DNA from: Candidatus Saccharimonadota bacterium
GTDB taxonomy: Bacteria; Patescibacteriota; Saccharimonadia; Saccharimonadales; UBA10212
Direction of reading: 5' to 3'
DNA: 64,000 bases
Assembly (NCBI GenBank): GCA_022841445.1
Contig: JALHRM010000001.1
Location: 387,777-451,776, forward strand
Shown: piece by piece, positions 1-64,000 of the stretch
How positions within the stretch are numbered: position 1 is the first letter of the stretch
Layout of the letters: each line of letters begins with the position of its first letter
Position numbers and translations under genes: made by a program
Notes under the pieces: generated by a model
Told to the model about the DNA's origin: nothing
What the model saw: the letters and a program-made list of their open reading frames with translations, nothing else
Databases searched by the model: none

Positions 1-710
1 TTACTGGCGTAAAGATTTTTTACATTAGAGTAACAGCCCTGTATAACCCTGTTAATTTGATGATACGCGGCGCTAACGGTGTTGCTCCTGTGGCTTTGCC
101 TGGTGCGCAGGCGCAAGTTGATGTTACCGGCAAGGCAAACGACGTGCTGCGCCGCTTACAAACCAGAGTAACGCTAACACCCAATCTCGCTATTCCAGAC
201 TATTCAATTCGTACTGCTGATTCGCTGTGTAAGCGAATTCGTATCCCAGTCCTTGCAAGTAACGCATATGATTCGGCACGAGTTGACGATGCTGATGGAG
301 CAGCGGCGGGTGATGGTGCAGCATGTTTGGGGGTTTCTGCAACCCCGCCTCCTGGACCCGTTAGCCCCAATGGAAACGTTGGAATTGGGGCTAATAACTG
401 CGGTCCGCTTACGTTTGCCTGCCCACCTTCCGGCACGACTCCTCGATTGGGTAATCCTTACGATTTAACACTCACTAACAACTCCAATAATCCACCCAGC
501 GTTGTTGCGGGATGCACATGGGCTTGGGGAGACGGCTCAACAAATAATTCGGATTGTTTCTATCTTGACAGAATTTCACATACCTATCCAAGAAATGTTG
601 GCAATAGGTGCTACACGATTACGTTGACAATGCGGTTTAATAATGGAGCACCGAATAAAACAGAAACAGTGCGCCGTTCGATACCCAGAAACTCCGGCAA
701 CTTCTGCTAG
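1..710 (+). CDS. 3' part of a larger ORF, probably secreted, ending in a PKD-like domain. The 5' end is outside the window or at TTG/ATG 57-60.
   Basis: The frame is open from nt 3 to the stop at 708-710. The C-terminal CTWAWGDGS...SHTYP...CYTITLT fits the PKD pattern WxFGDG..HxY..YxVxL. The middle is Gly/Asn/Pro-rich. Confidence 0.45.
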   Translation, partial: TGVKIFYIRVTALYNPVNLMIRGANGVAPVALPGAQAQVDVTGKANDVLRRLQTRVTLTPNLAIPDYSIRTADSLCKRIRIPVLASNAYDSARVDDADGAAAGDGAACLGVSATPPPGPVSPNGNVGIGANNCGPLTFACPPSGTTPRLGNPYDLTLTNNSNNPPSVVAGCTWAWGDGSTNNSDCFYLDRISHTYPRNVGNRCYTITLTMRFNNGAPNKTETVRRSIPRNSGNFC

Positions 711-720
711 GTAGCTTTTG

Positions 721-1641
721 TTATTGAATGGCTTTTTGAGCGTGAAATTTTTCGTGCACCGCTTTTAAGTGTGGATCAGTCACATGAGTGTAAATTTGCG
801 TCGTGGCAATATTACTATGACCAAGCATAGCCTGGACCGACCGTAAGTCGGCACCATTCATAAGTAGATCCGTTGCAAAACTGTGCCGCAGCGTGTGTGG
901 AGAAACATGTTTCGTAATACCAGCTCGTAGAGCATGCATTGCAATGATCCGCTGGACACTCCGTGCGGTGAGCCGCTTATAGTCGCCGCTGGTATCAGCT
1001 TTTTTGTTACCGGCAATACGTATGAACAGCGGATTAGCATTATCCTGCCGGCTTTTTAGGTAATCATTTAATATTTCGGCGGCGCGCTGACTTATAAAAA
1101 TCGGTCTATCTTTTTGACCTTTTCCGCGCACACTGAATTCTCGACGTGCAGTGTTTATGTGTCCACGGTCAAGCCCGACAAGCTCTGATACCCGCAGCCC
1201 GCTGCTAAATAACAGCTCGATGATTGCGCGGTCGCGTAGGCCGGCACTATCTTTTTCACTTGGCTGATTTGCTAAACGGGTAACCTCTTCTGGCGTTAAG
1301 AACGTCACCTGGCTGCGTTTAGTACGGGCAAGTTCGATTTTGTCAGCAGGCATGGCAGGGATGCCTCGTTTGGCACAGAATTTCAAAAAACTACGCAGGG
1401 CTATTAAGTGATAATTTTGAGTCGATTTACCAAGTTCATCGCTACTGTAGGTACCGAGACGGTTAAGCCACATCCGCCATTTTCGGATCAATTCTGGAGT
1501 AATATCAGAAACTTTTATGTCGCCGGCAAAATCGCTCAGGCGGTTCAGGTAGTGTCGGTAATTATCAATCGTTTTTAAGGAGCGGTTTTGCTCAAGCTCT
1601 TGATACTGCAAGAAATCATCCAAAGCTGATTGGTAGTCCAT
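721..1641 (-). CDS. tyrosine site-specific recombinase, XerC/XerD family
   Basis: It has a core-binding N-domain (LDDFLQYQELEQNRSLKTIDNYRHYLNRL). Catalytic motifs are RVSEL, HTLRHSFATDLL and GHSNIATTQIYTHV. The ATG at 1641 (MDYQS) is preferred to the ORF-track start at 1707. Confidence 0.85.
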   Translation of the reverse strand: MDYQSALDDFLQYQELEQNRSLKTIDNYRHYLNRLSDFAGDIKVSDITPELIRKWRMWLNRLGTYSSDELGKSTQNYHLIALRSFLKFCAKRGIPAMPADKIELARTKRSQVTFLTPEEVTRLANQPSEKDSAGLRDRAIIELLFSSGLRVSELVGLDRGHINTARREFSVRGKGQKDRPIFISQRAAEILNDYLKSRQDNANPLFIRIAGNKKADTSGDYKRLTARSVQRIIAMHALRAGITKHVSPHTLRHSFATDLLMNGADLRSVQAMLGHSNIATTQIYTHVTDPHLKAVHEKFHAQKAIQ

Positions 1642-1781
1642 ATGCTTATTGTAGCAAACTAATGATTTAACGGGGGTTATATAGTAACGAACAATATTTG
1701 TATGCAACTAGGCTATCACTGCTAAAATTTGCTATACTAACAACTGAAATAGCAAATCAAATAAAGGATGGCTTTTAGACT

Positions 1782-2291
1782 ATGGAACGCACACTTATTA
1801 TATTAAAACCTGATGCCGTGCAACGAGGAATTGTCGGTGAGATTTTGAGTCGAATCGAAAAGGTCGGCTTAAAGATTGTGGCATGTAAAATGCTACACCC
1901 TGACTACGACCATTACTACCGTCACTATGAGGACATTGGCAAGATGGTATCGCGTCGTGGCGAGAAAGCTTTCAATGTGACGCTTGCTATGATGCAGCGT
2001 GGTCCGGTGATCGCATTTGTGCTAGAGGGTATCGAAGCAGTAAGTTTGGTGCGAAAAATGGTTGGTACAACCGAGCCAAAGGAAGCTGCTCCCGGTACGA
2101 TTCGTGGTGACTACAGTCATATCAGTTTCGCGCATGCCGACACAGCCGAAATTGCTACACCTAATATTATCCATGCATCCGGTGATCCAGAAGAAGCAGA
2201 GGCCGAAATCAAGCATTGGTTTGGCGAAGGCGAAATTTTCGAATACGAAACCGTCCACGAGGGCTACACCCTCCCCAAGCCCAAAAACTAG
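1782..2291 (+). CDS. ndk: nucleoside diphosphate kinase
   Basis: The N-terminus MERTLIILKPDAVQRGIVGEILSRIEKVGLKIV, GTIRGDY and the active-site NIIHASGD are all present. A TATACT -10 lies at about 1734. Confidence 0.9.
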   Translation: MERTLIILKPDAVQRGIVGEILSRIEKVGLKIVACKMLHPDYDHYYRHYEDIGKMVSRRGEKAFNVTLAMMQRGPVIAFVLEGIEAVSLVRKMVGTTEPKEAAPGTIRGDYSHISFAHADTAEIATPNIIHASGDPEEAEAEIKHWFGEGEIFEYETVHEGYTLPKPKN

Positions 2292-2302
2292 GCCGCATCT
2301 AG

Positions 2303-3010
2303 TTAAGTAGTCGGCTGACTTGCTTTGGGTAACTGCACGCCCAACGCTTCAGCGGTAGCTCGTATCAACCCAAAGCCGTATGCTCGGATGTGTGGTTGAT
2401 AGGCCTCCATGGCAGCTTCTATTTGAGGTACATCTTGCTCGGCGATTCTTATATGCTTATATCCTCCACCATTAACTCTTGCAGCTAATATGCGCGCAAC
2501 CAATTTTGGGTCACTATAGTTAGGAACCGGCAGCGCGGCACGTTCCTTTATGTTTCGAAAAAAGTTTATTTTGCTAGATTGCGGTGTGTTTCTTACCGAT
2601 GCAGCAACTATTGGGTAAGGTACTTGGTGCATTGTCATTCTGTACAACCCATTAATGTCTGGCCAGAAACGCTGCACTTCGCCATCAATCATGAGGTCAG
2701 TGCCTGCGCCAGCAATTAGTATTGCGTAGTGTGAATCTGGCGGTATATGTTCTGGAGCAATTTGTGAGTATAAAATGTCCTTCAATTCTAATAATCCGTC
2801 AAGCCCATCAAACACAACATCTGTTAAATGATGAAAGCTAATTCCTGCAAGTAATCTGCGCGCGTGTCTGTCGCGCTTATTTTTTATGTCTGCTGGGGAG
2901 CACTTAGCCGGGGTAAGACCATTCATTCCTGCTAAATCAGGTAGTACTGCGCCAAATCGAAAAGATCTCCCATGCTCGTTCGCCATGAGCATATGGCCTA
3001 AATAGTTCAT
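2303..3010 (-). CDS. AcpH-like (DUF479) putative phosphodiesterase
   Basis: The MNYLGHMLMA start and GISFHHLTDVVFD resemble E. coli AcpH MNFLAHLHLA and GIHMHRRIDVLTD, recalled from memory. The rest is diverged. Confidence 0.4.
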   Translation of the reverse strand: MNYLGHMLMANEHGRSFRFGAVLPDLAGMNGLTPAKCSPADIKNKRDRHARRLLAGISFHHLTDVVFDGLDGLLELKDILYSQIAPEHIPPDSHYAILIAGAGTDLMIDGEVQRFWPDINGLYRMTMHQVPYPIVAASVRNTPQSSKINFFRNIKERAALPVPNYSDPKLVARILAARVNGGGYKHIRIAEQDVPQIEAAMEAYQPHIRAYGFGLIRATAEALGVQLPKASQPTT

Positions 3011-3110
3011 TTAGCTAAATATCCATTATGTATCTACTAGTAAAATATTACTCCCGACAGATGATTGCTTATGCCACCACTTAGAGGTTGACATTGATAC
3101 TCGCATTGGC

Positions 3111-3185
3111 TGGTGCCCCCGGACGGATTCGAACCGCCAGCTTCTCCTTAGGACGGAGTTGTTTTATCCATTGAACTACGGGGGC
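3111..3185 (-). tRNA. tRNA-Arg(CCT)
   Basis: The reverse complement GCCCCCGTAGTTCAATGG...CTCCGTCCTAAGGAG...GGTTCGAATCCGTCCGGGGGCACCA folds as a cloverleaf. The anticodon loop is GTCCTAA and CCA is encoded. Confidence 0.85.
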
Positions 3186-3325
3186 GCAATACAGCTGGTT
3201 AAAACTACCGATTTAATTTTATCGAGGTCTCCGCAAAATACCTATTTTGCGGAGTGGTTTGATAAGCTATGTAACGAAAAGTCACACATATAGAAGGGCA
3301 GCAAAATTAGTATATTTATAAGCAG

Positions 3326-3354
3326 TTTACTTCACTTCGCTTTGTGACTAGAAT
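3326..3354 (+). promoter_or_regulatory. sigma70-type promoter of the 3388 ORF
   Basis: TTTACT (3326-3331), a 17-nt spacer and TAGAAT (3349-3354). An AGGAG SD lies 8 nt before the ATG at 3388. Confidence 0.55.
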
Positions 3355-3387
3355 GAAAACAAATTAATTGATCAGGAGAAGAAATTT

Positions 3388-3753
3388 ATGGCCGAAGCAT
3401 TAGTCCCAGAAATTGAACGTAACATGGGAAGTTCTGTTATTCCTCCATCAGCAGAAGTAGTCAGCCATACTACTTTAAGCCAACTTGGTATCGGTGGAAC
3501 GGCAATGGGGAATATGCTAACTCAACCACTAACACCAGCAGAGGGTCTAGGCTTAAGTGTTGACGGCGATGATGCTGCAGAACCAGCCATTTTGGAAAGT
3601 GGGAGAACTGGTCGTAGAGGCCCTAGAGATTCAATGGGTGCATTAATAATTAGTGCTGACGACATCACTAGTGGTCCTAAGCAGGAACCTTTAACAACTT
3701 ACTATGTTGACAATAATGTCCCTAAAATGGTGAAACCTAGCGATCTTAACTAG
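3388..3753 (+). CDS. 121-aa protein, candidate graspetide (RiPP) precursor
   Basis: It has its own promoter and SD. It has no signal peptide or TM segment. The Thr/Asp/Lys-rich C-terminus is PLTTYYVDNNVPKMVKPSDLN. It lies 43 nt upstream of an ATP-grasp maturase-like gene. Confidence 0.5.
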   Translation: MAEALVPEIERNMGSSVIPPSAEVVSHTTLSQLGIGGTAMGNMLTQPLTPAEGLGLSVDGDDAAEPAILESGRTGRRGPRDSMGALIISADDITSGPKQEPLTTYYVDNNVPKMVKPSDLN

Positions 3754-3796
3754 TTAGTAAATTACTGCAACAAACAATCTTTAACGTATCTGGCGA

Positions 3797-4780
3797 ATGG
3801 CTCGTTCTACCAAAAGGCATATATTAATAGCGTCATCTGAATATGACAGGCGCACGGTTCTACCTGTGGTCGAAAAACTTAAAAAACAAGGCTGCCAAGT
3901 CACTTACTACAAAAGCGATCTTGTCACCATGCCCACCAAGAAACTCAACGTACAAGTTGGAGACTATACCGACTTAATCAGTTACGACGAAACTGACATA
4001 AACGGAATTAATGTAGACGCGGCCTGGTATCGACGGCCGTCTAATTTTGTATATGAGGGCTTAACAGAGATTCAGCAGGTGCAAGTGGCTGATAATGTCG
4101 ATCGTTTGCAAAGAGCCATATGGCAATCTATAGCCGAACACAAATGGATTAATGATCCTATGCGGATGAATTTTGCCGATGATAAATTCACCCAACTACG
4201 CCTTGCCAGTAAATTAGGATTCAAAGTACCAAAAACGGTCATTAGCAATGATGGTCAGGTGTTGCTAGAGGCTTTCCCAAAAGCTGATGCTGTCTTCAAG
4301 CTGCCAAGTGGTACGATCAGCATGAATGGTGAAGCAAGAGAAATTTACACTAATGTTTTGAGCCAGAAAAAACTTATTGATCTGGTTGAAACTGGCAAAA
4401 AACTACTGCCTGGCATATATCAGGAAAGAATCCCTAAGGCCAAAGAGTGGCGGATAACAGTTGTTGGTGAGCAGGTATTTCCGGCGGCTATTTATACTGA
4501 TGTCACCGCCAAAGATGATTGGCGTAAACTTCAAACTACCGATGCTGTGCGTTTCAAAAAAGAGCAATTTGATCAAGCTCTTACCGGCAAACTTGTCACT
4601 TTCTTGAAGAAATTAAATCTTCGATATGGTGCATTTGATCTGATTGAAGCACCAAACGGAGAAATATATTTTTTGGAAATTAATCCTAACGGCCAATACC
4701 AGTGGCTAGAAGACGAGCTAGGCATGCCTATATCGAGTGCGATTGCCGATGAATTGGCCCGCATTGCTAACGCCAATTGA
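3797..4780 (+). CDS. ATP-grasp enzyme resembling MvdC/MvdD (MdnB/MdnC)-type ribosomal-peptide maturases
   Basis: Motifs seen are KRHILIASSEYDRRTVLPVVEKL (pre-ATP-grasp), AAWYRRPSNF, KFTQLRLASKLGFKVPKTVISND and EINPNGQYQWLEDELGMPISSAIADEL. Confidence 0.7.
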   Translation: MARSTKRHILIASSEYDRRTVLPVVEKLKKQGCQVTYYKSDLVTMPTKKLNVQVGDYTDLISYDETDINGINVDAAWYRRPSNFVYEGLTEIQQVQVADNVDRLQRAIWQSIAEHKWINDPMRMNFADDKFTQLRLASKLGFKVPKTVISNDGQVLLEAFPKADAVFKLPSGTISMNGEAREIYTNVLSQKKLIDLVETGKKLLPGIYQERIPKAKEWRITVVGEQVFPAAIYTDVTAKDDWRKLQTTDAVRFKKEQFDQALTGKLVTFLKKLNLRYGAFDLIEAPNGEIYFLEINPNGQYQWLEDELGMPISSAIADELARIANAN

Positions 4781-4807
4781 TGGTATTGTTGGCTTAATCG
4801 AGTCTCT

Positions 4808-5395
4808 GTGCTACAAAGTGTTATTGCTTTTGCTATTTCACGAGGTTACGCTATAGCTATGTCCTCTCCGGAAACCCAAAAGTCAAAATACTTCAAAGAA
4901 CAGTTCGATGATGAAGAAGTGAAGTTGGTTTTTCGCAAGCATCCGGTCGTAATGCGTAAGGGAATCGTCTATGCTAGCCTCGGTTTGCTAGCCGGAACAA
5001 TCCCGGCAGTTTTTAATCCGACATTTACTATTTACTTTGGTGGCTTAGCGGTAGGACTGGTGCTATCAGCACTCATTATGTTGCCATTTTGGATACGTTG
5101 GTACTTTAGTGTTTATATACTAACCAACCAGCGATTTATCCAGCAAACTAAAAGCATGCTCCAGAGTAGCGTCGTCGATATTGGTCTCGACCAAATTCAG
5201 ATGATTAACTACCGAGTTTCTGGGTTTCAAGAAACACTGCTGGGATTTGGTACAATTGTCGTACAGACATTCGTTGGTGAGCTTACCATCCATGATGTGC
5301 ACCATCCGGCTAAGTTACAGAAAGAAATGGTGGGAATACTAAGAGATATCGGTGTGCATCCGGTACAAAGAATGTCGACCGAACAGAGCGAATAG
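4808..5395 (+). CDS. membrane protein with a bacterial PH (bPH_2, YdbS/YdbT-like) domain
   Basis: FRKHPVVMRKG is followed by two TM helices, then YILTNQRFIQ...GFGTIVVQT. The likely true start is the ATG at 4859 (MSSPETQ). Confidence 0.6.
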   Translation: MLQSVIAFAISRGYAIAMSSPETQKSKYFKEQFDDEEVKLVFRKHPVVMRKGIVYASLGLLAGTIPAVFNPTFTIYFGGLAVGLVLSALIMLPFWIRWYFSVYILTNQRFIQQTKSMLQSSVVDIGLDQIQMINYRVSGFQETLLGFGTIVVQTFVGELTIHDVHHPAKLQKEMVGILRDIGVHPVQRMSTEQSE

Positions 5396-5403
5396 CGATA
5401 ATT

Positions 5404-6468
5404 ATGAAAAAACTGAAACATTTAGCTAAACGAGGGAAAGAACTCAGCCCGCTTAAACCCAAAAACCAGGAAGTGGTGGCTGAAGAAAACTTACCCAGAA
5501 TCACTAATGAAACGGTAGCTAGTCACCGCGAAGAAGTTCTTCGTGGTGCCCGCAAGTTCATTTATCCGCTGCAGCATTCACGCCACCGAATTGTTCTGAT
5601 TACTTCGGCACTGGTTGTATCTGCGCTGGTGGGGCTGCTTATTTATAGTATCTTGGCACTGTATCGGTTTGGCCACGATAATACATTCCTCTACCGTGTC
5701 ACCCAGATTGTGCCGTTTCCTGTGGCTCGTTCTGGCGGGACTTTCGTTGAATACGAAAACTATCTTTTTGAACTGCGTCACTACAAACATTATTATGAAA
5801 ATCAGTTAGACAGTAATCTTGCCAGCGAGCAGTACAAGCAACAACTTGTGCAGTACCGCAAAGTTGCACTCGATCAAGTTATCAATCATGCTTTTGTCAA
5901 AGAACTCGCCAAGAAAAACAATGTGCAGGTCACTGATAAAGAAGTAAACGAGCGTATCGAACTACTCAGAAACCAAAACAGGCTTGGCAGTGGCGAAGAA
6001 GTTTTGGAAGATGTTCTGCGCGATTACTGGGGCTGGTCACTCAAGGACTTTGAGCGTGAACTGCGTGGTGAAATATTGGCAGAAAAGGTGGCATCCAAGC
6101 TCGACACAGCGACAGTTAAAAAGGCCAGCGATACTCTCGCCCAAATCAGGACTGGCAGTGACTTTACCGAACTCGCCAAAGCGGTATCCGATGATCCTGC
6201 CGCTAAAACCACCGGTGGGGAATATGGCTTTTTGATCGACCAGGGTAATCGGAATATTCCTCCACAAGTCGCGCGTGCACTATTTGCATTAAAACCAACA
6301 GAAGTTTCGGAAGTGATTAATACCGGTATCACACTCGAAATAGTGCGGCTGAACGAAAAGTCTGACGACAAAGTAAAGGCGTCGCATATTGTCTTTAATC
6401 TAAAAAATGCCGTCGAGTTTGTAAACGCCATGCCCGAGCGCCAAAAAGTAAAATCGTTTATCAAGTAG
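5404..6468 (+). CDS. membrane-anchored peptidyl-prolyl isomerase, PrsA/SurA-like parvulin
   Basis: It has an N-terminal TM segment (IVLITSALVVSALVGLLIYSILAL). A parvulin domain follows (FTELAKAVSDDPAAKTTGGEYGFL...ALKPTEVSEVINTGITLEIVRL). Confidence 0.7.
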   Translation: MKKLKHLAKRGKELSPLKPKNQEVVAEENLPRITNETVASHREEVLRGARKFIYPLQHSRHRIVLITSALVVSALVGLLIYSILALYRFGHDNTFLYRVTQIVPFPVARSGGTFVEYENYLFELRHYKHYYENQLDSNLASEQYKQQLVQYRKVALDQVINHAFVKELAKKNNVQVTDKEVNERIELLRNQNRLGSGEEVLEDVLRDYWGWSLKDFERELRGEILAEKVASKLDTATVKKASDTLAQIRTGSDFTELAKAVSDDPAAKTTGGEYGFLIDQGNRNIPPQVARALFALKPTEVSEVINTGITLEIVRLNEKSDDKVKASHIVFNLKNAVEFVNAMPERQKVKSFIK

Positions 6469-6549
6469 CGTAGTTACTTGCCATTACAGGGGTAAGCTGG
6501 TAGTATTGTCACTGTCTTAAATAACTTATTCTAAGACGTTATATAGTAA

Positions 6550-6625
6550 GGGCTCGTAGTGAAGTGGTTATCACGCCTCCCTGTCACGGAGGAGATCGCC
6601 GGTTCAAATCCGGTCGAGCCCGCCA
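6550..6625 (+). tRNA. tRNA-Asp(GTC)
   Basis: GGGCTCGTAGTGAAGTGGTTATCACGCCTCCCTGTCACGGAGGAGATCGCCGGTTCAAATCCGGTCGAGCCCGCCA. The anticodon loop is CTGTCAC. Confidence 0.9.
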
Positions 6626-6785
6626 AACAATAAGCCCCATCTTATGTGGGACTTTTTGTTTGGCAGACCTGTCTGCGATTAGAATCGGCGAAGAGTGAGC
6701 AAAGCGAACGGACCGGTTCGTGGAACGAAAGCACGCACAGGAATTTATTCCGAGCATGCTTGAGTGGAAGAGGCTTTAGACGATA

Positions 6786-6802
6786 ATCCGGTCGAGCCCG
6801 CA
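6786..6802 (+). repeat. 17-nt direct copy of the tRNA-Asp 3' end (att-like scar)
   Basis: AATCCGGTCGAGCCCGC at 6786-6802 is identical to 6607-6623, the T-arm 3' half plus acceptor 3' strand of tRNA-Asp. Confidence 0.7.
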
Positions 6803-6833
6803 GAAATAAAGTATCCACCAAAAGGTGGTTGTT

Positions 6834-7373
6834 TTATTTCGGGGTGAACCTTAAGGCTTTTGGCGCCAATGTCATTAGAGCCAGGCTACCATCGCAAATC
6901 AATAGGTATATGGGCAGTGATGCAGCGAAAACTGACCATACAGAAATCGATAACAAACTACATATTGCGGCCAATGCGCACAGCACCCAATGAGCGGTAT
7001 TTTCAGTATGGGGGTAGAGGTATGTTTTCTTCAAAGTCGGGATATACCCACAAAATCCCGCGAATATATTAAAATATAGAGCCACTTCTGGGTTGCTAGT
7101 TACAATCCAGCCAACAACGCCTACTGCAGATGCTAAAAGACAAAAAATGTCTAACTTGCTCGCGCCTCCGACGCCCCTTTTTAGTGACATCAAGAAAATG
7201 ACCAAAGTCCCGATTGTATATGCGATTATTATTCCCGAGGCTTCTTTTCCGCCAGAGGCAATGTAACTCACAGACGCAATCACCCCTATTACCGTCCAAA
7301 TTCCAAATGTAGATCTATGGGGTTTAGTTTTTCCTTTTAATATTCCTTTGATATAGGGGTAGTAGGATAGCAA
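6834..7373 (-). CDS. polytopic membrane protein. The N-terminus is apparently separated by a frameshift in a T7 run.
   Basis: It has 5-6 hydrophobic helices. The long ORF starts only at a TTG (7373). A leaderless-type ATG at 7420 (MDEVRVF) is one frame off across 7398-7404. Confidence 0.55.
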   Translation of the reverse strand: MLSYYPYIKGILKGKTKPHRSTFGIWTVIGVIASVSYIASGGKEASGIIIAYTIGTLVIFLMSLKRGVGGASKLDIFCLLASAVGVVGWIVTSNPEVALYFNIFAGFCGYIPTLKKTYLYPHTENTAHWVLCALAAICSLLSISVWSVFAASLPIYLLICDGSLALMTLAPKALRFTPK

Positions 7374-7420
7374 AGCTAATAGCGTAGCTAGCAGTGCAAA
7401 AAAACTCTAACTTCATCCAT

Positions 7421-7433
7421 AATGTTAATTATA
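7421..7433 (-). promoter_or_regulatory. -10 box placed for a leaderless start at ATG 7420
   Basis: The minus strand reads TATAAT (7433-7428), then 7 nt (taacatt), then ATG (7420-7418). Confidence 0.5.
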
Positions 7434-7489
7434 ACTACTTGAACTTGATTATAATAATAGTCCCAGATATCTTCTGCTAAAAGCTTTTT

Positions 7490-7517
7490 TTGGCAGAGAC
7501 TAAGTATGCAATATAAT
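7490..7517 (+). promoter_or_regulatory. promoter giving a leaderless mRNA for the 7525 ORF
   Basis: TTGGCA (7490-7495), a 16-nt spacer, TATAAT (7512-7517), then 7 nt and ATG 7525. There is no SD. Confidence 0.55.
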
Positions 7518-7524
7518 AAACTAT

Positions 7525-7737
7525 ATGGATTCGACACCTCCAAGAGAAGAACCAGCTATAGCCTCAAGATTTGGTAGTCGTAGGGATGCTGCGCTTGCTG
7601 GGGTGTGCATAGGGATTCCTTTTGCGGCAGAAGTATTGCCTATACCGACCGAAGCTCGCCACACCTTGTTAGCCGTAGCTATAGGTGCTGGTGCAGTATT
7701 GATAAAACGTCTTTTTACCAGCCAAGAAGTTACATAA
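7525..7737 (+). CDS. small hypothetical membrane protein (70 aa)
   Basis: It has a leaderless-type promoter and two hydrophobic stretches (AALAGVCIGIPFAA, LLAVAIGAGAVLI). Confidence 0.45.
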   Translation: MDSTPPREEPAIASRFGSRRDAALAGVCIGIPFAAEVLPIPTEARHTLLAVAIGAGAVLIKRLFTSQEVT

Positions 7738-7847
7738 ATCTTTATATGAATGATCAGGTATTAGAACTATCCATGCGCGACTAGACACGGACTCCGTCCT
7801 GCGACTCTCTTTACAATAAGCCATAAATGTAATATAAAAATAACATT

Positions 7848-8384
7848 ATGTCAGTTCATAGTTTGCAAAAGCCCCCCGGCGGTATAGATATTCCAGAAGC
7901 CGAATTACCGATATTGGAGCTCGCGACGGATTTGATTAAGGTTCGGGATCGTTATCAGCTCGGGGCTGCTGCATTGGGAGTGGCGGGTGCATTAGGAATG
8001 GTGAGTAATCCAACGCTAAATCAGCCTCCCGAACTCGCAATATTCACACCAGATGGAGAATTGATCACAGCGTATGGTACTTTTCAGTGGCGCTGGTGCT
8101 TACAACTTAACATGGTATCCGGTAGGCCGGGAGTGAGATGGACGGATGTAATACAGCGTATTATTGATGGTCCGAGAGATGATGAAAGAGCAGAGCAATT
8201 AGCCGACATGCTCGCTGCTGGAGTTGACGGTACTTATGAAATTGAGTCGGGTAAACCACTGTCTGTACAAAAGCGAAAATTCCTATATTGCGGACTAGTC
8301 GCCCTTGCAGTTGCTCAGCGCGGTCATGGAAACGAACCAATCTGGCCGGAGGCGTTTGCGGGTCAAGCGGTAGGTGGACGATAA
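7848..8384 (+). CDS. hypothetical protein (178 aa)
   Basis: A long ORF with no competing frame. No motif was recognised. Confidence 0.5.
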   Translation: MSVHSLQKPPGGIDIPEAELPILELATDLIKVRDRYQLGAAALGVAGALGMVSNPTLNQPPELAIFTPDGELITAYGTFQWRWCLQLNMVSGRPGVRWTDVIQRIIDGPRDDERAEQLADMLAAGVDGTYEIESGKPLSVQKRKFLYCGLVALAVAQRGHGNEPIWPEAFAGQAVGGR

Positions 8385-8396
8385 ACCACAGGTGTT

Positions 8397-9251
8397 GTGT
8401 GGAAAATTTTTATTATGAGCGAAACCGATTTTTTTGATGTGCCTGTAAGTTCGATTCGATCTGGGCTAAAGACGGCGATGCATGCGTTTTGTAAATCCGG
8501 AGGTATTTCTGAGGCTGTGGCGGCTCAAAGTAACGAGATGACCAGAGCTGGCAGACCAGGGGCAATGCTGCTACAGGCCGGTAAATTCATCATCGATGCA
8601 ACACTTGCCGCTATGGACGCTGCCATTACTCCCAACCAACCACTCCCTGACGAAGTATATGCCAGGCGGCTTGCAGCGACGTATACCGTTGACGAAGTCG
8701 CTCAAACGGCTGCTGGCGATGGTTCATTAAATAAGCTTTTTGGCGGATTCCCAATGCTTGAGGGTTGCAGCCCCGCGCAGCGGATATATTTTATGCAAAG
8801 AATCGCTTTTGATTTGGCAACAATCGGTTCGGCTCCGATACAAGAAGTTAGTGTTGTAGCAGGCGGCGCAGTACGTATGCTACAGCGTGCCGGTGTTGAT
8901 GGTTCGGTAGAAGGCATTGTGTCTCGAAGCCATGGCTTATTAGATTCCGCCAAGCTACACAAGGATCTGGCTGCAAAAGTGTTTAGTGTACTTGGGACTC
9001 CCTATTTTTCAGATGAATGTTACAGGATTCTAGATCATCGTGACGGTGGAATAAAGGTTGATTTTAGCGAAGAAGTGAAAGCGGTTTTTGAAGCGAACAA
9101 AGGTCGGGGTTGCCCGGCAGGGGGTGTCAGGCTTGGGGATGGACACCCATCAACGCTACTGCATATGTACTGGGAAAGAATAAATGCTTTTCTATTCCAA
9201 CCCGGCCACACCACTGATTTGCCAATTACTACATTGCCCCATACAATCTAA
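8397..9251 (+). CDS. hypothetical protein (284 aa; start uncertain, GTG 8397 or ATG 8415)
   Basis: A long ORF following 7848-8384 on the same strand. No motif was recognised. Confidence 0.5.
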   Translation: MWKIFIMSETDFFDVPVSSIRSGLKTAMHAFCKSGGISEAVAAQSNEMTRAGRPGAMLLQAGKFIIDATLAAMDAAITPNQPLPDEVYARRLAATYTVDEVAQTAAGDGSLNKLFGGFPMLEGCSPAQRIYFMQRIAFDLATIGSAPIQEVSVVAGGAVRMLQRAGVDGSVEGIVSRSHGLLDSAKLHKDLAAKVFSVLGTPYFSDECYRILDHRDGGIKVDFSEEVKAVFEANKGRGCPAGGVRLGDGHPSTLLHMYWERINAFLFQPGHTTDLPITTLPHTI

Positions 9252-9365
9252 GGATACATAAGCAATATCATAAGATTGTGCGTTGTAAAATAGTGTTGTG
9301 TAGTATTGACCCAAAATGCTTGTCCGTGACATTATCCTTTGTACAACAAAGTAGGAGGGTAACAT

Positions 9366-9938
9366 ATGAGACGAAAGTCTATGAATGGTCCGCTTGTTCG
9401 TGCGGTTGGGGTAATATCCGCAGTTATGCTGCTAGTAACCAGTGCGACGTTCGCGGCATTGCAAAGCCAGCAGGCATTGCTTACAGGCAACACCATCGAA
9501 AGTGCCACAGCTGATTTGCGTATAGGCACATCGGCAACGAGTTTTGGAGCAACTAGGGCGGGGTTTGATTTTGAAGATATTGTTCCGGGTGGTTCGTCAC
9601 AGCCAGCTGATGGGCATGTATTTTATCTAAAGAACTATGGCAGCGCCGCGCTTAATCTGCGCATGTCAGTCGGATCCGTACCGACTAATCCTTCGGCGGT
9701 AGACTTGTCCAAAGTTTACGTTCATATGACAAGAGTCGACAGTGGTACAGTGTTTAATTCGACACTGCAAGACCTGACCAACAGCTACGCAACCAATGGG
9801 ATGGCCGTTACCGAACCTATCGCTCCAGGTGCGGTTGTGCAATATAAACTGCGTGCTTCAATGGCGATTGACGCGTTCAGTGGCTCGGGAGCGAGCATCG
9901 GCGCGGTAGACTTTGTCTTTAGTGGTATTGCTCCGTAG
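9366..9938 (+). CDS. TasA/camelysin-like secreted protein with a SipW-dependent-type signal peptide
   Basis: A GGAGG SD is present. The N-terminus is MRRKSMNGPLVRAVGVISAVMLLVTSATFAALQSQQALLTGNTIESATADLRIG, a signal followed by an A-x-F-A..GN-x-f..a..l motif. The body is beta-rich. It lies directly upstream of a SipW-type peptidase. Confidence 0.55.
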   Translation: MRRKSMNGPLVRAVGVISAVMLLVTSATFAALQSQQALLTGNTIESATADLRIGTSATSFGATRAGFDFEDIVPGGSSQPADGHVFYLKNYGSAALNLRMSVGSVPTNPSAVDLSKVYVHMTRVDSGTVFNSTLQDLTNSYATNGMAVTEPIAPGAVVQYKLRASMAIDAFSGSGASIGAVDFVFSGIAP

Positions 9939-9950
9939 TTAAGGAAAGCA

Positions 9951-10505
9951 GTGAGATATTCGCTCGCCGAGTTACCAAAATCCAGCAAACGCTACTATGT
10001 TTTGGCTTGGTGTTCAGCGGCGCTACTTTTGATTGCAGCAGTACTGTTGGTGTTTTTATGGCGGTCTCAGTCGGTACGAATTTACAGCGTGCAAAGCGCC
10101 AGTATGGAGCCATACATACAAGTCGGCGACGCAGTCTTGGTACGTCCATTTAATCAAGCCATCATCAAGTCGGGTGATGTTGTGACATACAAGGATCCAA
10201 GAGATTCACAACTACTCATTACACATCGCGTTATAAGTTTCGATAGATCTACCAGTATGGTGACGGTAAAAGGCGACGCAAACCTTATTCACGATAAGCC
10301 CCTACATGCTTCACTTATCGTCGGGAAAGTGTCAGCTGTTACGCCAAAGGCAGGGTATATAATTGATGTGTTGCGAACCCCCGCCGGTTTGCTGGTGGGC
10401 ATCTACGTGCCAGCGATGATTGTACTCATTAGTGAAATACGACGGCTCGGTCAGTACTATTCTCGAGCAACTTACCATCTAAACTATAGACTCAGGAACA
10501 GTTAA
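9951..10505 (+). CDS. signal peptidase I, SipW/Sec11 (archaeal-eukaryal) type
   Basis: It has an N-terminal TM segment, the catalytic Ser in SASMEPYIQVGDAVLV, the His in ITHRVISF, VKGDANLIHD, and a C-terminal TM segment. Confidence 0.85.
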   Translation: MRYSLAELPKSSKRYYVLAWCSAALLLIAAVLLVFLWRSQSVRIYSVQSASMEPYIQVGDAVLVRPFNQAIIKSGDVVTYKDPRDSQLLITHRVISFDRSTSMVTVKGDANLIHDKPLHASLIVGKVSAVTPKAGYIIDVLRTPAGLLVGIYVPAMIVLISEIRRLGQYYSRATYHLNYRLRNS

Positions 10506-10540
10506 TTGATTTACAGTACAAAGAGTGATTAAATAGCAAA

Positions 10541-10891
10541 ATGATAGACGCAGGTGTTAATGGTTCACCCCGACCGGGCGCAGATAAAATATCTCGGCAT
10601 GACCGGTTAGTCGCATGTCTAGAAGAGCTTGGCCATAAAGTCGTTGGCGTGTTCATTGACGGTGGTAGTGAAAGTGAGCGGTGTTCTATGGCAGACGCCT
10701 TTGAGCAAAGGCTGCGATTAGCAAGAATTCATGGCTGGAATAGCATAACTATGATTACCGGGGATCCAGTACAGTTTGAAACAGATGATTGCGGCATTCG
10801 ACGTGCTGTTCGACCGGGTATGGTGTCGCTACTCCTAGCACCAGGACTTAATCCACATTTTCCAGCGGCAGAATGCCGAGAAGATTGCTAG
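10541..10891 (+). CDS. hypothetical protein (116 aa)
   Basis: ORF only. Confidence 0.35.
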   Translation: MIDAGVNGSPRPGADKISRHDRLVACLEELGHKVVGVFIDGGSESERCSMADAFEQRLRLARIHGWNSITMITGDPVQFETDDCGIRRAVRPGMVSLLLAPGLNPHFPAAECREDC

Positions 10892-10916
10892 TCGCTAACC
10901 TGCTATAGTTTAGTCT

Positions 10917-11861
10917 GTGGCGATTCTTAAAAAATATAGGAAATCCATTATGTTAGTTCTTGGTTTACTGCTTTTGCTTGTACTAGCAATTTTTTTTGTT
11001 GGTTTAAGTTCGGCAGACCGCACCGTATTATTCAACAGCTCAAAGTCCTTGCAAGTTGGGTCTGATACGCGTACATATAGGCTATATGATAAGGGTGGTG
11101 ATGCTGACTCACTAATTATCGCATTGCACGGACTAGGCGGCGATAGCCGACAAATTGCCTACTTTTCCGGGCTGCATAATGTTGTTCCGAGAGGTTTTGT
11201 GGTCGTCTATCCTGACGCTATTAAACCTGAGCGCCAAGGCGTTCGCCCAGGGTGGAATTCGGGTTTTTGCTGTGGTAGCGGCTGGGTACAAGGTACAGAC
11301 GATGTTGCCTATATCAGCAAACTAATTGACACACTTACAAATCAATATGGCATTGATAAAGCCAAAGTTTATATAACTGGCTTCTCTAGCGGGGCGATGA
11401 TGGCGCACCGTATAGCAGTAGAAATCCCAAATAAAATTGCTGGCTTCGCAGCTGTTTCGGGCAGCATTGGCACCAAAGGCAAAGAACTCAAGCCTACAGT
11501 AAGCGTTCCGGCATATTTAATTCATGGTGAAGCGGATACAGTAGTTGCGTTTAACGGTGGACAAGGCAGCAGTGACCCTGACTTTGTATGGACAGGCTTT
11601 GCCGATGGCTTGTCCGCTTGGGCAAACGTGAACGGCTGCAGTAACGAATCTCAGGTAAAAAGCGGAGTTATTACTCGAACAACGTATGAGCAATGTTCGG
11701 TTGAACTTATCGCCGACACCTACGAAGGTCTCGGTCATCGCTGGCCGGATTGGCGACTGGGTAATTTCTGGCATCAGCAACCCGCCAGCAGCAAATCAAT
11801 CGTAAACTTCTTCAATAGTCTTTCAGAAAATTTAGATAAGCCGGTTGGCAAAGACTCATAA
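10917..11861 (+). CDS. secreted PHB-depolymerase/LpqC-family esterase
   Basis: It has a signal anchor (IMLVLGLLLLLVLAIFFVGL), ALHGLGGD, WNSGFCCG and the nucleophile elbow GFSSGAMMAH. Confidence 0.75.
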   Translation: MAILKKYRKSIMLVLGLLLLLVLAIFFVGLSSADRTVLFNSSKSLQVGSDTRTYRLYDKGGDADSLIIALHGLGGDSRQIAYFSGLHNVVPRGFVVVYPDAIKPERQGVRPGWNSGFCCGSGWVQGTDDVAYISKLIDTLTNQYGIDKAKVYITGFSSGAMMAHRIAVEIPNKIAGFAAVSGSIGTKGKELKPTVSVPAYLIHGEADTVVAFNGGQGSSDPDFVWTGFADGLSAWANVNGCSNESQVKSGVITRTTYEQCSVELIADTYEGLGHRWPDWRLGNFWHQQPASSKSIVNFFNSLSENLDKPVGKDS

Positions 11862-12605
11862 TTCCACTTCGTCTAATGACATTTCATAAGCAATTTTGGC
11901 GGCTATTGCCTCCTCTATACAGCCAATAATACTTTTAATGTAGATTGTATTTTCGGGTCGTACAAAACCACTCCCACCGATAACAATGTGTCGAATGTTC
12001 CTAGCTTTCGGCGGTATCCCGGTCGATGGGTCTGGATACAAATACTGATTGCGTTCTTGGTCGTATGCGCGACAGGCAGCGCGCTTTTCTTCTTCGCTAC
12101 CGTCACTTCTATCTATTGCAACATAGTCTTCGGCGAGCTGTTGAATTTCTGTTTGAGGGACTTCCCAGGCATCTATAATAACTCGAGAGCCTTCTGGTTC
12201 GCCTGGTTGTGTAGATGAAGCATCGGGGAATTGAAGTCTAGTCGTCCAGGTGTCGGCTCCATGTAGGTTGAAGAGTAGCTTGTCTCTGTCGCCGGTGGCT
12301 GGCAGGCGGCCACTTACTAGTGCGTAGACAGGTTGTGCTGAGTCTTCTCGCCAACGTAATTCGGCGAAAGATATATACCCGTTTGTAGTGGCAGCATCAC
12401 GAGCTTCTTGGTAGGCGGGATCGTCTTCATCCAGCCCTGATCCAGGGTATAAGCTTGCCTGAGCGCGTACTTTGCCATCACGTGTAAAAGTAAGGCCATC
12501 AGCTGCCAGTGTTGCTTCTATTAGGCTGCTCAATTTTGTAGTAATCAATCCTACTGCTTCACGCTGCGAGAGTTGTTCGCCGCCTGGTATTTCACCTGTT
12601 GTCAT
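11856..12605 (-). CDS. hypothetical protein (249 aa)
   Basis: A long ORF with an AGGAG SD 6 nt upstream of the ATG. Confidence 0.5.
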   Translation of the reverse strand: MTTGEIPGGEQLSQREAVGLITTKLSSLIEATLAADGLTFTRDGKVRAQASLYPGSGLDEDDPAYQEARDAATTNGYISFAELRWREDSAQPVYALVSGRLPATGDRDKLLFNLHGADTWTTRLQFPDASSTQPGEPEGSRVIIDAWEVPQTEIQQLAEDYVAIDRSDGSEEEKRAACRAYDQERNQYLYPDPSTGIPPKARNIRHIVIGGSGFVRPENTIYIKSIIGCIEEAIAAKIAYEMSLDEVEL

Positions 12606-12741
12606 CCTGGACTCCTATTTGACTTTATGCCAAATATATATCAAATATATTATTTATTCAATCCCACATCGCAGCTATCTGATATAGTAACGATGATATG
12701 AGTAGTAAGACATTTTCAGCAGGTGGGGTGGTGGTAAGATC

Positions 12742-13125
12742 TTGGTTGTTAACCAGAATGGTAATTCGTGGTCACTCCCCAAAGGCCATATTGAACCAGG
12801 TGAAGATGAAGTAGCTGCTGCCATTCGCGAAGTTTACGAAGAAGCGGGCATTAAAGAAGTGAGAGTTATCAAGAAGCTCGGTCAGTACGAACGATACCGG
12901 ATTGGCCTCAGTGAAATAGAAGATAAGGCAATTCTGAAGTCCATAACAATATATTTAATGACTACGAACGAGGTAGACCTGCAGCCATTAGATCCGCATA
13001 ATCCAGAAGCTCGCTGGGTCAAGCCCGACGAGGTCGAATCGTTACTGACAAATCCGAAGGATAAGGCGTTCTACGCCGGCGTTCTACCTGAAGTTAAACA
13101 GTTTATCGCTACGCTTCAATCGTAA
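12742..13125 (+). CDS. NUDIX hydrolase. The N-terminal 13 codons lie in another frame from ATG 12698.
   Basis: The Nudix box is GHIEPGEDEVAAAIREVYEEAGI. The upstream MSSKTFSAGGVVV (12698-12736) is the expected first strand but is one frame off. Confidence 0.75.
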   Translation: MVVNQNGNSWSLPKGHIEPGEDEVAAAIREVYEEAGIKEVRVIKKLGQYERYRIGLSEIEDKAILKSITIYLMTTNEVDLQPLDPHNPEARWVKPDEVESLLTNPKDKAFYAGVLPEVKQFIATLQS

Positions 13126-14056
13126 TACTGGTTTGTTCCCATCTGGCGGGGTAATCTTTGCGATGGCCCTCTGGAACTCTCTTGAGCAATATCTCGTGGG
13201 CATGGTCGGTAGTGGTATTAGGATTATCAACTCGTCTTGCTACTTCGACGTAGCCTGGTCCACCATCGTCTCCATCGATTTCACTCGGGTTCCGATAAAT
13301 TCCGATTTTACCCTTCGGGATTTCCGCTAAATTACGCGCTACTCTTACCACCTGTTCACCATACTTACCAATCTTTATAAGGATTCTATCTGTACCGCTG
13401 TCGACAATTTCGCCAACTGCTTTTCTATCTGCAACCTCTAGTCGTACATTTCCAAACTTATCTGCAAATGCTACGCGTACTTGCTGTGTGATTTTTGGGA
13501 TGTCGGACAGCTCAGCCGGCATTAATATATCTGGTTGCTTCCGGGCATGGACAACGGTAGAAGAACGAAACTGCTCCCCCTCAGCCCATAAGCCACAATC
13601 ATTGGGTATACGATGTAGTGTCCTTATCAGCCCCCGAGCTGCAAGACCTCGTAAATATATTGCTGGACTATAAATTTCTAGGCCATTTTCGGTCGTTGCT
13701 ACATAGAATTCATCACCATTTGTGCCTGCTTCAAAATGTCCGTCTGTGCGGGGCGCGCAGTTGACAACAGCTACAACTGGTCTTTTACCGTTCTCTTGCG
13801 ATTGGCGTTCACGGAGCTGCCAGAGTAGTACTGCTGCGTAGTCACCAAGTGCCGGCCACGAGCCTATCGGGAATTCACTGTCTCTGAATCTATCCGTATT
13901 GCCAACCTGGGCGGTAAGTTTTGCATCAAAATCAACACTGTCTGTTACGCTTCTGCTAGCAGCTTCGGGGCTATGGGTTGGCAAAAAGCCGAAGACGTCA
14001 CTAAATTGTATAACTGCTTCTGGTGGTTGTCCGAGCGTTTCTGGTAGTGCTGGCAT
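13109..14056 (-). CDS. distant SAM hydrolase/halogenase (DUF62)-like protein
   Basis: The C-terminal VAFADKFGNVRLEV...IGKYGEQVVRVARNLAEIPKGKIGIYRNP...GYVEVARR resembles the DUF62 barrel pattern (iD.FGNlitNi ... G.lEiA). A GGAG SD is present. Confidence 0.35.
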   Translation of the reverse strand: MPALPETLGQPPEAVIQFSDVFGFLPTHSPEAASRSVTDSVDFDAKLTAQVGNTDRFRDSEFPIGSWPALGDYAAVLLWQLRERQSQENGKRPVVAVVNCAPRTDGHFEAGTNGDEFYVATTENGLEIYSPAIYLRGLAARGLIRTLHRIPNDCGLWAEGEQFRSSTVVHARKQPDILMPAELSDIPKITQQVRVAFADKFGNVRLEVADRKAVGEIVDSGTDRILIKIGKYGEQVVRVARNLAEIPKGKIGIYRNPSEIDGDDGGPGYVEVARRVDNPNTTTDHAHEILLKRVPEGHRKDYPARWEQTSITIEA

Positions 14057-14091
14057 TTGTTACTCCTACTAAGTTAGCTGTTTTATGAAAC

Positions 14092-14115
14092 GAAAAAACC
14101 GGCCCCAGGCCGGTT
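14092..14115 (-). terminator. intrinsic terminator inside the 5' leader of the 13109-14056 gene
   Basis: The minus strand reads ACCGGCC-UGG-GGCCGGU followed by UUUUUUCG. It lies about 40 nt upstream of the SD and ATG. Confidence 0.65.
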
Positions 14116-14228
14116 TGCGTATGTGCTGCACAATCAGTGCTATACCAGCCTGGGGCGGGGCATAGGCATCATGTGGTGCTGTGCGATAATCATTTAATAA
14201 TGATAAGTGTATTTAGGTGCTCCGTCAA

Positions 14229-14257
14229 TTGTCAAAGTACTAAATAAGTTATATAAT
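14229..14257 (+). promoter_or_regulatory. promoter giving a leaderless mRNA for the 14265 ORF
   Basis: TTGTCA (14229-14234), a 17-nt spacer, TATAAT (14252-14257), then 7 nt and ATG 14265. The -35 overlaps a minus-strand TTGACA (14235-14230). Confidence 0.6.
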
Positions 14258-14264
14258 ATTGCTT

Positions 14265-14849
14265 ATGTCTAAGCGAATAAATCCAGATAGCTCAGGTCCA
14301 GATCATTTTACAGCTCAAGAAATTCGTGTTTTTGGATTGGATGCTCTGAATATTAGATTAGGTATGCAGCCAAGTCCTGAGCAAGTTCACCAGCTTGCGG
14401 TTATTTCGGAAACTGTCTGTACTGATCCGGCAACCTATCGAGGCAGGGCTGCCGTAAACATAGACCCTACTGGATACCAAAGCACTTGTTTACCAACACG
14501 AGAAGGACGGTCATTGATGGTGTATTGGAATCCAGAAAATAATCCGGATGCTTCTGGTATGCCTGTGCCTGCCAACATAGTTGTGCGTGGTTTTCGCAGT
14601 TTTACAGAAAATGAGAAAAAGGCGCGCCTATCACTAAGAAGGCCAAAAGTATATGAAGTGCAGGATTCGCTATACATTACTGCTGATAACGAAGCACGAT
14701 TACTGAGGAAAATGTGGGGTGCTGGAAGGGCTTATGGTCGTGTGCCAATGCTCATGGCAACAAAGCCAGCCACAGCATCAGACGTGGAACTTGCTATAGT
14801 TGCAATAGTCGAAGCCGTACGTTATACAGAACGTACCCAAGAAGGTTAA
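14265..14849 (+). CDS. hypothetical protein (about 194 aa)
   Basis: A long ORF. ATG 14265 is preferred to the TTG at 14259 because of the promoter spacing. Confidence 0.5.
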   Translation: MSKRINPDSSGPDHFTAQEIRVFGLDALNIRLGMQPSPEQVHQLAVISETVCTDPATYRGRAAVNIDPTGYQSTCLPTREGRSLMVYWNPENNPDASGMPVPANIVVRGFRSFTENEKKARLSLRRPKVYEVQDSLYITADNEARLLRKMWGAGRAYGRVPMLMATKPATASDVELAIVAIVEAVRYTERTQEG

Positions 14850-14861
14850 GTATTTCTAAAA

Positions 14862-15989
14862 CTACGTCAGAAGTTCGATAAGTTTGTCGGCAGCTATGGC
14901 ATCTTTGACTTCGCGAGCAACTCGGCGTCCAACGCTCATGTTTTCGCCGTATAAATAACCTGAGTAGGGAGTAAACATTGTGCCTGGACTTCCGGGAATA
15001 CGCATGCTCACATCAAAAACTTTGAATTCTTCTTTAGGTGGACCAGCGCTGACAGCACCTTGGAGCGCAAATGGTCCGATGATTCCTGGCGGGTAGTGCT
15101 TTTGAGTGGCTGCTACAAATTTTTCACCGGCATCAAAGGCTTGTTCAAGTAGCGACTCTTTGATTGTGACCGACTGATGACCGTTTTCAATGTAACTTGG
15201 TCGGACGTATTTGAGAACTTCTTCTTGTTCGGGAGCAGTCAATCGCAATAAGCCATCGAGGTTGGTTTGACGGCGCGTGTCAGTACCAAGCAGTTCTAGT
15301 TCGCCGGTTAGTGGGGAATAGAAGAAGTTCAAGTTAAGCTGCGGTCCTAGTATGAATTCTTCGATCACGGCGATATCGAGCGACTGTTGGGTAATGGTGC
15401 CTGCGCTAACCATTTCTTGTGAGCGAATTTTGTATTCTTCGAAGCTATTTACCAAAAAGAATGCTCGTTCATATCCACGCGCGGCCTCACTTGCTTTGAC
15501 AATGACTAAGCGGTCAATGTCTTCAGGCTTTTCAAATTGCAGTGGAATCGAAAGTCCACCCTCCTGCAGTAAAAAGTACTGATTTCTCTCTTCATCACGT
15601 TCTTCTTTACGTACCAGTTCGCGGCTGCCGATGATTGGTACTAAAAAGTCGTTTTCAATCTCATCGAAGTTACAGTACACCCAAAAATAGCGACTATGTA
15701 CGAAGACAGCGTTTAAGTCTTGAAGCTGTTTTTGAATTTCGGGTTTTACGATGTCTCGAAAGTGGTCGACGTAAATAACATGGTCGACGCAACCACGGCC
15801 ATCGCGTGACTTAAAGTACTGGCTATAGGTTTTGTCGCGGCCTTTCTGGGCAACGATGACAGTTTCGAAACCTTCGGCTTTTGCTCCGCGAGCAACATCG
15901 AGTCCGCTATGGCCACCAAGGCTGGCGATACGAATGTTTTTAGGGTCATAACTTTTCAGAACTTTAGCAACATTATCACGTGAAATCAT
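14862..15989 (-). CDS. purP: PurP-family ATP-grasp (archaeal-type FAICAR synthetase-like), paralogue 2
   Basis: IASLGGHSGLDVARGAKAEGFETVIV, FYSPLTGELELLGTDTRRQTN, IGPFALQ and RIPGSPG align with M. jannaschii PurP as recalled. The start MISRDN at 15989 follows the upstream stop. Confidence 0.8.
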   Translation of the reverse strand: MISRDNVAKVLKSYDPKNIRIASLGGHSGLDVARGAKAEGFETVIVAQKGRDKTYSQYFKSRDGRGCVDHVIYVDHFRDIVKPEIQKQLQDLNAVFVHSRYFWVYCNFDEIENDFLVPIIGSRELVRKEERDEERNQYFLLQEGGLSIPLQFEKPEDIDRLVIVKASEAARGYERAFFLVNSFEEYKIRSQEMVSAGTITQQSLDIAVIEEFILGPQLNLNFFYSPLTGELELLGTDTRRQTNLDGLLRLTAPEQEEVLKYVRPSYIENGHQSVTIKESLLEQAFDAGEKFVAATQKHYPPGIIGPFALQGAVSAGPPKEEFKVFDVSMRIPGSPGTMFTPYSGYLYGENMSVGRRVAREVKDAIAADKLIELLT

Positions 15990-15990
15990 A

Positions 15991-16992
15991 TTAGTTGAAA
16001 ATCCTTTCCAGGGCGTTTTGTTCTTCAGCGAGGCGGATTTCCATGGCAATGCGCCGGCCAGTGCTCATCGGTTTGTTATAGCGTAGGTCGCTGTATGGTG
16101 AACCATGGATGTACGGGTTGGTGCCAGCCACGATACGAGCAGATATCTCGAAGACGAAGAAGTCTAAATCTGGAGTGACAATGGTTTCGAGACAGAATGG
16201 CCCAAACAATCCACGACTATCCCATTTTTTGGATGCGGCGATTACTTGCTCACCCATTTCAAAAATTTCCGGTAGCAGAGATTCACGGACAACAAGCGGA
16301 GTGTTACCCATGATGTTGTAGGACGTTTCGATGTTTAAGTCTAATTGGTCTTTGGCAGAAATTCGCCCGATAGAGTCAACATTACTCTCGTAACGACGGT
16401 CAAAACCCATCAGTTCCAGTTCTTCGGTGAGTGGGGAATAAAAGTAATGGATGTAAACTGGCGCACCGACAATATATTCTTGGATGATGTATTTTTGGTC
16501 AGGGTGTTGTTTGATTTTTTCTTCAAATTCTTTTTGATTATGTGCCAAGAAGTAACCTTTGCCACCCTGAGCGCCATAGAATTTGATGATTACTGACGTA
16601 TCGATATCAGATGGTTTCTCAAAGATTCTTGGTAATTTTAGTCCTGCCTCTGCGAGCCACTGCCGCTGTTTTTTGCGGTCGGTTTCCCAGGCGAGTACTT
16701 TCTTATTGCCAAAATATGGGGTTTTGAGTTCGTCAATCTCAGCTAGGCTAAATGCGTTAACAAAAGAAGCATGCGGAATCAGCACAGCATTCATAGCGGC
16801 TAGTTCATCGTCACGGTCTTTAGCGTCAGCAAACTTATCGACGGCGATTATATGATCAGCAACCCGAAAAGATTCGTAGGGTTTGAGTCGTTTCTTTTCA
16901 GCAATCAAAACAGTCTCAAAACCTTCATCCCGACCACCCTTCAAGATTTGCAGCGCGCTATGACTCCCCAACGTACAAATTTTGTGTTTCAC
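15991..16992 (-). CDS. purP: PurP-family ATP-grasp (archaeal-type FAICAR synthetase-like), paralogue 1
   Basis: ICTLGSHSALQILKGGRDEGFETVLI, IHYFYSPLTEELELMGFDRRYESNVD, VVRESLLPEIFEMGE, FGPFCLE and FEISARIVAGTN are present. The GTG at 16992 has a GAGAGGTG SD. Confidence 0.85.
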   Translation of the reverse strand: MKHKICTLGSHSALQILKGGRDEGFETVLIAEKKRLKPYESFRVADHIIAVDKFADAKDRDDELAAMNAVLIPHASFVNAFSLAEIDELKTPYFGNKKVLAWETDRKKQRQWLAEAGLKLPRIFEKPSDIDTSVIIKFYGAQGGKGYFLAHNQKEFEEKIKQHPDQKYIIQEYIVGAPVYIHYFYSPLTEELELMGFDRRYESNVDSIGRISAKDQLDLNIETSYNIMGNTPLVVRESLLPEIFEMGEQVIAASKKWDSRGLFGPFCLETIVTPDLDFFVFEISARIVAGTNPYIHGSPYSDLRYNKPMSTGRRIAMEIRLAEEQNALERIFN

Positions 16993-17118
16993 TTTGAACA
17001 CCTCTCATTTAAGAAGTTATATTGCTACTAAGTATACCAGTAAAACTATATTAACAGAGACAAAAATTAATGGTTGGCTCATTCTTGGCAATAATTTTGT
17101 TAGAATGGGTCTTGATGT

Positions 17119-17145
17119 GCCACCTTAGCTCAGCTAGCTAAAGCA
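17119..17145 (+). pseudogene. tRNA 5'-half-like fragment
   Basis: GCCACCTTAGCTCAGCTAGCTAAAGCA is an acceptor 5' strand plus D-arm. No anticodon or T arm follows. It lies 24 nt upstream of tRNA-Thr. Confidence 0.5.
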
Positions 17146-17168
17146 ACACTCCGCACATTATAAAATTT

Positions 17169-17244
17169 GCCGTCGTAGCTCAGTTGGTAGAGCGGCGCTT
17201 TCGTAAAGCGTAGGTCACCGGTTCGATCCCGGTCGACGGCTCCA
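17169..17244 (+). tRNA. tRNA-Thr(CGT)
   Basis: GCCGTCGTAGCTCAGTTGGTAGAGCGGCGCTTTCGTAAAGCGTAGGTCACCGGTTCGATCCCGGTCGACGGCTCCA. The anticodon loop is TTCGTAA and the discriminator is U. Confidence 0.9.
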
Positions 17245-17369
17245 TATTAGGGGTCTGTGGGCGAAAGTAGTTAGTGCCTGCATGAGTTTCATAGCTTTGC
17301 CGCTTTGCACAATTGCCAGGCAATTTTGTCGCTGGCGTGTGATAACTCGAGTTCCCAAGGTGGCTCCAT

Positions 17370-17444
17370 GCGGGTATCGTATAGTGGCTAATATGTAGCC
17401 TTCCCAAGGCTGAGCCGAGAGTTCGATTCTCTCTACCCGCACCA
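17370..17444 (+). tRNA. tRNA-Gly(CCC)
   Basis: GCGGGTATCGTATAGTGGCTAATATGTAGCCTTCCCAAGGCTGAGCCGAGAGTTCGATTCTCTCTACCCGCACCA. The anticodon loop is TTCCCAA. Confidence 0.9.
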
Positions 17445-17484
17445 CTCACCCTTACTTTTATGTAGCAGTATAAAATTTCATCCA

Positions 17485-17514
17485 TTGACATCCAGCGTAC
17501 TAGTGTGCTAGTAT
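17485..17514 (+). promoter_or_regulatory. promoter giving a leaderless mRNA for the TrpR/YerC-like gene
   Basis: TTGACA (17485-17490), an 18-nt spacer, TAGTAT (17509-17514), then 6 nt and ATG 17521. Confidence 0.6.
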
Positions 17515-17520
17515 GCTGAT

Positions 17521-17796
17521 ATGAAAGATGATAAAAAACGTTTTAATGAGCTCGTGGAACTCATTTATTCGGCAGACAGTAAGGCGCTGCTCAATGATCT
17601 ACTTGTTGGCATCACAACGCCTGCCGAGCGCGAAGCACTTACTAATCGGATTGAAATTGTCCGCAGACTATTAAAAGGTGACCCACAAGCAGATATTGCC
17701 GCTGACCTTGGTGTTGGTATAGCTACTGTTACTCGCGGTTCACGTGAACTTGCCGATGGCAGGTTCAAAATATTGCGAGGAAATAATGACGATTAA
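17521..17796 (+). CDS. TrpR/YerC/YecD-family DNA-binding protein
   Basis: LLNDLLVGITTPAEREALTNRIEIVRRLLKGDPQADIAADLGVGIATVTRGSRELADG fits the YerC/TrpR helix-turn-helix pattern. Confidence 0.75.
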   Translation: MKDDKKRFNELVELIYSADSKALLNDLLVGITTPAEREALTNRIEIVRRLLKGDPQADIAADLGVGIATVTRGSRELADGRFKILRGNNDD

Positions 17797-17935
17797 TGCT
17801 ATTCAACTAAACTCCTGGCGGTATTGGAGTGCTCCAGGAGATTTGCTTGGCTAATCAGTATCGACTTTAACAAGTAAATCCTCCTGGCAGTCAGGGTGGG
17901 GCTTACTAATTTGAATTTAAGAAACGAGAAATTCC

Positions 17936-18919
17936 ATGAAAATCATTCATGCGCCGGAATCACCTATGCCAGAACCATACAAAACCTACGTTGCACAGCG
18001 TGCCGAAAATATTGCGGCCGTATTGGGAAGCATTAGGGCGCTACAGACCGAACAAGACATGCAGCTTTGTTCTCGGGCAATCACTCCAGATGAAGTTTTG
18101 GTGGATGGGGATGTGTATGGTTGTGTTGTCGGCGATACGAACGCTGGCTATAAGTCTGTATTGTACAAATCCAATAACTCAGGTATCGCTACACATTCTG
18201 CCGAAGATGCGCTTCGCTATGTCGAAGCATCGCTGCATATGGGCAATAGGGTAAGGATGAAAGATCCGCGGGAGTCAGATGGTATGGGGCAAAGTGTCGT
18301 AGAAACTTGCGAACAGGCCGAAGCAGTTCTTGAGGCGTTCGATGCACTTAGCACGACTGGTATCGTACTCATGCCGCATATTGCACGTATTACTGACCGG
18401 TTGAGTTTTGGGCGCATCAATCTTGAAGGTGCAGGTTCATTCCAATACGTTGGCCGGGAAGAAGTGCTGCGCCGAAACGGAGGTGAACTATTTGCTGGCG
18501 CCGATATTGCTCTTAGTCGAGGGGATAGTTTGCATGTTGAACGCGCCATGCGTCAGCTACACATAGAGCCCCGCGCTCTGGAGGTGGCAGAAAGAGCAAT
18601 AGCGCGTTTCAAAACTCATGCGATACGCAGCGGACGGGTGAGTGTTGATGTACTTTCCGGTTACACAGACAGCGGCAAAAAAATTACGGCTGCTGTAGAT
18701 GTAACACCGAGGGTAGGTGGCAATACGCCGGCCGAAGTACTGGCCATCAGCGCATTGATGGCCTATCGCTCTGGAATCGCCTATGCATCGGGCCGGTTAG
18801 TCTACGACCCACGGTCCGCCTCACGACCTGAAGATGCAACTACCTTTGTCGACACCGATACGCTGCTCATCCATGCTAGAGTTCAATCATTAGAGGAGTG
18901 CGACCGAGATGCAGACTAA
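17936..18919 (+). CDS. hypothetical protein (327 aa)
   Basis: A long ORF whose 3' end overlaps the next gene by 11 nt, suggesting translational coupling. Confidence 0.5.
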   Translation: MKIIHAPESPMPEPYKTYVAQRAENIAAVLGSIRALQTEQDMQLCSRAITPDEVLVDGDVYGCVVGDTNAGYKSVLYKSNNSGIATHSAEDALRYVEASLHMGNRVRMKDPRESDGMGQSVVETCEQAEAVLEAFDALSTTGIVLMPHIARITDRLSFGRINLEGAGSFQYVGREEVLRRNGGELFAGADIALSRGDSLHVERAMRQLHIEPRALEVAERAIARFKTHAIRSGRVSVDVLSGYTDSGKKITAAVDVTPRVGGNTPAEVLAISALMAYRSGIAYASGRLVYDPRSASRPEDATTFVDTDTLLIHARVQSLEECDRDAD

Positions 18920-19601
18920 AAAAATACTGGTAATTGCGGCTCTGCACGGTGATGAAACTTTCGGATTGAAAGTTGTCGCCAATCTGCGTGCCGCAAATCA
19001 CCCAAATATTGTCACATTCATTGCTCACCCAGAGGCAATCGCTAAGCGAAAGCGATTTCTTGATACAGATCTAAATCGAAGTTTTGGATTAAGTAGTCAT
19101 TCGAAAGAAGTTCAAATCGCCGAATCAATACGGGCGCAGGTTGTAGCCAGTAAGTATGATCTACTGCTTGACATACATACATCGCACGCCGATGTAGGCG
19201 AACTCGCGATATTGGCAAACCACTCACCTCAACTTATTGCCGTATCAGAGGCTCTCGGTATGAAAAATGTAGTCGTCATGCCATACGTGCAATCCCGACA
19301 CTCACTTATAGGTCAGTTCTCAAAGACTGGTATTTCGCTGGAGTATGGTCTTGGCTACCGTTCGGATAAACTTGCCCGACAGGTTGCCGAACGGGTACTT
19401 GCACTTCCAGCAATTAAGCTGGATCAAAAAGTCCCCCGGAATATTCCAACATTTACGGTGTTACGAACAATCAATAAAGACGAAGTTGGCGATAGGTTAC
19501 TCATAAACTACAAATTTGATAAGCAGCTAGGAGGGTATCCGGTGCTCAGCGCCGTAGACAACTATCCTGATCACCGCGGATTTCTTGCCAGCAAGGTATA
19601 A
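18909..19601 (+). CDS. succinylglutamate desuccinylase/aspartoacylase (AstE/AspA) family zinc hydrolase
   Basis: KILVIAALHGDETFGLKV is the HxxE zinc site. LLLDIHTSH supplies the second His. Confidence 0.65.
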   Translation: MQTKKILVIAALHGDETFGLKVVANLRAANHPNIVTFIAHPEAIAKRKRFLDTDLNRSFGLSSHSKEVQIAESIRAQVVASKYDLLLDIHTSHADVGELAILANHSPQLIAVSEALGMKNVVVMPYVQSRHSLIGQFSKTGISLEYGLGYRSDKLARQVAERVLALPAIKLDQKVPRNIPTFTVLRTINKDEVGDRLLINYKFDKQLGGYPVLSAVDNYPDHRGFLASKV

Positions 19602-19648
19602 GCCTTGCGCCACTAGCGTTTCGCTACAGGTCTAGTAGAATAGTAGTA

Positions 19649-20002
19649 ATGAACTCTAAGCGCTATTTGCATGACCGCTTTGTACTTTCTATGGTTACCG
19701 CCATGAGTATATTGGTGGTAGTTGGACTCAGTTCGGTGTTGCTTAGGTTTGATTCCGGTAAGAATCCCACAACTGTTGCAGAATATCGCCAGAGTTTGTC
19801 GTCGAGTGGCTATATTGCCGGAACCCCAATTGATATTTACTTGATGGGCATTTTTATTATCCTAGTTGCCGTCATGGCATTAGTACTCAGCCGCAAAATT
19901 TATTCAATCAGGCGGTTTGTTTCCTATTTTTTGTTGGCAGGAACTAATTTCTTACTCATTCTGACTATTATTGTGTCTAACGCATTAATTAACTTGCAAT
20001 GA
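19649..20002 (+). CDS. small membrane protein (117 aa, 3 TM)
   Basis: It has three hydrophobic helices. TAGAAT (19636-19641) lies 7 nt before the ATG. The stop overlaps the next start (ATGA). Confidence 0.5.
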   Translation: MNSKRYLHDRFVLSMVTAMSILVVVGLSSVLLRFDSGKNPTTVAEYRQSLSSSGYIAGTPIDIYLMGIFIILVAVMALVLSRKIYSIRRFVSYFLLAGTNFLLILTIIVSNALINLQ

Positions 20003-21597
20003 ACATACAGGATCTTGAAATTCCGCATCCGCATGAGCGCGATTGGCGCTATCGTGTATTCGAAATATTACCCGCAGTTCTTACTTGGTTAGTGCTCGCT
20101 TTGCCACTTTTGCTCGGGCTTTTTAGTCCCGATATTGCGGCGGTGTTTGTTATCGCGTATATGCTGTTGTGGTTCTTTCGAGCGATTGGGCTCAACATGC
20201 GCTCGCTTCAGGGTAATCGAATGATGAATCAGCACAAGAAACTCCGCTGGGATCAGCTTAATAATGATCTTGAAAATCTAAAAGTCACGATGTCGCATTC
20301 CCCAAAGTGGCACGGAGAAAACATTGCACGTGTTGCACGCGATCAAGCGCAGCGTAAGCGAGTAAAGCCATCCGAAGTAATTCAAGCGGTCGTAATTGCC
20401 ATGTACAAGGAAACTCGCGACACACTGGAACCTACCATGGAAGCAGTGTTGGCATCCGAGTACAACCCTAAGCAGGTTGTTATAGTTATCGCCTATGAAG
20501 AGCGGGGCGGTGAAGATGCCGAAAAACTGGCCAATTGGCTAGTCAAAACCTACCAAAATAAGTTTATGCACATTATGGCGGTAAAGCATCCAAAAGACAC
20601 TCCCGGTGAGGTTGTAGGAAAGGGCGGCAATATTACCTACGCAGCCAGACGTTTGCAGAAGTATCTAGAATCCCAAATGATCGAGCCTCGCCGAGTACTT
20701 GTTACGACATTAGATGCCGATAACCGTCCTGACAAAAAATATTTTGGGGCCCTAGCGTACACCTTCTGTTCAACCGACGACCCGAAACATGTTTCGTACC
20801 AGCCGATCGCTATGTATCTTAACAATATTTGGGATGCGCCGGCACCGATGCGCGTCATTGCCACCGGTAACTCATTCTGGATGGTTATTCAAACATTAAG
20901 GCAGCACACGCTCAGAAATTTCTCAGCACACGCCCAGCCAATGGAGGCCTTGATAGATACTGGTTTTTGGAGTGTACGTACCATAGTAGAAGACGGTCAT
21001 CAGTTCTGGCGAACCTACTTTCGCTATGACGGTAAGCACGAGGTGTTCCCGATATTTGTACCAGTGTACCAGGATGCCGTATTAAGCGATGGCTATGTAC
21101 GTACGCTTCGAGCACAGTTCGTACAATTGCGTCGCTGGGCGTGGGGGGCAAGCGATATCGCCTATGTGGTTAAGATGGGGTACCAGACAAAGAATAAGTT
21201 ACCCAGGGTCGACTTATTGTTCAAGACCCTTCGTCTTATCGAGGGTCATTTAAGCTGGGCTACGGCACCGCTCATTATTACCTTTGCTGGCTATTTGGCA
21301 CTACTGTTTAATCCGGAAAGTTATATCAGTAATCAAATTCCGATTATTGCTAGCCAGGTGATGACGATTGCACTCGGCGGTATATTGATCACCCTATTTT
21401 TAAGTTTGCGCAGCTTGCCACCAAAACCATTACGATATAGACGTCATCGAACATTATGGATGGTGCTGCAGTGGGTATATTTACCTGTGACGACAATCGC
21501 CTACAGCTCTTTTGCGGCTCTGTACTCACAGACGAGACTTGCCTTCGGTAAATACTTGGATAAATTCGACTTCACCGAAAAAGCTGTCAAAAAATAG
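19999..21597 (+). CDS. integral-membrane processive family-2 glycosyltransferase (cellulose/chitin/PNAG-synthase-like)
   Basis: VVIAMYKE, TLDADNRPD, VEDGHQ and the QxxRW motif QLRRWAWGA are present. TM helices flank the domain at both ends. Confidence 0.75.
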   Translation: MNIQDLEIPHPHERDWRYRVFEILPAVLTWLVLALPLLLGLFSPDIAAVFVIAYMLLWFFRAIGLNMRSLQGNRMMNQHKKLRWDQLNNDLENLKVTMSHSPKWHGENIARVARDQAQRKRVKPSEVIQAVVIAMYKETRDTLEPTMEAVLASEYNPKQVVIVIAYEERGGEDAEKLANWLVKTYQNKFMHIMAVKHPKDTPGEVVGKGGNITYAARRLQKYLESQMIEPRRVLVTTLDADNRPDKKYFGALAYTFCSTDDPKHVSYQPIAMYLNNIWDAPAPMRVIATGNSFWMVIQTLRQHTLRNFSAHAQPMEALIDTGFWSVRTIVEDGHQFWRTYFRYDGKHEVFPIFVPVYQDAVLSDGYVRTLRAQFVQLRRWAWGASDIAYVVKMGYQTKNKLPRVDLLFKTLRLIEGHLSWATAPLIITFAGYLALLFNPESYISNQIPIIASQVMTIALGGILITLFLSLRSLPPKPLRYRRHRTLWMVLQWVYLPVTTIAYSSFAALYSQTRLAFGKYLDKFDFTEKAVKK

Positions 21598-21626
21598 TTG
21601 CACTTATAACAATATAGTTATATAAT
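21598..21626 (+). promoter_or_regulatory. promoter giving a leaderless mRNA for the 21634 ORF
   Basis: TTGCAC (21598-21603), a 17-nt spacer, TATAAT (21621-21626), then 7 nt and ATG 21634. Confidence 0.55.
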
Positions 21627-21633
21627 AATTTAT

Positions 21634-21945
21634 ATGACACGACCACATCAAGAACCAGTTGATTTTGACGATTTACACATTGCAGCTCGACTCGTGCGAG
21701 AAAGTGCAAGTGGAGGCGACACTGCTACACCCGGAGCAGTATTATTAGCTGCAAGATGGCTGATTGATCCGAGATTCGATGCAACTTCTCTAGATCCAGC
21801 AATGAGCGTGGAGGATATTCAGACTGGAAGAGATCTACGTTTGAGTATCCTAAGGGGCTATGGTGTTGTGGGCGAACCAGCAACCCCGGACGACTCTACG
21901 GCCGTTGCCCCGAAAATCATCAGCGACACCTGGGGCACTTTCTGA
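21634..21945 (+). CDS. hypothetical protein (103 aa)
   Basis: An ORF with a leaderless-type promoter. Confidence 0.45.
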   Translation: MTRPHQEPVDFDDLHIAARLVRESASGGDTATPGAVLLAARWLIDPRFDATSLDPAMSVEDIQTGRDLRLSILRGYGVVGEPATPDDSTAVAPKIISDTWGTF

Positions 21946-21954
21946 TATTAGTCT

Positions 21955-22389
21955 CTAGTTTTTTCGAGTAATCCTAACCGAATCAGCCGCGTACTCGGCA
22001 CTGTAGCGTAGGTAAGATGTTCTGTTATAGCGATGCAGTACAGTCTGGGCTGCCTTTATGATATCTGCCGCGGGCATCGGACTCATCTTCGCCAATGATT
22101 TACCCATCAATGTACTAATAATTGTGGTGGTGAGTTCGGCGGCAGATTCGTACTGATCATTTTCTGGCAGAGATTTTAGGATGCTGATGAAAAGTTTGTC
22201 CCTCAAAAATGGTTTGATGCTCCCATCTTCATAGCTGACAACTATTGATGATGCAGTGTCGGGGGATTCAATAGTAGTAAAAACTGCCGCACAATGCCGG
22301 CAACTGCGACGTCGCCAAATATTATTAGAGCGTTTCTGGAGCCGACTGTTAGTTACGTTAGTATTTCCAGAACAATATATGCATACCAT
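21955..22389 (-). CDS. nrdR: transcriptional repressor NrdR
   Basis: The zinc ribbon is CIYCSGNTNVTNSR...RRRSCRHCAAVFTTIE. An ATP-cone follows. Confidence 0.85.
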   Translation of the reverse strand: MVCIYCSGNTNVTNSRLQKRSNNIWRRRSCRHCAAVFTTIESPDTASSIVVSYEDGSIKPFLRDKLFISILKSLPENDQYESAAELTTTIISTLMGKSLAKMSPMPAADIIKAAQTVLHRYNRTSYLRYSAEYAADSVRITRKN

Positions 22390-22499
22390 GACTACATATT
22401 GTCATAACGCTAATGATTTTGCCAGTGGATAAGATCACTATTTAGGTGGATAAGAGTCTATCTAAGAAGTTGGGTGCTAGTTAGTTATTCTGTTCTCAA

Positions 22500-22531
22500 C
22501 TTGAAAACCCCTCCTGATTTCTCAGAAGGGG
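22500..22531 (-). terminator. intrinsic terminator
   Basis: The minus strand reads CCCCTTCTGA-GAAA-TCAGGAGGGG followed by TTTTC. Confidence 0.65.
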
Positions 22532-22554
22532 CTAAATGACCACCCTAATTTCAC

Positions 22555-22668
22555 TTAAGCGACTACTTGCTTACGACGCTTGATCCTCATGGCTTTTGGC
22601 CGAGAAGTATCCAGCTCTTCGTAAAACAGAGCAAATCCCTCAAGTGAGTTACCGTTATTGGTACTCAC
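22555..22668 (-). CDS. possible 37-aa small protein
   Basis: The GTG start is preceded by GAGG at a 5-nt spacing. The sequence is (M)STNNGNSLEGFALFYEELDTSRPKAMRIKRRKQVVA. A terminator lies about 25 nt downstream. No homology was recognised. Confidence 0.2.
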   Translation of the reverse strand: MSTNNGNSLEGFALFYEELDTSRPKAMRIKRRKQVVA

Positions 22669-22866
22669 ATAAACCTCACGTTAACATGCTAATGTTAGCA
22701 TTAATATGCAATATAATCAAGCTTATGTTGTACTAATTATATACATAAGCAGTATCAGTAATACAGGGACGAAACAGGGTAACGATAAAGTGGATAACTT
22801 CGCAGAAAACTTACTAAATGACCTGAAGCTCGCTGCACTGCATGTTAGACAGACAGCATTAGGGTA

Positions 22867-22943
22867 TGGTGGGCAATATAGGATTCGAACCTATCACCTC
22901 CACAACGTCAATGTGGCGCTCTAGCCAAATGAGCTAATTGCCC
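22867..22943 (-). tRNA. tRNA-Val(GAC)
   Basis: The reverse complement is GGGCAATTAGCTCATTTGGCTAGAGCGCCACATTGACGTTGTGGAGGTGATAGGTTCGAATCCTATATTGCCCACCA. The anticodon loop is TTGACGT. Confidence 0.9.
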
Positions 22944-23099
22944 TAAACAGTACTCGCACATTATAGCGTAATCCTACGTCATAGGTAAGTAGTGCGATCG
23001 CGACTAACCATATCATATATGGTATAAATTATAAGACTATAAAAATCCTGAAAAATAAAGCGAAAAGTACTAGCATTTTCCGGCTAGCTCATGTATATT

Positions 23100-23365
23100 A
23101 GCTGTACGAGGCAGAGTTTTGCGGTGTGTTATACTTCACACCAGAGCAGTGAGGGCGGAATCACCAACCGCTTGAGCTCCGTGAATGGAAGTCTACGTTA
23201 AGACATCCGAACAAGTGCCCGTTCACCTAAACAATCGTTAGGTGACAGGGAAGTCCGGTGGAACCGCCGACGTGGCAGCACAATAATGTGCGACGTTGGT
23301 CCGAGACGCGCTACTTGGTACAAATGCAATTGCGAGGGCATTGGTATCAAGAGCGCGTTTTTGCT
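23100..23365 (+). promoter_or_regulatory. structured thrS leader, a candidate T-box riboswitch (Thr)
   Basis: GUCCGGUGGAACCGCCG (23253-23269) resembles the T-box AGGGUGGNACCGCG. Its UGGA matches the UCCA end of tRNA-Thr. A hairpin loop GGCGG-AAUCACCAA-CCGC presents ACC-A. A terminator (23306-23362 plus UUUUU) lies just before the SD. Confidence 0.45.
23306..23362 (+). terminator. leader terminator upstream of thrS
   Basis: ACGCGCTACTTGGTAC pairs with GTATCAAGAGCGCGT and is followed by TTTTT. The GGAGG SD lies 15 nt further on. Confidence 0.6.
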
Positions 23366-23389
23366 TATTAAACCAAGGAGGACTACCGA

Positions 23390-25243
23390 ATGAGCGATCA
23401 ACAATCAGACGCAGAAGTCATGAGGCACAGTTTGGCGCATATCATGGCCTACGCAGTTCAGAATCTCTGGCCGGAAGCACGTTTTGGCGTTGGGCCAGTA
23501 GTGGAGAATGGATTTTATTATGATATTGAAGTACCCGGTGTCGCTCTAACAGATGGTGATTTTAAAAGAATCACTACTGAGATGGCTAAAATCATCAAAC
23601 AGGATGTGCCGTTCGAACGGATTGAAATGCCCATCGATGATGCAATTGCATGGGCGAAAGACGCCAAGCAGCCCTATAAAGAGGAGCTACTTAATGACTT
23701 AAAACGTGCCGGTACGACGGTCGCCAAAGACCTCAACAGTGAAGAACTTGGCACCATTACCGAAGGAACATCTAAGGTAGACAACGTTTCTTTCTACAAG
23801 TGCGGTGATTTTACCGATCTGTGCCGTGGCCCTCATGTTGCATCAACTGGCAAAGTCGGAGCTCATAAATTGACCCGGATTGCCGGAGCCTACTGGCGCG
23901 GCAAAGATACGAATCCTCAGATGCAGCGCCTCTACGGCGTAGCTTTTCCGGATAAGCAGCAGCTTGATCAATATTTCGTAATGCTCGAAGAAGCCAAGAA
24001 GCGTGATCATCGGGTACTCGGCGAACGGCTTCAACTCTTCTTTATAAGTCAGGATGTTGGCGCTGGTTTACCCCTGTTAATGCCGCGCGGTGAAACGATC
24101 AAGCGGCAGTTAATGGATTACATGCGGGAGCAGGAAGAAGCCGCTGGCTACCAGTATGTATCAACTCCGGTGCTGACCCAGCGTAAATTGTATGAACGTT
24201 CCGGCCATGCCGATTATTATCTCGAAAATATGTATGCCACCCAAGAAGACGAAGAGGGCAACCAGTTTTTCATCAAGCCAATGAACTGCCCGCACCACCA
24301 TATGATTTACGAAAAACTAGTAAAAAGTTACCGAGATTTACCGCTTCGACTTAGTGAGCATGCCGGCTTATATAGGTATGAGCTATCCGGTACATTGACG
24401 GGCTTAATCCGCATGCGAGGCCCGATTACCCAGAATGATTCGCACACCTATGTAGCCGGAGACCAATTAAAACAGGAATTTCGTGATGTTCTTGAGATGT
24501 TCCGAGACACGTACGCCCAGACCGGGATTGAAGATTATTGGTTCAGGCTGTCGCTACCGGATTTTGAAAAGGATAAGTTTGCCAAAGAAAGTGACAAATG
24601 GGATCTAGCTGCCGGAGTAATTCGCGAAGTATTGGAAGAATCAAAACTGCCTTATGTTGAAGGAGTCGGCGAAGCGGCCTTTTATGGACCAAAACTCGAT
24701 GTACAGATCAAAAACGTCATGGGTAAAGAAGATACCATCGCTACCGTGCAGATCGATATATTGGTGCCAGAGCGGATGGGGCTTACTTATGTAAATACTG
24801 AAGGTCAAGAAGAAAGGCCTTTCGTGATCCATAAATCCATTATGGGGGCGTTTGAGCGTTTCATGGCAATACTTTTGGAGAAGACCGCAGGCAATTTGCC
24901 GGTGTGGCTAGCCCCTGAACAGCTGCGCGTAATCACGCTTAATCAAACTGATGAAATAGTTAATTTTGCCGAAAGCGTTGTAGAAAAAGCAAAGGAACTC
25001 GGCCTCCGTGTTACGGTTGATAACGACAATGAGTCAGTTGGCAAAAAAATCCGTTCAGCTGAGACCATGAAAGTGCCATACAGTATTGTTATTGGTGGTC
25101 AGGAAGTCGAAAGCGGGGAAGTTTCGCCGCGTATTCGGCAGGATATGGTAGTGGTTAACGCGCCAACTCGTCATCCGATCGATAATTTCCTGAAATCGAT
25201 TGCCAACGAAGCAAAATCCCGCGTTTCTAAATCATCTCTATGA
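23390..25243 (+). CDS. thrS: threonine--tRNA ligase (no N-terminal TGS domain)
   Basis: HSLAHIMAYAVQNLWPEARFGVGPVVENGFYYD is the editing domain. Class II motifs include FIKPMNCPHH and GLIRMRGPITQNDSH. A C-terminal anticodon-binding domain is present. Confidence 0.9.
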   Translation: MSDQQSDAEVMRHSLAHIMAYAVQNLWPEARFGVGPVVENGFYYDIEVPGVALTDGDFKRITTEMAKIIKQDVPFERIEMPIDDAIAWAKDAKQPYKEELLNDLKRAGTTVAKDLNSEELGTITEGTSKVDNVSFYKCGDFTDLCRGPHVASTGKVGAHKLTRIAGAYWRGKDTNPQMQRLYGVAFPDKQQLDQYFVMLEEAKKRDHRVLGERLQLFFISQDVGAGLPLLMPRGETIKRQLMDYMREQEEAAGYQYVSTPVLTQRKLYERSGHADYYLENMYATQEDEEGNQFFIKPMNCPHHHMIYEKLVKSYRDLPLRLSEHAGLYRYELSGTLTGLIRMRGPITQNDSHTYVAGDQLKQEFRDVLEMFRDTYAQTGIEDYWFRLSLPDFEKDKFAKESDKWDLAAGVIREVLEESKLPYVEGVGEAAFYGPKLDVQIKNVMGKEDTIATVQIDILVPERMGLTYVNTEGQEERPFVIHKSIMGAFERFMAILLEKTAGNLPVWLAPEQLRVITLNQTDEIVNFAESVVEKAKELGLRVTVDNDNESVGKKIRSAETMKVPYSIVIGGQEVESGEVSPRIRQDMVVVNAPTRHPIDNFLKSIANEAKSRVSKSSL

Positions 25244-25788
25244 GTACGCTAAGCACCGACAAGCAAAAACCGATATTGGCGGTGGATCTGGATGATGTAC
25301 TGGCAACTTCTAACGAAGTGCTAAATAATTTCATTAATGAGCGTTATGGAACCAGCTACAAACTAGATGACTACAACGGAGGTAGTCTCAAGGATATTTG
25401 GAAAATTTCATGGCTGGAAGTTAAGCAACGCCTGGATGTATTCGACAAAGAGGTGGGGCAAGGTGCAATTAAGCCAGACCCTGAGACTATTGTGGTTCTG
25501 AAAAAATTGAAAGTAAAATACGACCTTGTGATTATTACTGCACGTCATTCGCACTTTACGGTGATCGATGATGACACTGTAGTGACCAAGGCTCATGCTA
25601 TGCGCGAAATTGGTGCATTTTGTTTAATCGATGACAATGTTGAGCACTGCGAGATCGCCGCGGCTGAGGGGCTGGAAGCGATACTTTTTGGTGAGCTACC
25701 CTGGAACAGGAATGCGATACTGCCACCCGGAGTGCGGCGTGCAAAAAATTGGCAGGAGGTTGCAGAATACTTCGATGAGCAGAGTTGA
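25240..25788 (+). CDS. HAD-superfamily 5'(3')-deoxyribonucleotidase (NT5C)-like hydrolase
   Basis: The DxDxV motif is ILAVDLDDVLA. VIITARHS and CLIDDN are also present. The start overlaps the thrS stop. Confidence 0.6.
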   Translation: MSTLSTDKQKPILAVDLDDVLATSNEVLNNFINERYGTSYKLDDYNGGSLKDIWKISWLEVKQRLDVFDKEVGQGAIKPDPETIVVLKKLKVKYDLVIITARHSHFTVIDDDTVVTKAHAMREIGAFCLIDDNVEHCEIAAAEGLEAILFGELPWNRNAILPPGVRRAKNWQEVAEYFDEQS

Positions 25789-26275
25789 CGACGAATTTAA
25801 GAACCGGGTCTATGAGCTAGTTGGCAGTATTCCGGAGGGGAGACTGGCTACATACGGGCAAATTGCCGCTTTAGCCGGTGCGCCGTGGGCAGCTTGGGAG
25901 GTAGGCCAAATTGCTCATTTCGGCCCCCGCTATGTCCACACCACTTCTGACTGCTTGCAAGACGAGCTTGTAACTCCTCCGAAGTTTTCGGCACCTCGCG
26001 GTGTTGCAGGCTCCAGTACTCATTCATCGTACCCAATGTACGACTCTCTCCGTGCTTCGCCTGCGCCTAGCGACGCACTCGAATGTGAACGCTGCGGTGG
26101 TTCACCAATGCCGTGGCAAAGAGTCGTCAACAAACAGGGTGGTCTCGCTCGTGGCTATAGTTTCGGTGGGCTTGATGGTCACAAGCGTGACCTTGAAAAA
26201 GAAGGTGTAAAAGTGAGCGATGATTACGTTGTCGATATAAAGGCTTTGTTGTGGCAACCCGAGATATCCCGCTAA
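25775..26275 (+). CDS. MGMT/Atl-family DNA-binding protein with an internal insertion of about 60 aa
   Basis: FKNRVYELVGSIPEGRLATYGQIAALAG and PWQRVVNKQGG are the conserved halves. ATG 25775 is preferred to the ORF-track start at 25631. Confidence 0.55.
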   Translation: MSRVDDEFKNRVYELVGSIPEGRLATYGQIAALAGAPWAAWEVGQIAHFGPRYVHTTSDCLQDELVTPPKFSAPRGVAGSSTHSSYPMYDSLRASPAPSDALECERCGGSPMPWQRVVNKQGGLARGYSFGGLDGHKRDLEKEGVKVSDDYVVDIKALLWQPEISR

Positions 26276-27138
26276 TAGTCATTATCGGTCCTACTGCCAG
26301 CGGTAAATCATCGATTGGTATGCAGATCGCCAAGACTTATGGTGGTGAGATAGTCTGCGCTGATTCGCGGACTGTATACAAAGATCTCAACATCGCTACT
26401 GCCAAACCGAGTCCAGCCGACCAAGCAGTGGTGCCACATCATGGGCTTGATATCGTTACTCTGGGTGAACGCTTCACGGCTTTTGATTACAAGCAATACG
26501 CGGAGCAAGTTATAGACGATATCAAATCAAGAGGCAAAATACCGATACTTGTCGGTGGTACCGGACTCTATATTGAATCGGTACTACTGGACTACACATT
26601 CAGACCTCAGTTTGAACCTGAACACAGAGCTAGACTTGAGCAGATGGCTACTGAGCGGTTACAAAATATGATAGCCGAACAAGGCTACGCTATGCCTAAA
26701 AATAGCACTAATCGTCGCCACCTCATTCGCACGCTTGAAACTAAAGGCTCATTCGGAAATAAACAATCCGAACCTCGCTCAGACGCCAAGGTGTTCGGCA
26801 TACGCCCGGAGCGGGAAAAGTTCGAAGAATCGATTTGGCGACGTGTCGACGAGATGTTCGAGCAGGGCTTGCTAAATGAAACCAAGCAGCTCTTAAGCGC
26901 GTATGATGAACAGCTTTTATCGAATGATGTGATTGGGTACAAACCATGCATTGAGTACATATCGGGGGCGATTAACATGAATGAAGCCAAAGCAGAACTG
27001 GTAAAATCCCATCTCTCTTATGCTAAACGGCAACTAACGTTGTTTAAAAGGCTACAATTTATACAGTGGTCAGAGTCATCAGAAAAATGTATAGGCGTGA
27101 TTAGTGATTTGCTTGGTAAAAGAAACCAAACGACCTGA
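26251..27138 (+). CDS. miaA: tRNA dimethylallyltransferase
   Basis: IIGPTASGKSSIGMQIAKTYGGEIVCADSRTVYKDLNIATAKPS and ILVGGTGLY are present. Confidence 0.85.
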   Translation: MATRDIPLIVIIGPTASGKSSIGMQIAKTYGGEIVCADSRTVYKDLNIATAKPSPADQAVVPHHGLDIVTLGERFTAFDYKQYAEQVIDDIKSRGKIPILVGGTGLYIESVLLDYTFRPQFEPEHRARLEQMATERLQNMIAEQGYAMPKNSTNRRHLIRTLETKGSFGNKQSEPRSDAKVFGIRPEREKFEESIWRRVDEMFEQGLLNETKQLLSAYDEQLLSNDVIGYKPCIEYISGAINMNEAKAELVKSHLSYAKRQLTLFKRLQFIQWSESSEKCIGVISDLLGKRNQTT

Positions 27139-27183
27139 CACACATCTGTTACAATATATGAAAGGGAGTGAACAAATACTGAT

Positions 27184-27807
27184 ATGATCGAGCAACTATT
27201 TGGGTCTAAAACTCGCGTGAAGCTCTTGCAAATGTTTTACAGTAATCCGAATCGCGCATTCTATGTGCGCGAAATAACCCGTAAGATTGATGAACAAATC
27301 AATTCCGTGCGTCGGGAACTAGCAAACCTCCTCAGTATCGGCATTATCGGCTCTGATACGAACAATAACCGCCTGTATTATGAAGTCGATCAATCATATG
27401 AATATTACCGTCCTTTGGCCGAGATATTTGGCAAGCAAAAGCCAAAATCCGCTAAGGTATCGGTACCGGGACCGATACATCCATCTACCGCTTCTGGCAG
27501 TGACGATGATATCACCAAAGCACTTCGCGCTGTTGGTAAAGTTGAACTGGCAATTTTGACCGGTCAATTTACCCGTGACGAAAGTTCAGGGGTTGATCTG
27601 CTTATCGTCGGCGACATCAACGCTACACAGCTGGCGAATACAATTAACGAGCTTGAAACCAAAGAACACAAGGTTATAAACTATGCCGTGATGGATAGCG
27701 ACCAATATGCCTATCGCCTTCAGGTGAAAGACCGGTTTATAATGACAGTACTTGAAGCAAAAAAGCAGGTGCTTATCGCAACTGATAAGTTTAATCCGGA
27801 AACATAA
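27184..27807 (+). CDS. winged-helix (ArsR-like) transcriptional regulator
   Basis: LFGSKTRVKLLQMFYSNPNRAFYVREITRKIDEQINSVRRELANLLSIGII. Confidence 0.5.
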   Translation: MIEQLFGSKTRVKLLQMFYSNPNRAFYVREITRKIDEQINSVRRELANLLSIGIIGSDTNNNRLYYEVDQSYEYYRPLAEIFGKQKPKSAKVSVPGPIHPSTASGSDDDITKALRAVGKVELAILTGQFTRDESSGVDLLIVGDINATQLANTINELETKEHKVINYAVMDSDQYAYRLQVKDRFIMTVLEAKKQVLIATDKFNPET

Positions 27808-27831
27808 CGTGTAGAAACGAGGGTACGCAGA

Positions 27832-28455
27832 GTGGAACTACAATTTTTTGGCGCGAACTGTATAAAAATCATAACCAAGAAGCAAAATGTCGTTGTTGAC
27901 GATAATCTGGCTGAGCTGGGCGGTTCAAAAATCACTAAATCACAAGACATATTACTATCCACTGATACTACTATGCCAATGCTTGATTCGGCCTTCCAAG
28001 TGGTAATGCCAGGGGAGTACGAGATTGGTGGAGTAAGCATCCATGGTGTTTCTGTTAGCGGATATGGCGGGGAAGCAGATAATAAGGATAGTGTGCTTTA
28101 CACCGTTGCTTATCAAGACACGACTGTAGCTGTTGCTGGGCATATGAAGCCGGATCTGACTGATGACCAATTGGAAAGTCTTGGTTTGGTAGATATCTTG
28201 GTATTGCCAATCGGTAACGGTGGCCACACCCTTGACGGCACCCAGGCACTAAAGCTCATAAAGAAGATAGAACCTAAAGTGATAATCCCGACCTCGTACG
28301 CCGAAAAAGGTCTAAAACTGCCAGAAGACACCATGTCACTTGATGATGTAATTGCAGGCCTTGGCATGGAGCCACTAGCCAGAGTAGACAAATTCCGCCT
28401 AAAAGACCACGACGTTACCGGCTCGACCAAACTGATCATCCTCGAGAAATCCTAA
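27832..28455 (+). CDS. beta-lactamase-fold (UPF0173-like) protein; HxHxDH motif not evident
   Basis: The layout MELQFFGANCIKI...VVVDD...ILLSTDTT...VLPIGNGGHTLD resembles MBL-fold proteins, but the metal ligands look degenerate. Confidence 0.4.
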   Translation: MELQFFGANCIKIITKKQNVVVDDNLAELGGSKITKSQDILLSTDTTMPMLDSAFQVVMPGEYEIGGVSIHGVSVSGYGGEADNKDSVLYTVAYQDTTVAVAGHMKPDLTDDQLESLGLVDILVLPIGNGGHTLDGTQALKLIKKIEPKVIIPTSYAEKGLKLPEDTMSLDDVIAGLGMEPLARVDKFRLKDHDVTGSTKLIILEKS

Positions 28456-28676
28456 ATTTTCATAATTACTTTGGGTCGCCAAAGTAATACAAAACTCCTG
28501 GGCGATTGAGTTCGAACTGATGCATATGTAAGTAAAAAAGTAGCTTGCCTGCAGAACTCCTTCAAAGACTTGCCACTGGCAACTCTTTTCAGTCAAACAG
28601 GCTTCGGCAACCAAGTACCCTACTTTTTATACTACATCTGCTCAGTCGATCTCAAAATGCCCAAAACCTCGTTTAT

Positions 28677-29255
28677 CTATTCTTCATCTTGGAACTCCGT
28701 CTCAAGTTCGTATACAAAATATAAAAGCGATTCGATAAACTTTATTACCTTTTTTGAGTCAGCTGGATTACCAAGCTTAATTTCATGATTTTTTTCATTG
28801 CCTAAGCTCCTCATGTACTCTAAAAGCTTATCTGCCTTAGGGGGTATGTGATGGTTATCGGCAAGAAAGTTCACATATTCTTTGAAACTTAAATCTTCTT
28901 CTGCGCCTGATTCAACCGCTACGTGCATAATGAGTTTACGTCCAAGTAGTGCCGTAGCTGTATGATTACCGTTCTTTGCCGTATCTCGTATTTCTAAATA
29001 AATTCCATGAATATCTTCGCTCAAACCTTCTATGTCCCGACCTATCATTGGTCCAGGTGATTGTACGTCACTATGAAAAAATGTAGGCAAACCACAGTTT
29101 GGACAAAGAATAATTTGTCCTCCATGACTGTGGGTGTATCCGTAATGTCCACCAACACTTTTCCCACAGTATCCACAAGTAAATTCTACTGGCCTTAACG
29201 TTCCAGCACTGTTCCACTGATTCCAGCTAAGTCTTAAATTCATAAACAACTCCAT
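28677..29255 (-). CDS. zinc-ribbon plus DUF4145-like protein
   Basis: CGYCGKSVGG...LCPNCGLPTFF is the zinc ribbon. The helical C-terminus ends in LGNEKNHE, which is typical of DUF4145. The gene lies in an AT-rich patch. Confidence 0.5.
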   Translation of the reverse strand: MELFMNLRLSWNQWNSAGTLRPVEFTCGYCGKSVGGHYGYTHSHGGQIILCPNCGLPTFFHSDVQSPGPMIGRDIEGLSEDIHGIYLEIRDTAKNGNHTATALLGRKLIMHVAVESGAEEDLSFKEYVNFLADNHHIPPKADKLLEYMRSLGNEKNHEIKLGNPADSKKVIKFIESLLYFVYELETEFQDEE

Positions 29256-29433
29256 CTTTATTTAATAAAAAAACCAACCTGTATTTGGCTGGTTAGTAGA
29301 CTTGAGTTATCATTTTCCTCCTTACTACGGTTCTCGAGAGGTGACAGAAATACCGTAATGCTTTAACTATGTTTGAATTCTAGCACCGGCTATTTGTAAA
29401 ATCAAGTTTTTATGTTAAAGCATAAGCGCTTTA

Positions 29434-29577
29434 GGGTCCGGGCATAGAGCTTATTTCCTGAGAGACTACATCAAGCAAACAACAATACAGGCGAGGACTG
29501 TTTGAGCGAAGCGAGTTCCGCAAGCCTGTTGTTTGCTTTGACTAGTTGTCTCATCAAGAATTAAGCTGCCCGGTGGG
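29434..29577. other. 144-nt long imperfect hairpin (candidate structured RNA or MITE-like element)
   Basis: The left arm GGGTCCGGGCA..GAGAC..TCAAGCAAACAACAATACAGGC pairs with the right arm GCCTGTTGTTTGCTTTGA..GTCTC..TGCCCGGTGGG. Confidence 0.5.
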
Positions 29578-29637
29578 TTTTGACTACTTTTGACCAGACA
29601 AAAGTAGGTATATTAAATTCTTAATAAGTAGAAATAA

Positions 29638-29877
29638 CTAGGCTTTTGGGGCGGCTGCAGTCTCAGCAGCTTTGGTGGGCACGGCGGTATCAATAAGACC
29701 CTTTTTCTTGAGAGTGCGTAGTGCTTGGGTGCTGATCTTCATACGGACTTTTTTACCGTCAATTATCAGAGTTTTGTTCTGTAGGTTCGGCTTCCAGACT
29801 TTCTGGGTACGGCGTTGAGAGAAGCTCACATTGTGGCCGTATTGTTTGCCTTTACCGGTTAGTTCACATCGTTGCAT
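29638..29877 (-). CDS. rpmB: 50S ribosomal protein L28
   Basis: MQRCELTGKGKQYGHNVSFSQRRTQKVWKPNLQ. Confidence 0.9.
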   Translation of the reverse strand: MQRCELTGKGKQYGHNVSFSQRRTQKVWKPNLQNKTLIIDGKKVRMKISTQALRTLKKKGLIDTAVPTKAAETAAAPKA

Positions 29878-29918
29878 AGAGTCTTATTCTATCCGTTTAA
29901 CAGATGAAAGTCAAGTAT

Positions 29919-30082
29919 ACAGCACTCCTAGAATAAACTGACGTTTTTATAAGCGCCTAAGTGGCTGAAAAGCTTCTTTTCCTCGTTCTGCGTATCGGCA
30001 GGATATGCTTCGCTCAGAAAACAACTTTTATATCTCACTTATCCATCATCTAAAATTCGTCATCCTATTGTAGGAGTGCTGT
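29919..30082. repeat. 164-nt element bounded by 12-bp perfect inverted repeats
   Basis: ACAGCACTCCTA (29919-29930) is the inverse of TAGGAGTGCTGT (30071-30082). The pairing extends through AATA/TATT and GACG/CGTC. Confidence 0.5.
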
Positions 30083-30122
30083 GCTAGATGAGTGCGTTCG
30101 TGTCGGTTATACTGTATAGCTG

Positions 30123-30752
30123 ATGGACGGCAATATTCTTATGACTCTGGCGATTGTGATACCGGTTTTACTGGTATCAATGTCGATTCATGAAACAATG
30201 CACGGACTGGCCGCCTTGTGGCTTGGTGACGAAACCGCCAAAGACGAAGGTCGAATTTCCATAAACCCGATAAAGCATATAGACCCTTTCTTGACGATTG
30301 CTTTGCCCGCGCTACTCGCGGTAATTGGCGCGCCTATATTCGGTGCGGCTAAGCCGGTGAATATAGATATGAGAAGCGTCAGATGGGGCGAATTTGGCGG
30401 TGCGATTATTGGTATTATCGGCCCGATATCAAACCTGGTCATCGCTATTATCGCCGCTATGTTGCTGAGAAACTTTGAAGTATTCCAATCAGGAATATTG
30501 CTCGAAATTCTACGTTTCACGTTGCTTATAAACGTTGGATTCTTTATCTTTAACTCTATTCCGTTTCCACCCCTAGATGGCTCTAGACTGTTATATGCTT
30601 TTGCTCCAGAGCCAGTGCAGCGGTTTATGGATTCGATTGAACAGTTCGGGCTAGTCGGATTCTTTATCTTTATGTTGTTATTCTTCCAGTTCTTAAGTCC
30701 TATCATTGGTAGGCTATCGAGCATGCTGACCGCCGGTTTGCTTGGAATTTAG
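30123..30752 (+). CDS. site-2 protease (M50) family membrane metalloprotease
   Basis: HExxH occurs in SIHETMHGLAA. The second motif is FNSIPFPPLDGSRLL. The protein is polytopic. Confidence 0.8.
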   Translation: MDGNILMTLAIVIPVLLVSMSIHETMHGLAALWLGDETAKDEGRISINPIKHIDPFLTIALPALLAVIGAPIFGAAKPVNIDMRSVRWGEFGGAIIGIIGPISNLVIAIIAAMLLRNFEVFQSGILLEILRFTLLINVGFFIFNSIPFPPLDGSRLLYAFAPEPVQRFMDSIEQFGLVGFFIFMLLFFQFLSPIIGRLSSMLTAGLLGI

Positions 30753-30948
30753 CAATCAAAGCAGGGTGTATACTTAAAGTGCCTGGTCGGCACATTTAAT
30801 TTTCTGAACAATCGTTTACGATGGGGAGTCCAAAATGCGGCATGGTCCGTGGACCATTCGTGCGGACACCCACTTTGCTTTCGCAGAGAAATTGGATGTG
30901 TCGTCGGGCATTTTGTTTTAGCACAACGCTCTAAGTTAAAATATCTTA

Positions 30949-31485
30949 ATGGCAATATATTTTGTAAGACATGGTGAAAGCCAAGCTAACCTTGACGAAG
31001 TTTTTGCTGGTAGTGGTGATGATTCTCCGCTTACAGAACTGGGTAGACAGCAAGCTAAATCCGCAGCAGCAGATTTAGAAGGAGTAAAAGTTGATAGAAT
31101 TATTTCGTCTCCTCTTAGCAGGGCAAAAGATACCGCCGGTATCATTGCTCGAGAAATAAGGTATTTAAGTGATATAAAAGTTGATGATCGGATTAGAGAA
31201 TACAACCTTGGAGAACTCGCTGGTAGGTCTGTATACCCAAAGAGAACTTCAGAGGAACTTGTTTCCGCACAAGGCGCGGAGGATCCAAAATTATTCTTGG
31301 AACGTATACGGAGCTTCTTGTTAGATTACAAAAATGCTAAAGGTAATATATTGATGGTGTGTCATGCAGGAATCGGTAGAATGATTGAGGCGGATCGCAT
31401 AGGACTTGACCCCTCATCTTTCTATGAGCAAGATGCGCCGCCAAATGCTCATGTAATCAAGCTCGATTTGGGCTGGCTCAACTGA
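30949..31485 (+). CDS. histidine phosphatase (phosphoglycerate-mutase-like) family protein
   Basis: The RHG motif is IYFVRHGESQANL. VCHAGIGR is also present. TAAAAT lies 6 nt upstream of the ATG. Confidence 0.75.
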   Translation: MAIYFVRHGESQANLDEVFAGSGDDSPLTELGRQQAKSAAADLEGVKVDRIISSPLSRAKDTAGIIAREIRYLSDIKVDDRIREYNLGELAGRSVYPKRTSEELVSAQGAEDPKLFLERIRSFLLDYKNAKGNILMVCHAGIGRMIEADRIGLDPSSFYEQDAPPNAHVIKLDLGWLN

Positions 31486-31526
31486 TATTTGCTTAGCCAA
31501 TAATGCTATACTTACATCTGTTGATC

Positions 31527-31543
31527 GGGGTGTAGCGCAGCCA
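31527..31543 (+). pseudogene. 17-nt tRNA-Pro-like 5' fragment
   Basis: CGGGGTGTAGCGCAGCC is a typical tRNA-Pro 5' end. Unrelated sequence follows it. Confidence 0.45.
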
Positions 31544-31691
31544 AAGCTTTAGCTTTTCGAACGCGTTTAATCGAAATTAACTCATTAAGTTTCGGCTATA
31601 ATGGAGGCAGCTTAGGAAAAGAGCAGCCCGAGCAAAAATCACATTTTTTGCTCGGCGCGATGAGAAAAACCTGGGTTTTTCTCATTTTCAC

Positions 31692-31767
31692 CAGGGTGTA
31701 GCTTAGTTGGTAAAGCGCGCGGCTGGGGGTCGCGAGACCGGAGGTTCAAGTCCTCTCACCCTGACCA
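31692..31767 (+). tRNA. tRNA-Pro(GGG)
   Basis: CAGGGTGTAGCTTAGTTGGTAAAGCGCGCGGCTGGGGGTCGCGAGACCGGAGGTTCAAGTCCTCTCACCCTGACCA. The anticodon loop is CTGGGGG. Confidence 0.85.
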
Positions 31768-31768
31768 T

Positions 31769-32644
31769 TTAAGATTTTATAAGTAGGCCAGCAATAAGTG
31801 CCATTACCGCGGCAGCCAGTTTCTTAGGAATCTGTTGACGCTCTTTTAGGAAAATGATTCCCAATACAACCGACAGCACGACTTGGGCTGTTAGTAGTAC
31901 GACCACCACTCCTGGGTCAGGAGCTTCTTTATATGCAAAGTACGAAAATAGGAAATACATGAAGCTTGTGATTGCTGAAAGCAGAGTGATTCTAGTAAAG
32001 GAAAGTACGTTCCCAGACACTTTTTGCACATCTTTTTTTAGATTAGGGTAGTATACCGTTGCAACAACGATAGCAGATCCGGCATACGCGAACAGTAGAT
32101 ATGACGCGGCGGTGAGTGAGGTAGCGAGTTTAGCGCTAGTTACTTGGAAAATTGCGAACATTAGAGCTGAAGCAAGTATAAGTGCAACACCACGGTTTAT
32201 CCTGCCGACACCTTTTTTGTGCTGTACAAGGACTATTGCGGCAAAAAGGAGAACTATGCCAACGAGTTGAATTACGGCGAAGGTGCTATTTAGAAAAATA
32301 ACTGAAAGAATTGCTCCCCAAATCAGGACTGATGAATAAACTATCTGAGTAATGCTTGCTTCTAGTGTCGCTAATCCCTTAAAGAAAAGAACATTGCCGA
32401 AACCCTGTGATGCAGCCATTACCGCAATAGTCATCCAATTATCACTCACGCCGCTGATTGATAGGTTGCCCAGCAAAGGGCTAAAGATCACCGCAAAGAC
32501 AGAAGCAACGCTTGCAAGAAACACAGCTTGAGAAGGCGCAGAAAGCGGGAGTGAGTTACTCATTAGCTTAACGGCAATACTGTAAATAGCTCGAGATGTA
32601 AGCGCGATGATCGTCAAAAGTAACCAGGCCATATCTTTATTCAT
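31769..32644 (-). CDS. DMT-superfamily (EamA-like) transporter
   Basis: It has ten hydrophobic helices in two halves, 291 aa in total. Confidence 0.65.
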   Translation of the reverse strand: MNKDMAWLLLTIIALTSRAIYSIAVKLMSNSLPLSAPSQAVFLASVASVFAVIFSPLLGNLSISGVSDNWMTIAVMAASQGFGNVLFFKGLATLEASITQIVYSSVLIWGAILSVIFLNSTFAVIQLVGIVLLFAAIVLVQHKKGVGRINRGVALILASALMFAIFQVTSAKLATSLTAASYLLFAYAGSAIVVATVYYPNLKKDVQKVSGNVLSFTRITLLSAITSFMYFLFSYFAYKEAPDPGVVVVLLTAQVVLSVVLGIIFLKERQQIPKKLAAAVMALIAGLLIKS

Positions 32645-32658
32645 GGTAGGCTAGATCT

Positions 32659-33543
32659 ATGAATATACCTACCAAAAAACTAAAAAACGGGTTTGAGCTG
32701 CCAGTCTATGGGCTTGGTTTATGGGAAATGGGTGGGCGTTGGGAGGCCGATAATTCCCAAGACAAGAGAGAAGTTATTGCCATAAGAGCCGCCATCGACG
32801 CCGGTGTTACGCACCTCGATACAGCTGAAAGTTATGGGAAGGGTCACGCTGAGGAACTGCTAGCCCGCGCTATCGAAGGCTATGATCGGTCTAAACTGGT
32901 GATTGCAACCAAAGTATCTGCCTGGAACCAGACCTATGATGGCCTCCGCCGTTCTTTTGATGCAAGTTTGAAGCGACTCAAAACGGAGTATGTTGATCTG
33001 TATTTGCTTCATCGTTACCCGGAATCTGGCATACCAATAAAAGAAACGATGCGAGCTATGGATGAGCTTGTAGAGCAAGGAGTTGTGAAGAACATCGGTG
33101 TTTGCAATATGTCTGTTAGTCGGTTTGTTGAAACCCAAAAACATACAGCCAAAAAACTTGTCTGTAATCAACTGCATTACAACGTAAAGTACCGGGAAGT
33201 TGAGCACATGGGGGTTTTAAAATTTTGCCAAGATAATGACGTCTTGCTCTGTGCCTGGCGCCCGTTACAAAAAGGGGCGCTTTCTGACACAAGCATTTTA
33301 GTGGAACTTGCGAAAAAATATGGTAAAACACCGAATCAGGTTGCGATTAACTGGCTAATCTCCCAACCCAGCGTCGTGACTATTCCAAAAACCAGTAACC
33401 TTGATCATTTACAGGAAAACTTAGGTGCTGTCGGTTGGTCAATGGACGCGGCCGATATTGAGCTAATCCGCAGGGAATTCCCGGACCAACAACCAGTATC
33501 AGACGCCGTGCCGCTTGATTATGAGGCTGATATCGAGCCTTAA
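32659..33543 (+). CDS. aldo/keto reductase
   Basis: GLGLWEMGG, HLDTAESYG, VDLYLLHR and the C-terminal IPKTSNLDHLQEN are present. Confidence 0.85.
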   Translation: MNIPTKKLKNGFELPVYGLGLWEMGGRWEADNSQDKREVIAIRAAIDAGVTHLDTAESYGKGHAEELLARAIEGYDRSKLVIATKVSAWNQTYDGLRRSFDASLKRLKTEYVDLYLLHRYPESGIPIKETMRAMDELVEQGVVKNIGVCNMSVSRFVETQKHTAKKLVCNQLHYNVKYREVEHMGVLKFCQDNDVLLCAWRPLQKGALSDTSILVELAKKYGKTPNQVAINWLISQPSVVTIPKTSNLDHLQENLGAVGWSMDAADIELIRREFPDQQPVSDAVPLDYEADIEP

Positions 33544-33597
33544 TTTATGGATAATTAGATGTCTGGGTGGATCATCCAACTATCAAGCTGGATGACT

Positions 33598-34641
33598 TTA
33601 TACCTGTGCAAACAATGGTAATGCAGGCTGCCGCTTGGCAATGGACGTCGGGTGCCCACTCATGCCTAGCTCTTCTTTGATATCAATAATTGCTCGAACG
33701 GCTGTAACTTTGAGTTCGCTTTGTGGTGATTGCTTCATATGCTCAGCATAACGGTGGATGCCAATTACCTCGGAGTCGAGCTCGTTTGGTGGCGTGAGGA
33801 TGGTTTCGAGAGTTACATCATCATAACCGGGCAATCCATTCGCTTCCGTATATTCTCTAAACCTATTTTCAAAACTCCTATATAACTCTGCGAGCGGATT
33901 ATCTTGTGCCAAAGATGCTCTTGTAAGGAAGTAAAGAGCCTCCAGTGCGACGGCGAGTTGCTGGGGGTTGCGGTAACGTAACGTCCTAAATTCTACTCTG
34001 TGATTGCCGCCGAGCCAGGTTTTTTCTTCCTCGGTAAGTCCAGCATCTTGAACATAGACTCCGCCAAAACCTTTTTGCGCCCATGATCTTTCCGGGAGCA
34101 CGCGATGTGTACGGCTATGTGGGTCACAGGCAGCCATGAGCCGACCAACTGTTGTGCCGCCAAGCTGTTCAGCTACACGGAGTATTCGTAAAAAGTTCGG
34201 TATTTTTTCGTCAGGATTTTCCAACTCGTTTCTGCCAAAGCCGATGCTAATGTGACTAGTAACGACACTTTTTGCTCTGCGGGGTAGGATTCCAGCCCGT
34301 ACAATACCAACGGTGGCTAAATAAAGTGATTTTGGGTGCCAGGCAACGGGCGATTGTATTTCATAATGACCATCATGTGCAGCAGTAAATCCTGTATCTG
34401 CAAACCTGTGCCTGTTTTTACTTACAATATGGTCAATAACTGGCTGGTCATCACATGGGCGAGAAAGACCAAGTGCCCGTGCTGTGCCTGTTTCAAAAAT
34501 TGCGTTTCCTAGTATCTCAGCCTCATAGCCAATCGTATAGTCAGGCGTGCCGGTATTGTCTAAACGCAGGCCAGCTTCTAGTTCTCGCGCTGCTAAGTAG
34601 CCGTTATGTTGAAGCATCTGCATAGAATCAGTAGCATGCAT
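33598..34641 (-). CDS. possible glutamine-synthetase-fold carboxylate-amine ligase (amidoligase/GCS2-like)
   Basis: IGYEAEILG, DGHYEIQSP and TSHISIGFG resemble the GxExE / EIxSP / HxHxG pattern of amidoligases. The promoter is leaderless-type. Confidence 0.3.
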   Translation of the reverse strand: MHATDSMQMLQHNGYLAARELEAGLRLDNTGTPDYTIGYEAEILGNAIFETGTARALGLSRPCDDQPVIDHIVSKNRHRFADTGFTAAHDGHYEIQSPVAWHPKSLYLATVGIVRAGILPRRAKSVVTSHISIGFGRNELENPDEKIPNFLRILRVAEQLGGTTVGRLMAACDPHSRTHRVLPERSWAQKGFGGVYVQDAGLTEEEKTWLGGNHRVEFRTLRYRNPQQLAVALEALYFLTRASLAQDNPLAELYRSFENRFREYTEANGLPGYDDVTLETILTPPNELDSEVIGIHRYAEHMKQSPQSELKVTAVRAIIDIKEELGMSGHPTSIAKRQPALPLFAQV

Positions 34642-34647
34642 ATAGTT

Positions 34648-34676
34648 ATTATATAATAATATTTGCTAATATGCAA
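34648..34676 (-). promoter_or_regulatory. promoter giving a leaderless mRNA for 33598-34641
   Basis: The minus strand reads TTGCAT (34676-34671), a 17-nt spacer, TATAAT (34653-34648), then 6 nt and ATG 34641. Confidence 0.55.
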
Positions 34677-34682
34677 TAATAT

Positions 34683-35213
34683 TCAGCGCTGAATAGCGGA
34701 TAGAATTCTCTGCAAGGGGCGGCGTTTATGATAGTTAATTACGGTGCGAGATTCATGTATGTCTTGTAGTTTTGGTACCGTAGCTCCAGCTACAGCACCT
34801 GCGACAATACCGTAGAAGGCATCATAATGGTTGGTTACGCCGCTTTCCCATCCCAGAAAGTTATAGCTGGTTTTTGTCTCAACTGCAAGATTTGCTGCGC
34901 TTGCAAGTGCAAGCGCAGCACCACCAACTTTAAGTCTGAACCGGGATATAAAAGCACCTCGGTCTTGCGACTCAACGGCATATTCACGATTTGATGCAGA
35001 TAAAACTCCAGCAACACCAACCATTACTCCCATACTGCCAGATGCAAGAACGTTCCCGACGCTATTACTCACATCCACAGGATCGGGCAGGGCGCCGCGT
35101 CCACTAGGCATAAATTTGGCTGATGTAGCTAAAAGACTGCCGCCAATCAAGGTAGCAACTCTCTGCCATGAAGTAGTGATTCTATACCGGTGTGTTTCTG
35201 ATTCTAGCGACAT
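34683..35213 (-). CDS. hypothetical Gly/Ala-rich membrane protein (176 aa)
   Basis: An ORF with several Gly/Ala-rich hydrophobic stretches. Confidence 0.4.
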   Translation of the reverse strand: MSLESETHRYRITTSWQRVATLIGGSLLATSAKFMPSGRGALPDPVDVSNSVGNVLASGSMGVMVGVAGVLSASNREYAVESQDRGAFISRFRLKVGGAALALASAANLAVETKTSYNFLGWESGVTNHYDAFYGIVAGAVAGATVPKLQDIHESRTVINYHKRRPLQRILSAIQR

Positions 35214-35295
35214 CCAGGTGATTATTATAAAATATATGGGGTAGATTATAAAGTTGTTCGTGGTATGTACGATTTTGAGTTAATATAAGAGTTAT

Positions 35296-35988
35296 ATGTG
35301 GCAAAAAACGAACAATGGGTTGTATCAAAAATTTGAGTTCAAGGATTTTGATGAAGCGTTTAATTTTATGACGAGTGTTGCGGTGCTGGCGAGGCAACAC
35401 AATCATCATCCGGTCTGGAAAAATAACTGGAATAAAGTAGAAATCTGGCTTTCAACGCATAGTGCAGATGGCGCAATTACCGCCAAGGATGAAGCACTTG
35501 CCAGTGCAATTAGTGAACAAATAACAGATGAAAAATCCGATAATGTTGAAAAAAAGTCAACAACACGGGTAAACATTAAGGAAGCCAAATTGTATACGGA
35601 TGGTGGTTCTCGCGGGAACCCAGGGCCATCTGCCGGAGCGTATGTTATTTTTGATCTCGATGACACCATCGTAGAAAAAAACGGCTACTATATCGGCATT
35701 ACGACGAATAATCAGGCAGAATATCAGGCGCTTCGGCGCGGGCTCGAACGTGCTCGTGATTTGAATATCAGAAAACTACACGTGTATATGGACAGTCTAC
35801 TTGTTATTAATCAAATGAAGGGCTTATTCAAGGTAAAAAACCGCGAACTTTGGGCGGTGTATGAGGCGGCATCCCAACTTGTTATTGAATCATTTGAAAG
35901 TGTTACGTTCACACATGTACCCAGAGAATTCAATAAAGATGCTGATGCAGAAGTGAATCGTGTCTTGGACGAAGAAGAAAGTAACTGA
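35296..35988 (+). CDS. fusion protein: pterin-4a-carbinolamine dehydratase-like domain plus RNase HI domain
   Basis: The N-terminal FDEAFNFMTSVAVLARQHNHHPVW...LSTHS is a PCD/DCoH signature. The C-terminus carries RNase H DEDD motifs: LYTDGGSRGNPGPS, TNNQAEYQAL, YMDSLLV and NKDADAEVN. Confidence 0.7.
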   Translation: MWQKTNNGLYQKFEFKDFDEAFNFMTSVAVLARQHNHHPVWKNNWNKVEIWLSTHSADGAITAKDEALASAISEQITDEKSDNVEKKSTTRVNIKEAKLYTDGGSRGNPGPSAGAYVIFDLDDTIVEKNGYYIGITTNNQAEYQALRRGLERARDLNIRKLHVYMDSLLVINQMKGLFKVKNRELWAVYEAASQLVIESFESVTFTHVPREFNKDADAEVNRVLDEEESN

Positions 35989-36032
35989 GTCGGTTCAGGC
36001 GCCCATAACGCTCATTCTAATGTACAATATAG

Positions 36033-36416
36033 GGGCACAGGGTTGCTGGCTGGCTGCTTCTTAATTTATTAGGGAGAGGAAAGTCCGGGCAGCGTAGGGC
36101 ATGGCAGTTGTTAACGGCAACCGGGGGAAACCCTAGGGAAAGTGCCACAGAGACGACACAGCCACAGGCGTTATTGCGCCTTGGCGATAGGTGAAATGAG
36201 TGGGGTAAGAGCCCACAGCCGGTTACGGTGACGTAATCGGGAGGTAAACCCTGCCTGCTGCAAGGAGACGGATTTACAACTTTTAGTAGTTGTGGTGCCC
36301 GCCAGATCCGTCGTTATAGAACCGCGTGAGTCTGTTGGCAACAGCAGACCTAGATAGATGGTCAGCGTCTTGGTTTCCAAGATACAGAACCCGGCTTATA
36401 GGCAACCCGGTGCACT
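36033..36416 (+). ncRNA. rnpB: RNase P RNA (bacterial type A)
   Basis: GAGGAAAGTCCGGGC and ACAGAACCCGGCTTA form the P4 strands. P1 is GCACAGGGTTGC / GCAACCCGGTGC. A TACAAT -10 lies at 36023. Confidence 0.85.
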
Positions 36417-36423
36417 TATTAAA

Positions 36424-36452
36424 CAAAACCCCAGTACTGCACTGGGGTTTTT
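36424..36452. terminator. bidirectional terminator between rnpB and rplT
   Basis: AAAA-CCCCAGT-ACTGC-ACTGGGG-TTTTT. Confidence 0.7.
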
Positions 36453-36470
36453 ACTATCTATAAAAGTAGG

Positions 36471-36818
36471 CTATTTTATTTTGGCGGCTTTAACAACTGC
36501 TTCGAAGGCTTTTGGTTCGTTGACTGCTAGTTCGGCTAATACCTTGCGGTCGAGGTCTATCTTGGCGCTTTTAAGTGCAGCAATAAACAAGCTATAGGTT
36601 GTGCCATGTTCACGGGCAGCGGCATTAATACGAGCATTCCATAGGCTGCGCATCGTACGCTTGCGGTTACGGCGGTCGCGGTAGGCGAATTGTAAGGCAC
36701 GGGTCAGTGTTTGCTTACCTCGCCTAACGCTCACTCGTGATGAGTGGCTCATGCCTTTTGTCGCTTTTCGGATTTTATTGTGCTTTTTGTGGGTAGCAAC
36801 CCCTCGTTTTACTCGCAT
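36471..36818 (-). CDS. rplT: 50S ribosomal protein L20
   Basis: MRVKRGVATHKKHNKIRKATKG...AYRDRRNRKR. Confidence 0.9.
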   Translation of the reverse strand: MRVKRGVATHKKHNKIRKATKGMSHSSRVSVRRGKQTLTRALQFAYRDRRNRKRTMRSLWNARINAAAREHGTTYSLFIAALKSAKIDLDRKVLAELAVNEPKAFEAVVKAAKIK

Positions 36819-36822
36819 CGAA

Positions 36823-37017
36823 TTATACTCCTAGGTTCCGGCGGATACTTTTGACATTTTTGCCAACCATTTCACGAACACCACTATAAGTGCGCTTTCG
36901 CGCCGCAGATTTTTTCTCCAGAAAGTGACCACCACCAGCGCGGCGGCTCATAATCTTACCCGTCTTGGTTTGTTGCAGGCGTTTCTTCGTCCCGCTGTGG
37001 GTTTTTAGCTTTGGCAT
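36823..37017 (-). CDS. rpmI: 50S ribosomal protein L35
   Basis: MPKLKTHSGTKKRLQQTKTGKIMSRRAGGGH. Confidence 0.9.
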   Translation of the reverse strand: MPKLKTHSGTKKRLQQTKTGKIMSRRAGGGHFLEKKSAARKRTYSGVREMVGKNVKSIRRNLGV

Positions 37018-37528
37018 TGGTGTTGCTCCTTAAAACAAAGTTGAGTTGTTTGCCGGTTAATTGTGGCGGCTGGTCGACAATTGCTTGTTCACCGCACAGC
37101 TCGATAACTCTGGTGGCAAACGTAAAGCCCAAATCTTTATGGGCTAACTCACGTCCTCGATAGATTATCGTAATTTTTACTTTATGTCCAGCCTCAAGGA
37201 AGCTAGTTACTTTCTTGAGCTTGGTATGAAGGTCGTGATCGCCGATTTTTAATCCGAGTCGGATCTGCTTCACCTCAAGATTTTTGGCGTTCTTCTTATT
37301 TTTTTGTAGTTGTTTGGTGCGTTGGTAGTTGTACTTGCCCCAATCAACGATTTTGACAACGGGAGGATTGGCTTCCGGTGAAACTTCAACGAGATCGAGC
37401 TCAGCGGCTTCAGCAGCTGCCAGTGCTTCAGACTTTGTCATAACACCTAACTGCCGACCATCTTCATCGATAACTCGCATCTGTGATGCACGAATAGCCG
37501 TATTAATGCGCGGATTTTTAGAACTCAC
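36956..37528 (-). CDS. infC: translation initiation factor IF-3
   Basis: INTAIRASQMRVIDEDGRQLGVM...LDLVEVSPEANPPVVKIVDWGKYNY. The start is GTG. The 3' tail overlaps rpmI by 62 nt. Confidence 0.85.
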   Translation of the reverse strand: MSSKNPRINTAIRASQMRVIDEDGRQLGVMTKSEALAAAEAAELDLVEVSPEANPPVVKIVDWGKYNYQRTKQLQKNKKNAKNLEVKQIRLGLKIGDHDLHTKLKKVTSFLEAGHKVKITIIYRGRELAHKDLGFTFATRVIELCGEQAIVDQPPQLTGKQLNFVLRSNTNAKAKNPQRDEETPATNQDG

Positions 37529-37702
37529 CGATGTTCCTCAAATAGGTCGAAGTCGATGTGTAACCGAATGTATTAATTGCTATTCTCCATGTCGTCTTGC
37601 AAATAATCATACCAAACTAATAAACAGGGGTCAACCCTTAGCTGGCCCATCGGCCAAAGTCTGGTTTAGAAAAATGAGTGTGGGTCAGAACTCTACGTGT
37701 AG

Positions 37703-39247
37703 TTAGGCAGGAGCGAGTATTTTGGTCCGGTCTATGCGGTACTGGAGGGCTTCTGCAACATGATGAGTGGCAATAGCATCGGACGAATCAAGATCGGCAA
37801 TGGTGCGGGCGACCTTTATGATTTTAAAGTAAGACCGAGCGGACAACTCCATTTTGGCAGCCGCCGCATCTAGTAGTTCTTTGGCTGTACCATCCAGCCC
37901 AGAGATAGTTCGGATTTCGCGATTTGTCATCATGTTGTTGCAGCGTCCTTTGCCTAATCTCTTTTGCTGAATGGCTAAGGCAGTTGCTACTCGCCGTGCA
38001 ACCGCATGACTGGTTTCCTGGCCAGGGTTCGGCTTGAGTAGTTTATCGTGCTCGACAAGCTCGGCTGTCACCTGTAGGTCGATCCTGTCCATAATTGGAC
38101 CTGACAGGTGGCGGGGATATGGCGCTACTACATGTGGGCTACAAGTACATTCCCGGCCATTAATTCCCCAGTAACCACATGGACACGGATTTTGCGTAGC
38201 GATGAGCATGAAGTCGGCGGGGTATTCTACTGACTGCTTAGCCCGAGCAATGCTGATGCATCGGTCTTCTATTGGCTGCCGGAGTGCCTCAAGTACGCTA
38301 CGGCCGAATTCCGGAATCTCATCTAAGAACAAGACCCCGCGGTGCGCTAGTGATATTTCTCCAGGTATCGGTTTGGTGCCACCTCCGACCAGTGCAGTAC
38401 TGCTTGATGTATGATGAGGTGCTCTGAAAGGGACAGTGGTAATGACATTGCCGTACATGCCACTCTGCAGGCTATGAAGGTAGGTTACTTCTATCATCTG
38501 TTCGCGGGTTAGGCGTGGCAATATACCGGCTGTTGCTTTGGCAAGCATGCTTTTACCTACGCCTGGAGCGCCGTTAAGTAGGATGTTATGGCGGCCGGCC
38601 GCGGCGATTTCTAATGCTCTTTTTGGAAGCATTTGTCCGGTGATATCTGAAAAGTCCGGGGTGTTTGATGGTGTATCTTGATTTATCTTAGTATTTGATG
38701 AGTACTCATTTCCTCCTGATCTAGCAATTTTTATCCTAGACACGCCCGTGAGGTCGTAATAAAGGTCTTTCAGACTTTTTACGGCATAGAGGGCTATGTC
38801 TGGTACCAGCATGGCTTGGTCGAAGTTGGTGGCGGGTATGTAAAACTCACGAAACCCCCTTCGCTTACCAGCCAGTAATAATCCGATAACTCCGCGTGCT
38901 GGCAATATCTCACCGCTAAGCGCTAGTTCTCCGATAAAAATACGACCTTTTGTAGCATCAGGCGATATCTGGCCACTTGCAGTAAGTATGGCTAAAGCCA
39001 TTGGAACATCTAAAGTGGTTGCATCTTTCGGTTGATCAGCGGGGGACAAGTTGAGCGTAATATGCTTTTTGGGTAGAGGGAGTGAGCTGTTGGCGAATGC
39101 AGCCCTCAGTCGTTCCTTTGATTCATCTACTGCACGCGAGGCAAAGCCGATAACGCTAATGCTCGGCAAGCTGTTAGTTAAATGACATTCGACACGTATC
39201 GTAGAACCACCAAAATTTTCTACAATGCTTGTGATACTGTTTGCCAT
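37703..39247 (-). CDS. comM: YifB/ComM-family Mg-chelatase-like AAA+ ATPase
   Basis: It has a Lon-like N-domain, Walker A GAPGVGKSMLAK, Walker B VLFLDEIPEF, and the C-terminal ARSYFKIIKVARTIADL. Confidence 0.85.
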   Translation of the reverse strand: MANSITSIVENFGGSTIRVECHLTNSLPSISVIGFASRAVDESKERLRAAFANSSLPLPKKHITLNLSPADQPKDATTLDVPMALAILTASGQISPDATKGRIFIGELALSGEILPARGVIGLLLAGKRRGFREFYIPATNFDQAMLVPDIALYAVKSLKDLYYDLTGVSRIKIARSGGNEYSSNTKINQDTPSNTPDFSDITGQMLPKRALEIAAAGRHNILLNGAPGVGKSMLAKATAGILPRLTREQMIEVTYLHSLQSGMYGNVITTVPFRAPHHTSSSTALVGGGTKPIPGEISLAHRGVLFLDEIPEFGRSVLEALRQPIEDRCISIARAKQSVEYPADFMLIATQNPCPCGYWGINGRECTCSPHVVAPYPRHLSGPIMDRIDLQVTAELVEHDKLLKPNPGQETSHAVARRVATALAIQQKRLGKGRCNNMMTNREIRTISGLDGTAKELLDAAAAKMELSARSYFKIIKVARTIADLDSSDAIATHHVAEALQYRIDRTKILAPA

Positions 39248-39371
39248 TGTGTTGATTCAAGTATACGAGCATGACTGTGCAGGGAAAGTGCTTAAACTTA
39301 CAATTATTCTTGTTGGCTTCGCATCGGCAGCTTAGACCTAATTTATTTAATTAGTGTTCCTCAAATATAAA

Positions 39372-39522
39372 ATCACCCGGTCTATTTTGACCGGGTGATG
39401 GGTGTTGGTTTTTGTTTCGAATGTTGTTACGACGATTTTGATTTTCTAGATGGAACAACGGCTTGCGAGAAGCCGTTGTTGCTAAGGTCTTTTTGTTTTG
39501 AGCACTTTTTTTATTCAAGTGC
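39372..39522. other. three consecutive strong hairpins in a gene-free AT-rich region
   Basis: The hairpins are 39372-39399 (11-bp perfect stem), 39454-39480 (11-bp perfect stem followed by a T-run) and 39502-39522 (6 bp). Confidence 0.5.
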
Positions 39523-39902
39523 CGTTTTCATCTTATAAACTAGCTTAAATAGTGTCAATAGAAAAACGTAAGAATTTTTATAAACCTGTGCATAACTCAG
39601 ACTACTTGTGCCCACCAGGAAAACATAATTTTGTAGAAAATGCTCTACTTGGCAGTGCATTTTTTAACACTAGAAATAGTAAAGTTGGCTACAATCTATG
39701 AGTACAAAATAAACTTGAGATGAGTTAATTCATTCAGAAGAGTAATCAATTTTTACGTAATTTCTCAGTAACGAATTAGTGTCTAATAGATTTTAAAACT
39801 CGGATACTCCGAGCCAGTCAACGTATGGATTAAACAAAACTTCTGGAATGAGATTATTGCAAAGATTTTCTACTATTTCAGGGTCTGCCGAGACGAGTAT
39901 CC

Positions 39903-40445
39903 TTAGTGTGTATGATCGTAGTAAGCGGTATATTCAGCAGTAGCTTCATTATCCGCGGAACCTTGCCTAGCTTCTTCAATTGTAATATGTCCTGCCGCAG
40001 TAACTTCTTTAAGGTATAAGGCGACCACTTGTTGGAATATTTTAGGGTATATAACATCGGTAGGTACTGTCTTTTCATCTGGAGTGCCTATTACGATAAT
40101 AGCGCCGAGAAGCCCCCCCTTGGATCTAGCTGCGGCTCTTCGTATGCGCATCCCAAGTTCTACGCTGTGCATCATTGCTTCACGACCTTTGACCTCAACT
40201 CTTATTTACGGCTTCAGCGGCACTAAATAGATCAAACAGGGGTTGTGAAGCTGTTGAATATTGCGAGGCAGGGTAATATGCTGAATTGCCCTGTCGCCAT
40301 TGTAGCTAAAGCGTGAGTATATCTGCTCTTCATCGATGACGGAATCTTTGAAGTCCCATGTTGGCTGGGCCTTACTAAAAAGCGGAATTAATCCACGCTG
40401 GGTAGCGTGGATCCCACCTTCGTAATGAAACAGTATATTGTACAA
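39903..40445 (-). pseudogene. 180-codon reading frame interrupted by one in-frame TAA (possible PD-(D/E)xK nuclease-like remnant)
   Basis: ORFs 40206-40445 and 39903-40175 share a frame. The only stop between them is TAA at 40208-40206. The sequence across the junction is ...LIYLVPLKP*IRVEVKGREAMMHS. Confidence 0.4.
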
Positions 40446-40993
40446 AGCTTTTAGGCGAGTACTCTATTTCAAGTCATGTTCTTATGATTCTATCAATAGA
40501 AGGATCAGTGCAATGTTCAATACGTAAATGCGAATTTATAAGTATATTATAAAACTTTATACCAGTACTAGCGAAAGGGCTTACTAATATTAATGTAGAT
40601 GAAATAACAACTTCTAATTACTTATATTTATGCGCATAAGTAGAAGCCGTAGCGAGTCATTAGTTACATTTATGTTGTGATTACAACCACTATCTATTAT
40701 GGAAAATAGAGAATAGTATTAAGCATTTTAAGATGTATTGTTGTTATATTTGATATAAAAAGTCATTGACATATGTAACTTATTTTGCTAGTCTTTATGT
40801 ATGCCAGAAAAATAAAAATCTTGCATCCCAGCTCAAAAATACAACACTAAAAAGAGCTGCTAACGCTCAATTTGCCTCACGGCAAAAAGAGCGGTCAGTC
40901 AAGCCGGGGAATAAGGTAAGCGCTAAATATTAATTTATAAAGAGCGCATTTACCCCCTGGCTCTTTGTTATAATTAGACCCTTCAATACCAAT

Positions 40994-41347
40994 ATGGAAT
41001 TATCGAAGAATACAATTAAGTACCTGATGTTTGCGACCTTATGCTTGGTGGCGGGGGTTGGCCTAATGGTGATGGTTAATCCGCGCCAGCAGGTATTTTA
41101 TGCACTAGTGTTTTTTGGTCTACTTATTGGATTTTTATTTTCACTACTGTTGAGTTTATACGCATTGTATAGTCTGAAAGTCCCCAGCTCAATCATAAAA
41201 CGCAGGTCACTTATTGTGGCAATCGGGACTACTATGATAGTGATGATTCAATCGACTGGTCGGCTGGGTCTAACCGATGTTCTACTGGTTTTAGTGCTCA
41301 TGTTTGTTGGTCTATTCTATGCGGAATGGCGTTTTGGTAAGGATTAG
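40994..41347 (+). CDS. small membrane protein (117 aa, 4 TM)
   Basis: It has four hydrophobic helices and is the first gene of a three-gene same-strand set. Confidence 0.5.
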   Translation: MELSKNTIKYLMFATLCLVAGVGLMVMVNPRQQVFYALVFFGLLIGFLFSLLLSLYALYSLKVPSSIIKRRSLIVAIGTTMIVMIQSTGRLGLTDVLLVLVLMFVGLFYAEWRFGKD

Positions 41348-41399
41348 TTGGTGGTAAGGTTGTTTCCCGATGAGTTCTCGTCACGTATAATACATATAT

Positions 41400-41846
41400 A
41401 TGAGTATTCAATCTTCGGGATTTCCTGCCGGACAGGAATCTGCTCCGTTCCCTGCGCCTCATCCTGAGCAGTCAATAGGGCATGCCCCGGTGATGGTAGA
41501 GGCTGGTCAGGTGAATCCTGAGCTACACAGAGAATCTGACATGGGAAGTGCGCATGCAGCTGCTCCTCCAGTGGTTAATCCAGCATCTATCGCCGTGCCA
41601 TCACAGGCCGCAACGACCAGTTTTGCCACCCCTCAACCCCAGGCAACGCCCGTCTACACAGCGGCAGCAACAGATGACGAAGACCTTATTGCCAATGAAT
41701 GGGTGATCAGGGCAAAGAGCATCATTAGTCGAACTAGGGATGACCCACACGCCCAGAAACAAGAGCTGAGCAAGATAAAGGCTGAATACATCGAAAAGCG
41801 CTATGATAAAAAGATAAAATTGGCTGACGACGTAGTGGGCACATGA
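41400..41846 (+). CDS. hypothetical protein (148 aa) with a Pro/Ala-rich N-half and a helical C-half
   Basis: TATAAT (41386-41391) lies 8 nt before the ATG. The stop overlaps the next start (ATGA). Confidence 0.5.
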   Translation: MSIQSSGFPAGQESAPFPAPHPEQSIGHAPVMVEAGQVNPELHRESDMGSAHAAAPPVVNPASIAVPSQAATTSFATPQPQATPVYTAAATDDEDLIANEWVIRAKSIISRTRDDPHAQKQELSKIKAEYIEKRYDKKIKLADDVVGT

Positions 41847-44800
41847 TCGTAGCAATATTCATCCTATTCATATTAATAGCCATAGGTGCAGGGGGGGTGT
41901 ACGGCTATTTCTATATTCGCAAGACGCGCCGTGAACAGAAGAACTACGAACGCGGCCTAAAAATGGTGCCGCTACTGATACATATACCTCCGCTTAGTGA
42001 TGATGCTGAAAAGGGCGGCCGAGATGCTCGTGATTTGGCTGACGAAAATATTAGTAAAGCCCAGACGCTTTACGGGATATTGGCCAGCACCTACGATAAG
42101 AAATTTAAATCTAAATATTATGGCCAAAAGCATATTGCATTAGAAATAGTCGCCCACAAGGGTTTCGTGTACTTTTATGCCGCAGTTCCAGTACCAATGA
42201 TACAAGTCTTTCAGCAGGCGTTGGTCAGTGCCTATCCGTCGTCCCGGCTGGAGGAAGTTGCCGATCACAACATCTTTAGCCCAGTTGGTCGCATAAATGC
42301 CACAACTGGTGGCGAGATGGTCTTAAAGGAAAATTTTGCCTACCCAATTGCCACATATCAGGATGTAAAAAGGGATAGCATTCAGTCGGTATTGAATGCT
42401 CTTTCTACACTGGATAAGGAAGATGGAGCAGGTATTCAATTCTTGCTTCGGCCGGCTAGTCCAGAATGGCGTAAAAAAGCCCATTCTGTTGCTGAAAATA
42501 AGCGTAAGGGCAAAAAGAAGACCAAGGGTATTGATGCTGCTTTTTCGGGTGCGGGTCAGGTATTTACCGCGCTAACCAAGCCCCCTGAAAACAAAGGCGG
42601 CGGTGATTCAAAACCGTCCGAGAAGCCGCTTTCATCACTTGATCAGTCAATTGTTGATGCTATTGATGATAAGACCAGACAGCCTGGTTTTGAAATTACT
42701 ATCAGAATTATCGCTTCGTCGAATGTTTCCAGCCGAGCAGTCACTATTCTCAATAATCTTGTTGCTACATTTGCCCTGTACGATGCTCCTGGCAAAAACG
42801 GCTTTAAGTATGCTGCCGCCAAAGACCTAGACCACTTTATTACTTCTTATAATCTGCGAATATTCCAGCCCGAAAATAACAAAAATATTCTCAACTCAAC
42901 GGAGCTAGCGACGCTGTTCCACTTCCCGGATCAAAGCAACATCCCGACGTCTCAGCTGGAACGCCAAGCCAGCAAACAAGTAGATGGACCCCGGAACATC
43001 GGTGACGAAGGCTTATTGCTTGGTTACAACGTATTTCGGGGTATTAAAAAACCAATCAGACTCAGCGATGATGATCGTCGCCGTCATATGTACGTCGTAG
43101 GGCAGACAGGTACCGGTAAATCAGTATTCCTCGAAAACATGGCGCTTCAGGATATGCTGAGCGGCCGTGGGTTTGCTTTCGTTGATCCGCACGGTGATAC
43201 TGCCGAGAAGATATTGGAGATGGTGCCAAAAGAGCGCACAGAGGATGTTATCTATTTCTGCCCAGCAGATATGGATTATCCGTTAGGGCTAAACATGTTC
43301 GAATTTAGCGATAACAGTCAAAAAGACTTCTTGATCCAAGAAGCCATCGACATGCTCTATAAGTTGTATGACCCCCAGCATCAAGGAATTATTGGTCCTC
43401 GTTATGAGGCTTGGTTTAGAAACGCTGCGCTAACCATTATGGCTGATCCAGAAGGCGCTACTTTTATCGACATCCCGAACGTCTTCCAGGACAACAAATA
43501 TATGAAGAATAAGTTGCAGTACGTCAAGGATCCTACAGTGCTGGACTTTTGGAACAAAGAAATGGCGCAGACTTCTGACTACCATAAGAGTGAGGTACTT
43601 GGCTGGTTCGTGAGTAAGTTTGGTGCGTTTCGTTCAAACGAAATGATGCGCAACATCATCGGTCAGAACAAGAGTGCGTTCGATATGCGCAAAATTATGG
43701 ATGAGGGCAAGATCCTGCTGGTTAATCTCAGCAAAGGGCGTACCGGTGAACTTAACTCCAAGCTGCTTGGTATGATTTTCGTGATGAAGTTTCAGGCAGC
43801 GGCCATGAGTCGCGCCAATGTACTTGAAGAGGACCGTAAGGACTTTTGTTTATATGTCGATGAGTTCCAAAACTTCAGTACTGACAGTTTTGCCAGTATC
43901 TTGAGTGAGGCGAGGAAATACCGGCTGAACCTGATTGTAGCCAACCAGTTTACGACGCAACTATCGGATGAAATACGTGATGCGGTGTTCGGTAATGTCG
44001 GTACGATGATATCTTTTCGGGTTGGCACGGCTGATGCTGAAGCATTAGTCAAGAAGTTCCAGCCGGTATTTGACACCGACGATCTGCAGCGAATTCCAAA
44101 TCACAATACCGTGACCCAGATGATTATCGGTGGTGTGCCAAGCCAGGCATTTTCAATGGTTACGTTACCACCTCTTGGTAATCCAAATAGGCAGTTAGGC
44201 CTTGCGTTGAAACAGTTATCGGCCGCCAAACACGGGCGACCCAAGGCTGTGGTTGAAGAAGAAATTTTTGCCCGCATGCGTAGTGCTGATGGGAGTGGTA
44301 ATACCCCGAGTAATCCCCCGGGGGTGGCAACAGCCGCTGCGCCAGTTGCCGGCGCTGCACCAAAGCCGGCGTCGTCCAATTCGTTCCTGGACGATTGGTT
44401 GAATAAGCGCAAACAGCAGCCGGCTCCACCACCTCAGCCGATTTCTGCCGCACAACCCATAGGTAATAGCCAGCCAGCCCCACAGCAGCCAATAGCCCAA
44501 AGTGCTCCACCTATTGCTCAGCCTACCATCACTACTCCTTCTGCAGCGACATCATTTGGCCAGCCAATGCAGTCATCGGTGCCGCCGGTGATAGATCAAC
44601 CTCAAAATCAGGCACCGCCCGCTGTTTCTGCCCCCCAGCAGCCTGTACAAACACTGAGCCCAGCTCAGCTCACACCGTACCAGCCAACCGCATCAGTGCC
44701 GGCTCAAGCGCCGCACCTTACGCCGTATCCGCCATCTCCATCACCATTGGTACGGCAGGAGCCTGAGCAGAAACCGCATTCTGCGCCACCGGTGACAGCG

Positions 44801-45130
44801 GCATCATATGTGCAGCCATTTGCAGCAGCTGGTACACCAGAAGAAGCAACTCCACACGCAGTTTTGACGACAAGCCCCGGTGATACCAGCGTGGCATCAG
44901 CACCGGCTCCAGACGTTTCAAATCAAACTGCACCTGAAGAACTGGTCAAGAATGAACCATCCCAGCCTGTGCCGAAGCCACAAGGTGAATGGAGTGCCTC
45001 ACTTCGAGCCGGTGATGACCATGAACACGAAGTCGATCTGAAGGCAGTAGCGTCATCCAGCAGCGCTCAGGCAGATATTGGAATCGAAATAGACACCAGT
45101 GGAAATATTCACCAAAAGGAGACCCCGTAA
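41843..45130 (+). CDS. TraD/VirD4-like (T4SS coupling-protein / FtsK-HerA superfamily) membrane ATPase with a long disordered tail
   Basis: It has an N-terminal TM segment, Walker A VVGQTGTGKSVFLEN and Walker B CLYVDEFQNF. VANQFTTQL...GNVGTMISFRVG is also present. The last approximately 330 aa are P/Q/A/S-rich. Confidence 0.7.
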   Translation: MIVAIFILFILIAIGAGGVYGYFYIRKTRREQKNYERGLKMVPLLIHIPPLSDDAEKGGRDARDLADENISKAQTLYGILASTYDKKFKSKYYGQKHIALEIVAHKGFVYFYAAVPVPMIQVFQQALVSAYPSSRLEEVADHNIFSPVGRINATTGGEMVLKENFAYPIATYQDVKRDSIQSVLNALSTLDKEDGAGIQFLLRPASPEWRKKAHSVAENKRKGKKKTKGIDAAFSGAGQVFTALTKPPENKGGGDSKPSEKPLSSLDQSIVDAIDDKTRQPGFEITIRIIASSNVSSRAVTILNNLVATFALYDAPGKNGFKYAAAKDLDHFITSYNLRIFQPENNKNILNSTELATLFHFPDQSNIPTSQLERQASKQVDGPRNIGDEGLLLGYNVFRGIKKPIRLSDDDRRRHMYVVGQTGTGKSVFLENMALQDMLSGRGFAFVDPHGDTAEKILEMVPKERTEDVIYFCPADMDYPLGLNMFEFSDNSQKDFLIQEAIDMLYKLYDPQHQGIIGPRYEAWFRNAALTIMADPEGATFIDIPNVFQDNKYMKNKLQYVKDPTVLDFWNKEMAQTSDYHKSEVLGWFVSKFGAFRSNEMMRNIIGQNKSAFDMRKIMDEGKILLVNLSKGRTGELNSKLLGMIFVMKFQAAAMSRANVLEEDRKDFCLYVDEFQNFSTDSFASILSEARKYRLNLIVANQFTTQLSDEIRDAVFGNVGTMISFRVGTADAEALVKKFQPVFDTDDLQRIPNHNTVTQMIIGGVPSQAFSMVTLPPLGNPNRQLGLALKQLSAAKHGRPKAVVEEEIFARMRSADGSGNTPSNPPGVATAAAPVAGAAPKPASSNSFLDDWLNKRKQQPAPPPQPISAAQPIGNSQPAPQQPIAQSAPPIAQPTITTPSAATSFGQPMQSSVPPVIDQPQNQAPPAVSAPQQPVQTLSPAQLTPYQPTASVPAQAPHLTPYPPSPSPLVRQEPEQKPHSAPPVTAASYVQPFAAAGTPEEATPHAVLTTSPGDTSVASAPAPDVSNQTAPEELVKNEPSQPVPKPQGEWSASLRAGDDHEHEVDLKAVASSSSAQADIGIEIDTSGNIHQKETP

Positions 45131-45223
45131 CAACTAGCAGGTGCGTTTTGAGCTACCTAAGAAAATAAGGTATAATTAAGAGGTAATTTTGATTTAGGCG
45201 ATGGGCGTCCTTATTCGATGTGA

Positions 45224-47278
<2,055 letters not shown>

Positions 47279-47280
47279 CC

Positions 47281-49863
47281 ATGGATGAAGAAGTAACAAA
47301 TCAAAACCAAGAAACAACTCATTTCCAGGACAAAGACCCTGAAACTGTGAAAGTCGATCACTCCCGCTCGCTTGAACTTCAGACTGTTGAGAATGTCATG
47401 GAAGACAGCTACCTTCGTTATTCGATGAGCGTCATTGTAGCGAGAGCCTTACCGGATGTACGTGATGGACTGAAGCCCGTCCATCGCCGGATTCTTTATA
47501 CGATGAACCGTGACGGACTGCGGAGCTCGGCCAAACACCGTAAAAGTGCTAATGTCGTTGGTGCGGTGATGGGTGACTATCACCCTCATGGTGATGCGGC
47601 AATTTATGATTCGATGGTCCGCATGGCACAACCGTGGTCTATGAGGTATCAGTTAGTTAACGGGCAGGGTAACTTCGGTAGCATGGACGGCGACCCGCCG
47701 GCTGCTATGCGATACACCGAAGCCAAGATGCACCGACTATCAGAAGAAATCCTGGTTGATATTGATAAAGATACCGTAGATTTCAGGGAAAACTACGACG
47801 GTCGCCTGCAGGAACCTTCCGTATTGCCGGCAAAATTACCAAACCTGTTGCTCAACGGTCAACTCGGTATCGCTGTAGGTATGGCAACCAACATCCCACC
47901 GCACAACATCAGTGAAATCATCGATGCTAGTATCCATATGATTGATCATCCGGACGCTACCTTAGATGAGCTTATGGAGCACGTTAAAGGTCCGGACTTC
48001 CCAACCGGCGGTATTATCTATGGCCGTGATTCAATCCGAGCGGCTTTTGCTACCGGCAGGGGCGGCGTGGTGCTGCGGGGTATTGCCGAAATTACCGAAG
48101 CCGCCAAAGGTACACGTCAACAGATTATCATTACAGAAATTCCATACGGTCTAAACAAGGCTAGTCTTATAGAAAAAATTGCCGAACTGTATAAAGACAA
48201 AAAAATTGCTGGGTTAAGTGATATTCGCGATGAAAGTGCGCGGGGTAATGTCCGGATTGTTATTGACCTTAAGAAAGACGCCTACCCTAAGAAGCTACTC
48301 AATCAGCTCTACAAGCTGACACCGCTACAGACAACCTTCCACTATAATATGTTGGCACTTATTGATGGCATCCAGCCACGTATTCTGGGGCTTGCCGACA
48401 TTATCGCCGAGCATATTAAGCATCGCCAGATTGTTGTTCGCCGGCGTACCGAGTACGAGCTTCGTAAAGCTAAAGACCGGGCTCATATTCTAGAAGGGCT
48501 TAAGATTGCACTTGATCATATTGACGAAGTCATCGCTACGATACGAGCATCTGAGACAACCGATGAAGCCCAGGCTAACTTGATCAAGAAGTTTAATTTG
48601 TCTGAACTTCAAGCCAAGGCCATCCTCGCCATGCAGCTTCGCACACTGGCAGGACTGGAGCGTAAGAAGATTGAGGACGAACTGGCTGAACTCATGAAGT
48701 TAATAGGCGAGTTAGAAGCTATCTTGGCCGATCCGAAAAAAATCTTAGCCATCATTAAGGATGAGTACAAAGAGCTTAAAAAATTATACGGTGATGAACG
48801 GCGCACTAAAGTTGTTCCACAAGAACTTGGTCGGCTTGGCGATGAAGACCTTATACCGGATGAGCAAGTTGTTGTCACGCTTACATCAGCAAACTATATA
48901 AAGCGTAGTTCCATTGCCGAATATAAGAAACAGAACCGTGGTGGTAAAGGTAAGCGCGGTATGGCTACTCGAGAAGAAGATGTCATCGATCACGTTGTAA
49001 ATGCTTCAACACATGACTACTTACTGTTCTTTACAAATAGGGGAAGAGTATTCCGTATCAAGACGTATGAAGTCCCAGCTGTTGGATTAAATGCTAAGGG
49101 TGTTGCCATTGTGAACCTCCTACAACTGCAACCAGAAGAAACCGTCAGTGCCGTTATTAATGTTAGTAAGGCGACTGAGGGTGGTTACTTGTTCATGACG
49201 ACAATCAGAGGCGTGGTAAAGAAAACGCCGTTTGAACAGTATAAAAATGTGCGCAGTAATGGACTGATCACCATTAAGTTAGATGAAGGTGATGAGCTAC
49301 GTTGGATCCGACGTACTGATGGTGATAACGAGGCTGTGATATCGACCGCTCAAGGACAGGCTATCCGCTTCCATGAAAAAGATGTCCGTGCTATGGGCAG
49401 GGTTAGTAGGGGTGTTCGTGGTATTCGACTTCGAAGTGATGATCGTGTTGTCGGTATGGATATTGTCGAGGAAGGTTCAAATATATTCGTGATAAGCGAA
49501 TTCGGTTATGGTAAGCGGACAAAAATATCACAATTTACACCTCATAAAAGAGGGGGCGTTGGCATACGTTCAGCTGTAGTGAATAAGAAAACCGGACAAT
49601 TGGTATATGTAAAATCATTGGTTGGTGAAGACCAGGAGGTTATTATAATCTCCACATCTGGCCAAACCATTCGATTGGGGCTTCAGGATATTCCGCAGCT
49701 TAGTCGTGCCACCCAAGGTGTTCGAATTATGCGCTTGAATGAATCCGATTCTGTTGCGTCGCTGGCACTCGTCGAAAAATTGCCTGATGACCCTGAAGAT
49801 GAAGTTGAGTCAGAAGTAGTGGAGGCCGACAAGCCAAAACCTAAGAAAGCAAAAGAAAGCTAA
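47281..49863 (+). CDS. gyrA: DNA gyrase subunit A
   Basis: [27 protein letters not shown] and [20 protein letters not shown] are present. C-terminal beta-pinwheel repeats follow. Confidence 0.95.
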
Positions 49864-49876
49864 GGTCTGAAGGCAT

Positions 49877-50302
49877 ATGGAGCAGTACATTTATATCATC
49901 GCTCCGACGGCTGGGTGGGCGGTTGCCCAGGGGCTCAAAGTGCTGTTTGATCTGAGAAGAGACGGTTTCCAGCTACTTGATGCCTTGGCATCTGGCGGCA
50001 TGCCAAGCTCACACTCCGCCGCTTCTGCTGCCCTGGCCACAGTTATTGGTATAACCCAGGGAATTGAATCAGTTTACTTTGGTTTAGCACTGACGCTTGC
50101 GGCAGTCATTATGTATGATTCGCTCGGTGTTCGTCGTACGACTGGCGAAAATACCCTATCTATTCGCGCCCTAGAATCCAAAGCAGGCATAAAGAGTAAG
50201 CAACGAGTGCATTTTGGCACTAAAGGTCATACGCCGCTGGAGGTTGTGGCGGGCGGTTTTGCGGGACTTTCGGTAGGTGTTATCCTGACAATATTGTTGT
50301 AA
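49877..50302 (+). CDS. divergent PAP2 (DUF212) family membrane protein
   Basis: GGMPSSHSAASAALATVIG and MYDSLGVRRTTGE are present. Confidence 0.7.
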   Translation: MEQYIYIIAPTAGWAVAQGLKVLFDLRRDGFQLLDALASGGMPSSHSAASAALATVIGITQGIESVYFGLALTLAAVIMYDSLGVRRTTGENTLSIRALESKAGIKSKQRVHFGTKGHTPLEVVAGGFAGLSVGVILTILL

Positions 50303-50337
50303 AAAATTATATGCAGTAGCGAAAAGCTTATTATCCG

Positions 50338-50366
50338 TTGACAACAGTAACGGTGCGGGGTACAAT
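50338..50366 (+). promoter_or_regulatory. consensus sigma70 promoter of the 16S rRNA gene
   Basis: TTGACA (50338-50343), a 17-nt spacer and TACAAT (50361-50366). Confidence 0.75.
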
Positions 50367-50419
50367 TGACTTCAATGTTTGTGAAGAGTCGTTTTTAAGG
50401 CGCTCTAAAAAACAGGACT

Positions 50420-50450
50420 TTAAAAATTTAGATAGTGCAAATCAACGTCA
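50420..50450 (+). other. 5' strand of the 16S processing stem
   Basis: TTAAAAATTTAGATAGTGCAAATCAACGTCA pairs over about 29 bp with 52309-52340 (TGACGTTTGATCTGCACTATCTAGATTTTTAA). Confidence 0.7.
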
Positions 50451-50569
50451 GTTCATTAGCACCATTTTTGGTGCGTTTGAATTGTTTTTTTCGAACAGAG
50501 CAATCTGTTCATATAAGTCAGTGTAACTTTAACTAGTTACATGTTCGATCTTAGTCAATAACAAATTCT

Positions 50570-52169
<1,600 letters not shown>

Positions 52170-52308
52170 CTAGGGAGAAACTAAGCAAAGAAATGACATT
52201 AGTCGTTTCGGAAGCTAGTCGATACTGATACGCTGGTTTCGGAAAGTAAGAGCTTGCCAGCATATATCTCCTTTAAGGAGACAGTACTAAGTTCTTCTCG
52301 TATATGAT

Positions 52309-52340
52309 TGACGTTTGATCTGCACTATCTAGATTTTTAA
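52309..52340 (+). other. 3' strand of the 16S processing stem
   Basis: It is complementary to 50420-50450. Confidence 0.7.
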
Positions 52341-52345
52341 GGGAA

Positions 52346-52377
52346 GCCACTCTGGCATAAGGAGTGGCTTTTTATTT
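52346..52377 (+). terminator. intrinsic terminator directly after the 16S unit
   Basis: GCCACTC-TGGCATAAG-GAGTGGC followed by TTTTTATTT. Confidence 0.75.
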
Positions 52378-52404
52378 ACCGAAACTTATTTGGTAGTTCT
52401 ATGT

Positions 52405-52433
52405 TTGGCGACGACGTTTGTTAGGAGTAATAT
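52405..52433 (+). promoter_or_regulatory. promoter giving a leaderless mRNA for the 1123-aa exoprotein
   Basis: TTGGCG (52405-52410), a 17-nt spacer, TAATAT (52428-52433), then 6 nt and ATG 52440. Confidence 0.5.
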
Positions 52434-52439
52434 CTAAGT

Positions 52440-55400
52440 ATGCTTAAGCGCTTAGCGCGTCGGTCTAAAGACGCCAGCAAAAACAATAAAGCGACCAAGA
52501 AACCGGCTATTAAAAATCAGCTTTCTTATGAAGAGGCTAAAGCCCGCAAGTTATTCCATAGCACGCCGGTTTGGGTTAGTGTCGTTGTGGTGCTACTTTT
52601 TAGTTCGTTCACTCTGTATAAAATAGCTGAAAATATTGGATCATCAGAAGCGGCTATACTCTTCAATGCTGATTATGAAAATGGTACTCAAACACCGCCT
52701 TGGGGCGGAGGGCAGTGTATAGCATCTTGGAGTTGTACGGTGTCTACTAACGCACCGCGGGAAGGTCGCTACTCGGCACGCTATGAAGTACGGGATGGTG
52801 ACTGTCCGGTAACGGGAGACAGGTGCTATGGTGAGCGCGCCGAAAGGCAGGGTGGTAGTGCGCCGAGTAGTGCTGAGGGGCAAGACCGCTGGTACAAATG
52901 GAGTATGAAGCTGGAAAACGGCTTTCCTAACAGTTCCGGCTGGCAGATACTTGGCCAGTGGCATTCCACCGGCAATGGACCTCCACCAGTAGAAATGAAC
53001 CTTTCTGGTCGTAATATCATGTTGCAAATAAACAAAGCTCGATTTGCTGGTGACACTAATCCTCCGGCGACTTTCCCTTGGCAGTACACTCTGCAGACTG
53101 GTCAGTGGTATGACTTCAAGTTCCATATTAAGTGGTCGGCTGGCGGGGCTGGGTTAGTCGAAGTCTGGGTGAACGGTCAAAAGCGTCCTACGTATACAGG
53201 TGCGACACTGCGGCCAAATGAAGGAACTTACTTTAAGCAGGGCTACTACCGTTGTACTTGTGTTAATGGAACAGGAATCGTTTACTACGATAATGTTCGA
53301 GCAACAACTACTGAGGCAGAACTTGGGGCAGGCGCGAGCACTCCAAGCCCCACTCCCACCCCAACACCGACTCCAACGCCTAGCCCCACCCCCACCCCAA
53401 CACAGCCATCCGACAGAGTGACTGTCGAAACTGCCCTAAGGAGTTTGACTGTACCGTGGGCGATGGAATTTACAAAAGACGGGCGGTATATGTACTTTAC
53501 GGAGCGGCCTGGACGCATCCGGGTTGCTGAACGGGGGGCGAACGGACAGCTAACGTTGAAACCCACTATCGCGACAGTCCCGGTAGGAAGTTCCGGTAAC
53601 GAAGAAGGCTTGCAGGGCATAGCACTTGACCCTAACTTTGCCAGTAACGGCTACCTCTACGTATATTATTCGATTAACACATCAAGCGGGAAGGGTAATC
53701 GCCTGGCTCGCTACACCGTGAATCAGTCGAATTTTACGGCCGGCTCACCAGTGACGCTGATTGATAATATCCCTGGCTACCAGTTCCATGATGGCGGACG
53801 CATTAAGTTTGGGCCTGATGGCTACCTCTATGTTGCGACGGGTGATGCTTCTGATAATGGCAGCCAAAACAGCCGTATCGCTCAAAATCTAGACTCACTA
53901 GGGGGTAAAATCTTGCGTATCCGGCCAACACCTGGCAACCTCACTCCGCTAGATAATCCATTCGGTACCACCGGCAATCGGTCGTTAGTATGGAGCTATG
54001 GTCACCGTAACCCTCAGGGTCTGGCCTGGAACCCGGTCAATAATGAAATGTGGGCAACGGAGCATGGACCAACTGGTACACCATGCTGTACTGACGAGGT
54101 TAATCGCATCGTGAAAGGTGGTAACTACGGCTGGCCAAAATTCTATGGAACTAACTCAAATTCTAATTTCTCGACTCAGTTCACCAATCTCACTTTGTCC
54201 AACACTATCGCTCCAGTTCGGTCTAGCGGTTCAGGAATTTGGGCTCCCGGTGGAGCCACTTTCTATGCAGGCAATCAGCTTACGGGGAATTGGAAGAATA
54301 GCCTGATGTTCACAGGTCTTGGTATTCAGGGGCGCACTGGTGCGCGGGCGTTATACAGGCTTAACTTAAATACCGATCAGCGTACGGTTCGTAGTATTGA
54401 AGAACTTTATAAGAACCAGTTTGGCCGAATACGTGACGTTATCCAAGCACCTGATGGGTCACTGTATCTGGCGACCAGTAACCGTGATGGACGGGGGAGT
54501 CCAACTAGCGATGATGACAGGATTATACGGCTAAAACCGGATGCTGTTATCCAAACTCCGACCCCGACACCTACGCCGACTCCCGTTCCAACTCCTACTC
54601 CCACGCCTCCAGCTCCGACCCCGACACCTACGCCGACTCCAGTCCCCATTCCACCGCAGAAACCACCGGTATCTATTCCTAAAGTGTTCCTTTCTACCAC
54701 TGCTGCCTCGGTGAATGTCGGACAATCTGTCAATTTATCATGGACTTCTACCGATAGTCCTACTAGCTGCAGGGCTTCTGGAGATTGGACTGGTACTAAA
54801 TCAGTTTCTGGTTCTCAAGCAACCGGAGCGCTTACTAACGTAAAAACGTACACCTACACAATTACCTGCAGCAATACAGCCGGAACAGCGAGCGCTTCGC
54901 GGTCAGTTATCGTCATACCAAGCAAACCGGTAGTTACATTACGCAGTTCATCTAGTTCTGTTACAGTCGGTCAATCCGTTAATTTATCATGGACTGCCAC
55001 TAATAACCCTACAAGTTGTACGGCCACAGGTGACTGGAGCGGCGTAAGGGCGGGTAACGGCGCACAGTCTAGCGGCGCACTAATAGCCGCGCGCGCTCAC
55101 ACATATACGATTACTTGCGTAAATGCGGGGGGCACAGGCAGCGCAGCGCTCTCTGTAAATGCTCGCGCAGTCGGTATCGCTACACCAACCATCCAAAAAC
55201 CAACCGTTAAATTGACGGCGACTCCAACTACGCTAAACAGTGGTCAAAAATCAATCCTGCAGTGGTCTACAGGTAATAATCCGTCTTCTTGTACAGCATC
55301 TGGTGATTGGAGCGGCACAAAATCTACCTCCAACGGCAGTCAGGGAACTGGCGCACTTACTTCTGGAAAAACGTATACCTTAACATGTACTAACGCCGGA

Positions 55401-55811
55401 GGCAGTACATCGGCATCAACATCGGTGTCTATAGTAGCTATTGCTGATAATGGAGCGGTAACCGTTAATGAGACTCCCGTACCGGGCTTAAGTGCACTAA
55501 GTCCTGCCCAGGTGAGCGACTCTGACCAGTCGACAATATCCGATAGTATTGAGCAGTACGGCGGTGATGCGGTAACAGAGGGCAGCCTCGAAGGAGAATC
55601 AAAGCAGAGTGGTTCCGCTATAAAGACGGTTGCCGTAACAGGTAGTATCTTATTGGCGCTCTCAGCCGCGGCAGTGGCATTTCTGGCGCTTCGCGCTAGA
55701 ATGGGCAGCCGTATGATGTCAGACAGCATTGTCACCGGTAATCATCAGGAAGTAGTCTACCCCGAAAATCAGAACATCGACGTGTTTGGTAATACCCACG
55801 ATAAAAAATAG
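52440..55811 (+). CDS. membrane-anchored multidomain exoprotein: lyase-type jelly-roll domain, PQQ-type sugar dehydrogenase beta-propeller and 3 Ig-like repeats
   Basis: It starts with an N-terminal TM segment. The jelly-roll domain shows YSARYEVRDGD...RWYKWSM...GQWH..GPPPVEMNL and is followed by a PT linker. The sorbosone/glucose dehydrogenase motifs are GLQGIALDPNF, FHDGGRIKFGPDGYLYV, GHRNPQGLAW and GGNYGWP. A second PT linker precedes three repeats of about 100 aa (VGQSVNLSWT...SC.A.GDW.G...YT.TC.N..G). The protein ends in a C-terminal TM segment. Confidence 0.75.
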   Translation: MLKRLARRSKDASKNNKATKKPAIKNQLSYEEAKARKLFHSTPVWVSVVVVLLFSSFTLYKIAENIGSSEAAILFNADYENGTQTPPWGGGQCIASWSCTVSTNAPREGRYSARYEVRDGDCPVTGDRCYGERAERQGGSAPSSAEGQDRWYKWSMKLENGFPNSSGWQILGQWHSTGNGPPPVEMNLSGRNIMLQINKARFAGDTNPPATFPWQYTLQTGQWYDFKFHIKWSAGGAGLVEVWVNGQKRPTYTGATLRPNEGTYFKQGYYRCTCVNGTGIVYYDNVRATTTEAELGAGASTPSPTPTPTPTPTPSPTPTPTQPSDRVTVETALRSLTVPWAMEFTKDGRYMYFTERPGRIRVAERGANGQLTLKPTIATVPVGSSGNEEGLQGIALDPNFASNGYLYVYYSINTSSGKGNRLARYTVNQSNFTAGSPVTLIDNIPGYQFHDGGRIKFGPDGYLYVATGDASDNGSQNSRIAQNLDSLGGKILRIRPTPGNLTPLDNPFGTTGNRSLVWSYGHRNPQGLAWNPVNNEMWATEHGPTGTPCCTDEVNRIVKGGNYGWPKFYGTNSNSNFSTQFTNLTLSNTIAPVRSSGSGIWAPGGATFYAGNQLTGNWKNSLMFTGLGIQGRTGARALYRLNLNTDQRTVRSIEELYKNQFGRIRDVIQAPDGSLYLATSNRDGRGSPTSDDDRIIRLKPDAVIQTPTPTPTPTPVPTPTPTPPAPTPTPTPTPVPIPPQKPPVSIPKVFLSTTAASVNVGQSVNLSWTSTDSPTSCRASGDWTGTKSVSGSQATGALTNVKTYTYTITCSNTAGTASASRSVIVIPSKPVVTLRSSSSSVTVGQSVNLSWTATNNPTSCTATGDWSGVRAGNGAQSSGALIAARAHTYTITCVNAGGTGSAALSVNARAVGIATPTIQKPTVKLTATPTTLNSGQKSILQWSTGNNPSSCTASGDWSGTKSTSNGSQGTGALTSGKTYTLTCTNAGGSTSASTSVSIVAIADNGAVTVNETPVPGLSALSPAQVSDSDQSTISDSIEQYGGDAVTEGSLEGESKQSGSAIKTVAVTGSILLALSAAAVAFLALRARMGSRMMSDSIVTGNHQEVVYPENQNIDVFGNTHDKK

Positions 55812-55947
55812 CCAAGCATCCTCAGTATTTTGCCGGGAAGAGAAATAGTTGATTAAAAAAGTTCACTGTAGTAAGTTATAAGCGTAAACGTAATCGGGAG
55901 CAGTCGGCGTCGTAAGCGTCGCATCATGCTGCCAAAAAGGGGGTGGA

Positions 55948-56574
55948 ATGGTTAAGAACATTATTAAACTCGGAGCTGTGCTTGGCGTGAGCTTAGCATT
56001 GAGTGGCTCCGTTGCATTAGCCGAGGGTACGGATAATGGTGACGGTGGTAGCAACCCACAAGCGCTAAGTATTTATAACACTGGTCCGTGGTCGAAAAAC
56101 AAAATTGTCGTCAAAGATGTTAACAAGTGCAAAGTGAAGAATGTTAACAACGTTGGTGTTGGTAACAGCACTACACAAAAGGCCAAAACCGGTAAGGCTA
56201 AAGTAGCCAAAAATACCACCGGAGGCAATGCTACAAGCGGTAATGCTCTAAATGATAACCTGACAACTGTGGGCGTTGATCTTACTAACAGTGCGACTAC
56301 GGGCGACTGTAGTTGTGGCTGTGAGGGTAGTGGTCTACAGGGCGCATCTATAGGCAATACTGGTCCAGGTTCATGGAACACTATCTACGGCGGTACCGTG
56401 AACAAGCAGTTAGTTGTGAACAAAAACAATGTATCGGTTGGCAATTCGACCAGTCAGTACGCTAAAAGCGGTGATGCAAGCGTCTACAAAAACACCACCG
56501 GCGGTGATGCTACCAGTGGCGATGCCGAAAACATCAACACAACTGATGTAACTATCAGTATTTCGAACAATTAG
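55948..56574 (+). CDS. secreted NTTGG-repeat protein (2 repeat units, Cys-rich linker)
   Basis: The signal peptide ends in ..SVALA. Two units of NTGPxSxN...VxNxNNVxVGNSTxQxAKxGxAxVxKNTTGGxATSGxAxN are joined by GDCSCGCEG. It has a strong SD and its own terminator. Confidence 0.75.
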   Translation: MVKNIIKLGAVLGVSLALSGSVALAEGTDNGDGGSNPQALSIYNTGPWSKNKIVVKDVNKCKVKNVNNVGVGNSTTQKAKTGKAKVAKNTTGGNATSGNALNDNLTTVGVDLTNSATTGDCSCGCEGSGLQGASIGNTGPGSWNTIYGGTVNKQLVVNKNNVSVGNSTSQYAKSGDASVYKNTTGGDATSGDAENINTTDVTISISNN

Positions 56575-56593
56575 AACCCCTCGGTTTTAGTAA

Positions 56594-56625
56594 AGACCAG
56601 CCTTTATCTGAGGCTGGTCTTTTTA
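56594..56625 (+). terminator. intrinsic terminator
   Basis: AGACCAGCCT-TTATCTG-AGGCTGGTCT followed by TTTTT. Confidence 0.75.
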
Positions 56626-56659
56626 TGCGGGGTATAATGAGGTAGTCAAGGAGATATTC

Positions 56660-57460
56660 ATGCCTACCGATGATCAAAACAATCTACTGAAGCAGCCTGT
56701 TAATCTACCGGATCAGCCGACTCCAAATCATGCAAAAAACTCAAAGAAAGCCAACAAATTCCTAAATAAAAAAACCTACCTAATCGGGGCAATCGGCCTC
56801 GTGTTGCTAGGTGCAGGGGCCGCGTTTCTACAAACTCGAGATTCTTCAAGCTCGCAAGCAGATTCATCACCTCAACCGACTCAGGCCGCGGATCAACCCG
56901 CTACTAAGAGTGATGTGCCGGTTGCGGGGCAAACTAGAGTATTTACTAGTGATATTTTGGGGTTAGAGATCAAGCACCCTTCTTCTTGGTCAGTGACCGA
57001 CAAAGATGGGGGGATCTTTATTGCCTCGCCCGAGTTTACGTACGAGACACCCGAGGGCGTTAGTACCGCTGGTAGTTTTATTGTTTATATCCGTCAGGGC
57101 GCTCGGGATATCGACGGCAAGTACATCGGTCGAGGCTACGCCGTTCAGCCATCAGAAATACTCGTTTATACCAATCCCGGCAACGACCAAAGGAAAGACA
57201 CTAACTTTACTCAGTTTGGCTTTGATGAGAGCGATAACTTCGGATTCTTCATGGTGACGGGGGACTTTAGTTTGAATAAAGATGAGACCCTTGGGCCAAA
57301 CTACGGTCGTGAGCCGGATACCTACGTCATCGTTGGTGGTTTCGGAGCTAAATCTCAGGCCGATGCACTTGGATTTAATAGCGTGCCCCTTGCTAACTAT
57401 CAGAGTACCAATGCCTACAAACAGGCTGTCGACATAATCAAATCCATCAAACTCAATTAA
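56660..57460 (+). CDS. membrane-anchored extracytoplasmic protein (266 aa), function unknown
   Basis: An AAGGAG SD and an N-terminal TM segment (YLIGAIGLVLLGAGAAFL) are present. An S/Q-rich linker and a globular domain follow. Confidence 0.55.
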   Translation: MPTDDQNNLLKQPVNLPDQPTPNHAKNSKKANKFLNKKTYLIGAIGLVLLGAGAAFLQTRDSSSSQADSSPQPTQAADQPATKSDVPVAGQTRVFTSDILGLEIKHPSSWSVTDKDGGIFIASPEFTYETPEGVSTAGSFIVYIRQGARDIDGKYIGRGYAVQPSEILVYTNPGNDQRKDTNFTQFGFDESDNFGFFMVTGDFSLNKDETLGPNYGREPDTYVIVGGFGAKSQADALGFNSVPLANYQSTNAYKQAVDIIKSIKLN

Positions 57461-57483
57461 AAAAGACCACTTTTAGGTGGTCT
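57459..57483 (-). terminator. probable terminator of the minus-strand tRNA-Ala/tRNA-Ile unit
   Basis: The minus strand reads AGACCAC-CTAAAA-GTGGTCT followed by TTTTT. Confidence 0.5.
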
Positions 57484-57487
57484 AAAC

Positions 57488-57508
57488 TGGTGGGGCTGGG
57501 AGGACTTT
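57488..57508 (-). pseudogene. tRNA 3'-end-like fragment
   Basis: The reverse complement AAAGTCCTCCCAGCCCCACCA looks like a T-loop/T-stem 3' half plus acceptor plus CCA. No 5' partner is present. Confidence 0.45.
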
Positions 57509-57624
57509 GGGCCACCAACCCATCAATTACTCAAAAGCAATTAATGTTTTCCTTGCCTGGCCTTAATAAGAAGATTTATCTTCGAACAAGCAAGCTAATT
57601 CGTCATTAGTAAACAACTATTTAA

Positions 57625-57701
57625 TGGTGGGGTTACCAGGACTCGAACCTGGGACCTCGTCATTATCAGTGACGCGCTCTAACCAGCTGAGCTATAACCC
57701 C
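57625..57701 (-). tRNA. tRNA-Ile(GAT)
   Basis: The reverse complement is GGGGTTATAGCTCAGCTGGTTAGAGCGCGTCACTGATAATGACGAGGTCCCAGGTTCGAGTCCTGGTAACCCCACCA. Confidence 0.9.
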
Positions 57702-57753
57702 TTATATATTCATGTTGTTAATAGTTTGTTTAAAATTGCCTGGAGGCAATTTC

Positions 57754-57791
57754 CAGTGACGCGAGGGAGCTAGCTGAGCTACAGTCCCTCG
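57754..57791 (-). pseudogene. degenerate copy of the tRNA-Ile 5' half
   Basis: The reverse complement CGAGGGACTGTAGCTCAGCTAGCTCCCTCGCGTCACTG shares TAGCTCAGCT and CGCGTCACTG with tRNA-Ile at the same 8-nt spacing. Confidence 0.5.
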
Positions 57792-57901
57792 TCAGACTTT
57801 ATGCCCCTGTCTCGTTTTGCCTTTTGGCAAAAGCTTCGACTTATGGCATGAGTCTTCCTCTCAAAATTGCAAATTAGAAATTCACAATTTTGGTATTGTT
57901 G

Positions 57902-57978
57902 TGGTGGAGCAACGGGGACTCGAACCCCGGACCCCCTGCTTGCAAAGCAGGTGCTCTAGCCAACTGAGCTATTGCCCC
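57902..57978 (-). tRNA. tRNA-Ala(TGC)
   Basis: The reverse complement is GGGGCAATAGCTCAGTTGGCTAGAGCACCTGCTTTGCAAGCAGGGGGTCCGGGGTTCGAGTCCCCGTTGCTCCACCA. Confidence 0.9.
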
Positions 57979-58095
57979 ACGTTCACATCTGTTAGATTCT
58001 ACCTTAAATAGTCGGTGTAGACAAGAAGCTACTTATAAGGCTTAAGCTGTTATGGTACTATCAATACAAAGTTAGATGGTGGTAAAAACGGTTAG

Positions 58096-58782
58096 ATGAA
58101 TCCTCAAGACCCAAATAATTTGCCTAGTACTTATGTTGACCCATATGCTCTGGCAAACTCACAGCCAGTGTATTCACCTCAAGCTGAACAGCAGCCCTAT
58201 GTAGAACAGGCCTATGTTCAGGAACCGTACCAGCAGTCAATGGCGCAGCAAACGTATGCCCAGCAGCCCGTTGGTTTGCCTCAGCAAGCTCAAGCATGGC
58301 AAGATCAGTCCAGCGCCTATGCTAGTCAATACACGTCCAATCAGGTTGCGATGCCTCCAGCAAGTAATGGTAATAATAAGGTGGCAGTATTGGCGATTAT
58401 TATCGCTGTTGCGGCATTGATTATTAGTACGACACTAAGTACTCTGGCCTTTATGCAGGCAAACAAGAAAGTTCCGACATCCAGCGGCGCAACAGGGCAG
58501 ACAACGCAGCCGACATCAGATGAATCGACCGATTTAGATTCTGGTTCTGGTGATAGTGCGGCTGCATCAAATAAGTTCCCGGAAAGTTCCAGGCAGGCAT
58601 TTTTGTCTGCCTGTGTGAGTTCTGGGGGGACAGATACTGCCTGTAGCTGCGTTTTAACTGGTCTTGAAGAGCGACTTACTTTTGAGCAGTTCAAAGAAGC
58701 AGATGCTCAAATAACAGCGACGGGGCAGTCTCCCGATTACTTTAGTGATGCTCAGTCCGACGCCTTACAATCCTGTTCCTAA
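58096..58782 (+). CDS. single-pass membrane protein with a Q/P/Y-rich cytoplasmic N-half and a small Cys-containing outer domain
   Basis: The TM segment is VAVLAIIIAVAALIISTTLSTLAF. The N-terminus contains PYxxQ-type low-complexity repeats. Confidence 0.55.
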   Translation: MNPQDPNNLPSTYVDPYALANSQPVYSPQAEQQPYVEQAYVQEPYQQSMAQQTYAQQPVGLPQQAQAWQDQSSAYASQYTSNQVAMPPASNGNNKVAVLAIIIAVAALIISTTLSTLAFMQANKKVPTSSGATGQTTQPTSDESTDLDSGSGDSAAASNKFPESSRQAFLSACVSSGGTDTACSCVLTGLEERLTFEQFKEADAQITATGQSPDYFSDAQSDALQSCS

Positions 58783-58793
58783 AACAGTCAATT

Positions 58794-58829
58794 AAAAAAG
58801 CCAGTGCATTTATGAACACTGGCTTTTTT
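58794..58829. terminator. bidirectional terminator between convergent genes
   Basis: AAAAAA-GCCAGTG-CATTTATGAA-CACTGGC-TTTTTT. Confidence 0.75.
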
Positions 58830-58842
58830 AAATCTTTTTGTT

Positions 58843-60867
58843 TTAGTTGTGTAGGGTGCTAAGTGGAGCAGTTGCTTTTACGGTGCGTCGGTTCTGTCGG
58901 ATAGTGATTAGGCGCTCGATACCAAGAAGTGCAACAGCAATGATTGCTCCCATGATTGGTAGACTCAAGTCTCGAGACGAACCAATACTGCTGCTGCCAT
59001 TGGATTTAGTGACTGCCAGTACGGCTTTGTCATCACTGTTATTCTCGCTAGCACTTTCGTTTGTTGGTGTGGTTGCGCCCACAGATGCAAGTGTATAGCG
59101 AGTATTCTTGTTTTTAGTGCTGTCAGCTGAATCGGCAGGAACAAATCGGAACACTTGCGGTGCACCTGATGAGCCACCAGATGCTACGGTAGTCGGAGCA
59201 GGGGTGTTACCGTACGCCGTATCAACACCGAAGCTACCTTTCCATTCACCAAATACATTGATGAACAATACACCAAACCAGTTACTGAGGTTGAAGGTGC
59301 TGTTGGTAATATTGGCGACGTTGACGCCCACATTGGCATCACCGGTCGTTGCATTGCCGCCGGTAGTGTTATGGGTAACATCAGCATTACCAGTTGTGGC
59401 GTTTGCCAATATGTTGTTATTGATCTGATTGTTGTTTGTGGCGTTGAGAGTAAGGTCTTCAGCACCACCACAGATGACGATACAGCTATTGGATGCAATT
59501 CCGCCACCGAGTGCTGCTGAGGTGCTGCCGGGGGCGTTCACGATAGCACCAACCCAATTGCCAAGAACGTTTATGAATACCAGCATGGCATCGCTGCCGA
59601 TGACTTGGCGACCAGTAAGGTTCAAAACAGTAAGTTTAGTATTGGCCTCACCGGTCGTTGCATTGCCGCCAGTAGTATTGCTGGCAACGGTGGCTGCTCC
59701 ACTTGTGGCAGTAGCGTCAATATTATTGTTAATGGCCTGGTTGTTATTAAATTCGGCCAATAAGTCACCATTTGCGATTGATGATGTATCAATGGTAGCG
59801 GTCGGAACATTACTGGCAAGTAAGGTATTTATGAAGTTTTCAGGAAGGAGCACGTCGCCTTCAAGATTGCCATAAATGTTGATGTTACCGAGGAATGACT
59901 GCTGGGCTCCGATGATCGAGTTGATCATATTAACGATATTGGCGACTGCACTGGCATTGCCGGATGTGGCATCTCCACCAGTGGTGTTACCGCTAACAGC
60001 TGCGTTACCAGTTGCGGCATCTAGAACAATGTCATTATTGATGACACCATTTGACTGTGAATTAATAGTCACATCATCATATACCGGGTAGCCAGAGCCG
60101 TTGGTGGCGGGTTGTACTTTTGTAAACATGTTTGGGTCTATGTATAGGTCGCCAACAACATTACCGTAAATATCTTGATTAAATGTAGTAAGGTTGCCAT
60201 TACCAAAACCGGCGGAAGATTGGAGTAAGTTAAACAAGTTGCTGATTATAGTGGCATTGCCAGTTGTGGCACTGCCACCGGTAGTGTTTCCGATAACTCC
60301 AGCGTTTCCTGAGTGGGCAGTAGAGTAGATACCATTACTTATGCTGGCATTGAAGAATGAATTAAACGTTGCGTCGTTGCCGTTCCCGCCTGAACCAATA
60401 ACGTTAGTAGAGTCCGGACCAGTATTATTGATTGTCGCATCTAAAGGACGAGCAGATGATATAACGTTTGGCTCATATTTACCAGTGGCTGGGTTGTACT
60501 GCCATTTAGTTGTGTCCCACATACCTGTATCTGGGTTGTAGCTATAGTTGGGAGTTCCTTTAGGCTTAGTCTGTTTTGTAACTGGATTCCAGGTATAAAA
60601 ATCATTTTCCCAGAGGCCTGTCTCTGCGTTATATTTGTATGTTTTTGCGTCTGCTCCAGTAGGTTCTGTTGGTCCAGTAACATTAGCTGGCGGAGCAGGG
60701 GCTGGCGGTATAGAAGGGGTAGGCGTCTCAGTTGTCGTTGTCTGAGGCGCAGGTTCGCTAACAGGCTGAGTTTCGTTAGCCAAAACGGTCAGAGGAGACC
60801 CTAAAACTAATAAAAGAGCTAGGCTCGATACAAGGGTTCTCTTTGCGATGTCAGCGGACTTTAACAT
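58843..60867 (-). CDS. large surface protein of the NTTGG-repeat family (4 extended units, C-terminal TM anchor)
   Basis: It begins with a signal peptide and a P/T-rich stalk, then YxYNPxTGxW repeats. It carries one NTGPDSTN motif and four NTTGGxAT[ST]GxA motifs, each followed by a hydrophobic N/I/G-rich segment. The C-terminus is LPIMGAIIAVALLGI plus RQNRR. Confidence 0.75.
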   Translation of the reverse strand: MLKSADIAKRTLVSSLALLLVLGSPLTVLANETQPVSEPAPQTTTTETPTPSIPPAPAPPANVTGPTEPTGADAKTYKYNAETGLWENDFYTWNPVTKQTKPKGTPNYSYNPDTGMWDTTKWQYNPATGKYEPNVISSARPLDATINNTGPDSTNVIGSGGNGNDATFNSFFNASISNGIYSTAHSGNAGVIGNTTGGSATTGNATIISNLFNLLQSSAGFGNGNLTTFNQDIYGNVVGDLYIDPNMFTKVQPATNGSGYPVYDDVTINSQSNGVINNDIVLDAATGNAAVSGNTTGGDATSGNASAVANIVNMINSIIGAQQSFLGNINIYGNLEGDVLLPENFINTLLASNVPTATIDTSSIANGDLLAEFNNNQAINNNIDATATSGAATVASNTTGGNATTGEANTKLTVLNLTGRQVIGSDAMLVFINVLGNWVGAIVNAPGSTSAALGGGIASNSCIVICGGAEDLTLNATNNNQINNNILANATTGNADVTHNTTGGNATTGDANVGVNVANITNSTFNLSNWFGVLFINVFGEWKGSFGVDTAYGNTPAPTTVASGGSSGAPQVFRFVPADSADSTKNKNTRYTLASVGATTPTNESASENNSDDKAVLAVTKSNGSSSIGSSRDLSLPIMGAIIAVALLGIERLITIRQNRRTVKATAPLSTLHN

Positions 60868-60918
60868 GATAAATATTTCCTTCTTTAGTTCTTGTCAGCT
60901 TGATTGGGTGGTAATTGC

Positions 60919-60954
60919 TAGGAGAGTTTGCATTTTTTGTGGCAAACTCTCCTA
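60919..60954 (-). terminator. 13-bp hairpin between the two minus-strand repeat-protein genes (terminator without a U-tract?)
   Basis: TAGGAGAGTTTGC pairs with GCAAACTCTCCTA. Confidence 0.4.
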
Positions 60955-60989
60955 GTTTACCGTCCACCATTACTGTTTTGTACTAATTA

Positions 60990-61574
60990 CTAGTTAGTTA
61001 CAGTAAGGCTAAGTTCAGTGGTGCTGATGTTTTCTGCGTCACCGCTAGTAGCGTTGCCACCAGTTGTGTTCTTGTAAACACTTGCGTCACCAGTTGAAGC
61101 TTTTTGAGAGTTGTTGTTAGTTACAGCAATGTGGTTGTTGTTTGTAACTTTAACAGTACTCTCGTTGTTGAACTTAATGCTGTTGTATGAGTCAGGACCA
61201 GTGTTCTCAATGGTACCTTCGTCATCGTGGCCAGAACCGTTGCCACCTAAGCAATCGCAAAGGCTGCCGCTGTTGTCAACGTTAGCGTCGACGCTCAACA
61301 GGCTGTCGTTCTTTGCGTTACCAGTGGTAGCGTCGCCACCAGTGGTGTTCTTTTTAACGTCAGCGTCGCCAGTGTAGGCGGACTGAGGGTTGTTATTTGT
61401 TGCACTCAGGTCATTGTTGTTGGTGACCCGTGTGTAGTGCCGGTTCTTGAATTCAACCTTGTTGGTTGAGTCAGGACCGGTAGTGTCGATCGAGCTGCTA
61501 GCTGCACCGGCTACCCCTGTGCTAAGGGCAAGACCCATGACAGCAACTGCTGCGTAACGTAGTAGTTTTTTCAT
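60990..61574 (-). CDS. secreted NTTGG-repeat protein (2 repeat units, Cys-rich linker)
   Basis: A GGAGG SD is present and the signal peptide ends in ..GVAGA. Two units of TGPDSxN...VTNNNxxxxTNNNxQxAxTGDAxVxKNTTGGxATxGxAxN are joined by SLCDCLGGNG. Confidence 0.75.
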   Translation of the reverse strand: MKKLLRYAAVAVMGLALSTGVAGAASSSIDTTGPDSTNKVEFKNRHYTRVTNNNDLSATNNNPQSAYTGDADVKKNTTGGDATTGNAKNDSLLSVDANVDNSGSLCDCLGGNGSGHDDEGTIENTGPDSYNSIKFNNESTVKVTNNNHIAVTNNNSQKASTGDASVYKNTTGGNATSGDAENISTTELSLTVTN

Positions 61575-61676
61575 ACTACCTCCTACATTAATTTTAATAT
61601 TTCGGGTTACTCGCCCGACTTAGAGGCAGCAGTGGTTGCCGATACCGCCCAAAAGTCGATCGACTACACCCACCGC

Positions 61677-62234
61677 TTACCTGTGTGCTGATGTCCTATC
61701 ATCACGCAGGTCTGACTGGGTCTCATTATTAACCTGACGATTATCTATTTGCAAGCTTGTCGAATTCTTTGAATAGCTGGAGCCGTCACTTTTGATGTCT
61801 ATTTTCAGATTGGTACTACTGGAGTTTGTCTTAATTGTTTTATTGACTACATCATCATTTTCGCCATCAACTTCTTGGCCATTTATGGTGAAGGTTGTAG
61901 TCTTATCGCCTTCGTCAGCGCTCATGTTGGTTGACGAATCTTTCTTGATACTTACCGATGTAGAACTTTTGACTTTGGAAACACTATCTTCTGAGTTAAG
62001 TGAGGAATCGTCTGTTGAAGCGGCGTCAGTTTTTACCGTGAAACTACTTAGCGAGGCATCGTTACCAGTAGGAACCATTGCAATGGCCAATGCTGGTGTG
62101 AGAGCGAGTAGGGAAATGCCGGTAATAAGACCTGCCTTACGGGTTGAGTGAGGCGACATCACTAAAGACAGTGACGACTTTGCTACCCCATGCACCTTAT
62201 TAATACCCGAACGCAGTTTGTATATTACGGCCAT
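61677..62234 (-). CDS. secreted or anchored Ser/Thr/Asp/Asn-rich protein (185 aa)
   Basis: A GGAGGG SD and a signal anchor (LITGISLLALTPALAIAM) are present. The mature part is low-complexity. Confidence 0.55.
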   Translation of the reverse strand: MAVIYKLRSGINKVHGVAKSSLSLVMSPHSTRKAGLITGISLLALTPALAIAMVPTGNDASLSSFTVKTDAASTDDSSLNSEDSVSKVKSSTSVSIKKDSSTNMSADEGDKTTTFTINGQEVDGENDDVVNKTIKTNSSSTNLKIDIKSDGSSYSKNSTSLQIDNRQVNNETQSDLRDDRTSAHR

Positions 62235-62463
62235 TGTCCCTCCATAAAGCTTCAGTTACATAAGCTTTGTTGCAAGCATTGTAAAAGTATTGAAAAGTAT
62301 AAGACTGTAAGAATTCTTACACTACGATTCTATTTGGCGTAAAAGTCAAAATAAGGATAAGCAAGAACAATTTATTTCTTTTTACGCTTGTATCGGTTCT
62401 ATTATATTTATATACGTAATATCTAAGGTGTTAGAACGTAGCTATTTTTGCATCATAATATGC

Positions 62464-62492
62464 TTGACCACCTCTGTTTGAAATGGTATCAT
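62464..62492 (+). promoter_or_regulatory. sigma70 promoter of the 23S rRNA gene
   Basis: TTGACC (62464-62469), a 17-nt spacer and TATCAT (62487-62492), about 215 nt upstream of the 23S 5' end. Confidence 0.65.
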
Positions 62493-62707
62493 CGTATGGC
62501 TGCTTGAGTTTAGGCCAGAGGCCAACAGTAGTTCAGTAAGGTTTCCAGCGTAAACTCAAGCTCACAGTACCTAATGAACAAGGTCTGTTTAAAGTCTTTA
62601 TATGAAGGCGAGCTCAGGGTTTGTAACTTAACAATTTGGCGACACGAATAGAAAAGCAAATGACAACGGCATATTGGTAATTACCAATAGCTAGTCAATG
62701 CATAACG

Positions 62708-64000
62708 TAAAAAGTTACTCAAGCGCACACAATGAATGCCTTGACGTAAGACACCGACGAAGGACGTGATTGGCTGCGAAAAGCCACGGGGAGCTGCCGA
62801 ATAAGCTTTGAACCGTGGATGTCCGAATGGGGAAACCTCACTAGAGTCATATCTGGTGGCACTTGTCTGAATATATAGGACGAGAACGCGGTAACCGGGG
62901 GAACTGAAACATCTTAGTACCTCGAGGAAGAGAAAATAACCAATGATTCCGGGAGTAGTGGCGAGCGAAACTGGATCAGCCCAAACCTTAACCATTTCCT
63001 TCTGGCAATTTGCCGGATAGGATAAGTTGGTAGACGAAAATGTTTAAGGGGTTGTGACATACAAAAAACCAGTTCAGAGTTCTAAACTTGTTTTAGAAAT
63101 CTGAACTGCTGCAGGAACTACCAATGTCCTGCGTAAGGTTCGATAAAATTGCAATGCGAGCAGAACAGTCTGGAAAGACTGGCCATAGACAGTGAAAGCC
63201 TGGTATGCCAAGTGTTGCAAACCTTATTATTTGTATTGTCGAGTAGGTCGGGACACGAGAAATCCTGACTGAATCTGGGGGGACCACCCTCCAAGGCTAA
63301 ATATGTCTTACGATCGATAGTGTACAAGTACCGTGAGGGAAAGGTTAAAAGAACCCCGTAAGGGGAGTGAAATAGATCCTGAAATTATGTGCGTACAAGG
63401 AGTCGGAGCCCTTCGGGGTGACGGCGTGCTTTTTGTAGAACGATCCAGCGAGTTACTAGCATTCGCAAGCTTAAGCCATTTGGCGGAGGCGTAGTGAAAG
63501 CGAGCCTGAATAGGGCGATTAGTGGATGTTAGTAGACCCGAAACCGGGTGACCTAACCATGGGCAGGCTGAAGCGTCAGTAAAATGACGTGGAGGGCCGA
63601 ACCGTAGCATATTGCAAAATGCCCGGATGACCTGTGGTTAGCGGTGAAATGCCAATCGAACTCGGAGATAGCTGGTTCTCCTCGAAATAGCTTTAGGGCT
63701 AGCGTCGCGTGGTAACAAGTAGGGGTAGAGCTCTGTTTCGGACTGGGGGTCGCAAGATTACCCACCCCTGACAAACTACGAATACTACTTGCGGAATCGC
63801 GGCAGTTAGAACGTCGGGGCTAAGCTCGGCGCTCGAAAGGGAAACAGCCCAGACCATCATCTAAGGTCCCTAAATATATGCTCAGTGGGAAACGAGGTGA
63901 GATTTCTTAAACAATGAGGATGTTGGCTTAGAAGCAGCCATTCATTTAAAGAGTGCGTAACAGCTCACTCATCAAGAGATCTTGCGCGGAAAATGTAACG
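62708..64000 (+). rRNA. rrl: 23S ribosomal RNA, 5' 1.3 kb (continues past the window)
   Basis: AAGTTACTCAAGCGCACACAATGAATGCCTTGACG...GACGAAGGACGTG...TCCGAATGGGGAAACC...GGGGGAACTGAAACATCTTAGTA...AGTACCGTGAGGGAAAGG. Confidence 0.95.

Follow-up and report, generated by a model that had tools for sequence, protein, structure and literature searches.

A probable minimal graspetide cassette next to a tRNA-Arg gene in a Saccharimonadia genome

Saccharibacteria live as ultrasmall epibionts and can synthesize very little for themselves; the question raised by the locus described here is whether one of them encodes a peptide together with an ATP-grasp enzyme that would close rings on it. The DNA analyzed is a stretch of 64 kb (the window) from a Saccharimonadia (CPR) genome, an assignment based on how homologues are named, in which an earlier note had proposed a graspetide module formed by a 121-aa open reading frame (ORF) and an ATP-grasp gene beginning 43 nt downstream. 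Both genes and the gap between them were confirmed in the sequence (Table 1). The same note considered RiPP chemistry unexpected in a CPR organism, an expectation at odds with the graspetide clusters already reported from these bacteria (PMC8939145, PMC13097080). The general idea of CPR graspetides is indeed present in published bioinformatic surveys, to which this locus adds a new member. The evidence gathered below makes it probable that the segment delimited in Table 1 is a minimal two-gene graspetide cassette inserted between tRNA-Arg(CCT) and a conserved bPH_2-PPIase pair. The module is very probably of the graspetide (ring-forming peptide) type previously predicted for such bacteria, with the 121-aa ORF as the candidate peptide gene. 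The class that the note gave to the enzyme holds, and the two genes are present or absent together. Several arguments for the precursor (conservation, tail composition and likeness to microviridins) fail, and its leader match is weak.

Table 1. Coordinates of the module, its signals and its left boundary in the window
Feature	Position	Strand	Evidence
Lineage-specific 1,665-nt segment (indel) with the whole module	3186..4850	+	blastn vs L091; gene lists of relatives
Perfect 12-bp inverted repeat, CTCCGCAAAATA TA TATTTTGCGGAG	3229..3254	.	Repeat search, 100% complementary
Promoter-like site TTTACT-17-TAGAAT, 33 nt before ORF start	3326..3354	+	Consensus scan, 9/12
Shine-Dalgarno AGGAG, about 10 nt before ATG 3388	3373..3377	+	Read from sequence
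Orphan 121-aa gene, candidate graspetide precursor	3388..3753	+	Coding score; no homologue
Graspetide-type ATP-grasp macrocyclase, 327 aa	3797..4780	+	NCBIfam, Pfam, PDB phmmer, AlphaFold2, Foldseek
tRNA-Arg(CCT), left boundary marker, outside module	3111..3185	-	ARAGORN; Rfam 55 bits

At the enzyme level, the product of 327 aa falls within the graspetide-synthetase superfamily of ATP-grasp ligases. The comparison of maturase profiles with those of RimK and GshB, suggested in the earlier note, had a clear outcome in favor of the ribosomal-peptide maturases: with NCBIfam models, the enzyme scored 182 bits for MvdC, 181 for SAV_5884, 157 for MvdD and 83 for grasp-with-spasm, versus 51 (50.9) for the RimK family and 26 for LysX. 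These values are under the curated cut-offs for MvdC (TIGR04185, 425), MvdD (TIGR04184, 475) and SAV_5884 (TIGR04187, 350), which places the enzyme in the superfamily and in none of these named subfamilies. The RimK score likewise does not reach the cut-off for RimK family alpha-L-glutamate ligases (TIGR00768, 143.4). An MvdD-type pre-ATP-grasp domain was detected with Pfam (PF21068, 28.9 bits versus a cut-off of 27). When the PDB was searched with phmmer, MdnB appeared as the closest solved relative by sequence (7.9e-33), followed by AMdnB, CdnC and MdnC, all the significant ones being graspetide macrocyclases. In the fold comparison, the AlphaFold2 model of the enzyme (pLDDT 94.7) retrieved MdnC, CdnC, AMdnB, MdnB, PruB and PsnB at Foldseek ranks 1-31 with TM-scores of 0.62-0.84, and the solved RimK structures, with 13-16% identity, were ranked below every graspetide macrocyclase.

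The D-(F/W)-R motif and the ATP/Mg-binding residues are also preserved. D241, W242, K168, E294 and N296 do not vary among 56 homologues, and at least 90% of these have R243; E294-x-N296 constitutes the Mg/ATP motif and D241-W242-R243 aligns with the DWR of MdnB, the equivalent 'DFR' motif having been called critical by Carter et al. 2026 (PMC13097080). The maturase-like motifs pointed out in the earlier note (HILIASSEYD, AAWYRRPSNF and LEINPNGQYQWLEDELGMPIS) are all present and turned out to be the most conserved blocks among homologues. No second graspetide ligase was found in the 64-kb window, this being its single ATP-grasp gene of such type.

The enzyme has its relatives in a large clade, mainly from Saccharimonadia, that comprises loci L001-L036, L088 and L090 and was found by an alignment-based scan of genome contigs. 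Identity to clade members is 37-46% versus about 30% to other enzymes, and a neighbor-joining tree places the window enzyme inside the clade on a long branch. The closest relative is the L001 enzyme, whose 46% is the best identity to any other sequence. All residues invariant in the clade, the DWR motif included, are kept in the window enzyme, which deviates at only 6 of 73 clade-conserved positions, no more than other members may do. Among the sister loci, a precursor lies upstream of the enzyme on the same strand in at least 30 of 34 cases, either directly before it or before an intervening DUF6624 (PF20329) gene, which is present in about half of the loci. These precursors have 47-93 aa and consist of a leader and an acidic C-terminal core, most commonly of the form T-x3-D ... 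T-x2-D. The resulting picture, in which the loci share a leader heptad, differ in their cores and may or may not carry DUF6624, supplies ready positive controls. The window lacks DUF6624, since tblastn with five DUF6624 proteins gave nothing better than E = 0.8 across the 64 kb; no gene neighboring the module matched PF20329.

The limits of the module are set by comparison with L091, a relative with 81-84% identity in the flanks in which tRNA-Arg is followed by 68 nt and then by the bPH_2 gene. Using blastn, window positions 3111-3185 correspond to 3780-3854 of L091 and positions 4851-6523 to 3923-5594, so that 1,665 nt in the window stand against those 68 nt, and this segment, with the tRNA-Arg(CCT) 5' end on one side and the bPH_2 start on the other, holds exactly the two genes. 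The tRNA gene is 94.7% identical to the L091 copy and has an equivalent position in the gene order of both L091 and L096. No ATP-grasp gene is listed for L091-L095, L096 or the P0133 contig, and the tRNA-Arg / bPH_2 / PPIase order is conserved without the two genes in three relatives of decreasing similarity. The ORF and the enzyme were thus gained or lost as one unit. The GC content of the segment is 41.4% versus 46.1% for the window; neither direct repeats nor integration scars were found at its boundaries. An enrichment of tRNA genes beside modules of this kind was considered as well, its outcome depending on the tRNA density assumed, which leaves it as a hint only.

The retention of bPH_2 and PPIase in relatives devoid of the two genes identifies them as conserved neighbors and not as parts of the module. 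The earlier note was right in that no GNAT, protease or exporter adjoins the module, but the bPH_2 gene that it listed next to the enzyme is, by synteny, a housekeeping neighbor outside it. The annotated GTG start of this gene at 4808 is probably wrong, ATG 4859 giving a protein of 178 aa as in the relatives. The PPIase, with SurA_N and parvulin domains, is the product of the second gene after the ATP-grasp gene, and a family scan matched it to generic PrsA/SurA/PpiC-type isomerases only. On the strength of synteny and family scans, the idea that bPH_2 or PPIase belongs to the module or acts as a counterpart of MirC was rejected.

Codon statistics demonstrate that the 121-aa ORF is a real gene. 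Its coding score is 0.354 bits per codon, against a mean of 0.227 for fragments of real genes; 94% of these fragments and every one of 28 shadow ORFs lie below it. The two halves of the ORF score similarly, and the remaining five frames give negative values. The AGGAG Shine-Dalgarno described in the earlier note was found. The promoter assigned to the ORF was there too, with TTTACT at 3326-3331 and TAGAAT at 3349-3354, but 9/12 matches occur 10 times in the 4-kb region versus 8.0 +/- 2.5 in shuffles, and this count within chance expectation leaves the promoter supported by its position only. The inverted repeat precedes the -35 box by 72 nt, still within the inserted DNA, and might serve as an operator or an insulating terminator. 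Structure prediction for the protein gave nearly all coil (pTM 0.14), and the product is predicted to be non-globular and disordered. The ORF is conserved neither beside related enzymes nor elsewhere. Searches of two protein libraries, one word-indexed (5.8 billion entries) and one scanned exhaustively with phmmer (1.84 billion representatives), returned the ORF alone; no relative appeared among the small ORFs of 85 ATP-grasp loci (phmmer, blastp), and no Pfam or NCBIfam family matched. Because the ORF has no homologue anywhere, its link with the enzyme rests on one insertion event.

Does this protein look like a precursor? The clade leader has the form G(K/R)(I/T)TV(L/F)E(A/K)LA, and both a profile HMM and a position-weight model were built from 18 sister precursors. 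The HMM gave no signal in the ORF, and the position-weight model gave 0.5 bits versus 13-38 for the seeds (shuffle p = 0.59). In leave-one-out scoring, L001, L004 and L011 were missed by the latter model as well, and the fact that divergent true members escape it makes the negative result for the ORF weaker than it first seemed. Among the other six-frame ORFs of the 64-kb window no leader motif was found, the best reaching 11.4 versus 13-38 for the seeds. A relaxed heptad that matches 25 of 30 clade precursors has one match in the ORF, TTLSQLG at residues 28-34, at the typical distance from the N-terminus; 0.02 matches are expected per 121 aa, and the p of about 0.02 is post hoc. Ser occupies in this heptad the leader position that is Glu/Asp in 24 of the 25 matching precursors. 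At the other end, the C-terminus (...PLTTYYVDNNVPKMVKPSDLN) offers a candidate core T104-YYV-D108 ... K116-PS-D119, whose donor-x3-Asp ... donor-x2-Asp arrangement resembles the commonest sister core and occurs in 1.9% of random 21-mers, the heptad and the core-spacing patterns having both been set after the ORF sequence had been seen. The earlier note had described this tail as dense in donors and their partners. The donors are T103, T104, K113, K116 and S118 and the acceptors D108 and D119, the only two acidic residues of the tail, but the T/S/K/D/E fraction is 0.33 versus a background of 0.30 and is reached by 44% of random 21-mers from the window's proteins. Neither donors nor acceptors are therefore enriched, and the argument from composition was rejected. 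With its 121 aa the ORF is, in addition, longer than all sister precursors.

If the 121-aa product is the substrate of the enzyme, its N-terminal leader, possibly through a helix-prone stretch around T28-TLSQLG, would dock on the enzyme, which would use ATP to phosphorylate the side-chain carboxylates of the Asp residues in the C-terminal core. The side chains of Thr or Lys would then attack the activated carboxylates to form macrolactone or macrolactam rings, and an ester between T104 and D108 and an amide between K116 and D119 would be the likeliest by analogy with the sister cores. As the cassette contains no factor for removing the leader or exporting the product, these would have to be encoded elsewhere. 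Going further, it can be speculated that the ORF represents a new class of precursor independent of DUF6624, with TTLSQLG as the non-acidic variant of the leader helix through which it is recognized, that the single ligase turns it into a mixed bicyclic product (lactone T104-D108, lactam K116-D119), and that the pair forms a mobile cassette that is exchanged and diversified among Saccharibacteria near tRNA genes and directed against hosts or rival epibionts; this extended scenario is, as a whole, rather unlikely.

Other interpretations of the locus differ in which of the two genes they call into question. One of them takes the ATP-grasp protein for a ligase of the RimK, LysX or GshB type, whose role is to attach amino acids to a protein or metabolite. 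It could appeal to the weak matches to RimK (23.2 bits with Pfam, 51 with NCBIfam), LysX and MptN, to database sources that name some homologues 'glutathione synthase/RimK-type ligase-like', and to the scores of the enzyme below the curated MvdC, MvdD and SAV_5884 cut-offs. Nevertheless, the models of these maturases score 106-131 bits above RimK, the pre-domain is of the MvdD type, the solved structures it resembles in sequence and fold are graspetide macrocyclases, with 24-28% identity versus 14% for RimK, and the clade is consistently tied to leader-plus-core peptides, which makes a non-RiPP function highly improbable. Equally hard to credit is that the ORF is not a gene at all and that the enzyme stands alone behind a long 5' untranslated region: the missing homologues and family matches and the low-confidence structure prediction would fit, yet the coding score, the negative scores of the other five frames and an ATG start with AGGAG at the right distance speak against it.

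A more serious alternative accepts the enzyme as a true graspetide synthetase and denies that the ORF is its substrate, the 121-aa protein being a co-inserted unrelated orphan or an accessory, chaperone-like factor, and the peptide of the enzyme lying elsewhere or the enzyme being on its way to loss. The orphan status of the ORF, the lack of a significant match to the clade leader model, the background-level composition of its tail and its length beyond any sister precursor all agree with this idea, as do the existence of CPR loci without a findable adjacent precursor and of non-precursor 'LPL' proteins that accompany ATP-grasp enzymes in other clades (PMC8939145). Against it, the window holds no other ORF with the leader motif, and in at least 30 of the 34 sister loci the same upstream position is filled by a precursor, alone or with DUF6624. 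In addition, gain or loss affected both genes at once, the enzyme bears no mark of decay (6/73 deviations), and the relaxed heptad falls at the expected place. All things considered, a non-substrate ORF is unlikely, though far from negligible. The assignment of the ORF as the substrate takes into account that it occupies the upstream, same-strand position of a precursor, that it is coding and that its product is predicted to be disordered.

The cassette can also be situated among characterized systems. In the microviridin pathway, the MdnA precursor is processed by the ester ligase MdnC/MvdD, the amide ligase MdnB/MvdC and the GNAT MdnD; microviridins (graspetide group 1) are defined by a PFFARFL leader, a TxKxPSDx(D/E)(D/E) core, two ligases and the GNAT. 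The window enzyme shares fold and domain layout with MdnB/MdnC at 24-26% identity, far under the equivalog cut-offs (182 vs 425; 157 vs 475), and the ATP-dependent side-chain cyclization chemistry is presumably alike, but there is one ligase instead of two and no adjacent GNAT. The candidate precursor has P-S-D near its C-terminus, as microviridins do, and lacks both PFFARFL and TxKxPSDx(D/E)(D/E). The earlier note had compared its KPSD with the microviridin K-x-P-S-D; in the actual tail (...VPKMVKPSDLN) no residue separates K from P and the acidic pair after PSD is missing, so the likeness was rejected on sequence as superficial. Plesiocin (PsnA/PsnB) and prunipeptin (PruB) have in common with the window, if its candidate ORF is taken as the precursor, the pairing of a precursor with a single ATP-grasp enzyme, and the short Thr-to-Asp/Glu core spacings would similarly give small or hairpin-like rings. 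PsnB and PruB match the window enzyme in fold with only 19-24% identity; the candidate core is unrepeated, the leader motif is different and the ring connectivity is inferred here. In the rosaritide system, MirA/MirB act with a SurA-like partner, MirC (Carter et al. 2026, PMC13097080). The SurA_N-parvulin protein two genes downstream of the window ATP-grasp gene recalls this arrangement, but as a housekeeping PPIase kept with bPH_2 in relatives without the ATP-grasp gene it gives no sign of a partner role.

The nearest counterparts are the CPR graspetide clusters, described as ATP-grasp branches 1 and 2 by Makarova et al. 2022 (PMC8939145) and as graspetide group 42, with 22 clusters, 82% of them with DUF6624, and a representative from Ca. 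Komeilibacteria, by Carter et al. 2026 (PMC13097080). The clade studied here probably overlaps group 42 and branches 1/2; the published group-42 precursor core HGTPNDPDSGGTD resembles the L001 core NGTPTNDSDSGD. These clusters and the window share a graspetide-type ATP-grasp enzyme, a small hypervariable precursor upstream (in the window, the candidate ORF) and a minimal organization without dedicated protease or exporter. The window differs in the lack of the DUF6624 ('cluster 23'-like) gene, in a candidate precursor of 121 aa that is unlike other precursors and carries a leader Ser for Glu/Asp, and in an enzyme at most 46% identical to any other sequence.

Since the general idea has been published from bioinformatic surveys, the gain represented by this locus is incremental rather than conceptual. 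It is, nonetheless, about the simplest test case available, with one candidate peptide gene, one enzyme, no DUF6624 and clean boundaries set by a relative that lacks both genes. To our knowledge, the production or characterization of a CPR graspetide has yet to be achieved. Expressing the pair could yield the first one and could reveal whether the enzyme tolerates a leader unlike that of its clade. In organisms with such scant biosynthetic capacity, a secreted modified peptide would be a candidate means of dealing with hosts or competitors.

The 327-aa ATP-grasp protein of the window is almost certainly a graspetide-family ligase. In NCBIfam comparisons it scores 182 bits with MvdC (E = 1.3e-53), 181 with the SAV_5884-type model, 157 with MvdD and 83 with grasp-with-spasm, versus 51 with the RimK family and 26 with LysX, and the profile check proposed in the earlier note thus bears out its call of a ribosomal-peptide maturase. 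All three curated cut-offs (MvdC, MvdD, SAV_5884) lie far above these scores, so the protein is a member of the superfamily rather than an orthologue of any of the three. It contains an MvdD pre-ATP-grasp domain above the Pfam threshold, and its significant solved relatives by sequence are all graspetide macrocyclases (MdnB at 7.9e-33, AMdnB, CdnC, MdnC, PruB and PsnB). The same six occupy ranks 1-31 when an AlphaFold2 model based on 56 homologues (pLDDT 94.7, pTM 0.91) is compared with the PDB by Foldseek, RimK appearing from rank 32 on at ~14% identity. A RimK-like function, towards which the 51-bit match would point, is therefore most improbable. All 56 homologues keep D241, W242, K168, E294 and N296, and at least 90% of them keep R243; the D-W-R triplet is the counterpart of the 'DFR' motif termed critical by Carter et al. 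2026 (PMC13097080). The enzyme does not look degenerate, since its deviations (6 of 73 clade-conserved positions) fall within the range of other members.

Homologues of this ligase number ~300 at 36-46% identity, the named ones belonging to Candidatus Saccharimonadales or Patescibacteria. Scanning species-representative genomes gave 29 loci (36-44% identity), almost all from Saccharimonadia MAGs, followed at ~30% by ligases of Kitasatospora, cyanobacteria, Nannocystis and others; in a neighbour-joining tree the window enzyme is a long branch within the Saccharimonadia clade. Together with the thousands of Saccharimonadia homologues of the PPIase encoded downstream, this makes the placement of the window in the CPR/Saccharibacteria sound. 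In 19 sister loci the gene immediately 5' of the ligase, on the same strand, is an ORF of 47-93 aa, and 11 more have the order small ORF, DUF6624 protein (~200 aa), ligase. A heptad (TVFEKLA, TLFERLA or TVLEALA) recurs in the leaders of most of these precursors, often with G-(K/R)-(I/T) just before it, and ten motif-bearing loci left out of the motif definition still score 14-33 bits with the leader model. Their C-terminal cores are variable and acidic, with recurring types such as (L/V)TRLxDGQT(V/I)PDE(R) and STxxxxVDFEDD; TGWDSGTGIDTDPNQD is a further example. Makarova et al. 2022 (PMC8939145) had already given this layout for CPR graspetide loci, where the precursors are hypervariable and a 'cluster 23' protein occurs in association. 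Group 42 of Carter et al. 2026 (PMC13097080), with 22 clusters of which 82% have DUF6624 and with a Ca. Komeilibacteria representative, agrees with it too. The clade as seen here, with its ~300 library proteins and 29 species-level genomes, is far larger than those 22 clusters. Sister-locus neighbourhoods differ from one another throughout, which suggests a patchy and mobile distribution.

The 121-aa ORF upstream of the window ligase is a real gene. Codon usage scores 0.354 bits per codon, which is higher than in 94% of fragments of the same length cut from long genes of the window and than in any of 28 out-of-frame shadow ORFs; the five remaining frames over the ORF score negatively and its two halves score alike. 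No homologue besides the ORF itself was found in a library of 5.8 billion proteins, in an exhaustive phmmer search of 1.84 billion representatives or among the small ORFs of all ATP-grasp loci. Such isolation might be expected of a non-coding stretch, a reading that the coding scores render very unlikely. Predicted alone, the protein is nearly all coil (pTM 0.14), residues 106-113 forming a small hairpin; this is weak evidence because it comes from a single sequence. The coordinates and strings given in the earlier note for the ORF, promoter-like site, AGGAG and enzyme motifs all match the sequence. Its appeal to a dedicated promoter loses weight, as such sites are not above chance (10 in the region versus 8.0 +/- 2.5 in shuffles), and the tail it described as dense in donors and acceptors is ordinary: Thr/Ser/Lys/Asp/Glu make up 0.33 of the last 21 residues and 0.30 of the background, and a value of 0.33 or more is reached by 44% of 21-mers drawn at random from window proteins.

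Comparison with relatives delimits the module. The PPIase encoded downstream is 95% identical to a homologue whose contigs show the order XerC-like integrase (-), NDK (+), 240-aa gene (-), tRNA-Arg(CCT) (-), 178-aa bPH_2-like gene (+) and PPIase (+); the small ORF and the ATP-grasp gene are both absent from this syntenic stretch. In alignment with one of these contigs, L091, the flanks show 81-84% nucleotide identity and the tRNA 94.7%, and 68 nt stand where the window has an inserted segment of 1,665 nt. Because two remoter relatives (PPIase identity 61% and 55%) also keep the synteny without the module, an insertion in the window's lineage is the more parsimonious reading. The module therefore consists of exactly the orphan ORF and the ligase; the bPH_2 protein and PPIase belong to the conserved housekeeping surroundings. 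A role for the PPIase as a counterpart of MirC, the SurA-like partner of the rosaritide system, was considered and rejected, the protein being of generic PrsA/SurA type by family scan. The inserted segment has 41.4% GC versus 46.1% for the window, with GC3 of 0.29 in the ORF, 0.40 in the ligase and 0.45-0.48 in the neighbours; no flanking repeats were found around it. A tRNA gene lies within ~300 nt of the boundary of the window module and of 5 of 34 sister modules, an adjacency with p ~0.001 if a tRNA spacing of ~22 kb is assumed and not significant at the window's density of 8 tRNAs per 64 kb; it is perhaps a hint of insertion beside tRNA genes. The start codon of the bPH_2 gene is most probably ATG 4859, which yields the 178 aa found in relatives, rather than GTG 4808. 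Just 5' of this ATG the relative has a TATAAT-like box and the window GTTACG (window 4808-4870, L091 3880-3935), and the ligase gene is not followed by any terminator-like site, so that transcription from the promoter of the inserted module may now run on into the bPH_2-PPIase pair.

Coordinates of features (window positions unless a sister locus, L009-L090, or the relative contig L091 is named)
Feature	Position	Strand	Remark
121-aa ORF	3388-3753	+	C-terminus ...PLTTYYVDNNVPKMVKPSDLN; read from sequence
Promoter-like TTTACT-17-TAGAAT	3326-3354	+	read from sequence
Shine-Dalgarno AGGAG	~10 nt 5' of ORF ATG	+	read from sequence
ATP-grasp ligase, 327 aa	3797-4780	+	43 nt 3' of ORF; carries the motifs quoted in the earlier note
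Inserted segment	3186-4850		
Perfect 12-bp inverted repeat, 2-nt loop	3229-3254		inside inserted segment, between tRNA-Arg and promoter-like site
PPIase	5404-6468		
Boundary tRNA, window	3111-3185	-	
Boundary tRNA, L009	3305-3379		
Boundary tRNA, L017	3384-3458		
Boundary tRNA, L019	4999-5075		
Boundary tRNA, L021	2918-2994		
Boundary tRNA, L036	5045-5131		
Sister precursor, L014	3731-3937		
Sister precursor, L012	3080-3274		
Sister precursor, L090	949-1161		
Variable spot after tRNA-Asp	6834-9251		L091 5969-8422
Tandem DUF1246/DUF1297 genes and nearby DUF3182 gene, first part of region	14862-17001	-	
Tandem DUF1246/DUF1297 genes and nearby DUF3182 gene, second part of region	17936-18919	+	
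RNase P RNA, bacterial class A	36038-36414		241.6 bits
16S rRNA	50570-52169		
Polysaccharide-lyase/GSDH fusion, 1,123 aa	52440-55811		
tRNA-Ile(GAT) and tRNA-Ala(TGC)	57625-57978	-	
23S rRNA	62708-64000		

Whether the ORF product is the substrate of the ligase is the point on which the readings divide. The pairing expected by the earlier note across relatives holds in part: the 121-aa ORF was found nowhere else, and the two genes form one presence/absence unit that joins a graspetide-family ligase to a translated, non-globular small protein. With the clade leader model the ORF scores 0.5 bits (shuffle p = 0.59), where the seeds reach 13-38, and by the same position-weight model no other ORF of the 64-kb window carries the motif. 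This negative result is softened because the divergent seeds of sister loci L001, L004 and L011 score -1.5, -2.2 and 2.4 in leave-one-out; the ORF upstream in L088 scores no higher than 8.4 bits, and the L001, L004 and L088 enzymes are among those closest to the window enzyme (39-46% identity). A relaxed heptad, T-[TVILA]-[LFV]-x-x-[LIF]-[AGS], present at residues 11-53 in 25 of 30 clade precursors, has one match in the ORF, TTLSQLG at residue 28 (~0.02 matches expected per 121 aa; shuffle p 0.02), with Ser at the position that holds Glu or Asp in 24 of the 25. The tail pattern donor-x3-acid, 2-8 residues, donor-x2-acid (T104...D108...K116...D119), found in 1.9% of random 21-mers, resembles the commonest sister core, T-x3-D-x2-T-x2-D. 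Both patterns were defined post hoc, with the sequence already seen, and their matches may serve as leads, not as tests.

We consider the full reading, in which the ORF product is cyclised by the window ligase in the manner outlined below, rather probable. The main competing explanation, a genuine ligase whose substrate is not this ORF, would fit the leader score and the orphan status of the protein and sits less easily with the shared presence and absence of the two genes; we judge it unlikely, though well ahead of the other alternatives. On the favoured reading the ORF product would dock on the ligase through a leader segment that may lie around residues 26-36, and the ligase would use ATP to turn Asp side chains of the C-terminal core into acyl-phosphates. 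Thr or Lys side chains would then close the rings, most plausibly as T104-D108 and K116-D119, and export and leader removal would fall to genes encoded elsewhere.

Other features of the window were recorded alongside. A second variable spot lies right after tRNA-Asp, with three genes without Pfam match in the window and a Polysacc_lyase_14 protein plus a 100-aa ORF in L091; beyond it, synteny picks up at the 190-aa and signal-peptidase S26 genes. Two tandem DUF1246/DUF1297 genes, which we take for members of the PurP-type ATP-grasp family that serves archaeal-style purine synthesis, have a DUF3182 protein gene nearby, and none of these proteins is related to the graspetide ligase. 16S and 23S rRNA are encoded at unlinked sites: the 23S gene starts ~10.5 kb past the 16S gene, with protein-coding genes in between, including the lyase/GSDH fusion, and tRNA-Ile and tRNA-Ala on the opposite strand. 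An RNase P RNA gene is also present.

CPR graspetide clusters have been predicted since 2022 (PMC8939145) and were catalogued anew in 2026 (PMC13097080), none being characterised. The window locus joins them as a new, fairly divergent member: the identity of its enzyme to any other sequence does not exceed 46%, no homologue was found for the candidate precursor, and DUF6624 is absent. It adds little conceptually, and its use is practical, as a clean two-gene test case.

What the first reader, a model, noticed from the sequence alone, without database searches (positions are those of the whole stretch)
7421..52442. Recurrent TTGnnn-17-TATAAT-(6-8 nt)-ATG architecture implies leaderless mRNAs, concentrated on orphan genes
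At least nine genes have a -10 hexamer ending 6-8 nt before the start codon and no SD. The -10 to ATG gaps are:
- 7420 (minus strand): TATAAT, 7 nt.
- 7525: TATAAT, 7 nt.
- 14265: TATAAT, 7 nt.
- 17521: TAGTAT, 6 nt.
- 19649: TAGAAT, 7 nt.
- 21634: TATAAT, 7 nt.
- 34641 (minus strand): TATAAT, 6 nt.
- 41400: TATAAT, 8 nt.
- 52440: TAATAT, 6 nt.

30949 (TAAAAT, 6 nt) is a further, weaker candidate. Six of them also have a TTG-type -35 at a 16-18 nt spacing (7525, 14265, 17521, 21634, 34641, 52440). That spacing puts the transcription start on or next to the A of the ATG.

Other genes in the window (9366, 23390, 55948, 56660, 60990, 62234) use classical GGAGG SDs. The 16S retains the CCUCC tail. 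So two initiation modes appear to coexist.

The leaderless set is enriched for proteins of unknown function.
Basis: seen in the sequence. Interest (0 to 1): 0.6.

Follow-up and report, generated by a model that had tools for sequence, protein, structure and literature searches.

The report
Leaderless-type promoters in a Saccharibacteria genome
In this piece of a Saccharibacteria (TM7) genome about a dozen genes have a promoter -10 box 6-8 bases before the ATG, so their mRNAs should start at the start codon; relatives keep the same layout, which is a known kind of gene organisation (as in Actinobacteria and Deinococcus) that I did not find described for this phylum.

Summary
All ten -10/ATG spacings are in the sequence as stated. 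Good -10 hexamers pile up 6-8 nt before ORF-opening ATGs: 7 against 2.2 expected in the window, and 159 against 29 in 1,675 ORFs of the window plus 160 related loci. An E. coli control gives 1 against 1.8. The layout is conserved within gene families (orthologues of 41400, 30123, 1641, 7420, 14265 and 34641).

The hexamers behave as promoters. A TTG -35 lies 16-18 nt upstream at 8 of 12 window sites. Half of the pooled hexamers carry a TGn extension, against 7% elsewhere. The base before the ATG is a pyrimidine in about 80% of gap-6/7 sites.

The leaderless reading, alongside SD-led genes, is therefore well supported, but only by comparative evidence; no transcription starts are mapped.

The claim that the set is concentrated on orphan genes is not supported (Fisher p=0.075, or 0.33 once missed sites such as XerC and L28 are added). 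ATG 7420 opens only 10 codons because of a -1 frameshift in a T7 run. The 7525 ORF may not be a gene.

The architecture matches GeneMarkS-2 "group C": a new member of a known kind.

The parts
1639..1677 (-). Leaderless-type promoter plus start of the XerC/D-like recombinase gene (721-1641). Extended -10 TGcTACAAT at 1648-1653, 6 nt, ATG 1641.
   Evidence: The Pfam N-terminal SAM domain begins at residue 7. Among orthologues, L081, L083, L098 and L106 have TACAAT + 6 nt + ATG, and L099 has TAAAAT + 6.
7418..7457 (-). TATAAT at 7428-7433, 7 nt, ATG 7420. This is the true start of the membrane-protein gene ending at 6834, but a T7 run (7398-7404) breaks the frame after 7 codons.
   Evidence: Homologue N-termini (MHLYRVLF...) align with the T8-corrected MDEVRVFF.... 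Homologues L165, L166 and L167 have TATAAT + 6-7 nt + GTG start.
7488..7527 (+). TTGGCA (7490-7495)-16-TATAAT (7512-7517), 7 nt, ATG 7525. This is an 11/12 consensus promoter. The 70-aa ORF 7525-7737 is of doubtful reality.
   Evidence: 11 of 12. There are no true homologues among 1.84 billion representatives. The coding score is weak and an antisense frame scores higher.
14228..14267 (+). TTGTCA (14229-14234)-17-TATAAT (14252-14257), 7 nt, ATG 14265 (194-aa protein, no Pfam hit).
   Evidence: 11 of 12. The public NCBI protein P0011 has the same start. The syntenic relative L168 keeps TATAATattgcttATG base for base, while the proteins are 62% identical.
17485..17523 (+). TTGACA (17485-17490)-18-TGcTAGTAT (-10 at 17509-17514), 6 nt, ATG 17521 (TrpR/YerC-like, 91 aa).
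   Evidence: 10 of 12, TG present. Pfam Trp_repressor matches from residue 7. The annotated frame has the best coding score.
19612..19651 (+). TAGAAT (19636-19641), 7 nt, ATG 19649 (117 aa; first gene of a pair with 19999-21597). No TTG -35.
   Evidence: Orthologues carry cTTACAAT/TAAACT 8-14 nt before the ATG, giving leaderless or very short leaders.
21597..21636 (+). TTGCAC (21598-21603)-17-TATAAT (21621-21626), 7 nt, ATG 21634 (103 aa). The whole promoter fills the 36-nt spacer after the stop codon of the upstream gene.
   Evidence: The annotated frame has the best coding score. No orthologue was examined.
29875..29915 (-). TTGACT (29909-29914)-17-TAGAAT (29886-29891), 8 nt, ATG 29877: ribosomal protein L28.
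   Evidence: 10 of 12. Pfam Ribosomal_L28 matches from residue 2. Most orthologues instead have a leader of about 20 nt with AAGGA.
30913..30951 (+). TTGTTT (30913-30918)-18-TAAAAT (30937-30942), 6 nt, ATG 30949 (histidine phosphatase family).
   Evidence: Pfam His_Phos_1 profile position 1 aligns with residue 3.
34639..34677 (-). TTGCAT (34671-34676)-17-TATAAT (34648-34653), 6 nt, ATG 34641 (347 aa, no Pfam hit).
   Evidence: The public protein P0013 has the same start. Three distant homologues have aligned N-termini. L171 has TATAAT + 6 + ATG; L172 has TATAAT + 17 nt with AGAGGA.
41362..41402 (+). TATAAT (41386-41391), 8 nt, ATG 41400 (148 aa; conserved Saccharibacteria protein upstream of the 1095-aa gene and gyrB).
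   Evidence: Orthologues in 58 loci carry TGnTATAAT 6-14 nt before the ATG, mostly 6-9 nt, although the protein N-terminus is poorly conserved.
52404..52442 (+). TTGGCG (52405-52410)-17-TAATAT (52428-52433), 6 nt, ATG 52440 (1123 aa; polysaccharide lyase + GSDH domains). AGGAG lies directly 5' of the -10, 12 nt from the ATG.
   Evidence: A hairpin plus T-run after the 16S gene (52345-52373, read) leaves only about 65 nt for a promoter.
30084..30125 (+). Near-leaderless: TATACT (30108-30113), 9 nt, ATG 30123 (M50-like membrane protein).
   Evidence: Orthologue family: 19 of 25 members have TGnTATACT/TATAAT 6-8 nt before the ATG.
35211..35298 (.). Divergent near-leaderless pair: TATAAT (35224-35229), 10 nt, ATG 35213(-); and TAATAT (35281-35286), 9 nt, ATG 35296(+).
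   Evidence: In the first family analysis, 4 of 13 orthologues of 35296 have a 5/6 hexamer at gap 5-9.
9353..9368 (+). Comparator: classical SD AGGAGG, 7 nt, ATG 9366. Other SD comparators: 23376-23392 (+), 56649-56662 (+), 61572-61584 (-), 62232-62243 (-).
52150..52169 (+). 3' end of the 16S rRNA with the anti-SD CCTCC (52162-52166).

Best explanation
The window comes from a Candidatus Saccharibacteria (TM7, Patescibacteria/CPR) genome. About a quarter of its transcription units start with a sigma-70-type promoter whose -10 hexamer ends 6-8 nt before the ATG, and up to about 37% if gaps of 9-12 nt are counted.

RNA polymerase usually starts about 7 nt after the -10 and prefers a purine that follows a pyrimidine. 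The transcript should therefore begin at the A of the AUG, or 1-2 nt before it. That leaves no room for a Shine-Dalgarno sequence.

By analogy with Actinobacteria and Deinococcus, such mRNAs are inferred to be translated by ribosomes binding the 5'-terminal AUG directly. Other genes in the same genome use short leaders with GGAGG-type SDs that pair with the retained CCUCC tail of the 16S rRNA. A third group has neither signal.

The trait is clade-wide. Orthologues toggle between leaderless and short SD-leader forms.

Shown here: the sequence architecture, its statistical excess, its conservation, and its promoter-like features. Inferred: the transcription start position and the mode of translation.
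For: 1. Taxon: gyrB relatives are Saccharibacteria MAGs.
2. Position peak at gap 6-8 before ORF-opening ATGs: window 7 against 2.2 expected; gyrB loci 54 against 8.7; thrS loci 54 against 9.3 and 44 against 8.4; pooled 159 of 1,675 against 28.6 expected. E. coli control: 1 against 1.8.
3. TGnTAnnnT upstream of ORFs peaks at gap 6 (48), 7 (27), 8 (25) and 9 (20), against 2-4 per position further upstream.
4. Family level: 8 of 51 families with at least 4 members have the layout in 40% or more of members, against 1 family at a control offset. 58 of 611 families have at least one such member.
5. Orthologue conservation despite diverged flanks: the 41400 family, XerC, the 30123 family, the 7420 family, 14265 and 34641.
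6. Promoter features: a TGn extension at 50% of these hexamers against 6.7% of other hexamers (p=2.5e-45; 33% when each family counts once). TTG -35 at 8 of 12 window sites (p=3e-7). The two protein-gene promoters scoring 11 of 12 among the 60 kb scanned (1-60000) are leaderless-type, and the third 11-of-12 site precedes the 16S gene.
7. A pyrimidine at -1 in 84% of gap-6 sites and 78% of gap-7 sites, against 56% of other starts. At gap 8 the -1 base is A in 43% of sites.
8. The starts are right: Pfam domains or homologue N-termini begin within 1-7 residues of these ATGs. The public NCBI annotation uses the same starts for 14265 and 34641.
9. Spacers of 36-52 nt after upstream genes hold exactly one promoter.
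Against: No transcription start is mapped for this genome or its relatives here.

Four of the sites (19649, 21634, 34641, 41400) follow a same-strand gene by only 36-52 nt. Read-through transcripts, in which the ATG is internal and lacks an SD, cannot be excluded.

The counts in relatives are not independent, because orthologues repeat. The taxonomy of loci L116-L160 was not verified.

My ORF calls are crude (longest ORF, first ATG).

Two claimed sites have problems: 7420 is frameshifted and the 7525 ORF has no homologues.

The start-codon test (ATG-only) did not discriminate: 89% ATG at leaderless-type starts against 91% at SD starts. Homologues of the 7420 gene use GTG.
Confidence: 0.8

Rival explanations
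1. Chance: intergenic DNA is AT-rich, so TANNNT hexamers fall near ATGs without any function.
For: The loose TANNNT pattern is common (2,259 in the window) and shows almost no peak on its own in the window. The total count of promoter-like sites at 9 of 12 matches equals the shuffles.
Against: There is a sharp gap-6-8 peak for hexamers with at least 5 of 6 matches, set against flanking offsets in the same upstream regions. E. coli shows no peak. The layout is conserved in orthologues. TGn and TTG are enriched, and 9 of 30 sites fall exactly on gene starts against 0.9 expected.
Confidence: 0.02
2. The hexamers are A/U-rich translation signals (a non-SD ribosome-binding or unstructured region, as proposed for Bacteroidetes-type genomes) inside leadered mRNAs whose promoters lie further upstream.
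For: Many genes here lack an SD (about 25 of 61), so some non-SD mode must exist. No transcription starts are mapped. A/U-rich sequence near starts favours initiation in general (established knowledge; discussed in PMC5397173).
Against: The motif is specifically TAnnnT with TGn immediately 5' and TTG 16-18 nt upstream. These are RNA polymerase contacts, not ribosome contacts. The -1 pyrimidine rule fits a transcription start. The motif is absent before operon-internal genes such as gyrA, 19999, 25240 and 41843. In families that toggle, the same -10 motif sits 17-30 nt upstream and is then followed by an SD.
Confidence: 0.07
3. The promoters are real but minor. Most protein comes from read-through polycistronic transcripts or from downstream alternative starts, so leaderless translation contributes little.
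For: Four sites follow same-strand genes by 36-52 nt. 41400 has an in-frame GTG with GAGG 37 codons downstream.
Against: Eight of 12 sites are divergent from, or more than 75 nt from, the upstream feature. 52440 follows a hairpin plus T-run after the 16S gene. Pfam and homologue N-termini fit the leaderless ATGs. Orthologues of 41400 keep the M-[ND]-P start next to the -10.
Confidence: 0.1

Closest known systems
GeneMarkS-2 'group C' bacterial genomes (Actinobacteria such as Mycobacterium tuberculosis; Deinococcus-Thermus), PMC6028130
   Same: A Pribnow-type box 6-8 nt from the start of first-in-operon genes. SD sites serve the remaining genes. The predicted leaderless share of operons is 25-50%. 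In the window my tally of the table gives about 26%, or up to about 37% with gaps of 9-12 nt.
   Different: The phylum differs: CPR/Saccharibacteria, with a small genome of 46% GC. Many promoters in the relatives are of the extended -10 (TGn) type. I could not check whether Saccharibacteria were assigned to group C, because the supplement is not held.
Deinococcus radiodurans '-10-motif adjacent to ORFs' (TANNNT), PMC12340547
   Same: A TANNNT motif next to ORFs acts as the promoter -10 for leaderless genes. [quoted passage not shown]
   Different: That case was validated experimentally; this one was not. About 30% of ORFs carry the motif there. Here 9.5% of ORFs have a 5/6 hexamer at gap 6-8, of which about 8% is in excess of background.
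Mycobacterial leaderless transcripts starting with AUG or GUG (own knowledge: Cortes et al. 2013; Shell et al. 2015)
   Same: Abundant leaderless genes. Homologues of the 7420 gene have TATAAT + 6-7 nt + GTG, which recalls the use of GUG in mycobacteria.
   Different: There are no TSS or translation data here, and the GTG starts are annotation-based.
Archaeal leaderless genes (GeneMarkS-2 group D)
   Same: mRNAs without a 5' UTR that coexist with SD-led internal genes.
   Different: The archaeal promoter box sits about 26 nt upstream. Here the signal is a bacterial -10 at about 10 nt, with a -35/TGn.

Membership tests
Bacterial leaderless-gene architecture (GeneMarkS-2 group C type) | A -10 (Pribnow, TANNNT) motif localised 6-8 nt upstream of the start codon, in excess over other offsets | tested here: met
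   negative control in E. coli.
Bacterial leaderless-gene architecture (GeneMarkS-2 group C type) | The motif belongs to first genes of transcription units, not to operon-internal genes | tested here: met
   All 12 window sites have at least 36 nt of upstream spacer or a divergent neighbour. Tightly coupled genes (gyrA, 19999, 25240, 41843) lack the motif.
Bacterial leaderless-gene architecture (GeneMarkS-2 group C type) | SD-type RBS coexists for other genes, and the anti-SD is retained in the 16S rRNA | tested here: met
   By my tally, about 18 of 61 genes have an AGGAGG core of at least 4 nt at 4-10 nt spacing. CCTCC lies at 52162-52166. Families such as gyrB and L20 have an SD in 78-97% of members (63 of 81 and 28 of 29) and none is leaderless-type.
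Bacterial leaderless-gene architecture (GeneMarkS-2 group C type) | Mapped primary 5' end within 0-5 nt of the start codon | not testable with these tools
   No transcriptome is available. The TM7x RNA-seq TSS paper (PMID 35975994) is not held.
Bacterial leaderless-gene architecture (GeneMarkS-2 group C type) | Translation initiates at the 5'-terminal start codon | not testable with these tools
   The only indirect support is that Pfam and homologue N-termini agree with these ATGs.
Sigma-70-type promoter | A -35 TTGnnn element 16-18 nt upstream of the -10, and/or a TGn extended -10 | tested here: met
   TTG at 8 of 12 window sites against 7.3% background. TGn at 50% against 6.7% in pooled sites. 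In relatives the -35 is only weakly enriched (12% against 7%).
Sigma-70-type promoter | A purine start preceded by a pyrimidine about 7 nt after the -10 | tested here: met
   The A of the ATG is at +7/+8, and the -1 base is a pyrimidine in 84% and 78% of gap-6 and gap-7 sites against 56% elsewhere. In the window 10 of 12 sites have T at -1.
The set includes L28, XerC, a TrpR-like protein, a histidine phosphatase and a lyase/GSDH protein.

The most novel reading that the evidence does not exclude
Leaderless or near-leaderless initiation is the main way first-in-unit genes are expressed throughout Saccharibacteria, and possibly more widely in CPR bacteria. Orthologues toggle quickly between a leaderless form and a leader of about 15-25 nt with an SD (L28, ThrRS, and the 27184 and 34641 families), and GUG-initiated leaderless mRNAs also occur. 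This would be a previously undescribed translational trait of bacteria that have reduced ribosomes. It would also affect gene-start calling in thousands of CPR MAGs.
Probability: 0.5. Interest if true: 0.5.

Novelty: new member of a known kind. Interest (0 to 1): 0.35.

Why it matters
Practical value: start codons in Saccharibacteria/CPR MAGs are usually called with SD-centred models. A known leaderless signal would improve start calls and promoter prediction. It would also help the design of expression cassettes for the newly tractable Saccharibacteria, where so far only the tuf and rpsJ promoters have been borrowed (PMC10633639).

Biological value: it adds a deep-branching, genome-reduced phylum to the short list of bacterial lineages with abundant leaderless genes. 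This bears on whether leaderless initiation is ancestral or arises repeatedly. It also gives natural orthologue pairs (leaderless against SD-led) for testing the cost and benefit of each mode.

It is not a new mechanism.

Tried and rejected
1. Exact look-ups of window proteins (52440, thrS, P0011) returned nothing, so there were no precomputed gene calls for the source contig. I used my own ORF calls instead.

2. A metagenome pattern scan with the 34641 protein found no relatives. The protein database later gave three distant homologues.

3. Start-codon identity as a test of leaderless translation was not informative: ATG in 89% of leaderless-type starts against 91% of SD starts.

4. The total number of promoter-like sites does not differ from shuffles. 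Only the top-scoring sites and their position relative to ATGs are informative.

5. I considered that the gap-6 excess could arise because in-frame TAA/TAG stops delimit the ORFs. The E. coli control, the exact-TATAAT profile and the TGn profile argue against this.

6. Literature: full-text searches pairing 'leaderless' with Saccharibacteria, Patescibacteria or candidate phyla radiation found no paper describing this. The TM7x TSS paper and the relevant supplements are not held. Absence from this library does not prove that the trait is unpublished.

7. The cluster look-up gave no accession for the source genome.

Full report
**Source and layout.** The window has 46% GC. It carries a 16S gene (50570-52169), the start of a 23S gene 10.5 kb further on (62708), RNase P RNA and eight tRNAs. 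The gyrB product is at most 80% identical to those of GTDB species representatives. Most of the named records are Candidatus Saccharibacteria or Saccharimonadales MAGs. The window is therefore part of a Saccharibacteria (TM7, Patescibacteria/CPR) genome. Two of its proteins occur in the public collection with 100% identity on a 464-kb NCBI contig.

**Checking the observation.** The six TTG-type -35 elements are also present at 16-18 nt. Two further ones exist, at 29877(-) and 30949. The 16S ends with CCTCC. There are five corrections:
- ATG 7420(-) opens only ten codons.
- 52440 has AGGAG 12 nt from the ATG, abutting the -10.
- The SD-led gene listed as '60990' starts at 61574(-).
- 55948 has GGGGGTGGA rather than GGAGG.

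**Is it more than chance?**
- In the window, TATAAT occurs 36 times and ATG follows at gap 7 five times. Other gaps average about 0.7.
- I made crude but unbiased ORF calls: non-overlapping ORFs of at least 80 aa, using the first ATG. Hexamers with at least 5 of 6 matches to TATAAT (T1, A2 and T6 fixed) lie at gap 6-8 seven times, against 2.2 expected from offsets 14-39 of the same upstream regions (p=0.007). Exact TATAAT gives 4 against 0.3.
- Of the 30 sites in the window of the form [5/6 hexamer, 6-8 nt, ATG], nine are gene starts, against 0.9 expected.
- Several of the remaining sites are promoters of RNA genes: the 16S (50338-50366, TTGACA-17-TACAAT), the tRNA-Ala/Ile pair (58024-57996, minus strand) and the tRNA-Thr region.
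- In the 60 kb scanned (1-60000), the two protein-gene promoters that match the consensus at 11 of 12 positions are 7525 and 14265. The third 11-of-12 site precedes the 16S gene.

**Relatives.** I fetched 80 Saccharibacteria loci around gyrB and 80 metagenome loci around thrS, 2.1 Mb in all.
- The same profile shows a sharp peak at gap 6-8 in each set: 54 against 8.7, 54 against 9.3 and 44 against 8.4.
- Pooled with the window, the count is 159 of 1,675 ORFs against 28.6 expected.
- Four 50-kb pieces of E. coli K-12, run through the identical script, give 1 against 1.8.
- With the more specific extended -10 pattern TGnTAnnnT the counts are 48, 27, 25 and 20 at gaps 6-9. Further upstream they are 2-4 per position.
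- Orthologues repeat among loci, so I clustered the ORFs. Eight of 51 families with at least four members have the layout in 40% or more of members, against one family at a control offset. 58 of 611 families have at least one such member.

**Conservation in single families.**
- Orthologues of 41400 in 58 genomes carry cTGtTATAAT or TGcTATAAT 6-14 nt (mostly 6-9) before an ATG that opens M-[ND]-P. The surrounding DNA and the protein N-terminus have diverged.
- XerC-like orthologues have TACAAT + 6 nt + ATG in four of eight loci and TAAAAT + 6 in a fifth.
- The M50-like family of 30123 has TGnTATACT/TATAAT at 6-8 nt in 19 of 25 members.
- Homologues of the 7420 membrane protein have TATAAT + 6-7 nt + GTG in three of three cases.
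- The one relative of 14265 keeps TATAATattgcttATG exactly, at 62% protein identity.
- A 34%-identical homologue of 34641 has TATAAT + 6 + ATG.

Conversely, some families toggle. L28 is leaderless-type here but has a leader of about 20 nt with AAGGA in most relatives. ThrRS is SD-led here (AAGGAGGA) but has TTGTCA...TGgTATTAT + 7 nt + ATG in other lineages. The 27184 family and the 34641 family show both forms.

**Are the hexamers promoters?** Three independent features say so.
1. TGn immediately 5' of the hexamer occurs at 50% of the 148 pooled sites, against 6.7% of 12,434 other hexamers of the same quality (p=2.5e-45). The figure is still 33% when each family counts once.
2. In the window, TTG lies 16-18 nt upstream at 8 of 12 sites, against a 7.3% background (p=3e-7). 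In relatives the -35 is only weakly enriched, so those promoters are mostly of the extended -10 type.
3. The base before the ATG is a pyrimidine in 84% of gap-6 sites and 78% of gap-7 sites, against 56% of other starts. At gap 8 it is A in 43% of sites. This fits the pyrimidine(-1)/purine(+1) start rule with +1 at the A of the ATG, or one base earlier at gap 8. It rests on established knowledge that the start lies about 7 nt after the -10, as also stated in PMC12641261.

**Are the ATGs the true starts?**
- Pfam domains begin within a few residues of them: His_Phos_1 at residue 3, L28 at 2, TrpR-like at 7 and the XerC SAM domain at 7.
- Homologue N-termini align for 34641 and 7420.
- The public annotation uses the same starts for 14265 and 34641.
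- A dicodon score favours the annotated frame for all sites except 7525.
- For 7420, homologues of 191-194 aa begin MHLYRVLF.../MRDIRIIL.... They align residue for residue with MDEVRVFF..., which is obtained only if the T7 run at 7398-7404 is read as T8. The promoter-adjacent ATG is therefore the real start, and the sequence has a -1 frameshift. The frameshift could be an assembly error, a pseudogene or slippage.
- The 70-aa ORF at 7525 has no true homologue among 1.84 billion representatives. Its promoter is strong, but what it drives is unclear.

**Shares in the window.** These are my own tallies of the start table.
- Of 61 genes, about 46 are first in a unit.
- Twelve of these are leaderless-type (26%).
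- Five more have the -10 at 9-12 nt (30123, 35296, 35213, 39247, 7848), which brings the share to about 37%.
- About 15 of the first-in-unit genes, and about 18 genes overall, have an SD core at 4-10 nt.
- The rest have neither signal. Some of them lie behind a short SD-less leader, for example 40994, with TGtTATAAT 22 nt upstream.

This matches the 25-50% predicted for GeneMarkS-2 group C genomes.

**The orphan claim.** Pfam was run on all window genes. The complete strong set has no hit in 6 of 11 cases, against 19 of 50 (p=0.33). The set contains L28, XerC, a TrpR-like regulator, a histidine phosphatase and a lyase/GSDH protein. The enrichment is not supported.

**Comparison with what is known.** The layout is the one described for GeneMarkS-2 group C genomes (Actinobacteria, Deinococcus-Thermus): a Pribnow box 6-8 nt from first-in-operon starts, with SDs elsewhere (PMC6028130). 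It has been validated experimentally in Deinococcus radiodurans (PMC12340547). Full-text searches pairing 'leaderless' with Saccharibacteria, Patescibacteria or candidate phyla radiation found no description of it in this phylum. An RNA-seq TSS set for TM7x exists but is not held. I rate the finding as a new member of a known kind. It is useful for annotation and for genetics of CPR bacteria, and moderately interesting for the evolution of initiation, but it is not a new mechanism. The main gap is the lack of mapped 5' ends.

Noticed in passing
window 7398-7404 (T7 on the minus strand), within 6834-7420(-): There is a -1 frameshift in a homopolymer run, seven codons into a conserved membrane-protein gene. 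With T8 the protein aligns end to end with homologues of 191-194 aa. The cause could be an assembly error, a pseudogene or a slippage/phase-variable tract.
   Followed up: partly
window 14090-14200, minus strand: A non-coding leader of about 100 nt lies between a promoter-like site (14235-14206, TTGACA-18-TACACT) and the SD-led gene 13109-14056(-). It ends in a hairpin plus T-run (14116-14096). About 85 nt are almost identical in relative L168, although the neighbouring proteins are about 62% identical. The fold z-score is -4.1, alternative pairings are possible, and no Rfam family matches. It is a candidate riboswitch or attenuator. Its -35 overlaps, back to back, the -35 of the leaderless promoter of 14265.
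   Followed up: partly
window 50338-52378 and 57600-58030 and 62708-64000: The rRNA genes are unlinked. The 16S has its own TTGACA-17-TACAAT promoter (50338-50366) and a hairpin plus T-run after it (52345-52373). The 23S starts 10.5 kb downstream. tRNA-Ala and tRNA-Ile lie between them on the opposite strand with their own TTGTCT-17-TAGAAT promoter (58024-57996). The 16S is 1,600 nt against a 1,533-position model, with extra sequence near 50640-50790.
   Followed up: no
L009-L110 (L28), L138-L158 (thrS), L082-L139 (27184 family), L172 (34641 family): Orthologous genes switch between a leaderless-type promoter and a leader of about 15-30 nt with an AAGGA/GAGG SD. Ribosomal protein L28 is leaderless-type in the window but SD-led in most relatives. 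ThrRS shows the reverse pattern.
   Followed up: partly
L165:1436-1503, L166:3-70, L167:1436-1503: Homologues of the 7420 membrane protein have TATAAT followed after 6-7 nt by a GTG start codon. This suggests GUG-initiated leaderless mRNAs, as in mycobacteria.
   Followed up: no
L081, L083, L099, L102, L106, about 30-50 nt upstream of the xerC-like ATG: A conserved motif, (c)attgtaacaga(t), lies upstream of the -10 of xerC-like genes in five relatives. It may be an operator or a recombination-related site. I did not see it clearly in the window.
   Followed up: no
L009-L110, upstream of orthologues of window 30123: A conserved aagtcaa(c/t) motif lies at roughly the -35 position of the TGnTATACT promoters of the M50-like gene family.
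   Followed up: no
window 7525-7737 (+): One of the two best consensus protein-gene promoters in the window (11 of 12) precedes a 70-aa ORF that has no homologues and a weak coding score. The transcript may be a small orphan protein, a non-coding RNA or a long leader of 7848-8384.
   Followed up: partly
window 14862-17001 (-): Two tandem paralogous genes with DUF1246/DUF1297 ATG-grasp domains lie here. From my own knowledge these resemble PurP-like archaeal-type enzymes.
   Followed up: no

Follow-up and report, generated by a model that had tools for sequence, protein, structure and literature searches.

TasA of Bacillus subtilis and the archaeal protein AbpA of Pyrobaculum calidifontis both assemble head to tail by means of an N-terminal donor strand. 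In tapA–sipW–tasA of B. subtilis, TapA is encoded by a gene of its own, and its N-terminus mimics the donor strand of TasA (PMC9674648, PMC10151520). AbpA belongs to an eight-gene operon together with the TapA-like AbpB and has no dedicated peptidase gene nearby (PMC9245690), so that the existence of subunit/peptidase pairs in archaea, as claimed when the present DNA was read from its sequence alone, is inaccurate for AbpA. Because Pfam-level homologues of TasA have already been noted in Patescibacteria (PMC9245690), the gene pair described here extends what was known and introduces no new principle. Apart from a single sentence in PMC9245690, our literature search returned nothing that ties Saccharibacteria to SipW or to TasA-like fibres, and the annotation tables of Southlakia contain no TasA or camelysin entry.

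How does the present locus compare with these systems? Within the window (the whole 64-kb stretch of DNA analysed), a gene for a small secreted protein, the subunit, is followed directly by a gene for a signal peptidase. The likeness to tapA–sipW–tasA (8AUR; Peptidase_M73/PF12389) lies in a secreted subunit (a predicted β-sandwich here) with a T-[WF]-A↓A-[FL] cleavage motif, in a conserved N-terminal segment that aligns to the TasA donor strand (TasA residues 28–38), in the PGD/PGG and F-x-L-x-N-x-G strands, and in a neighbouring signal peptidase of the ER/archaeal type that has a membrane segment at either terminus. The differences are that the mature subunit has about 160 residues against 234 in TasA, that it is without the TasA insertions and the C-terminal tail 239–261 (the second subunit interface of TasA), and that the order here is subunit then peptidase, with no tapA. 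With AbpA (7UEG; 180 residues in the filament) the subunit shares a small jelly-roll or β-sandwich (a predicted one here), an N-terminal donor strand (a candidate one here) after a class I signal peptide, and a tie to TasA that is detectable only at the level of profile or structure; unlike AbpA (PMC9245690), it is adjoined by a probably dedicated peptidase. On balance, we think it probable that the two genes make up a self-contained operon that encodes a TasA-class extracellular fibre.

The gene pair

The subunit gene (9366..9938, + strand) starts with ATG and encodes a TasA-like secreted β-sandwich protein of 190 residues. The peptidase gene (9951..10505, + strand) starts with GTG and encodes 184 residues of an ER/archaeal-type (SipW-class) signal peptidase I. 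Both reading frames, and the gap of 12 nt between them (9939–9950), are as the sequence-only reading had them. They are real genes and not chance open reading frames, since the subunit family is large and the pair is conserved across species. The sequence AGGAGG (9353..9358, +), 7 nt 5′ of the ATG at 9366, reads as the ribosome-binding site of the subunit gene, and AAGGAAAG (9941..9948, +), inside the intergenic gap, as that of the peptidase gene. Since no terminator was found between them, the two genes are probably co-transcribed. The promoter scan gave a weak sigma-70-like match, TTGACC-18-CATTAT at 9306–9335, which we regard as a candidate because the scan produced no more matches than shuffled sequence would (2 against 2.9 expected).

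The subunit

The subunit belongs to an unannotated family of proteins of about 190 residues, of which one search gave 276 matches and a second gave 405 representatives at 50% identity. Its named members occur in Saccharibacteria only; the 120 homologues listed are all without a Pfam domain and without an informative name, and the window subunit reaches no curated Pfam or NCBIfam threshold. A search of the 64-kb window found neither a paralogue of the subunit nor a second protein with signal and donor motif.

The signal peptide (residues 1–30; 9366..9455, +) has a basic n-region, a hydrophobic core at about residues 13–27 and a G-V-T-F-A end. The predicted cleavage site, A30↓A31 (TFA↓AL), follows directly upon this conserved motif: across 134 members of the family the information content of residues 28–30 is 3.69 bits per position, and A30 occurs in 99% of them, T28 in 86%. 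In the hhalign alignment A31 stands opposite A28 of TasA, the first mature TasA residue in 8AUR, and GVTFA↓ALQSQ of the subunit aligns to GGTWA↓AFNDI of TasA. We infer that cleavage occurs at A30↓A31. As to a signal of the SipW-dependent type, which had been claimed, the T-[WFY]-A motif and the mature-side segment do align with TasA; a match to TIGR04088 was given neither by the window subunit nor by the family consensus.

What follows the cleavage site? The N-terminal extension (residues 31–52, ALQSQQALLTGNTIESATADLR; 9456..9521, +) is a candidate donor strand plus linker by its conservation and by its alignment to TasA. In the 134-member alignment these 22 residues are more conserved than the core (2.52 bits against 1.78 bits), and in hhalign they align to the donor strand and linker of TasA (TasA residues 28–47; PMC9674648). 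The segment TSATFAALQSQQALLTGNTIESATADLRIG is present in the subunit, and no other part of the family is as well conserved. The remainder (residues 53–190; 9522..9935, +) is a predicted β-sandwich core with one helix, delimited from AlphaFold models, fold search and the TasA-family alignment; among its strands are those with PGG and F-Y-L-K-N-x-G and a conserved last one, D-F-V-F-S-G.

A type IV pilin with a class III signal was considered and rejected. The hydrophobic segment precedes the conserved cleavage motif, a G↓F...E5 motif is absent, and the neighbouring enzyme is an S26 peptidase, not a prepilin peptidase.

Relationship to TasA

Is the subunit a relative of TasA? Compared by hhalign, the alignments of the subunit family and of the TasA family gave 94.1% probability (E 1.3e-7), a link that emerged only from profile A3, the more diverse one; with the shallower alignment, A1, the probability was 15.6%. 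The score was 58.6 with full profiles, 36.4 with the mature region alone and 28.8 with the core alone, and in 20 column shuffles it was at most 15.8. About 40% of the score comes from the signal and cleavage region, and the core-only probability is 17%.

Searches with hidden Markov models point the same way. The subunit-family HMM matches 89 of 120 TasA-family proteins at E<1e-3 and the TasA HMM matches 47 of 270 subunit-family members, reversed sequences giving 0 in both directions. With signal peptides removed the reciprocal counts are 39/117 and 4/242 against 0 reversed, and with the core alone 27 of 117, again against 0. The two families align collinearly, through GGTWAAF/GVTFAAL, PGD/PGG, FxLxNxGS/FYLKNxGT, TLxDL/sLqsL and the last strand.

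Among 134 divergent members, TIGR04088 (SipW-dependent-type signal) is the commonest library match (27 members, all weak) and TIGR04089 (alternate-type signal peptide) is matched by 6, the best E for these two models being 3.4e-4; PF12389 (TasA/camelysin) is matched weakly by 8 (best E 3.1e-4) and NF046066 by 2. At E<=1 the window subunit matches neither PF12389 nor NF046066, NCBIfam and Pfam scans of the family consensus sequences returned no TasA or SipW-signal match, and PDB sequences searched with the subunit sequence and profile yielded nothing meaningful. Taken together, the profile comparisons support the view that the subunit is a distant TasA-family homologue and that the homology reaches beyond the signal peptide. 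The subunit family is joined to TasA by homology at the profile level, as AbpA was.

Predicted fold

The sequence-only reading had called the 190-aa protein β-rich, and two AlphaFold models agree. That of the mature subunit (pLDDT 95.2, pTM 0.85) leaves the N-terminal 20 residues unstructured, and the extension has no DSSP secondary structure in it. The full-length model packs residues 36–46 as strands on the subunit's own sheet. Twenty-three of the top 25 PDB fold matches are subunits of donor-strand filaments, a count inflated by PDB redundancy among chaperone–usher pilins; the 23 span five independent classes, namely chaperone–usher pilins, the Sulfolobus thread, cannulae, TLP-1 and AbpA. 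None of the fold matches is strong: the best E is 2.7e-3 (mature model), and the TM-scores are at or below about 0.5, so that every match counts as weak. The best are FimA, FimG, PapE and other chaperone–usher pilins, the Sulfolobus 0406 thread, the CanA cannulae of Pyrodictium and the TLP-1 fibrils, in which Ig-like subunits are each completed by a neighbour's strand, as is predicted here. For TLP-1, too, the AlphaFold monomer leaves the N-terminal strand unstructured (PMC11494351). These systems differ from the present one in that their proteins have no sequence relationship to the subunit (TM-scores only 0.35–0.5), that no chaperone or usher genes occur here and that the host is monoderm. 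TLP-1b was rejected as a CPR protein, being modelled on a protein from Flavobacteriales.

Where do TasA and AbpA themselves fall? AbpA, the TasA homologue, ranked ninth in both fold searches, as a weak match (probability 0.77–0.91, TM 0.32–0.35), and TasA was absent from the top 50. The ASH/PapD-like domain of CEP192 ranked 3rd and 6th. We conclude that the nearest solved relatives of this confidently modelled β-sandwich fold are subunits of donor-strand filaments.

The peptidase

The sequence-only reading named the neighbour a Sec11/SipW-type S26 peptidase, and the profile scores bear this out: 83.3 bits against TIGR02228 (cut-off 51.85) and 34.1 bits against Pfam Peptidase_S26 (cut-off 22.9). 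Against NF046067, the SipW equivalog, it scores 57.5 bits, below the cut-off of 190. By these scores the enzyme is of the SipW class and is not a SipW orthologue; its only sequence matches in the PDB are human SEC11C and SEC11A. The motifs SASMEP (residues 49–54), THRV (91–94) and KGDAN (107–111), read correctly at the outset, line up with the human SEC11C/A motifs SGSMEP, HRV and KGDNNxVDD. In the catalytic region (10101..10295, +) Ser51 (in SASMEP), His92 (in THRV), Asp109 and Asp115 (both in KGDANLIHD) are invariant in the orthologue alignment. Among S26 peptidases, histidine in place of lysine is the mark of the ER/archaeal type (S26B as opposed to S26A). On its motifs, then, the peptidase is a signal peptidase I of the ER/archaeal type, with a predicted Ser-His-Asp chemistry. 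Hydropathy windows place membrane segments at about residues 17–37 (9999..10061, +) and 143–163 (10377..10439, +), which are the N- and C-terminal segments claimed for it. The protein ends 21 residues past the second of these, with no extension.

Conservation of the pair and peptidase fusions

Of 54 species-level loci, nearly all from MAGs of Saccharibacteria/Saccharimonadales, 47 have the peptidase directly downstream of the subunit and in the same orientation; the CPR origin that had been supposed is thereby confirmed. Four of the non-paired loci end at a contig edge, leaving the pair syntenic in 47 of 50 testable species. Of the two outcomes that would have told against the sequence-only reading, an unrelated fold and a lack of synteny in other genomes, neither was seen. 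The flanking genes vary around the conserved pair, and a distant member (P0214) keeps the pairing in other genomic surroundings. We also looked for a third conserved gene, but no neighbour in the window recurs beside the pair. The small genes 3′ of the peptidase were rejected as a shared component, those of the window and of two relatives (L003 and L061) being mutually unrelated. No TapA-like nucleator, anchor or cell-wall sorting signal was found in the window or in most loci.

In five relatives (L054, L055, L058, L061 and P0395) the peptidase is extended at its C-terminus. The order is peptidase, basic linker, third hydrophobic segment, AxA site, a copy of the subunit's extension motif and an unrelated domain. 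The copy corresponds to the first 13 or so mature residues of the subunit and tracks the subunit of its own genome: in L058 subunit and copy both have the rare TNSSI variant. The domain after it is an LTD (Lamin Tail Domain) in three of the five, and otherwise a tail rich in N/S/T.

What might these fusions be? They share their layout with TapA: a segment resembling a signal comes first, next the strand motif of the subunit's N-terminus in copy, and last a domain unrelated to the subunit. By this analogy they would mirror TapA and lend comparative support to strand donation. They differ from it in that the module is fused to the C-terminus of the peptidase, whereas TapA is a separate gene, and in that they carry a Lamin Tail Domain or an N/S/T-rich tail instead of the macroglobulin-like domain of TapA; the window, moreover, has no such fused module. 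The shared N-terminal motif could, alternatively, reflect recognition by the peptidase instead of strand donation.

Proposed assembly and alternative readings

We propose the following sequence of events. The 190-aa subunit would be exported by Sec, and the adjacent membrane-embedded peptidase would cut the signal peptide after T-F-A, between A30 and A31. The cut would expose the conserved N-terminal extension ALQSQQALLTGNT, which would then insert as a donor strand into the β-sandwich of the next subunit, giving a head-to-tail polymer without a chaperone. Polymerisation by strand donation is thus predicted; the fibre would be located at the cell surface, where it may serve in attachment to the host cell or in a biofilm matrix. 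A fuller version, which we put forward tentatively as something short of probable, is that of a minimal, chaperone-free donor-strand-exchange fibre that requires only a TasA-like subunit of some 160 residues together with an archaeal-type peptidase dedicated to it, primed or anchored at the membrane in some lineages by a mimic that the peptidase bears at its C-terminus along with a Lamin Tail Domain.

Might the subunit instead be related to TasA but monomeric, a wall-associated coat, an adhesin or a camelysin-like factor that is processed by its dedicated peptidase, the N-terminal segment being a recognition element? TasA itself is stable as a monomer (PMC9674648). Residues 36–46 pack on the subunit's own sheet in the full-length model, the motif common to subunit and peptidase extensions could be one of substrate recognition, and the window lacks a nucleator or anchor gene. 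However, almost every one of the closest solved folds is that of a subunit which polymerises through a donor strand. Type I signal peptidases follow the –3/–1 rule and normally read little on the mature side, and a conserved extension of 22 residues far exceeds what is usual for them. A signal peptide and an N-terminal mimic on an unrelated domain are, in addition, the means by which TapA complements TasA (PMC9674648, PMC10151520). We judge a monomeric subunit unlikely, and prefer the donor-strand fibre.

The second alternative concerns the enzyme, which might be a general signal peptidase whose place beside an abundant secreted protein is conserved but functionally loose. No LepB-type signal peptidase gene was found in the 64-kb window, and in two species (L028 and L039) the subunit is intact without an adjacent peptidase and might therefore be processed by some other one. 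Yet adjacency persists in 47 of 50 species despite changing flanks. Cultivated Saccharibacteria have a LepB-type (K03100) peptidase elsewhere, with parB and an LCP gene as neighbours, and in TM7x there are two genes for signal peptidase I; these facts fit the view of the present peptidase as an extra, dedicated enzyme. At a best identity to relatives of 42–44%, against 67% for the subunit, the peptidase diverges much faster, which would be unusual for an essential housekeeping enzyme, and five relatives carry it physically fused to a duplicate of the N-terminal subunit motif. A general role thus seems decidedly improbable.

That the subunit is no TasA homologue but one of the generic Ig-like domains of surface proteins (choice-of-anchor D, DUF1573, CARDB or PapD-like), with a convergent resemblance to TasA, limited to the signal peptide and a common PGx...FxLxNxG strand motif, we consider very improbable: choice-of-anchor D is the second commonest NCBIfam match (10 of 134 members; window subunit E 0.013), the CEP192 domain ranks high in the fold searches and the core-only hhalign probability is low, but core-only HMM matches persist with none among reversed sequences, the TasA-family alignments are collinear through the helix and the last strand, and generic domains lack both the TasA-specific signal/cleavage motif and a SipW-class neighbour.

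Significance

The surface filaments implicated so far in the finding and holding of hosts by Saccharibacteria are type IV pili. If the donor-strand reading is true, the episymbionts of this group would have a second class of surface filament besides them, and a conserved fibre system overlooked by current annotation would be a new candidate for a part in how these ultrasmall cells attach, aggregate or form a matrix. The TasA/AbpA class would be extended to a compact two-gene form, in which nothing may be needed besides a peptidase and a subunit of some 160 residues. The peptidases fused to a copy of the subunit motif offer a natural experiment on the priming of such fibres; a self-cleavable signal segment joined to a donor-strand mimic would make of them a fused peptidase–nucleator, undescribed in any TasA system.

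The gene pair

The sequence-only reading proposed that a TasA/camelysin-like protein is paired with a SipW-type signal peptidase, and both of its ORFs are found as claimed. The gene of the secreted, beta-rich subunit (9366–9938, +) begins with ATG and encodes 190 aa; the peptidase gene (9951–10505, +) begins with GTG and encodes 184 aa. The peptidase motifs SASMEP (residues 49–54), THRV (91–94) and KGDAN (107–111) and its two hydrophobic segments (about 17–37 and 143–163) also stand where that reading placed them. An AGGAGG lies 7 nt 5′ of the subunit ATG, the 12-nt spacer between the genes includes AAGGAAAG, and no terminator was found between them. Since a promoter scan 5′ of the pair found matches no more often than shuffling the sequence did, no promoter is claimed. 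The window, searched for a second subunit copy, holds only one.

Just 3′ of the pair, 10917–11861 (+) encodes a predicted secreted alpha/beta hydrolase of the PHB-depolymerase/esterase type (NF050058, 124.6 bits, under the cut-off of 150), which is not kept beside the pair at other loci. Immediately upstream, two ORFs of 178 and 284 aa (7848–9251, +) lack any Pfam or NCBIfam match and any homologue in the 60 related loci. GC content peaks locally (0.483) in the 8–10 kb bin, whose GC skew of 0.117 is the highest within the first 48 kb; 7848–9251 could be a segment that varies or was acquired. At 14862–17001 (−) lie two slightly overlapping tandem genes (395 and 336 aa), each with DUF1246 and DUF1297; we take this to be the ATP-grasp architecture of PurP type, known above all from purine synthesis in archaea. 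This duplicated pair is unusual for a reduced CPR genome.

Is the pairing kept in relatives? Among GTDB species representatives we found 54 loci, nearly all in Saccharibacteria/Saccharimonadales MAGs, and in 47 a same-strand peptidase orthologue lies directly 3′ of the subunit gene, so the proposed synteny holds. A contig edge ends the locus in four of the other seven. The remaining three (L028, L039 and L060) lack an adjacent peptidase and have one common alternative context, with a helicase upstream and an NYN-like gene (YAFIDSQNLNLGTQRMGWKLDWRKF) in the peptidase's place, about 600 nt downstream of the subunit gene; in L060 the latter is a fragment of which the first ~35 codons are left. 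The flanking genes vary between loci, and none of the pair's other neighbours in the window accompanies it elsewhere; the unit is thus two genes. The most TasA-like family member, P0214, keeps the pairing in a different genomic setting.

A 179-aa multi-pass membrane protein (6834–7373, −), encoded 2 kb upstream of the pair on the opposite strand, has homologues at 9 related loci; the eight listed are on the pair's strand, about 0.5–2.3 kb downstream (one upstream), as in L039:3326–3943 and L024:6861–7448. The association is loose. At L054:3974–5185 two tandem subunit genes precede the peptidase. The second (4572–5185) is split across two reading frames, which could reflect a sequencing error, or else this copy may be a pseudogene or a minor subunit. 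Four contigs with this Saccharibacteria-type pair (L013, L014, L032, L057) belong to MAGs whose labels are Burkholderiaceae, Limnocylindrales, Verrucomicrobiia and Dormiibacterota; these contigs are probably binning contaminants.

Relationship of the subunit to TasA

The window subunit has no Pfam or NCBIfam family match, its sole hit being a sub-threshold choice-of-anchor D (E 0.013), and no match among PDB sequences. Its family comprises 276 matches in a 5.8-billion-protein set, about 190 aa throughout, and 405 representatives at 50% identity; among the matches listed none carries a Pfam domain, and the few named ones are Saccharibacteria. When 134 divergent members were scanned against the libraries, the commonest NCBIfam match was TIGR04088, the SipW-dependent-type signal peptide (27 members), with TIGR04089 in 6 and TasA itself in 2, and the commonest Pfam match was PF12389 (Peptidase_M73; 8 members), each match being weak individually.

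We then compared the subunit family with a TasA-family alignment of 46 members, the TasA sequence having been checked against 8AUR. By hhalign the two match with a probability of 94.1% (E 1.3e-7, 66 columns). The score is 58.6 for the full profiles, 36.4 for the mature regions alone and 28.8 for the cores alone; the highest of 20 column shuffles scored 15.8. In reciprocal HMM searches (hits at E<1e-3) the subunit-family HMM found 89 of 120 TasA-family proteins (best 37.4 bits), 39 of 117 without signal peptides (26.3 bits) and 27 of 117 as cores alone (18.7 bits). The TasA HMM found 47 of 270 subunit-family members (best 34.5 bits), 4 of 242 without signal peptides (21.4 bits) and 2 of 242 as cores alone (14.7 bits). 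Reversed sequences gave no hit in any of these searches. The alignments are collinear, through GGTWAAF/GVTFAAL, the next strand segment, PGD/PGG, FxLxNxGS/FYLKNxGT, the TLxDL helix and the last strand. From the library hits, the profile–profile comparison and the reciprocal searches we conclude that the subunit is, judged by its sequence, a distant, compact TasA homologue overlooked by current curated models.

Two divergent members extend the subunit C-terminally, P0225 (301 aa) with an Ig-like domain region and P0266 (234 aa) with a Pro/Thr-rich tail; these modules suggest surface display or adhesin-like tips.

How does the predicted fold bear on this? The full-length model (pLDDT 84.5) shows an N-terminal helix followed by a beta-sandwich; that of residues 31–190, from a deeper alignment (pLDDT 95.2, pTM 0.85), has no secondary structure in the first 20 mature residues. 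Donor-strand-exchange filament subunits make up 23 of the latter's 25 top Foldseek matches in the PDB, a count to be read with the redundancy of pilins there: chaperone-usher pilins, the Sulfolobus 0406 thread, Pyrodictium cannulae, the environmental TLP-1b fibril and, in ninth place, AbpA, an archaeal bundling pilus subunit homologous to TasA. The full-length model gives the same picture. Because the scores are weak (best E 2.7e-3, TM 0.35–0.5), TasA itself is absent from the matches listed and pilins are redundantly represented in the PDB, the modelled fold is only suggestive; it would fit a TasA-like donor-strand interpretation, short of being decisive.

The best-conserved stretch of the family is G-V-T-F-A (3.69 bits per position), a predicted cleavage motif that obeys the −3/−1 rule; A30 occurs in 99% of members and T28 in 86%. 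Residues 31–52 are more conserved (2.52 bits) than the core (1.78 bits). In the hhalign alignment A31 stands opposite A28, the first residue of mature TasA, and residues 31–43 opposite the TasA donor strand, residues 28–38 (PMC9674648).

A probably dedicated peptidase

The peptidase passes the curated cut-off of NCBIfam TIGR02228, the archaeal-type signal peptidase I (83.3 bits against 51.85), and that of Pfam Peptidase_S26. On the Bacillus SipW equivalog model it scores 57.5 bits against a cut-off of 190, and so is of the SipW class, not a SipW orthologue. A search of all PDB sequences returned only human SEC11C and SEC11A, the ER signal peptidase's catalytic subunits; the alignments pair SASMEP with SGSMEP, HRV with HRV and KGDANLIHD with KGDNNxVDD. 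S51, H92, D109 and D115 are invariant across orthologues. Replacement of the bacterial Lys by His is the hallmark of the ER/archaeal type.

Is this enzyme dedicated to the subunit, or the cell's general signal peptidase? No LepB-type enzyme was found in the 64-kb window, a result with little bearing on the genome as a whole. In Southlakia epibionticum a single LepB-type (K03100) signal peptidase is encoded elsewhere in the genome and nothing is annotated as TasA-like, and TM7x has two signal peptidase I genes. The peptidase also diverges far more quickly than the subunit: its best non-identical relatives reach 42–44% identity and those of the subunit 67%, and within the same three genomes the values are 36–37% and about 54–60%, respectively. 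Taken together, these observations point towards an accessory enzyme dedicated to the subunit; they also suggest that not every member of the phylum has the pair.

Peptidase fusions

At L054:5206–6441, L055:2116–3237, L058:4428–5540 and L061:4510–5526 (same as L062), and in protein P0395 (44% identical to the window peptidase), the peptidase is extended at its C-terminus by about 130–240 residues; the window peptidase and about 50 other loci have no such extension. The layout is the same in each: past the second membrane segment a basic linker leads into a third hydrophobic segment, then follow an AxA-type site and a copy of the first ~13 residues of the mature cognate subunit, and last comes an unrelated domain. 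Three of the extensions end in a Lamin Tail Domain (in L054 at 36.3 bits, exceeding the Pfam cut-off), the other two in an N/S/T-rich tail. The copied segment tracks the subunit of its own genome; in L058, subunit ALQSQATLTNSSI and extension ALSSQATLTNSSI share a variant seldom seen in the family. This topology fits an extension that is exported and cut by the peptidase itself.

What might such a copy do? TapA, the nucleator of TasA fibres, has an N-terminus that primes assembly and imitates the donor strand of TasA (PMC9674648, PMC10151520). The extensions follow the logic of TapA, here fused to the peptidase. By this analogy the fusions would lend independent, if indirect, support to strand donation by the subunit. 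Alternatively, the segment common to subunit and extensions may be a recognition element for the peptidase.

Relation to known systems

The closest system is Bacillus tapA–sipW–tasA. Compared with it, the locus has the gene order reversed, lacks tapA and encodes a peptidase not orthologous to SipW; the subunit is also much smaller than Bacillus TasA, without the latter's insertions and C-terminal tail. In size and in distance from TasA it resembles AbpA. AbpA has no dedicated peptidase nearby (PMC9245690), and the sequence-only reading's statement that such pairs build fibres in archaea needs correcting accordingly. PF12389 homologues were already noted in Patescibacteria by Wang et al. 2022 (PMC9245690), and our literature search found no link between SipW or TasA-like fibres and Saccharibacteria. 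Given these comparisons, we classify the locus as a new, divergent representative of an already known system type. That it encodes a subunit of the TasA class together with an ER-type peptidase dedicated to it we regard as highly probable; the full mechanism, donor-strand polymerisation included, we hold with a modest lean in its favour. A role of the pair in attachment to the host would be speculation.

Follow-up and report, generated by a model that had tools for sequence, protein, structure and literature searches.

Two adjacent genes of the PurP family lie on the minus strand of the window, i.e. the whole 64-kb stretch of DNA that was analysed. The window carries bacterial 16S, 23S and RNase P genes, in agreement with the bacterial host assumed in an initial annotation made from the letters alone, and the closest named homologues of the pair come from MAGs of Candidatus Saccharimonadales/Saccharibacteria. 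The source is an ultrasmall bacterium of the Saccharibacteria (Patescibacteria). The features referred to below are:

14862-15989, minus strand: PurP-B, 375 aa, predicted cluster II PurP-like paralogue (ORF 14862..16049)
15991-16992, minus strand: PurP-A, 333 aa, predicted cluster I (Ib-like) PurP of the canonical FAICAR-synthetase type
15987-16009, minus strand: PurP-A/PurP-B junction, with GGAAAGGA at 16009-16002, TAA at 15993-15991, one base, and ATG at 15989-15987
16993-17168, minus strand: intergenic region between PurP-A and a divergent tRNA-Thr (17169-17244), presumed promoter region
1782-2291: ndk, confirmed
12742-13125: Nudix gene, confirmed
21955-22389: NrdR, confirmed
25240-25788: NT5C, confirmed

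The open frame of PurP-A reaches a GTG at 17001 (ORF 15991..17001); its start is likely the GTG at 16992, with GAGAGG 8 nt upstream as the ribosome-binding site, and PurP-B likely starts at the ATG at 15989, with AAGGA 12 nt upstream. Database proteins identical to both products were found (P0242, 333 aa, and P0121, 375 aa, respectively). The stop codon of PurP-A is separated from the start of PurP-B by one base, as had been described, and this TAA-T-ATG layout suggests translational coupling of the two genes. Promoter and terminator scans were unremarkable, the consensus scan of 16993-17168 yielding no convincing promoter, and neither a ZTP nor any other riboswitch was detected upstream of the pair, be it in the window (no Rfam match at the gathering score) or in eight relatives. 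Likewise, a Rosetta-stone test found no A-B or other informative fusion among the best 150 family representatives.

Profile searches confirmed, at the level of sequence, that PurP-A and PurP-B are full-length PurP-family ATP-grasp proteins. Both match the Pfam families DUF1246 (N-terminal) and DUF1297 (C-terminal, ATP-grasp) over their full length and above the gathering cut-offs (1.3e-40 and 1.7e-72 for PurP-A, 3.7e-34 and 2.8e-62 for PurP-B), and each aligns over its whole length with all six PurP models of NCBIfam (PRK13278 group). Neither protein attains the NCBIfam cut-off of the FAICAR synthetase equivalog (EC 6.3.4.23): the best model for PurP-A is NF009779 (414 bits, below the equivalog cut-off of 580) and that for PurP-B is NF009780 (318 bits, below 556). 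Among the solved PurP structures, PurP-A is best matched by PF1517 (3e-111, 375 bits) and then by MJ0136 (3e-99, 335 bits), while PurP-B matches MJ0136 (3e-83, 283 bits) and PF1517 (4e-42). Weak matches of PurP-A to purK and ATP-grasp_3 models scored far below the PurP models. The original proposal that these two minus-strand genes belong to PurP, and not to another ATP-grasp family, is therefore borne out by Pfam, NCBIfam and solved-structure matches alike. The motif blocks quoted in its support are exact in PurP-A, while PurP-B carries the variants LGGHSGL, FFYSPLTGELELLGTDTRRQTN, IKESLL, GPFAL and FDVSMR.

In archaea, two ancient PurP paralogues, referred to as the cluster I and cluster II lineages, co-occur in many genomes (Brown et al. 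2011, PMC3261824). According to the residue roles given there for MJ0136, His27 and Arg314 touch the formyl group, whereas Ser94 and Ser266 touch the 5'-phosphate of AICAR (PMC3261824). PurP-A retains all four of these residues as well as Tyr229 and Glu230 (MJ0136 numbering); PurP-B retains His27, Ser266, Arg314 and the core ATP-grasp residues, with Tyr at the position of Ser94. Cluster I is recognised by a (K/R)GG(K/R)G loop together with Asn258. PurP-A displays QGGKG, within the loop GAQGGKG, and Asn258, and PurP-B does not show this signature; in PurP-A-type proteins of Saccharibacteria the first loop residue is Gly, Ala or Gln instead of Lys/Arg. As MJ0136 and PF1517 also group with PurP-A at 100% bootstrap (NJ), PurP-A is assigned to PurP cluster I and is Ib-like.

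The loop of PurP-B, SEAARGYERAFF, is two residues longer than that of cluster I. A loop extended by two residues, basic residues and His258 define cluster II, and PurP-B shows EAARGYERAFF and His258, a signature common to all 85 of the 85 B-type sequences examined. The replacements Asn258 to His, Tyr229 to Arg, Glu230 to Gln and Glu310 to Asp are accompanied by Lys264 among the altered base-contact residues. With every stated hallmark present in its sequence, PurP-B is assigned to cluster II, which reportedly corresponds to PurP III of Zhang et al. 2008. PurP-A and PurP-B share only 34% identity over 347 aa and are therefore not recent duplicates; the split between A-type and B-type sequences has 100% NJ bootstrap, the two subtrees are congruent, and a recent tandem duplication is ruled out by this deep split and the low identity. 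Hence the term "tandem paralogues" used in the initial annotation is correct as to paralogy but understates the relationship, the two genes representing the ancient cluster I and cluster II lineages.

The same A-then-B pair occurs in thousands of metagenomic relatives, frequently with an ATGA overlap (seen at the junction of 15 related loci), and thousands of homologues reside on Saccharibacteria-labelled contigs, some of them 0.5-1.2 Mb in length. A contig scan by exact PurP-A peptide patterns, which were too specific, returned four archaeal loci and none from Saccharibacteria. At 62% identity or above, nearly every locus has A before B, whereas in the named archaeal loci (L010, L012 and L013, from Bathyarchaeia and Micrarchaeota) B precedes A with a 4-bp overlap. 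The closest outgroup clade includes a Woesearchaeota-labelled MAG with the identical A-then-B order. Judging from gene order and tree topology, Saccharibacteria and archaea share two ancient PurP lineages, which have been passed on jointly.

In many relatives the pair is found within purine operons (purC, purB, purE, purK, purL, purA, guaA; sometimes purH, folD and glyA). Thus, it is flanked by purB, purC, purK, purE, purM, purL and guaA in L004, L008 and L032, by purH and purL in L006 and L021, and in the Woesearchaeota-labelled L094 it takes part in the array glyA-folD-purM-purL-purQ-purE-HAD-purC-purB-A-EamA-B...guaA. The commonest neighbours in 80 metagenome loci are guaA (29), purL (13), purA (13) and purB (12), followed by purE (11), purC (10), purF (8) and purD (7). 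PurH and FolD are also encoded by many carriers of the pair, and purH and the pair share one contig in at least five contigs of relatives among the best 120 purH matches; it would thus be too simple to regard the pair as replacing an absent folate route.

This purine linkage, which archaea and numerous more remote relatives show, is absent in the window and in the nearest relatives. In L001, L014, L017, L020, L023 and L025 the sequence up to ~10 kb from the pair is free of pur genes. Similarly, tblastn of about 20 purine and one-carbon gene families from relatives, purH among them, gave no match in the 64-kb window, and a Pfam survey of most of its larger ORFs revealed no other purine genes, in agreement with what had been noted initially. 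The nucleotide-handling neighbourhood proposed instead was upheld in part. The ndk, NrdR, NT5C and Nudix genes are present, the first three 7-13 kb from the pair, but the "DUF62-like" gene (315 aa) has a sub-threshold match only (SAM_HAT_C, E 0.003, 18 bits, below the cut-off of 25.5). Nor is the association conserved: the Nudix gene is missing at the homologous position of L001, a 98%-identical relative, and the "DUF62-like", 196-aa ORF, DUF3182 and AstE genes recur in L001 only, which rules out a conserved link of the pair to any of these five. Neither the Nudix gene nor the "DUF62-like" gene is a conserved partner of the PurP pair.

Comparison with L001 also allowed selection to be assessed. 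PurP-A of the window and of L001 are 82% identical in nucleotides and 97.9% in amino acids (pS 0.77, pN 0.017); for PurP-B the values are 80% and 95.7% (pS 0.76, pN 0.037). The pN/pS ratio of the pair is thus ~0.02-0.05, with synonymous sites saturated, and the neighbouring proteins are only 59-89% identical. The substitution pattern indicates that purifying selection on both PurP genes is very strong, and both genes are therefore in use.

The reading we favour, with moderate confidence, is that PurP-A and PurP-B are saccharibacterial cluster I/II orthologues which most likely still feed IMP synthesis through formate- and ATP-dependent AICAR formylation. PurP-A would be an ATP-grasp ligase in which formate, once activated by ATP, is used to convert AICAR (ZMP) to FAICAR; this is the last step but one on the route to IMP, and 10-formyl-tetrahydrofolate would not be required. 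PurP-B would be an ancient, differently specialised partner, nearly always located beside A and probably co-translated with it, with altered base contacts and an invariant phosphate loop peculiar to it, and with the formyl contacts and the Ser266 phosphate contact retained. The remaining pur genes of the source genome would lie outside the 64-kb window. The two genes have probably passed together between archaea and Saccharibacteria; the clade nearest to them is labelled DPANN/Woesearchaeota.

A more specific proposal, which we put forward tentatively, is that the enzyme consists of two obligate subunits, PurP-A and PurP-B, the cluster II protein being a required partner in formylation or else supplying the IMP cyclohydrolase. 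AICAR-formylating activity has been proven for cluster Ia alone, i.e. MJ0136 (PMC3261824), while PF1517 (cluster Ib) and PF0421 (cluster II) of P. furiosus were reported to be inactive as AICAR formyltransferases (cited in PMC3261824). A two-subunit enzyme would explain why each of the latter is inactive alone, and why in Saccharibacteria and archaea, whichever gene comes first, the two are almost always adjacent and often overlap. It would also account for the many Crenarchaeota and Pyrococci in which no IMP cyclohydrolase can be identified.

It is less probable, yet deserves to be taken seriously, that de novo purine synthesis has been lost and the pair serves an orphan salvage or detoxification route, in which AICAR/ZMP or AICA-riboside from the host bacterium is converted via FAICAR to IMP; the chemistry would be unchanged and the physiological role different. 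Such a role is conceivable in this lineage because here and in the nearest relatives the pair has lost its purine neighbours, and the strong selection, which shows the genes to be in use, would fit it as well. Reports generally describe Saccharibacteria as dependent on nucleotides from outside, de novo nucleotide synthesis having been reported as missing both from a complete curated genome (10.1101/211649) and in a survey of 2,041 genomes (PMC11659515). However, the pair has no linked gene for a kinase, phosphoribosyltransferase, transporter or IMP cyclohydrolase in the window, the nearest pur-bearing relatives point to ancestral use of the pair within de novo operons, and the absence of pur genes weighs little since only 64 kb of the genome are in view. 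The initial annotation had suggested that the pair may serve salvage, or a different formate/ATP-dependent ligation, instead of de novo synthesis, and had named a full conventional pur pathway with purH as an observation that would speak against this. De novo operons that hold the pair, together with purH on at least five contigs, provide that observation in relatives, and the comparison with relatives is not in favour of the suggestion.

To our knowledge, no member of cluster II has a demonstrated biochemical activity. The invariant altered loop of PurP-B, its His258, Arg229, Gln230 and Lys264, the scores of both proteins below the equivalog cut-offs and the inactivity of PF1517 and PF0421 in the AICAR assay (PMC3261824) could all mean that one or both proteins, PurP-B especially, perform another ATP-dependent ligation or cyclisation. 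Nevertheless, this seems improbable given that the pair is embedded in purine operons across archaea and Saccharibacteria, that both proteins retain His27, Arg314 and Ser266, the residues with formyl-group and 5'-phosphate contacts in MJ0136, and that PurP-A bears the full cluster I signature. Finally, the description of PurP as an archaea-only family (PMC4177761, PMC6486802) might suggest that the genes are decaying after the loss of their pathway, or that an archaeal fragment was misplaced by assembly or binning, but this is hardly credible, as pseudogenes and assembly artefacts are ruled out by the low pN/pS with both frames intact, the uniform GC content and the synteny of the flanks with L001, and thousands of homologues lie on Saccharibacteria-labelled contigs, some of them long.

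For the source genome the pair is an otherwise ordinary biosynthetic gene pair, and its role is probably in ordinary purine chemistry, namely the AICAR formylation favoured above. Its wider interest lies in its distribution. PurP has been described as "exclusively distributed in Archaea" (PMC4177761) and "only present in archaeal genomes" (PMC6486802), whereas the window and thousands of related contigs place a complete cluster I and cluster II pair in a large bacterial clade, the Saccharibacteria. The saccharibacterial pair, which groups beside a DPANN-labelled clade and occurs in purine operons, is a further instance of genes shared by CPR bacteria and DPANN archaea, of which RuBisCO is a known example (PMC6389311). 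Moreover, although Saccharibacteria are broadly viewed as nucleotide auxotrophs, some of them retain sizeable sets of genes for de novo purine synthesis. The strict pairing gives sharper form to a biochemical question, namely the function of cluster II PurP and the reason why cluster Ib and cluster II proteins are inactive alone; if the two-subunit proposal were true, the saccharibacterial pair, from a probably mesophilic host, would be a convenient system for this question of 2008-2011.

With regard to known systems, PurT and PurK, ATP-grasp enzymes of purine synthesis, belong to the same superfamily as the PurP pair, PurT also using formate and ATP, but they represent another family with other substrates. 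[quoted passage not shown]

MJ0136, the cluster Ia FAICAR synthetase of Methanocaldococcus jannaschii (PDB 2R7K-2R7N), shares with both proteins the two-domain ATP-grasp architecture, an end-to-end alignment and His27, Ser266 and Arg314, and with PurP-A also the Gly-rich loop, Asn258, Tyr229 and Glu230. Unlike the two paralogues of the window, found in a bacterium, it is a single-copy protein of methanogens that lack PurH; furthermore, PurP-A is closer to cluster Ib, and PurP-B departs from MJ0136 at the loop and the base-contact residues. In the archaeal Ib and II pair (PF1517 and PF0421), PF1517 is the closest to PurP-A, and PurP-B has the cluster II hallmarks. [quoted passage not shown] The window pair differs from the archaeal one in its Saccharibacteria host, in its detachment from pur genes, in the first loop residue of PurP-A (Gln here, Gly, Ala or Gln in Saccharibacteria, instead of Lys/Arg) and Tyr at Ser94 of PurP-B, and in its A-then-B order, which is that of the Woesearchaeota-labelled clade.

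The two adjacent minus-strand genes described in the initial annotation as tandem PurP paralogues were confirmed, coordinates included, by ORF analysis, Pfam and NCBIfam profiles and full-length matches to solved structures:

16992 (GTG) to 15991 (TAA, 15993-15991), minus strand: PurP-A, 333 aa, with GAGAGG 8 nt upstream of the start
15989 (ATG) to 14862, minus strand: PurP-B, 375 aa, with AAGGA 12 nt upstream of the ATG

The GTG at 16992 is the most likely start of PurP-A, the frame being open as far as a second GTG at 17001, and the ATG of PurP-B lies one base past the PurP-A stop. With these starts the products are identical to database entries P0242 (A) and P0121 (B), which lie on the same 464,451-bp NCBI contig. 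Profile searches also bear out an archaeal-type PurP rather than another ATP-grasp family: DUF1246 and DUF1297 cover the full length of both proteins, and all NCBIfam PurP models align end to end with both, the scores lying below the equivalog cut-offs (414 bits vs 580 for PurP-A, 318 bits vs 556 for PurP-B). Solved PurP structures align across the whole length of each. Judged by sequence, the pair belongs to the PurP family and would work like PurP.

Archaeal PurP-like proteins form two clusters: cluster I, with subclusters Ia (active MJ0136 of M. jannaschii) and Ib (PF1517 of P. furiosus), is marked by a (K/R)GG(K/R)G loop and Asn258, cluster II (e.g. PF0421) by His258 and a loop longer by two residues, while the formyl-group contacts His27 and Arg314 are invariant across both (Brown et al. 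2011, PMC3261824). In an alignment of 140 sequences (MJ0136 numbering), PurP-A shows GAQGGKG, Asn258, Tyr229, Glu230, His27, Ser94, Ser266 and Arg314, which makes it a member of cluster I. PurP-B shows SEAARGYERAFF, His258, Arg229, Gln230, Lys264, Asp310, His27, Ser266 and Arg314, a pattern common to 85/85 B-type sequences that places it in cluster II. The two proteins are 34% identical. In a neighbour-joining tree, a phylogeny proposed as a check in the initial annotation, PurP-A groups with MJ0136 and PF1517, and the split between A-type and B-type sequences has 100% bootstrap support, which identifies the genes as the ancient archaeal paralogue pair rather than a local duplication. The two PurP types are reported to co-occur in archaeal genomes, most of these organisms having one member of each (PMC3261824) and the same 61 taxa carrying both (Cruz et al. 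2019, PMC6486802). Activity has been demonstrated for MJ0136 only, PF1517 and PF0421 reportedly being inactive in the AICAR assay (PMC3261824).

The window is bacterial according to its unlinked 16S and 23S rRNA genes and its RNase P, likewise of bacterial type:

50570-52169, plus strand: 16S rRNA, a 1600-nt match to the 1533-nt model

PurP-A and PurP-B each match more than 7,000 database proteins, and both have their closest named homologues in MAGs assigned to Candidatus Saccharimonadales, Saccharibacteria or Patescibacteria; identities among the top matches are 65-74% (A) and 71-81% (B). Compared with L001, the closest related locus, the PurP genes are 80-82% identical in nucleotides and 96-98% in amino acids, with proportions of ∼0.77 (saturated) for synonymous vs 0.017-0.037 for non-synonymous differences, and the neighbouring proteins are only 59-89% identical. 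Both genes are hence under very strong purifying selection and in use.

A B-type gene lies directly downstream of A in every related locus retrieved via PurP-A. Among a further 80 metagenome loci retrieved via PurP-B alignment, almost all of those at 62% identity or above have A before B; the two genes share an ATGA overlap in 15 loci, while others bring them to within a few bases of each other. The order is reversed, B then A, in loci from named archaea (Bathyarchaeia, Micrarchaeota), likewise with a 4-bp overlap. The A subtree mirrors the B subtree in topology, and the bootstrap value for grouping the window with L001 is 100%. Support for the Saccharibacteria-like B clade is 73%, rising to 100% with L047 and L062 added, and the neighbouring clade (L037, L039, L044, L094; 80-83%) includes a MAG labelled Woesearchaeota by NCBI (L094; GCA_016192945.1, contig JACPTE010000024.1). 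Its PurP-A is 65% identical to that of the window and its pair is likewise ordered A then B, but with an EamA transporter gene in between. The pairing, the mirrored subtrees and the adjacent Woesearchaeota-labelled clade show that archaea and Saccharibacteria exchanged the two genes together, in a direction that we can only infer. In the clade of L094, a 131-nt tRNA match (L044:14097-14227) suggests an archaeal-type intron; together with the L094 pair it is a pointer to genes shared by CPR bacteria and DPANN archaea. Two low-GC clades stand out among L046, L056, L061, L080, L092 and L093: in one, which is probably archaeal, A and B are 1-2 kb apart, with an S-layer-like-domain gene between or beside them, and the other has a lone B adjoining archaeal-type ThrRS, 5-formyl-THF cyclo-ligase and gcvT/gcvH.

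In relatives the pair is embedded among purine genes: purB, purC, purK and purE in L004; purL, purE, purK, purC, purB, A, B, guaA in L008 and L032, with purM also in L008; and a HAD hydrolase, an aminotransferase, full-length purH and purL in L006 and L021. L094 carries a complete pur operon (glyA-folD-purM-purL-purQ-purE-HAD-purC-purB-A-EamA-B...guaA). Across the 80 loci the commonest neighbours are guaA (29), 5-formyl-THF cyclo-ligase (16), purL (13) and purA (13), followed by purB (12), purE (11), purC (10), purF (8), purD (7) and gcvT/gcvH (7-8), with FolD and GlyA in several. The HAD-family hydrolase, for which a nucleotide phosphatase is one possibility, recurs directly 3' of PurP-B or within the same purine operon in Saccharibacteria-like loci and the Woesearchaeota-labelled clade (L004:10132-10773, L006:10152-10814, L021, L036, L037, L094:7007-7648).

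A search with saccharibacterial PurH placed purH and PurP together on at least five contigs, matched by length (895738, 149812, 39608, 21490 and 3841 bp). Hence the two coexist in some Saccharibacteria, as they do in Methanosarcinales, and the idea that PurP replaces PurH owing to absent folate fails as a general rule. Saccharibacterial PurH (e.g. L021:13087-14697), often labelled "hypothetical protein" by NCBI, is much more divergent (53-61% identity, best 120 matches) than the PurP pair (65-81%).

The window itself is devoid of other pur genes, as initially noted: none of some 20 purine and one-carbon families drawn from relatives finds a match in its 64 kb, and Pfam scans of most of its larger ORFs revealed no purine genes. 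Nor do any lie within ∼10 kb of the pair in the nearest relatives (L001, L014, L017, L020, L023, L025). The ndk, NrdR and NT5C genes are real, but 7-13 kb away. The pair is flanked by a 196-aa ORF, a 315-aa protein, and Nudix, TrpR-like, DUF3182 and AstE-like genes, which are seen again in L001 alone, and there without the Nudix gene. The proposed nucleotide-handling neighbourhood therefore constitutes no functional cluster. The 315-aa "DUF62-like" protein (13109-14056, minus) matches SAM_HAT_C below threshold (E 0.003, 18 bits), and the convergent 196-aa ORF (14259-14849, plus) matches no family; apart from their L001 counterparts (77% and 59% identical), both are singletons in the database.

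Since the ancestral context of the pair is a purine operon, the remaining pur genes more likely lie elsewhere in the source genome than that the pair is kept alone for AICAR/ZMP salvage. Salvage nevertheless stays a live alternative, because de novo nucleotide synthesis is reported to be lacking in one complete, curated Saccharibacteria genome (10.1101/211649) and, likewise, in a survey of 2,041 genomes (PMC11659515). Searches revealed neither a riboswitch nor a fusion protein, nor anything else that would bear directly on what PurP-B does; the data are compatible with A and B forming an obligate two-subunit enzyme, or with B being the missing IMP cyclohydrolase.

Elsewhere in the window, the 91-aa TrpR-like gene is followed by the DUF3182 (ATP-grasp-like) gene overlapping an AstE/AspA-like deacylase (17521-19601), an arrangement kept in L001; with another, MvdD/RimK-like ATP-grasp gene (3797-4780), these may form a small peptide or amide ligase-hydrolase module. 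A tyrosine recombinase of the phage-integrase family (721-1707, minus) near tRNA-Arg(CCT) (3111-3185) may mark the edge of an integrated element. One ORF (35296-35988, plus) joins a pterin-4a-carbinolamine dehydratase domain to an RNase H/RVT_3 domain and adjoins the RNase P RNA gene (36038-36414). In the rRNA region (50570-52169, 57625-57978 and 62708-64000), the 16S and 23S genes, both on the plus strand, are more than 10 kb apart; the interval holds a 1123-aa protein (52440-55811) that combines glucose/sorbosone dehydrogenase with polysaccharide lyase, as well as tRNA-Ile and tRNA-Ala on the strand opposite to the rRNAs.

According to comparative papers, PurP is confined to archaea (PMC4177761; PMC6486802), and the literature searched contained no link of PurP to Saccharibacteria or the candidate phyla radiation (CPR), yet annotation pipelines already label proteins of the pair. 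We regard the pair as a new bacterial member of this known family, in which A fits cluster I and B cluster II, the activity of both subtypes being putative.
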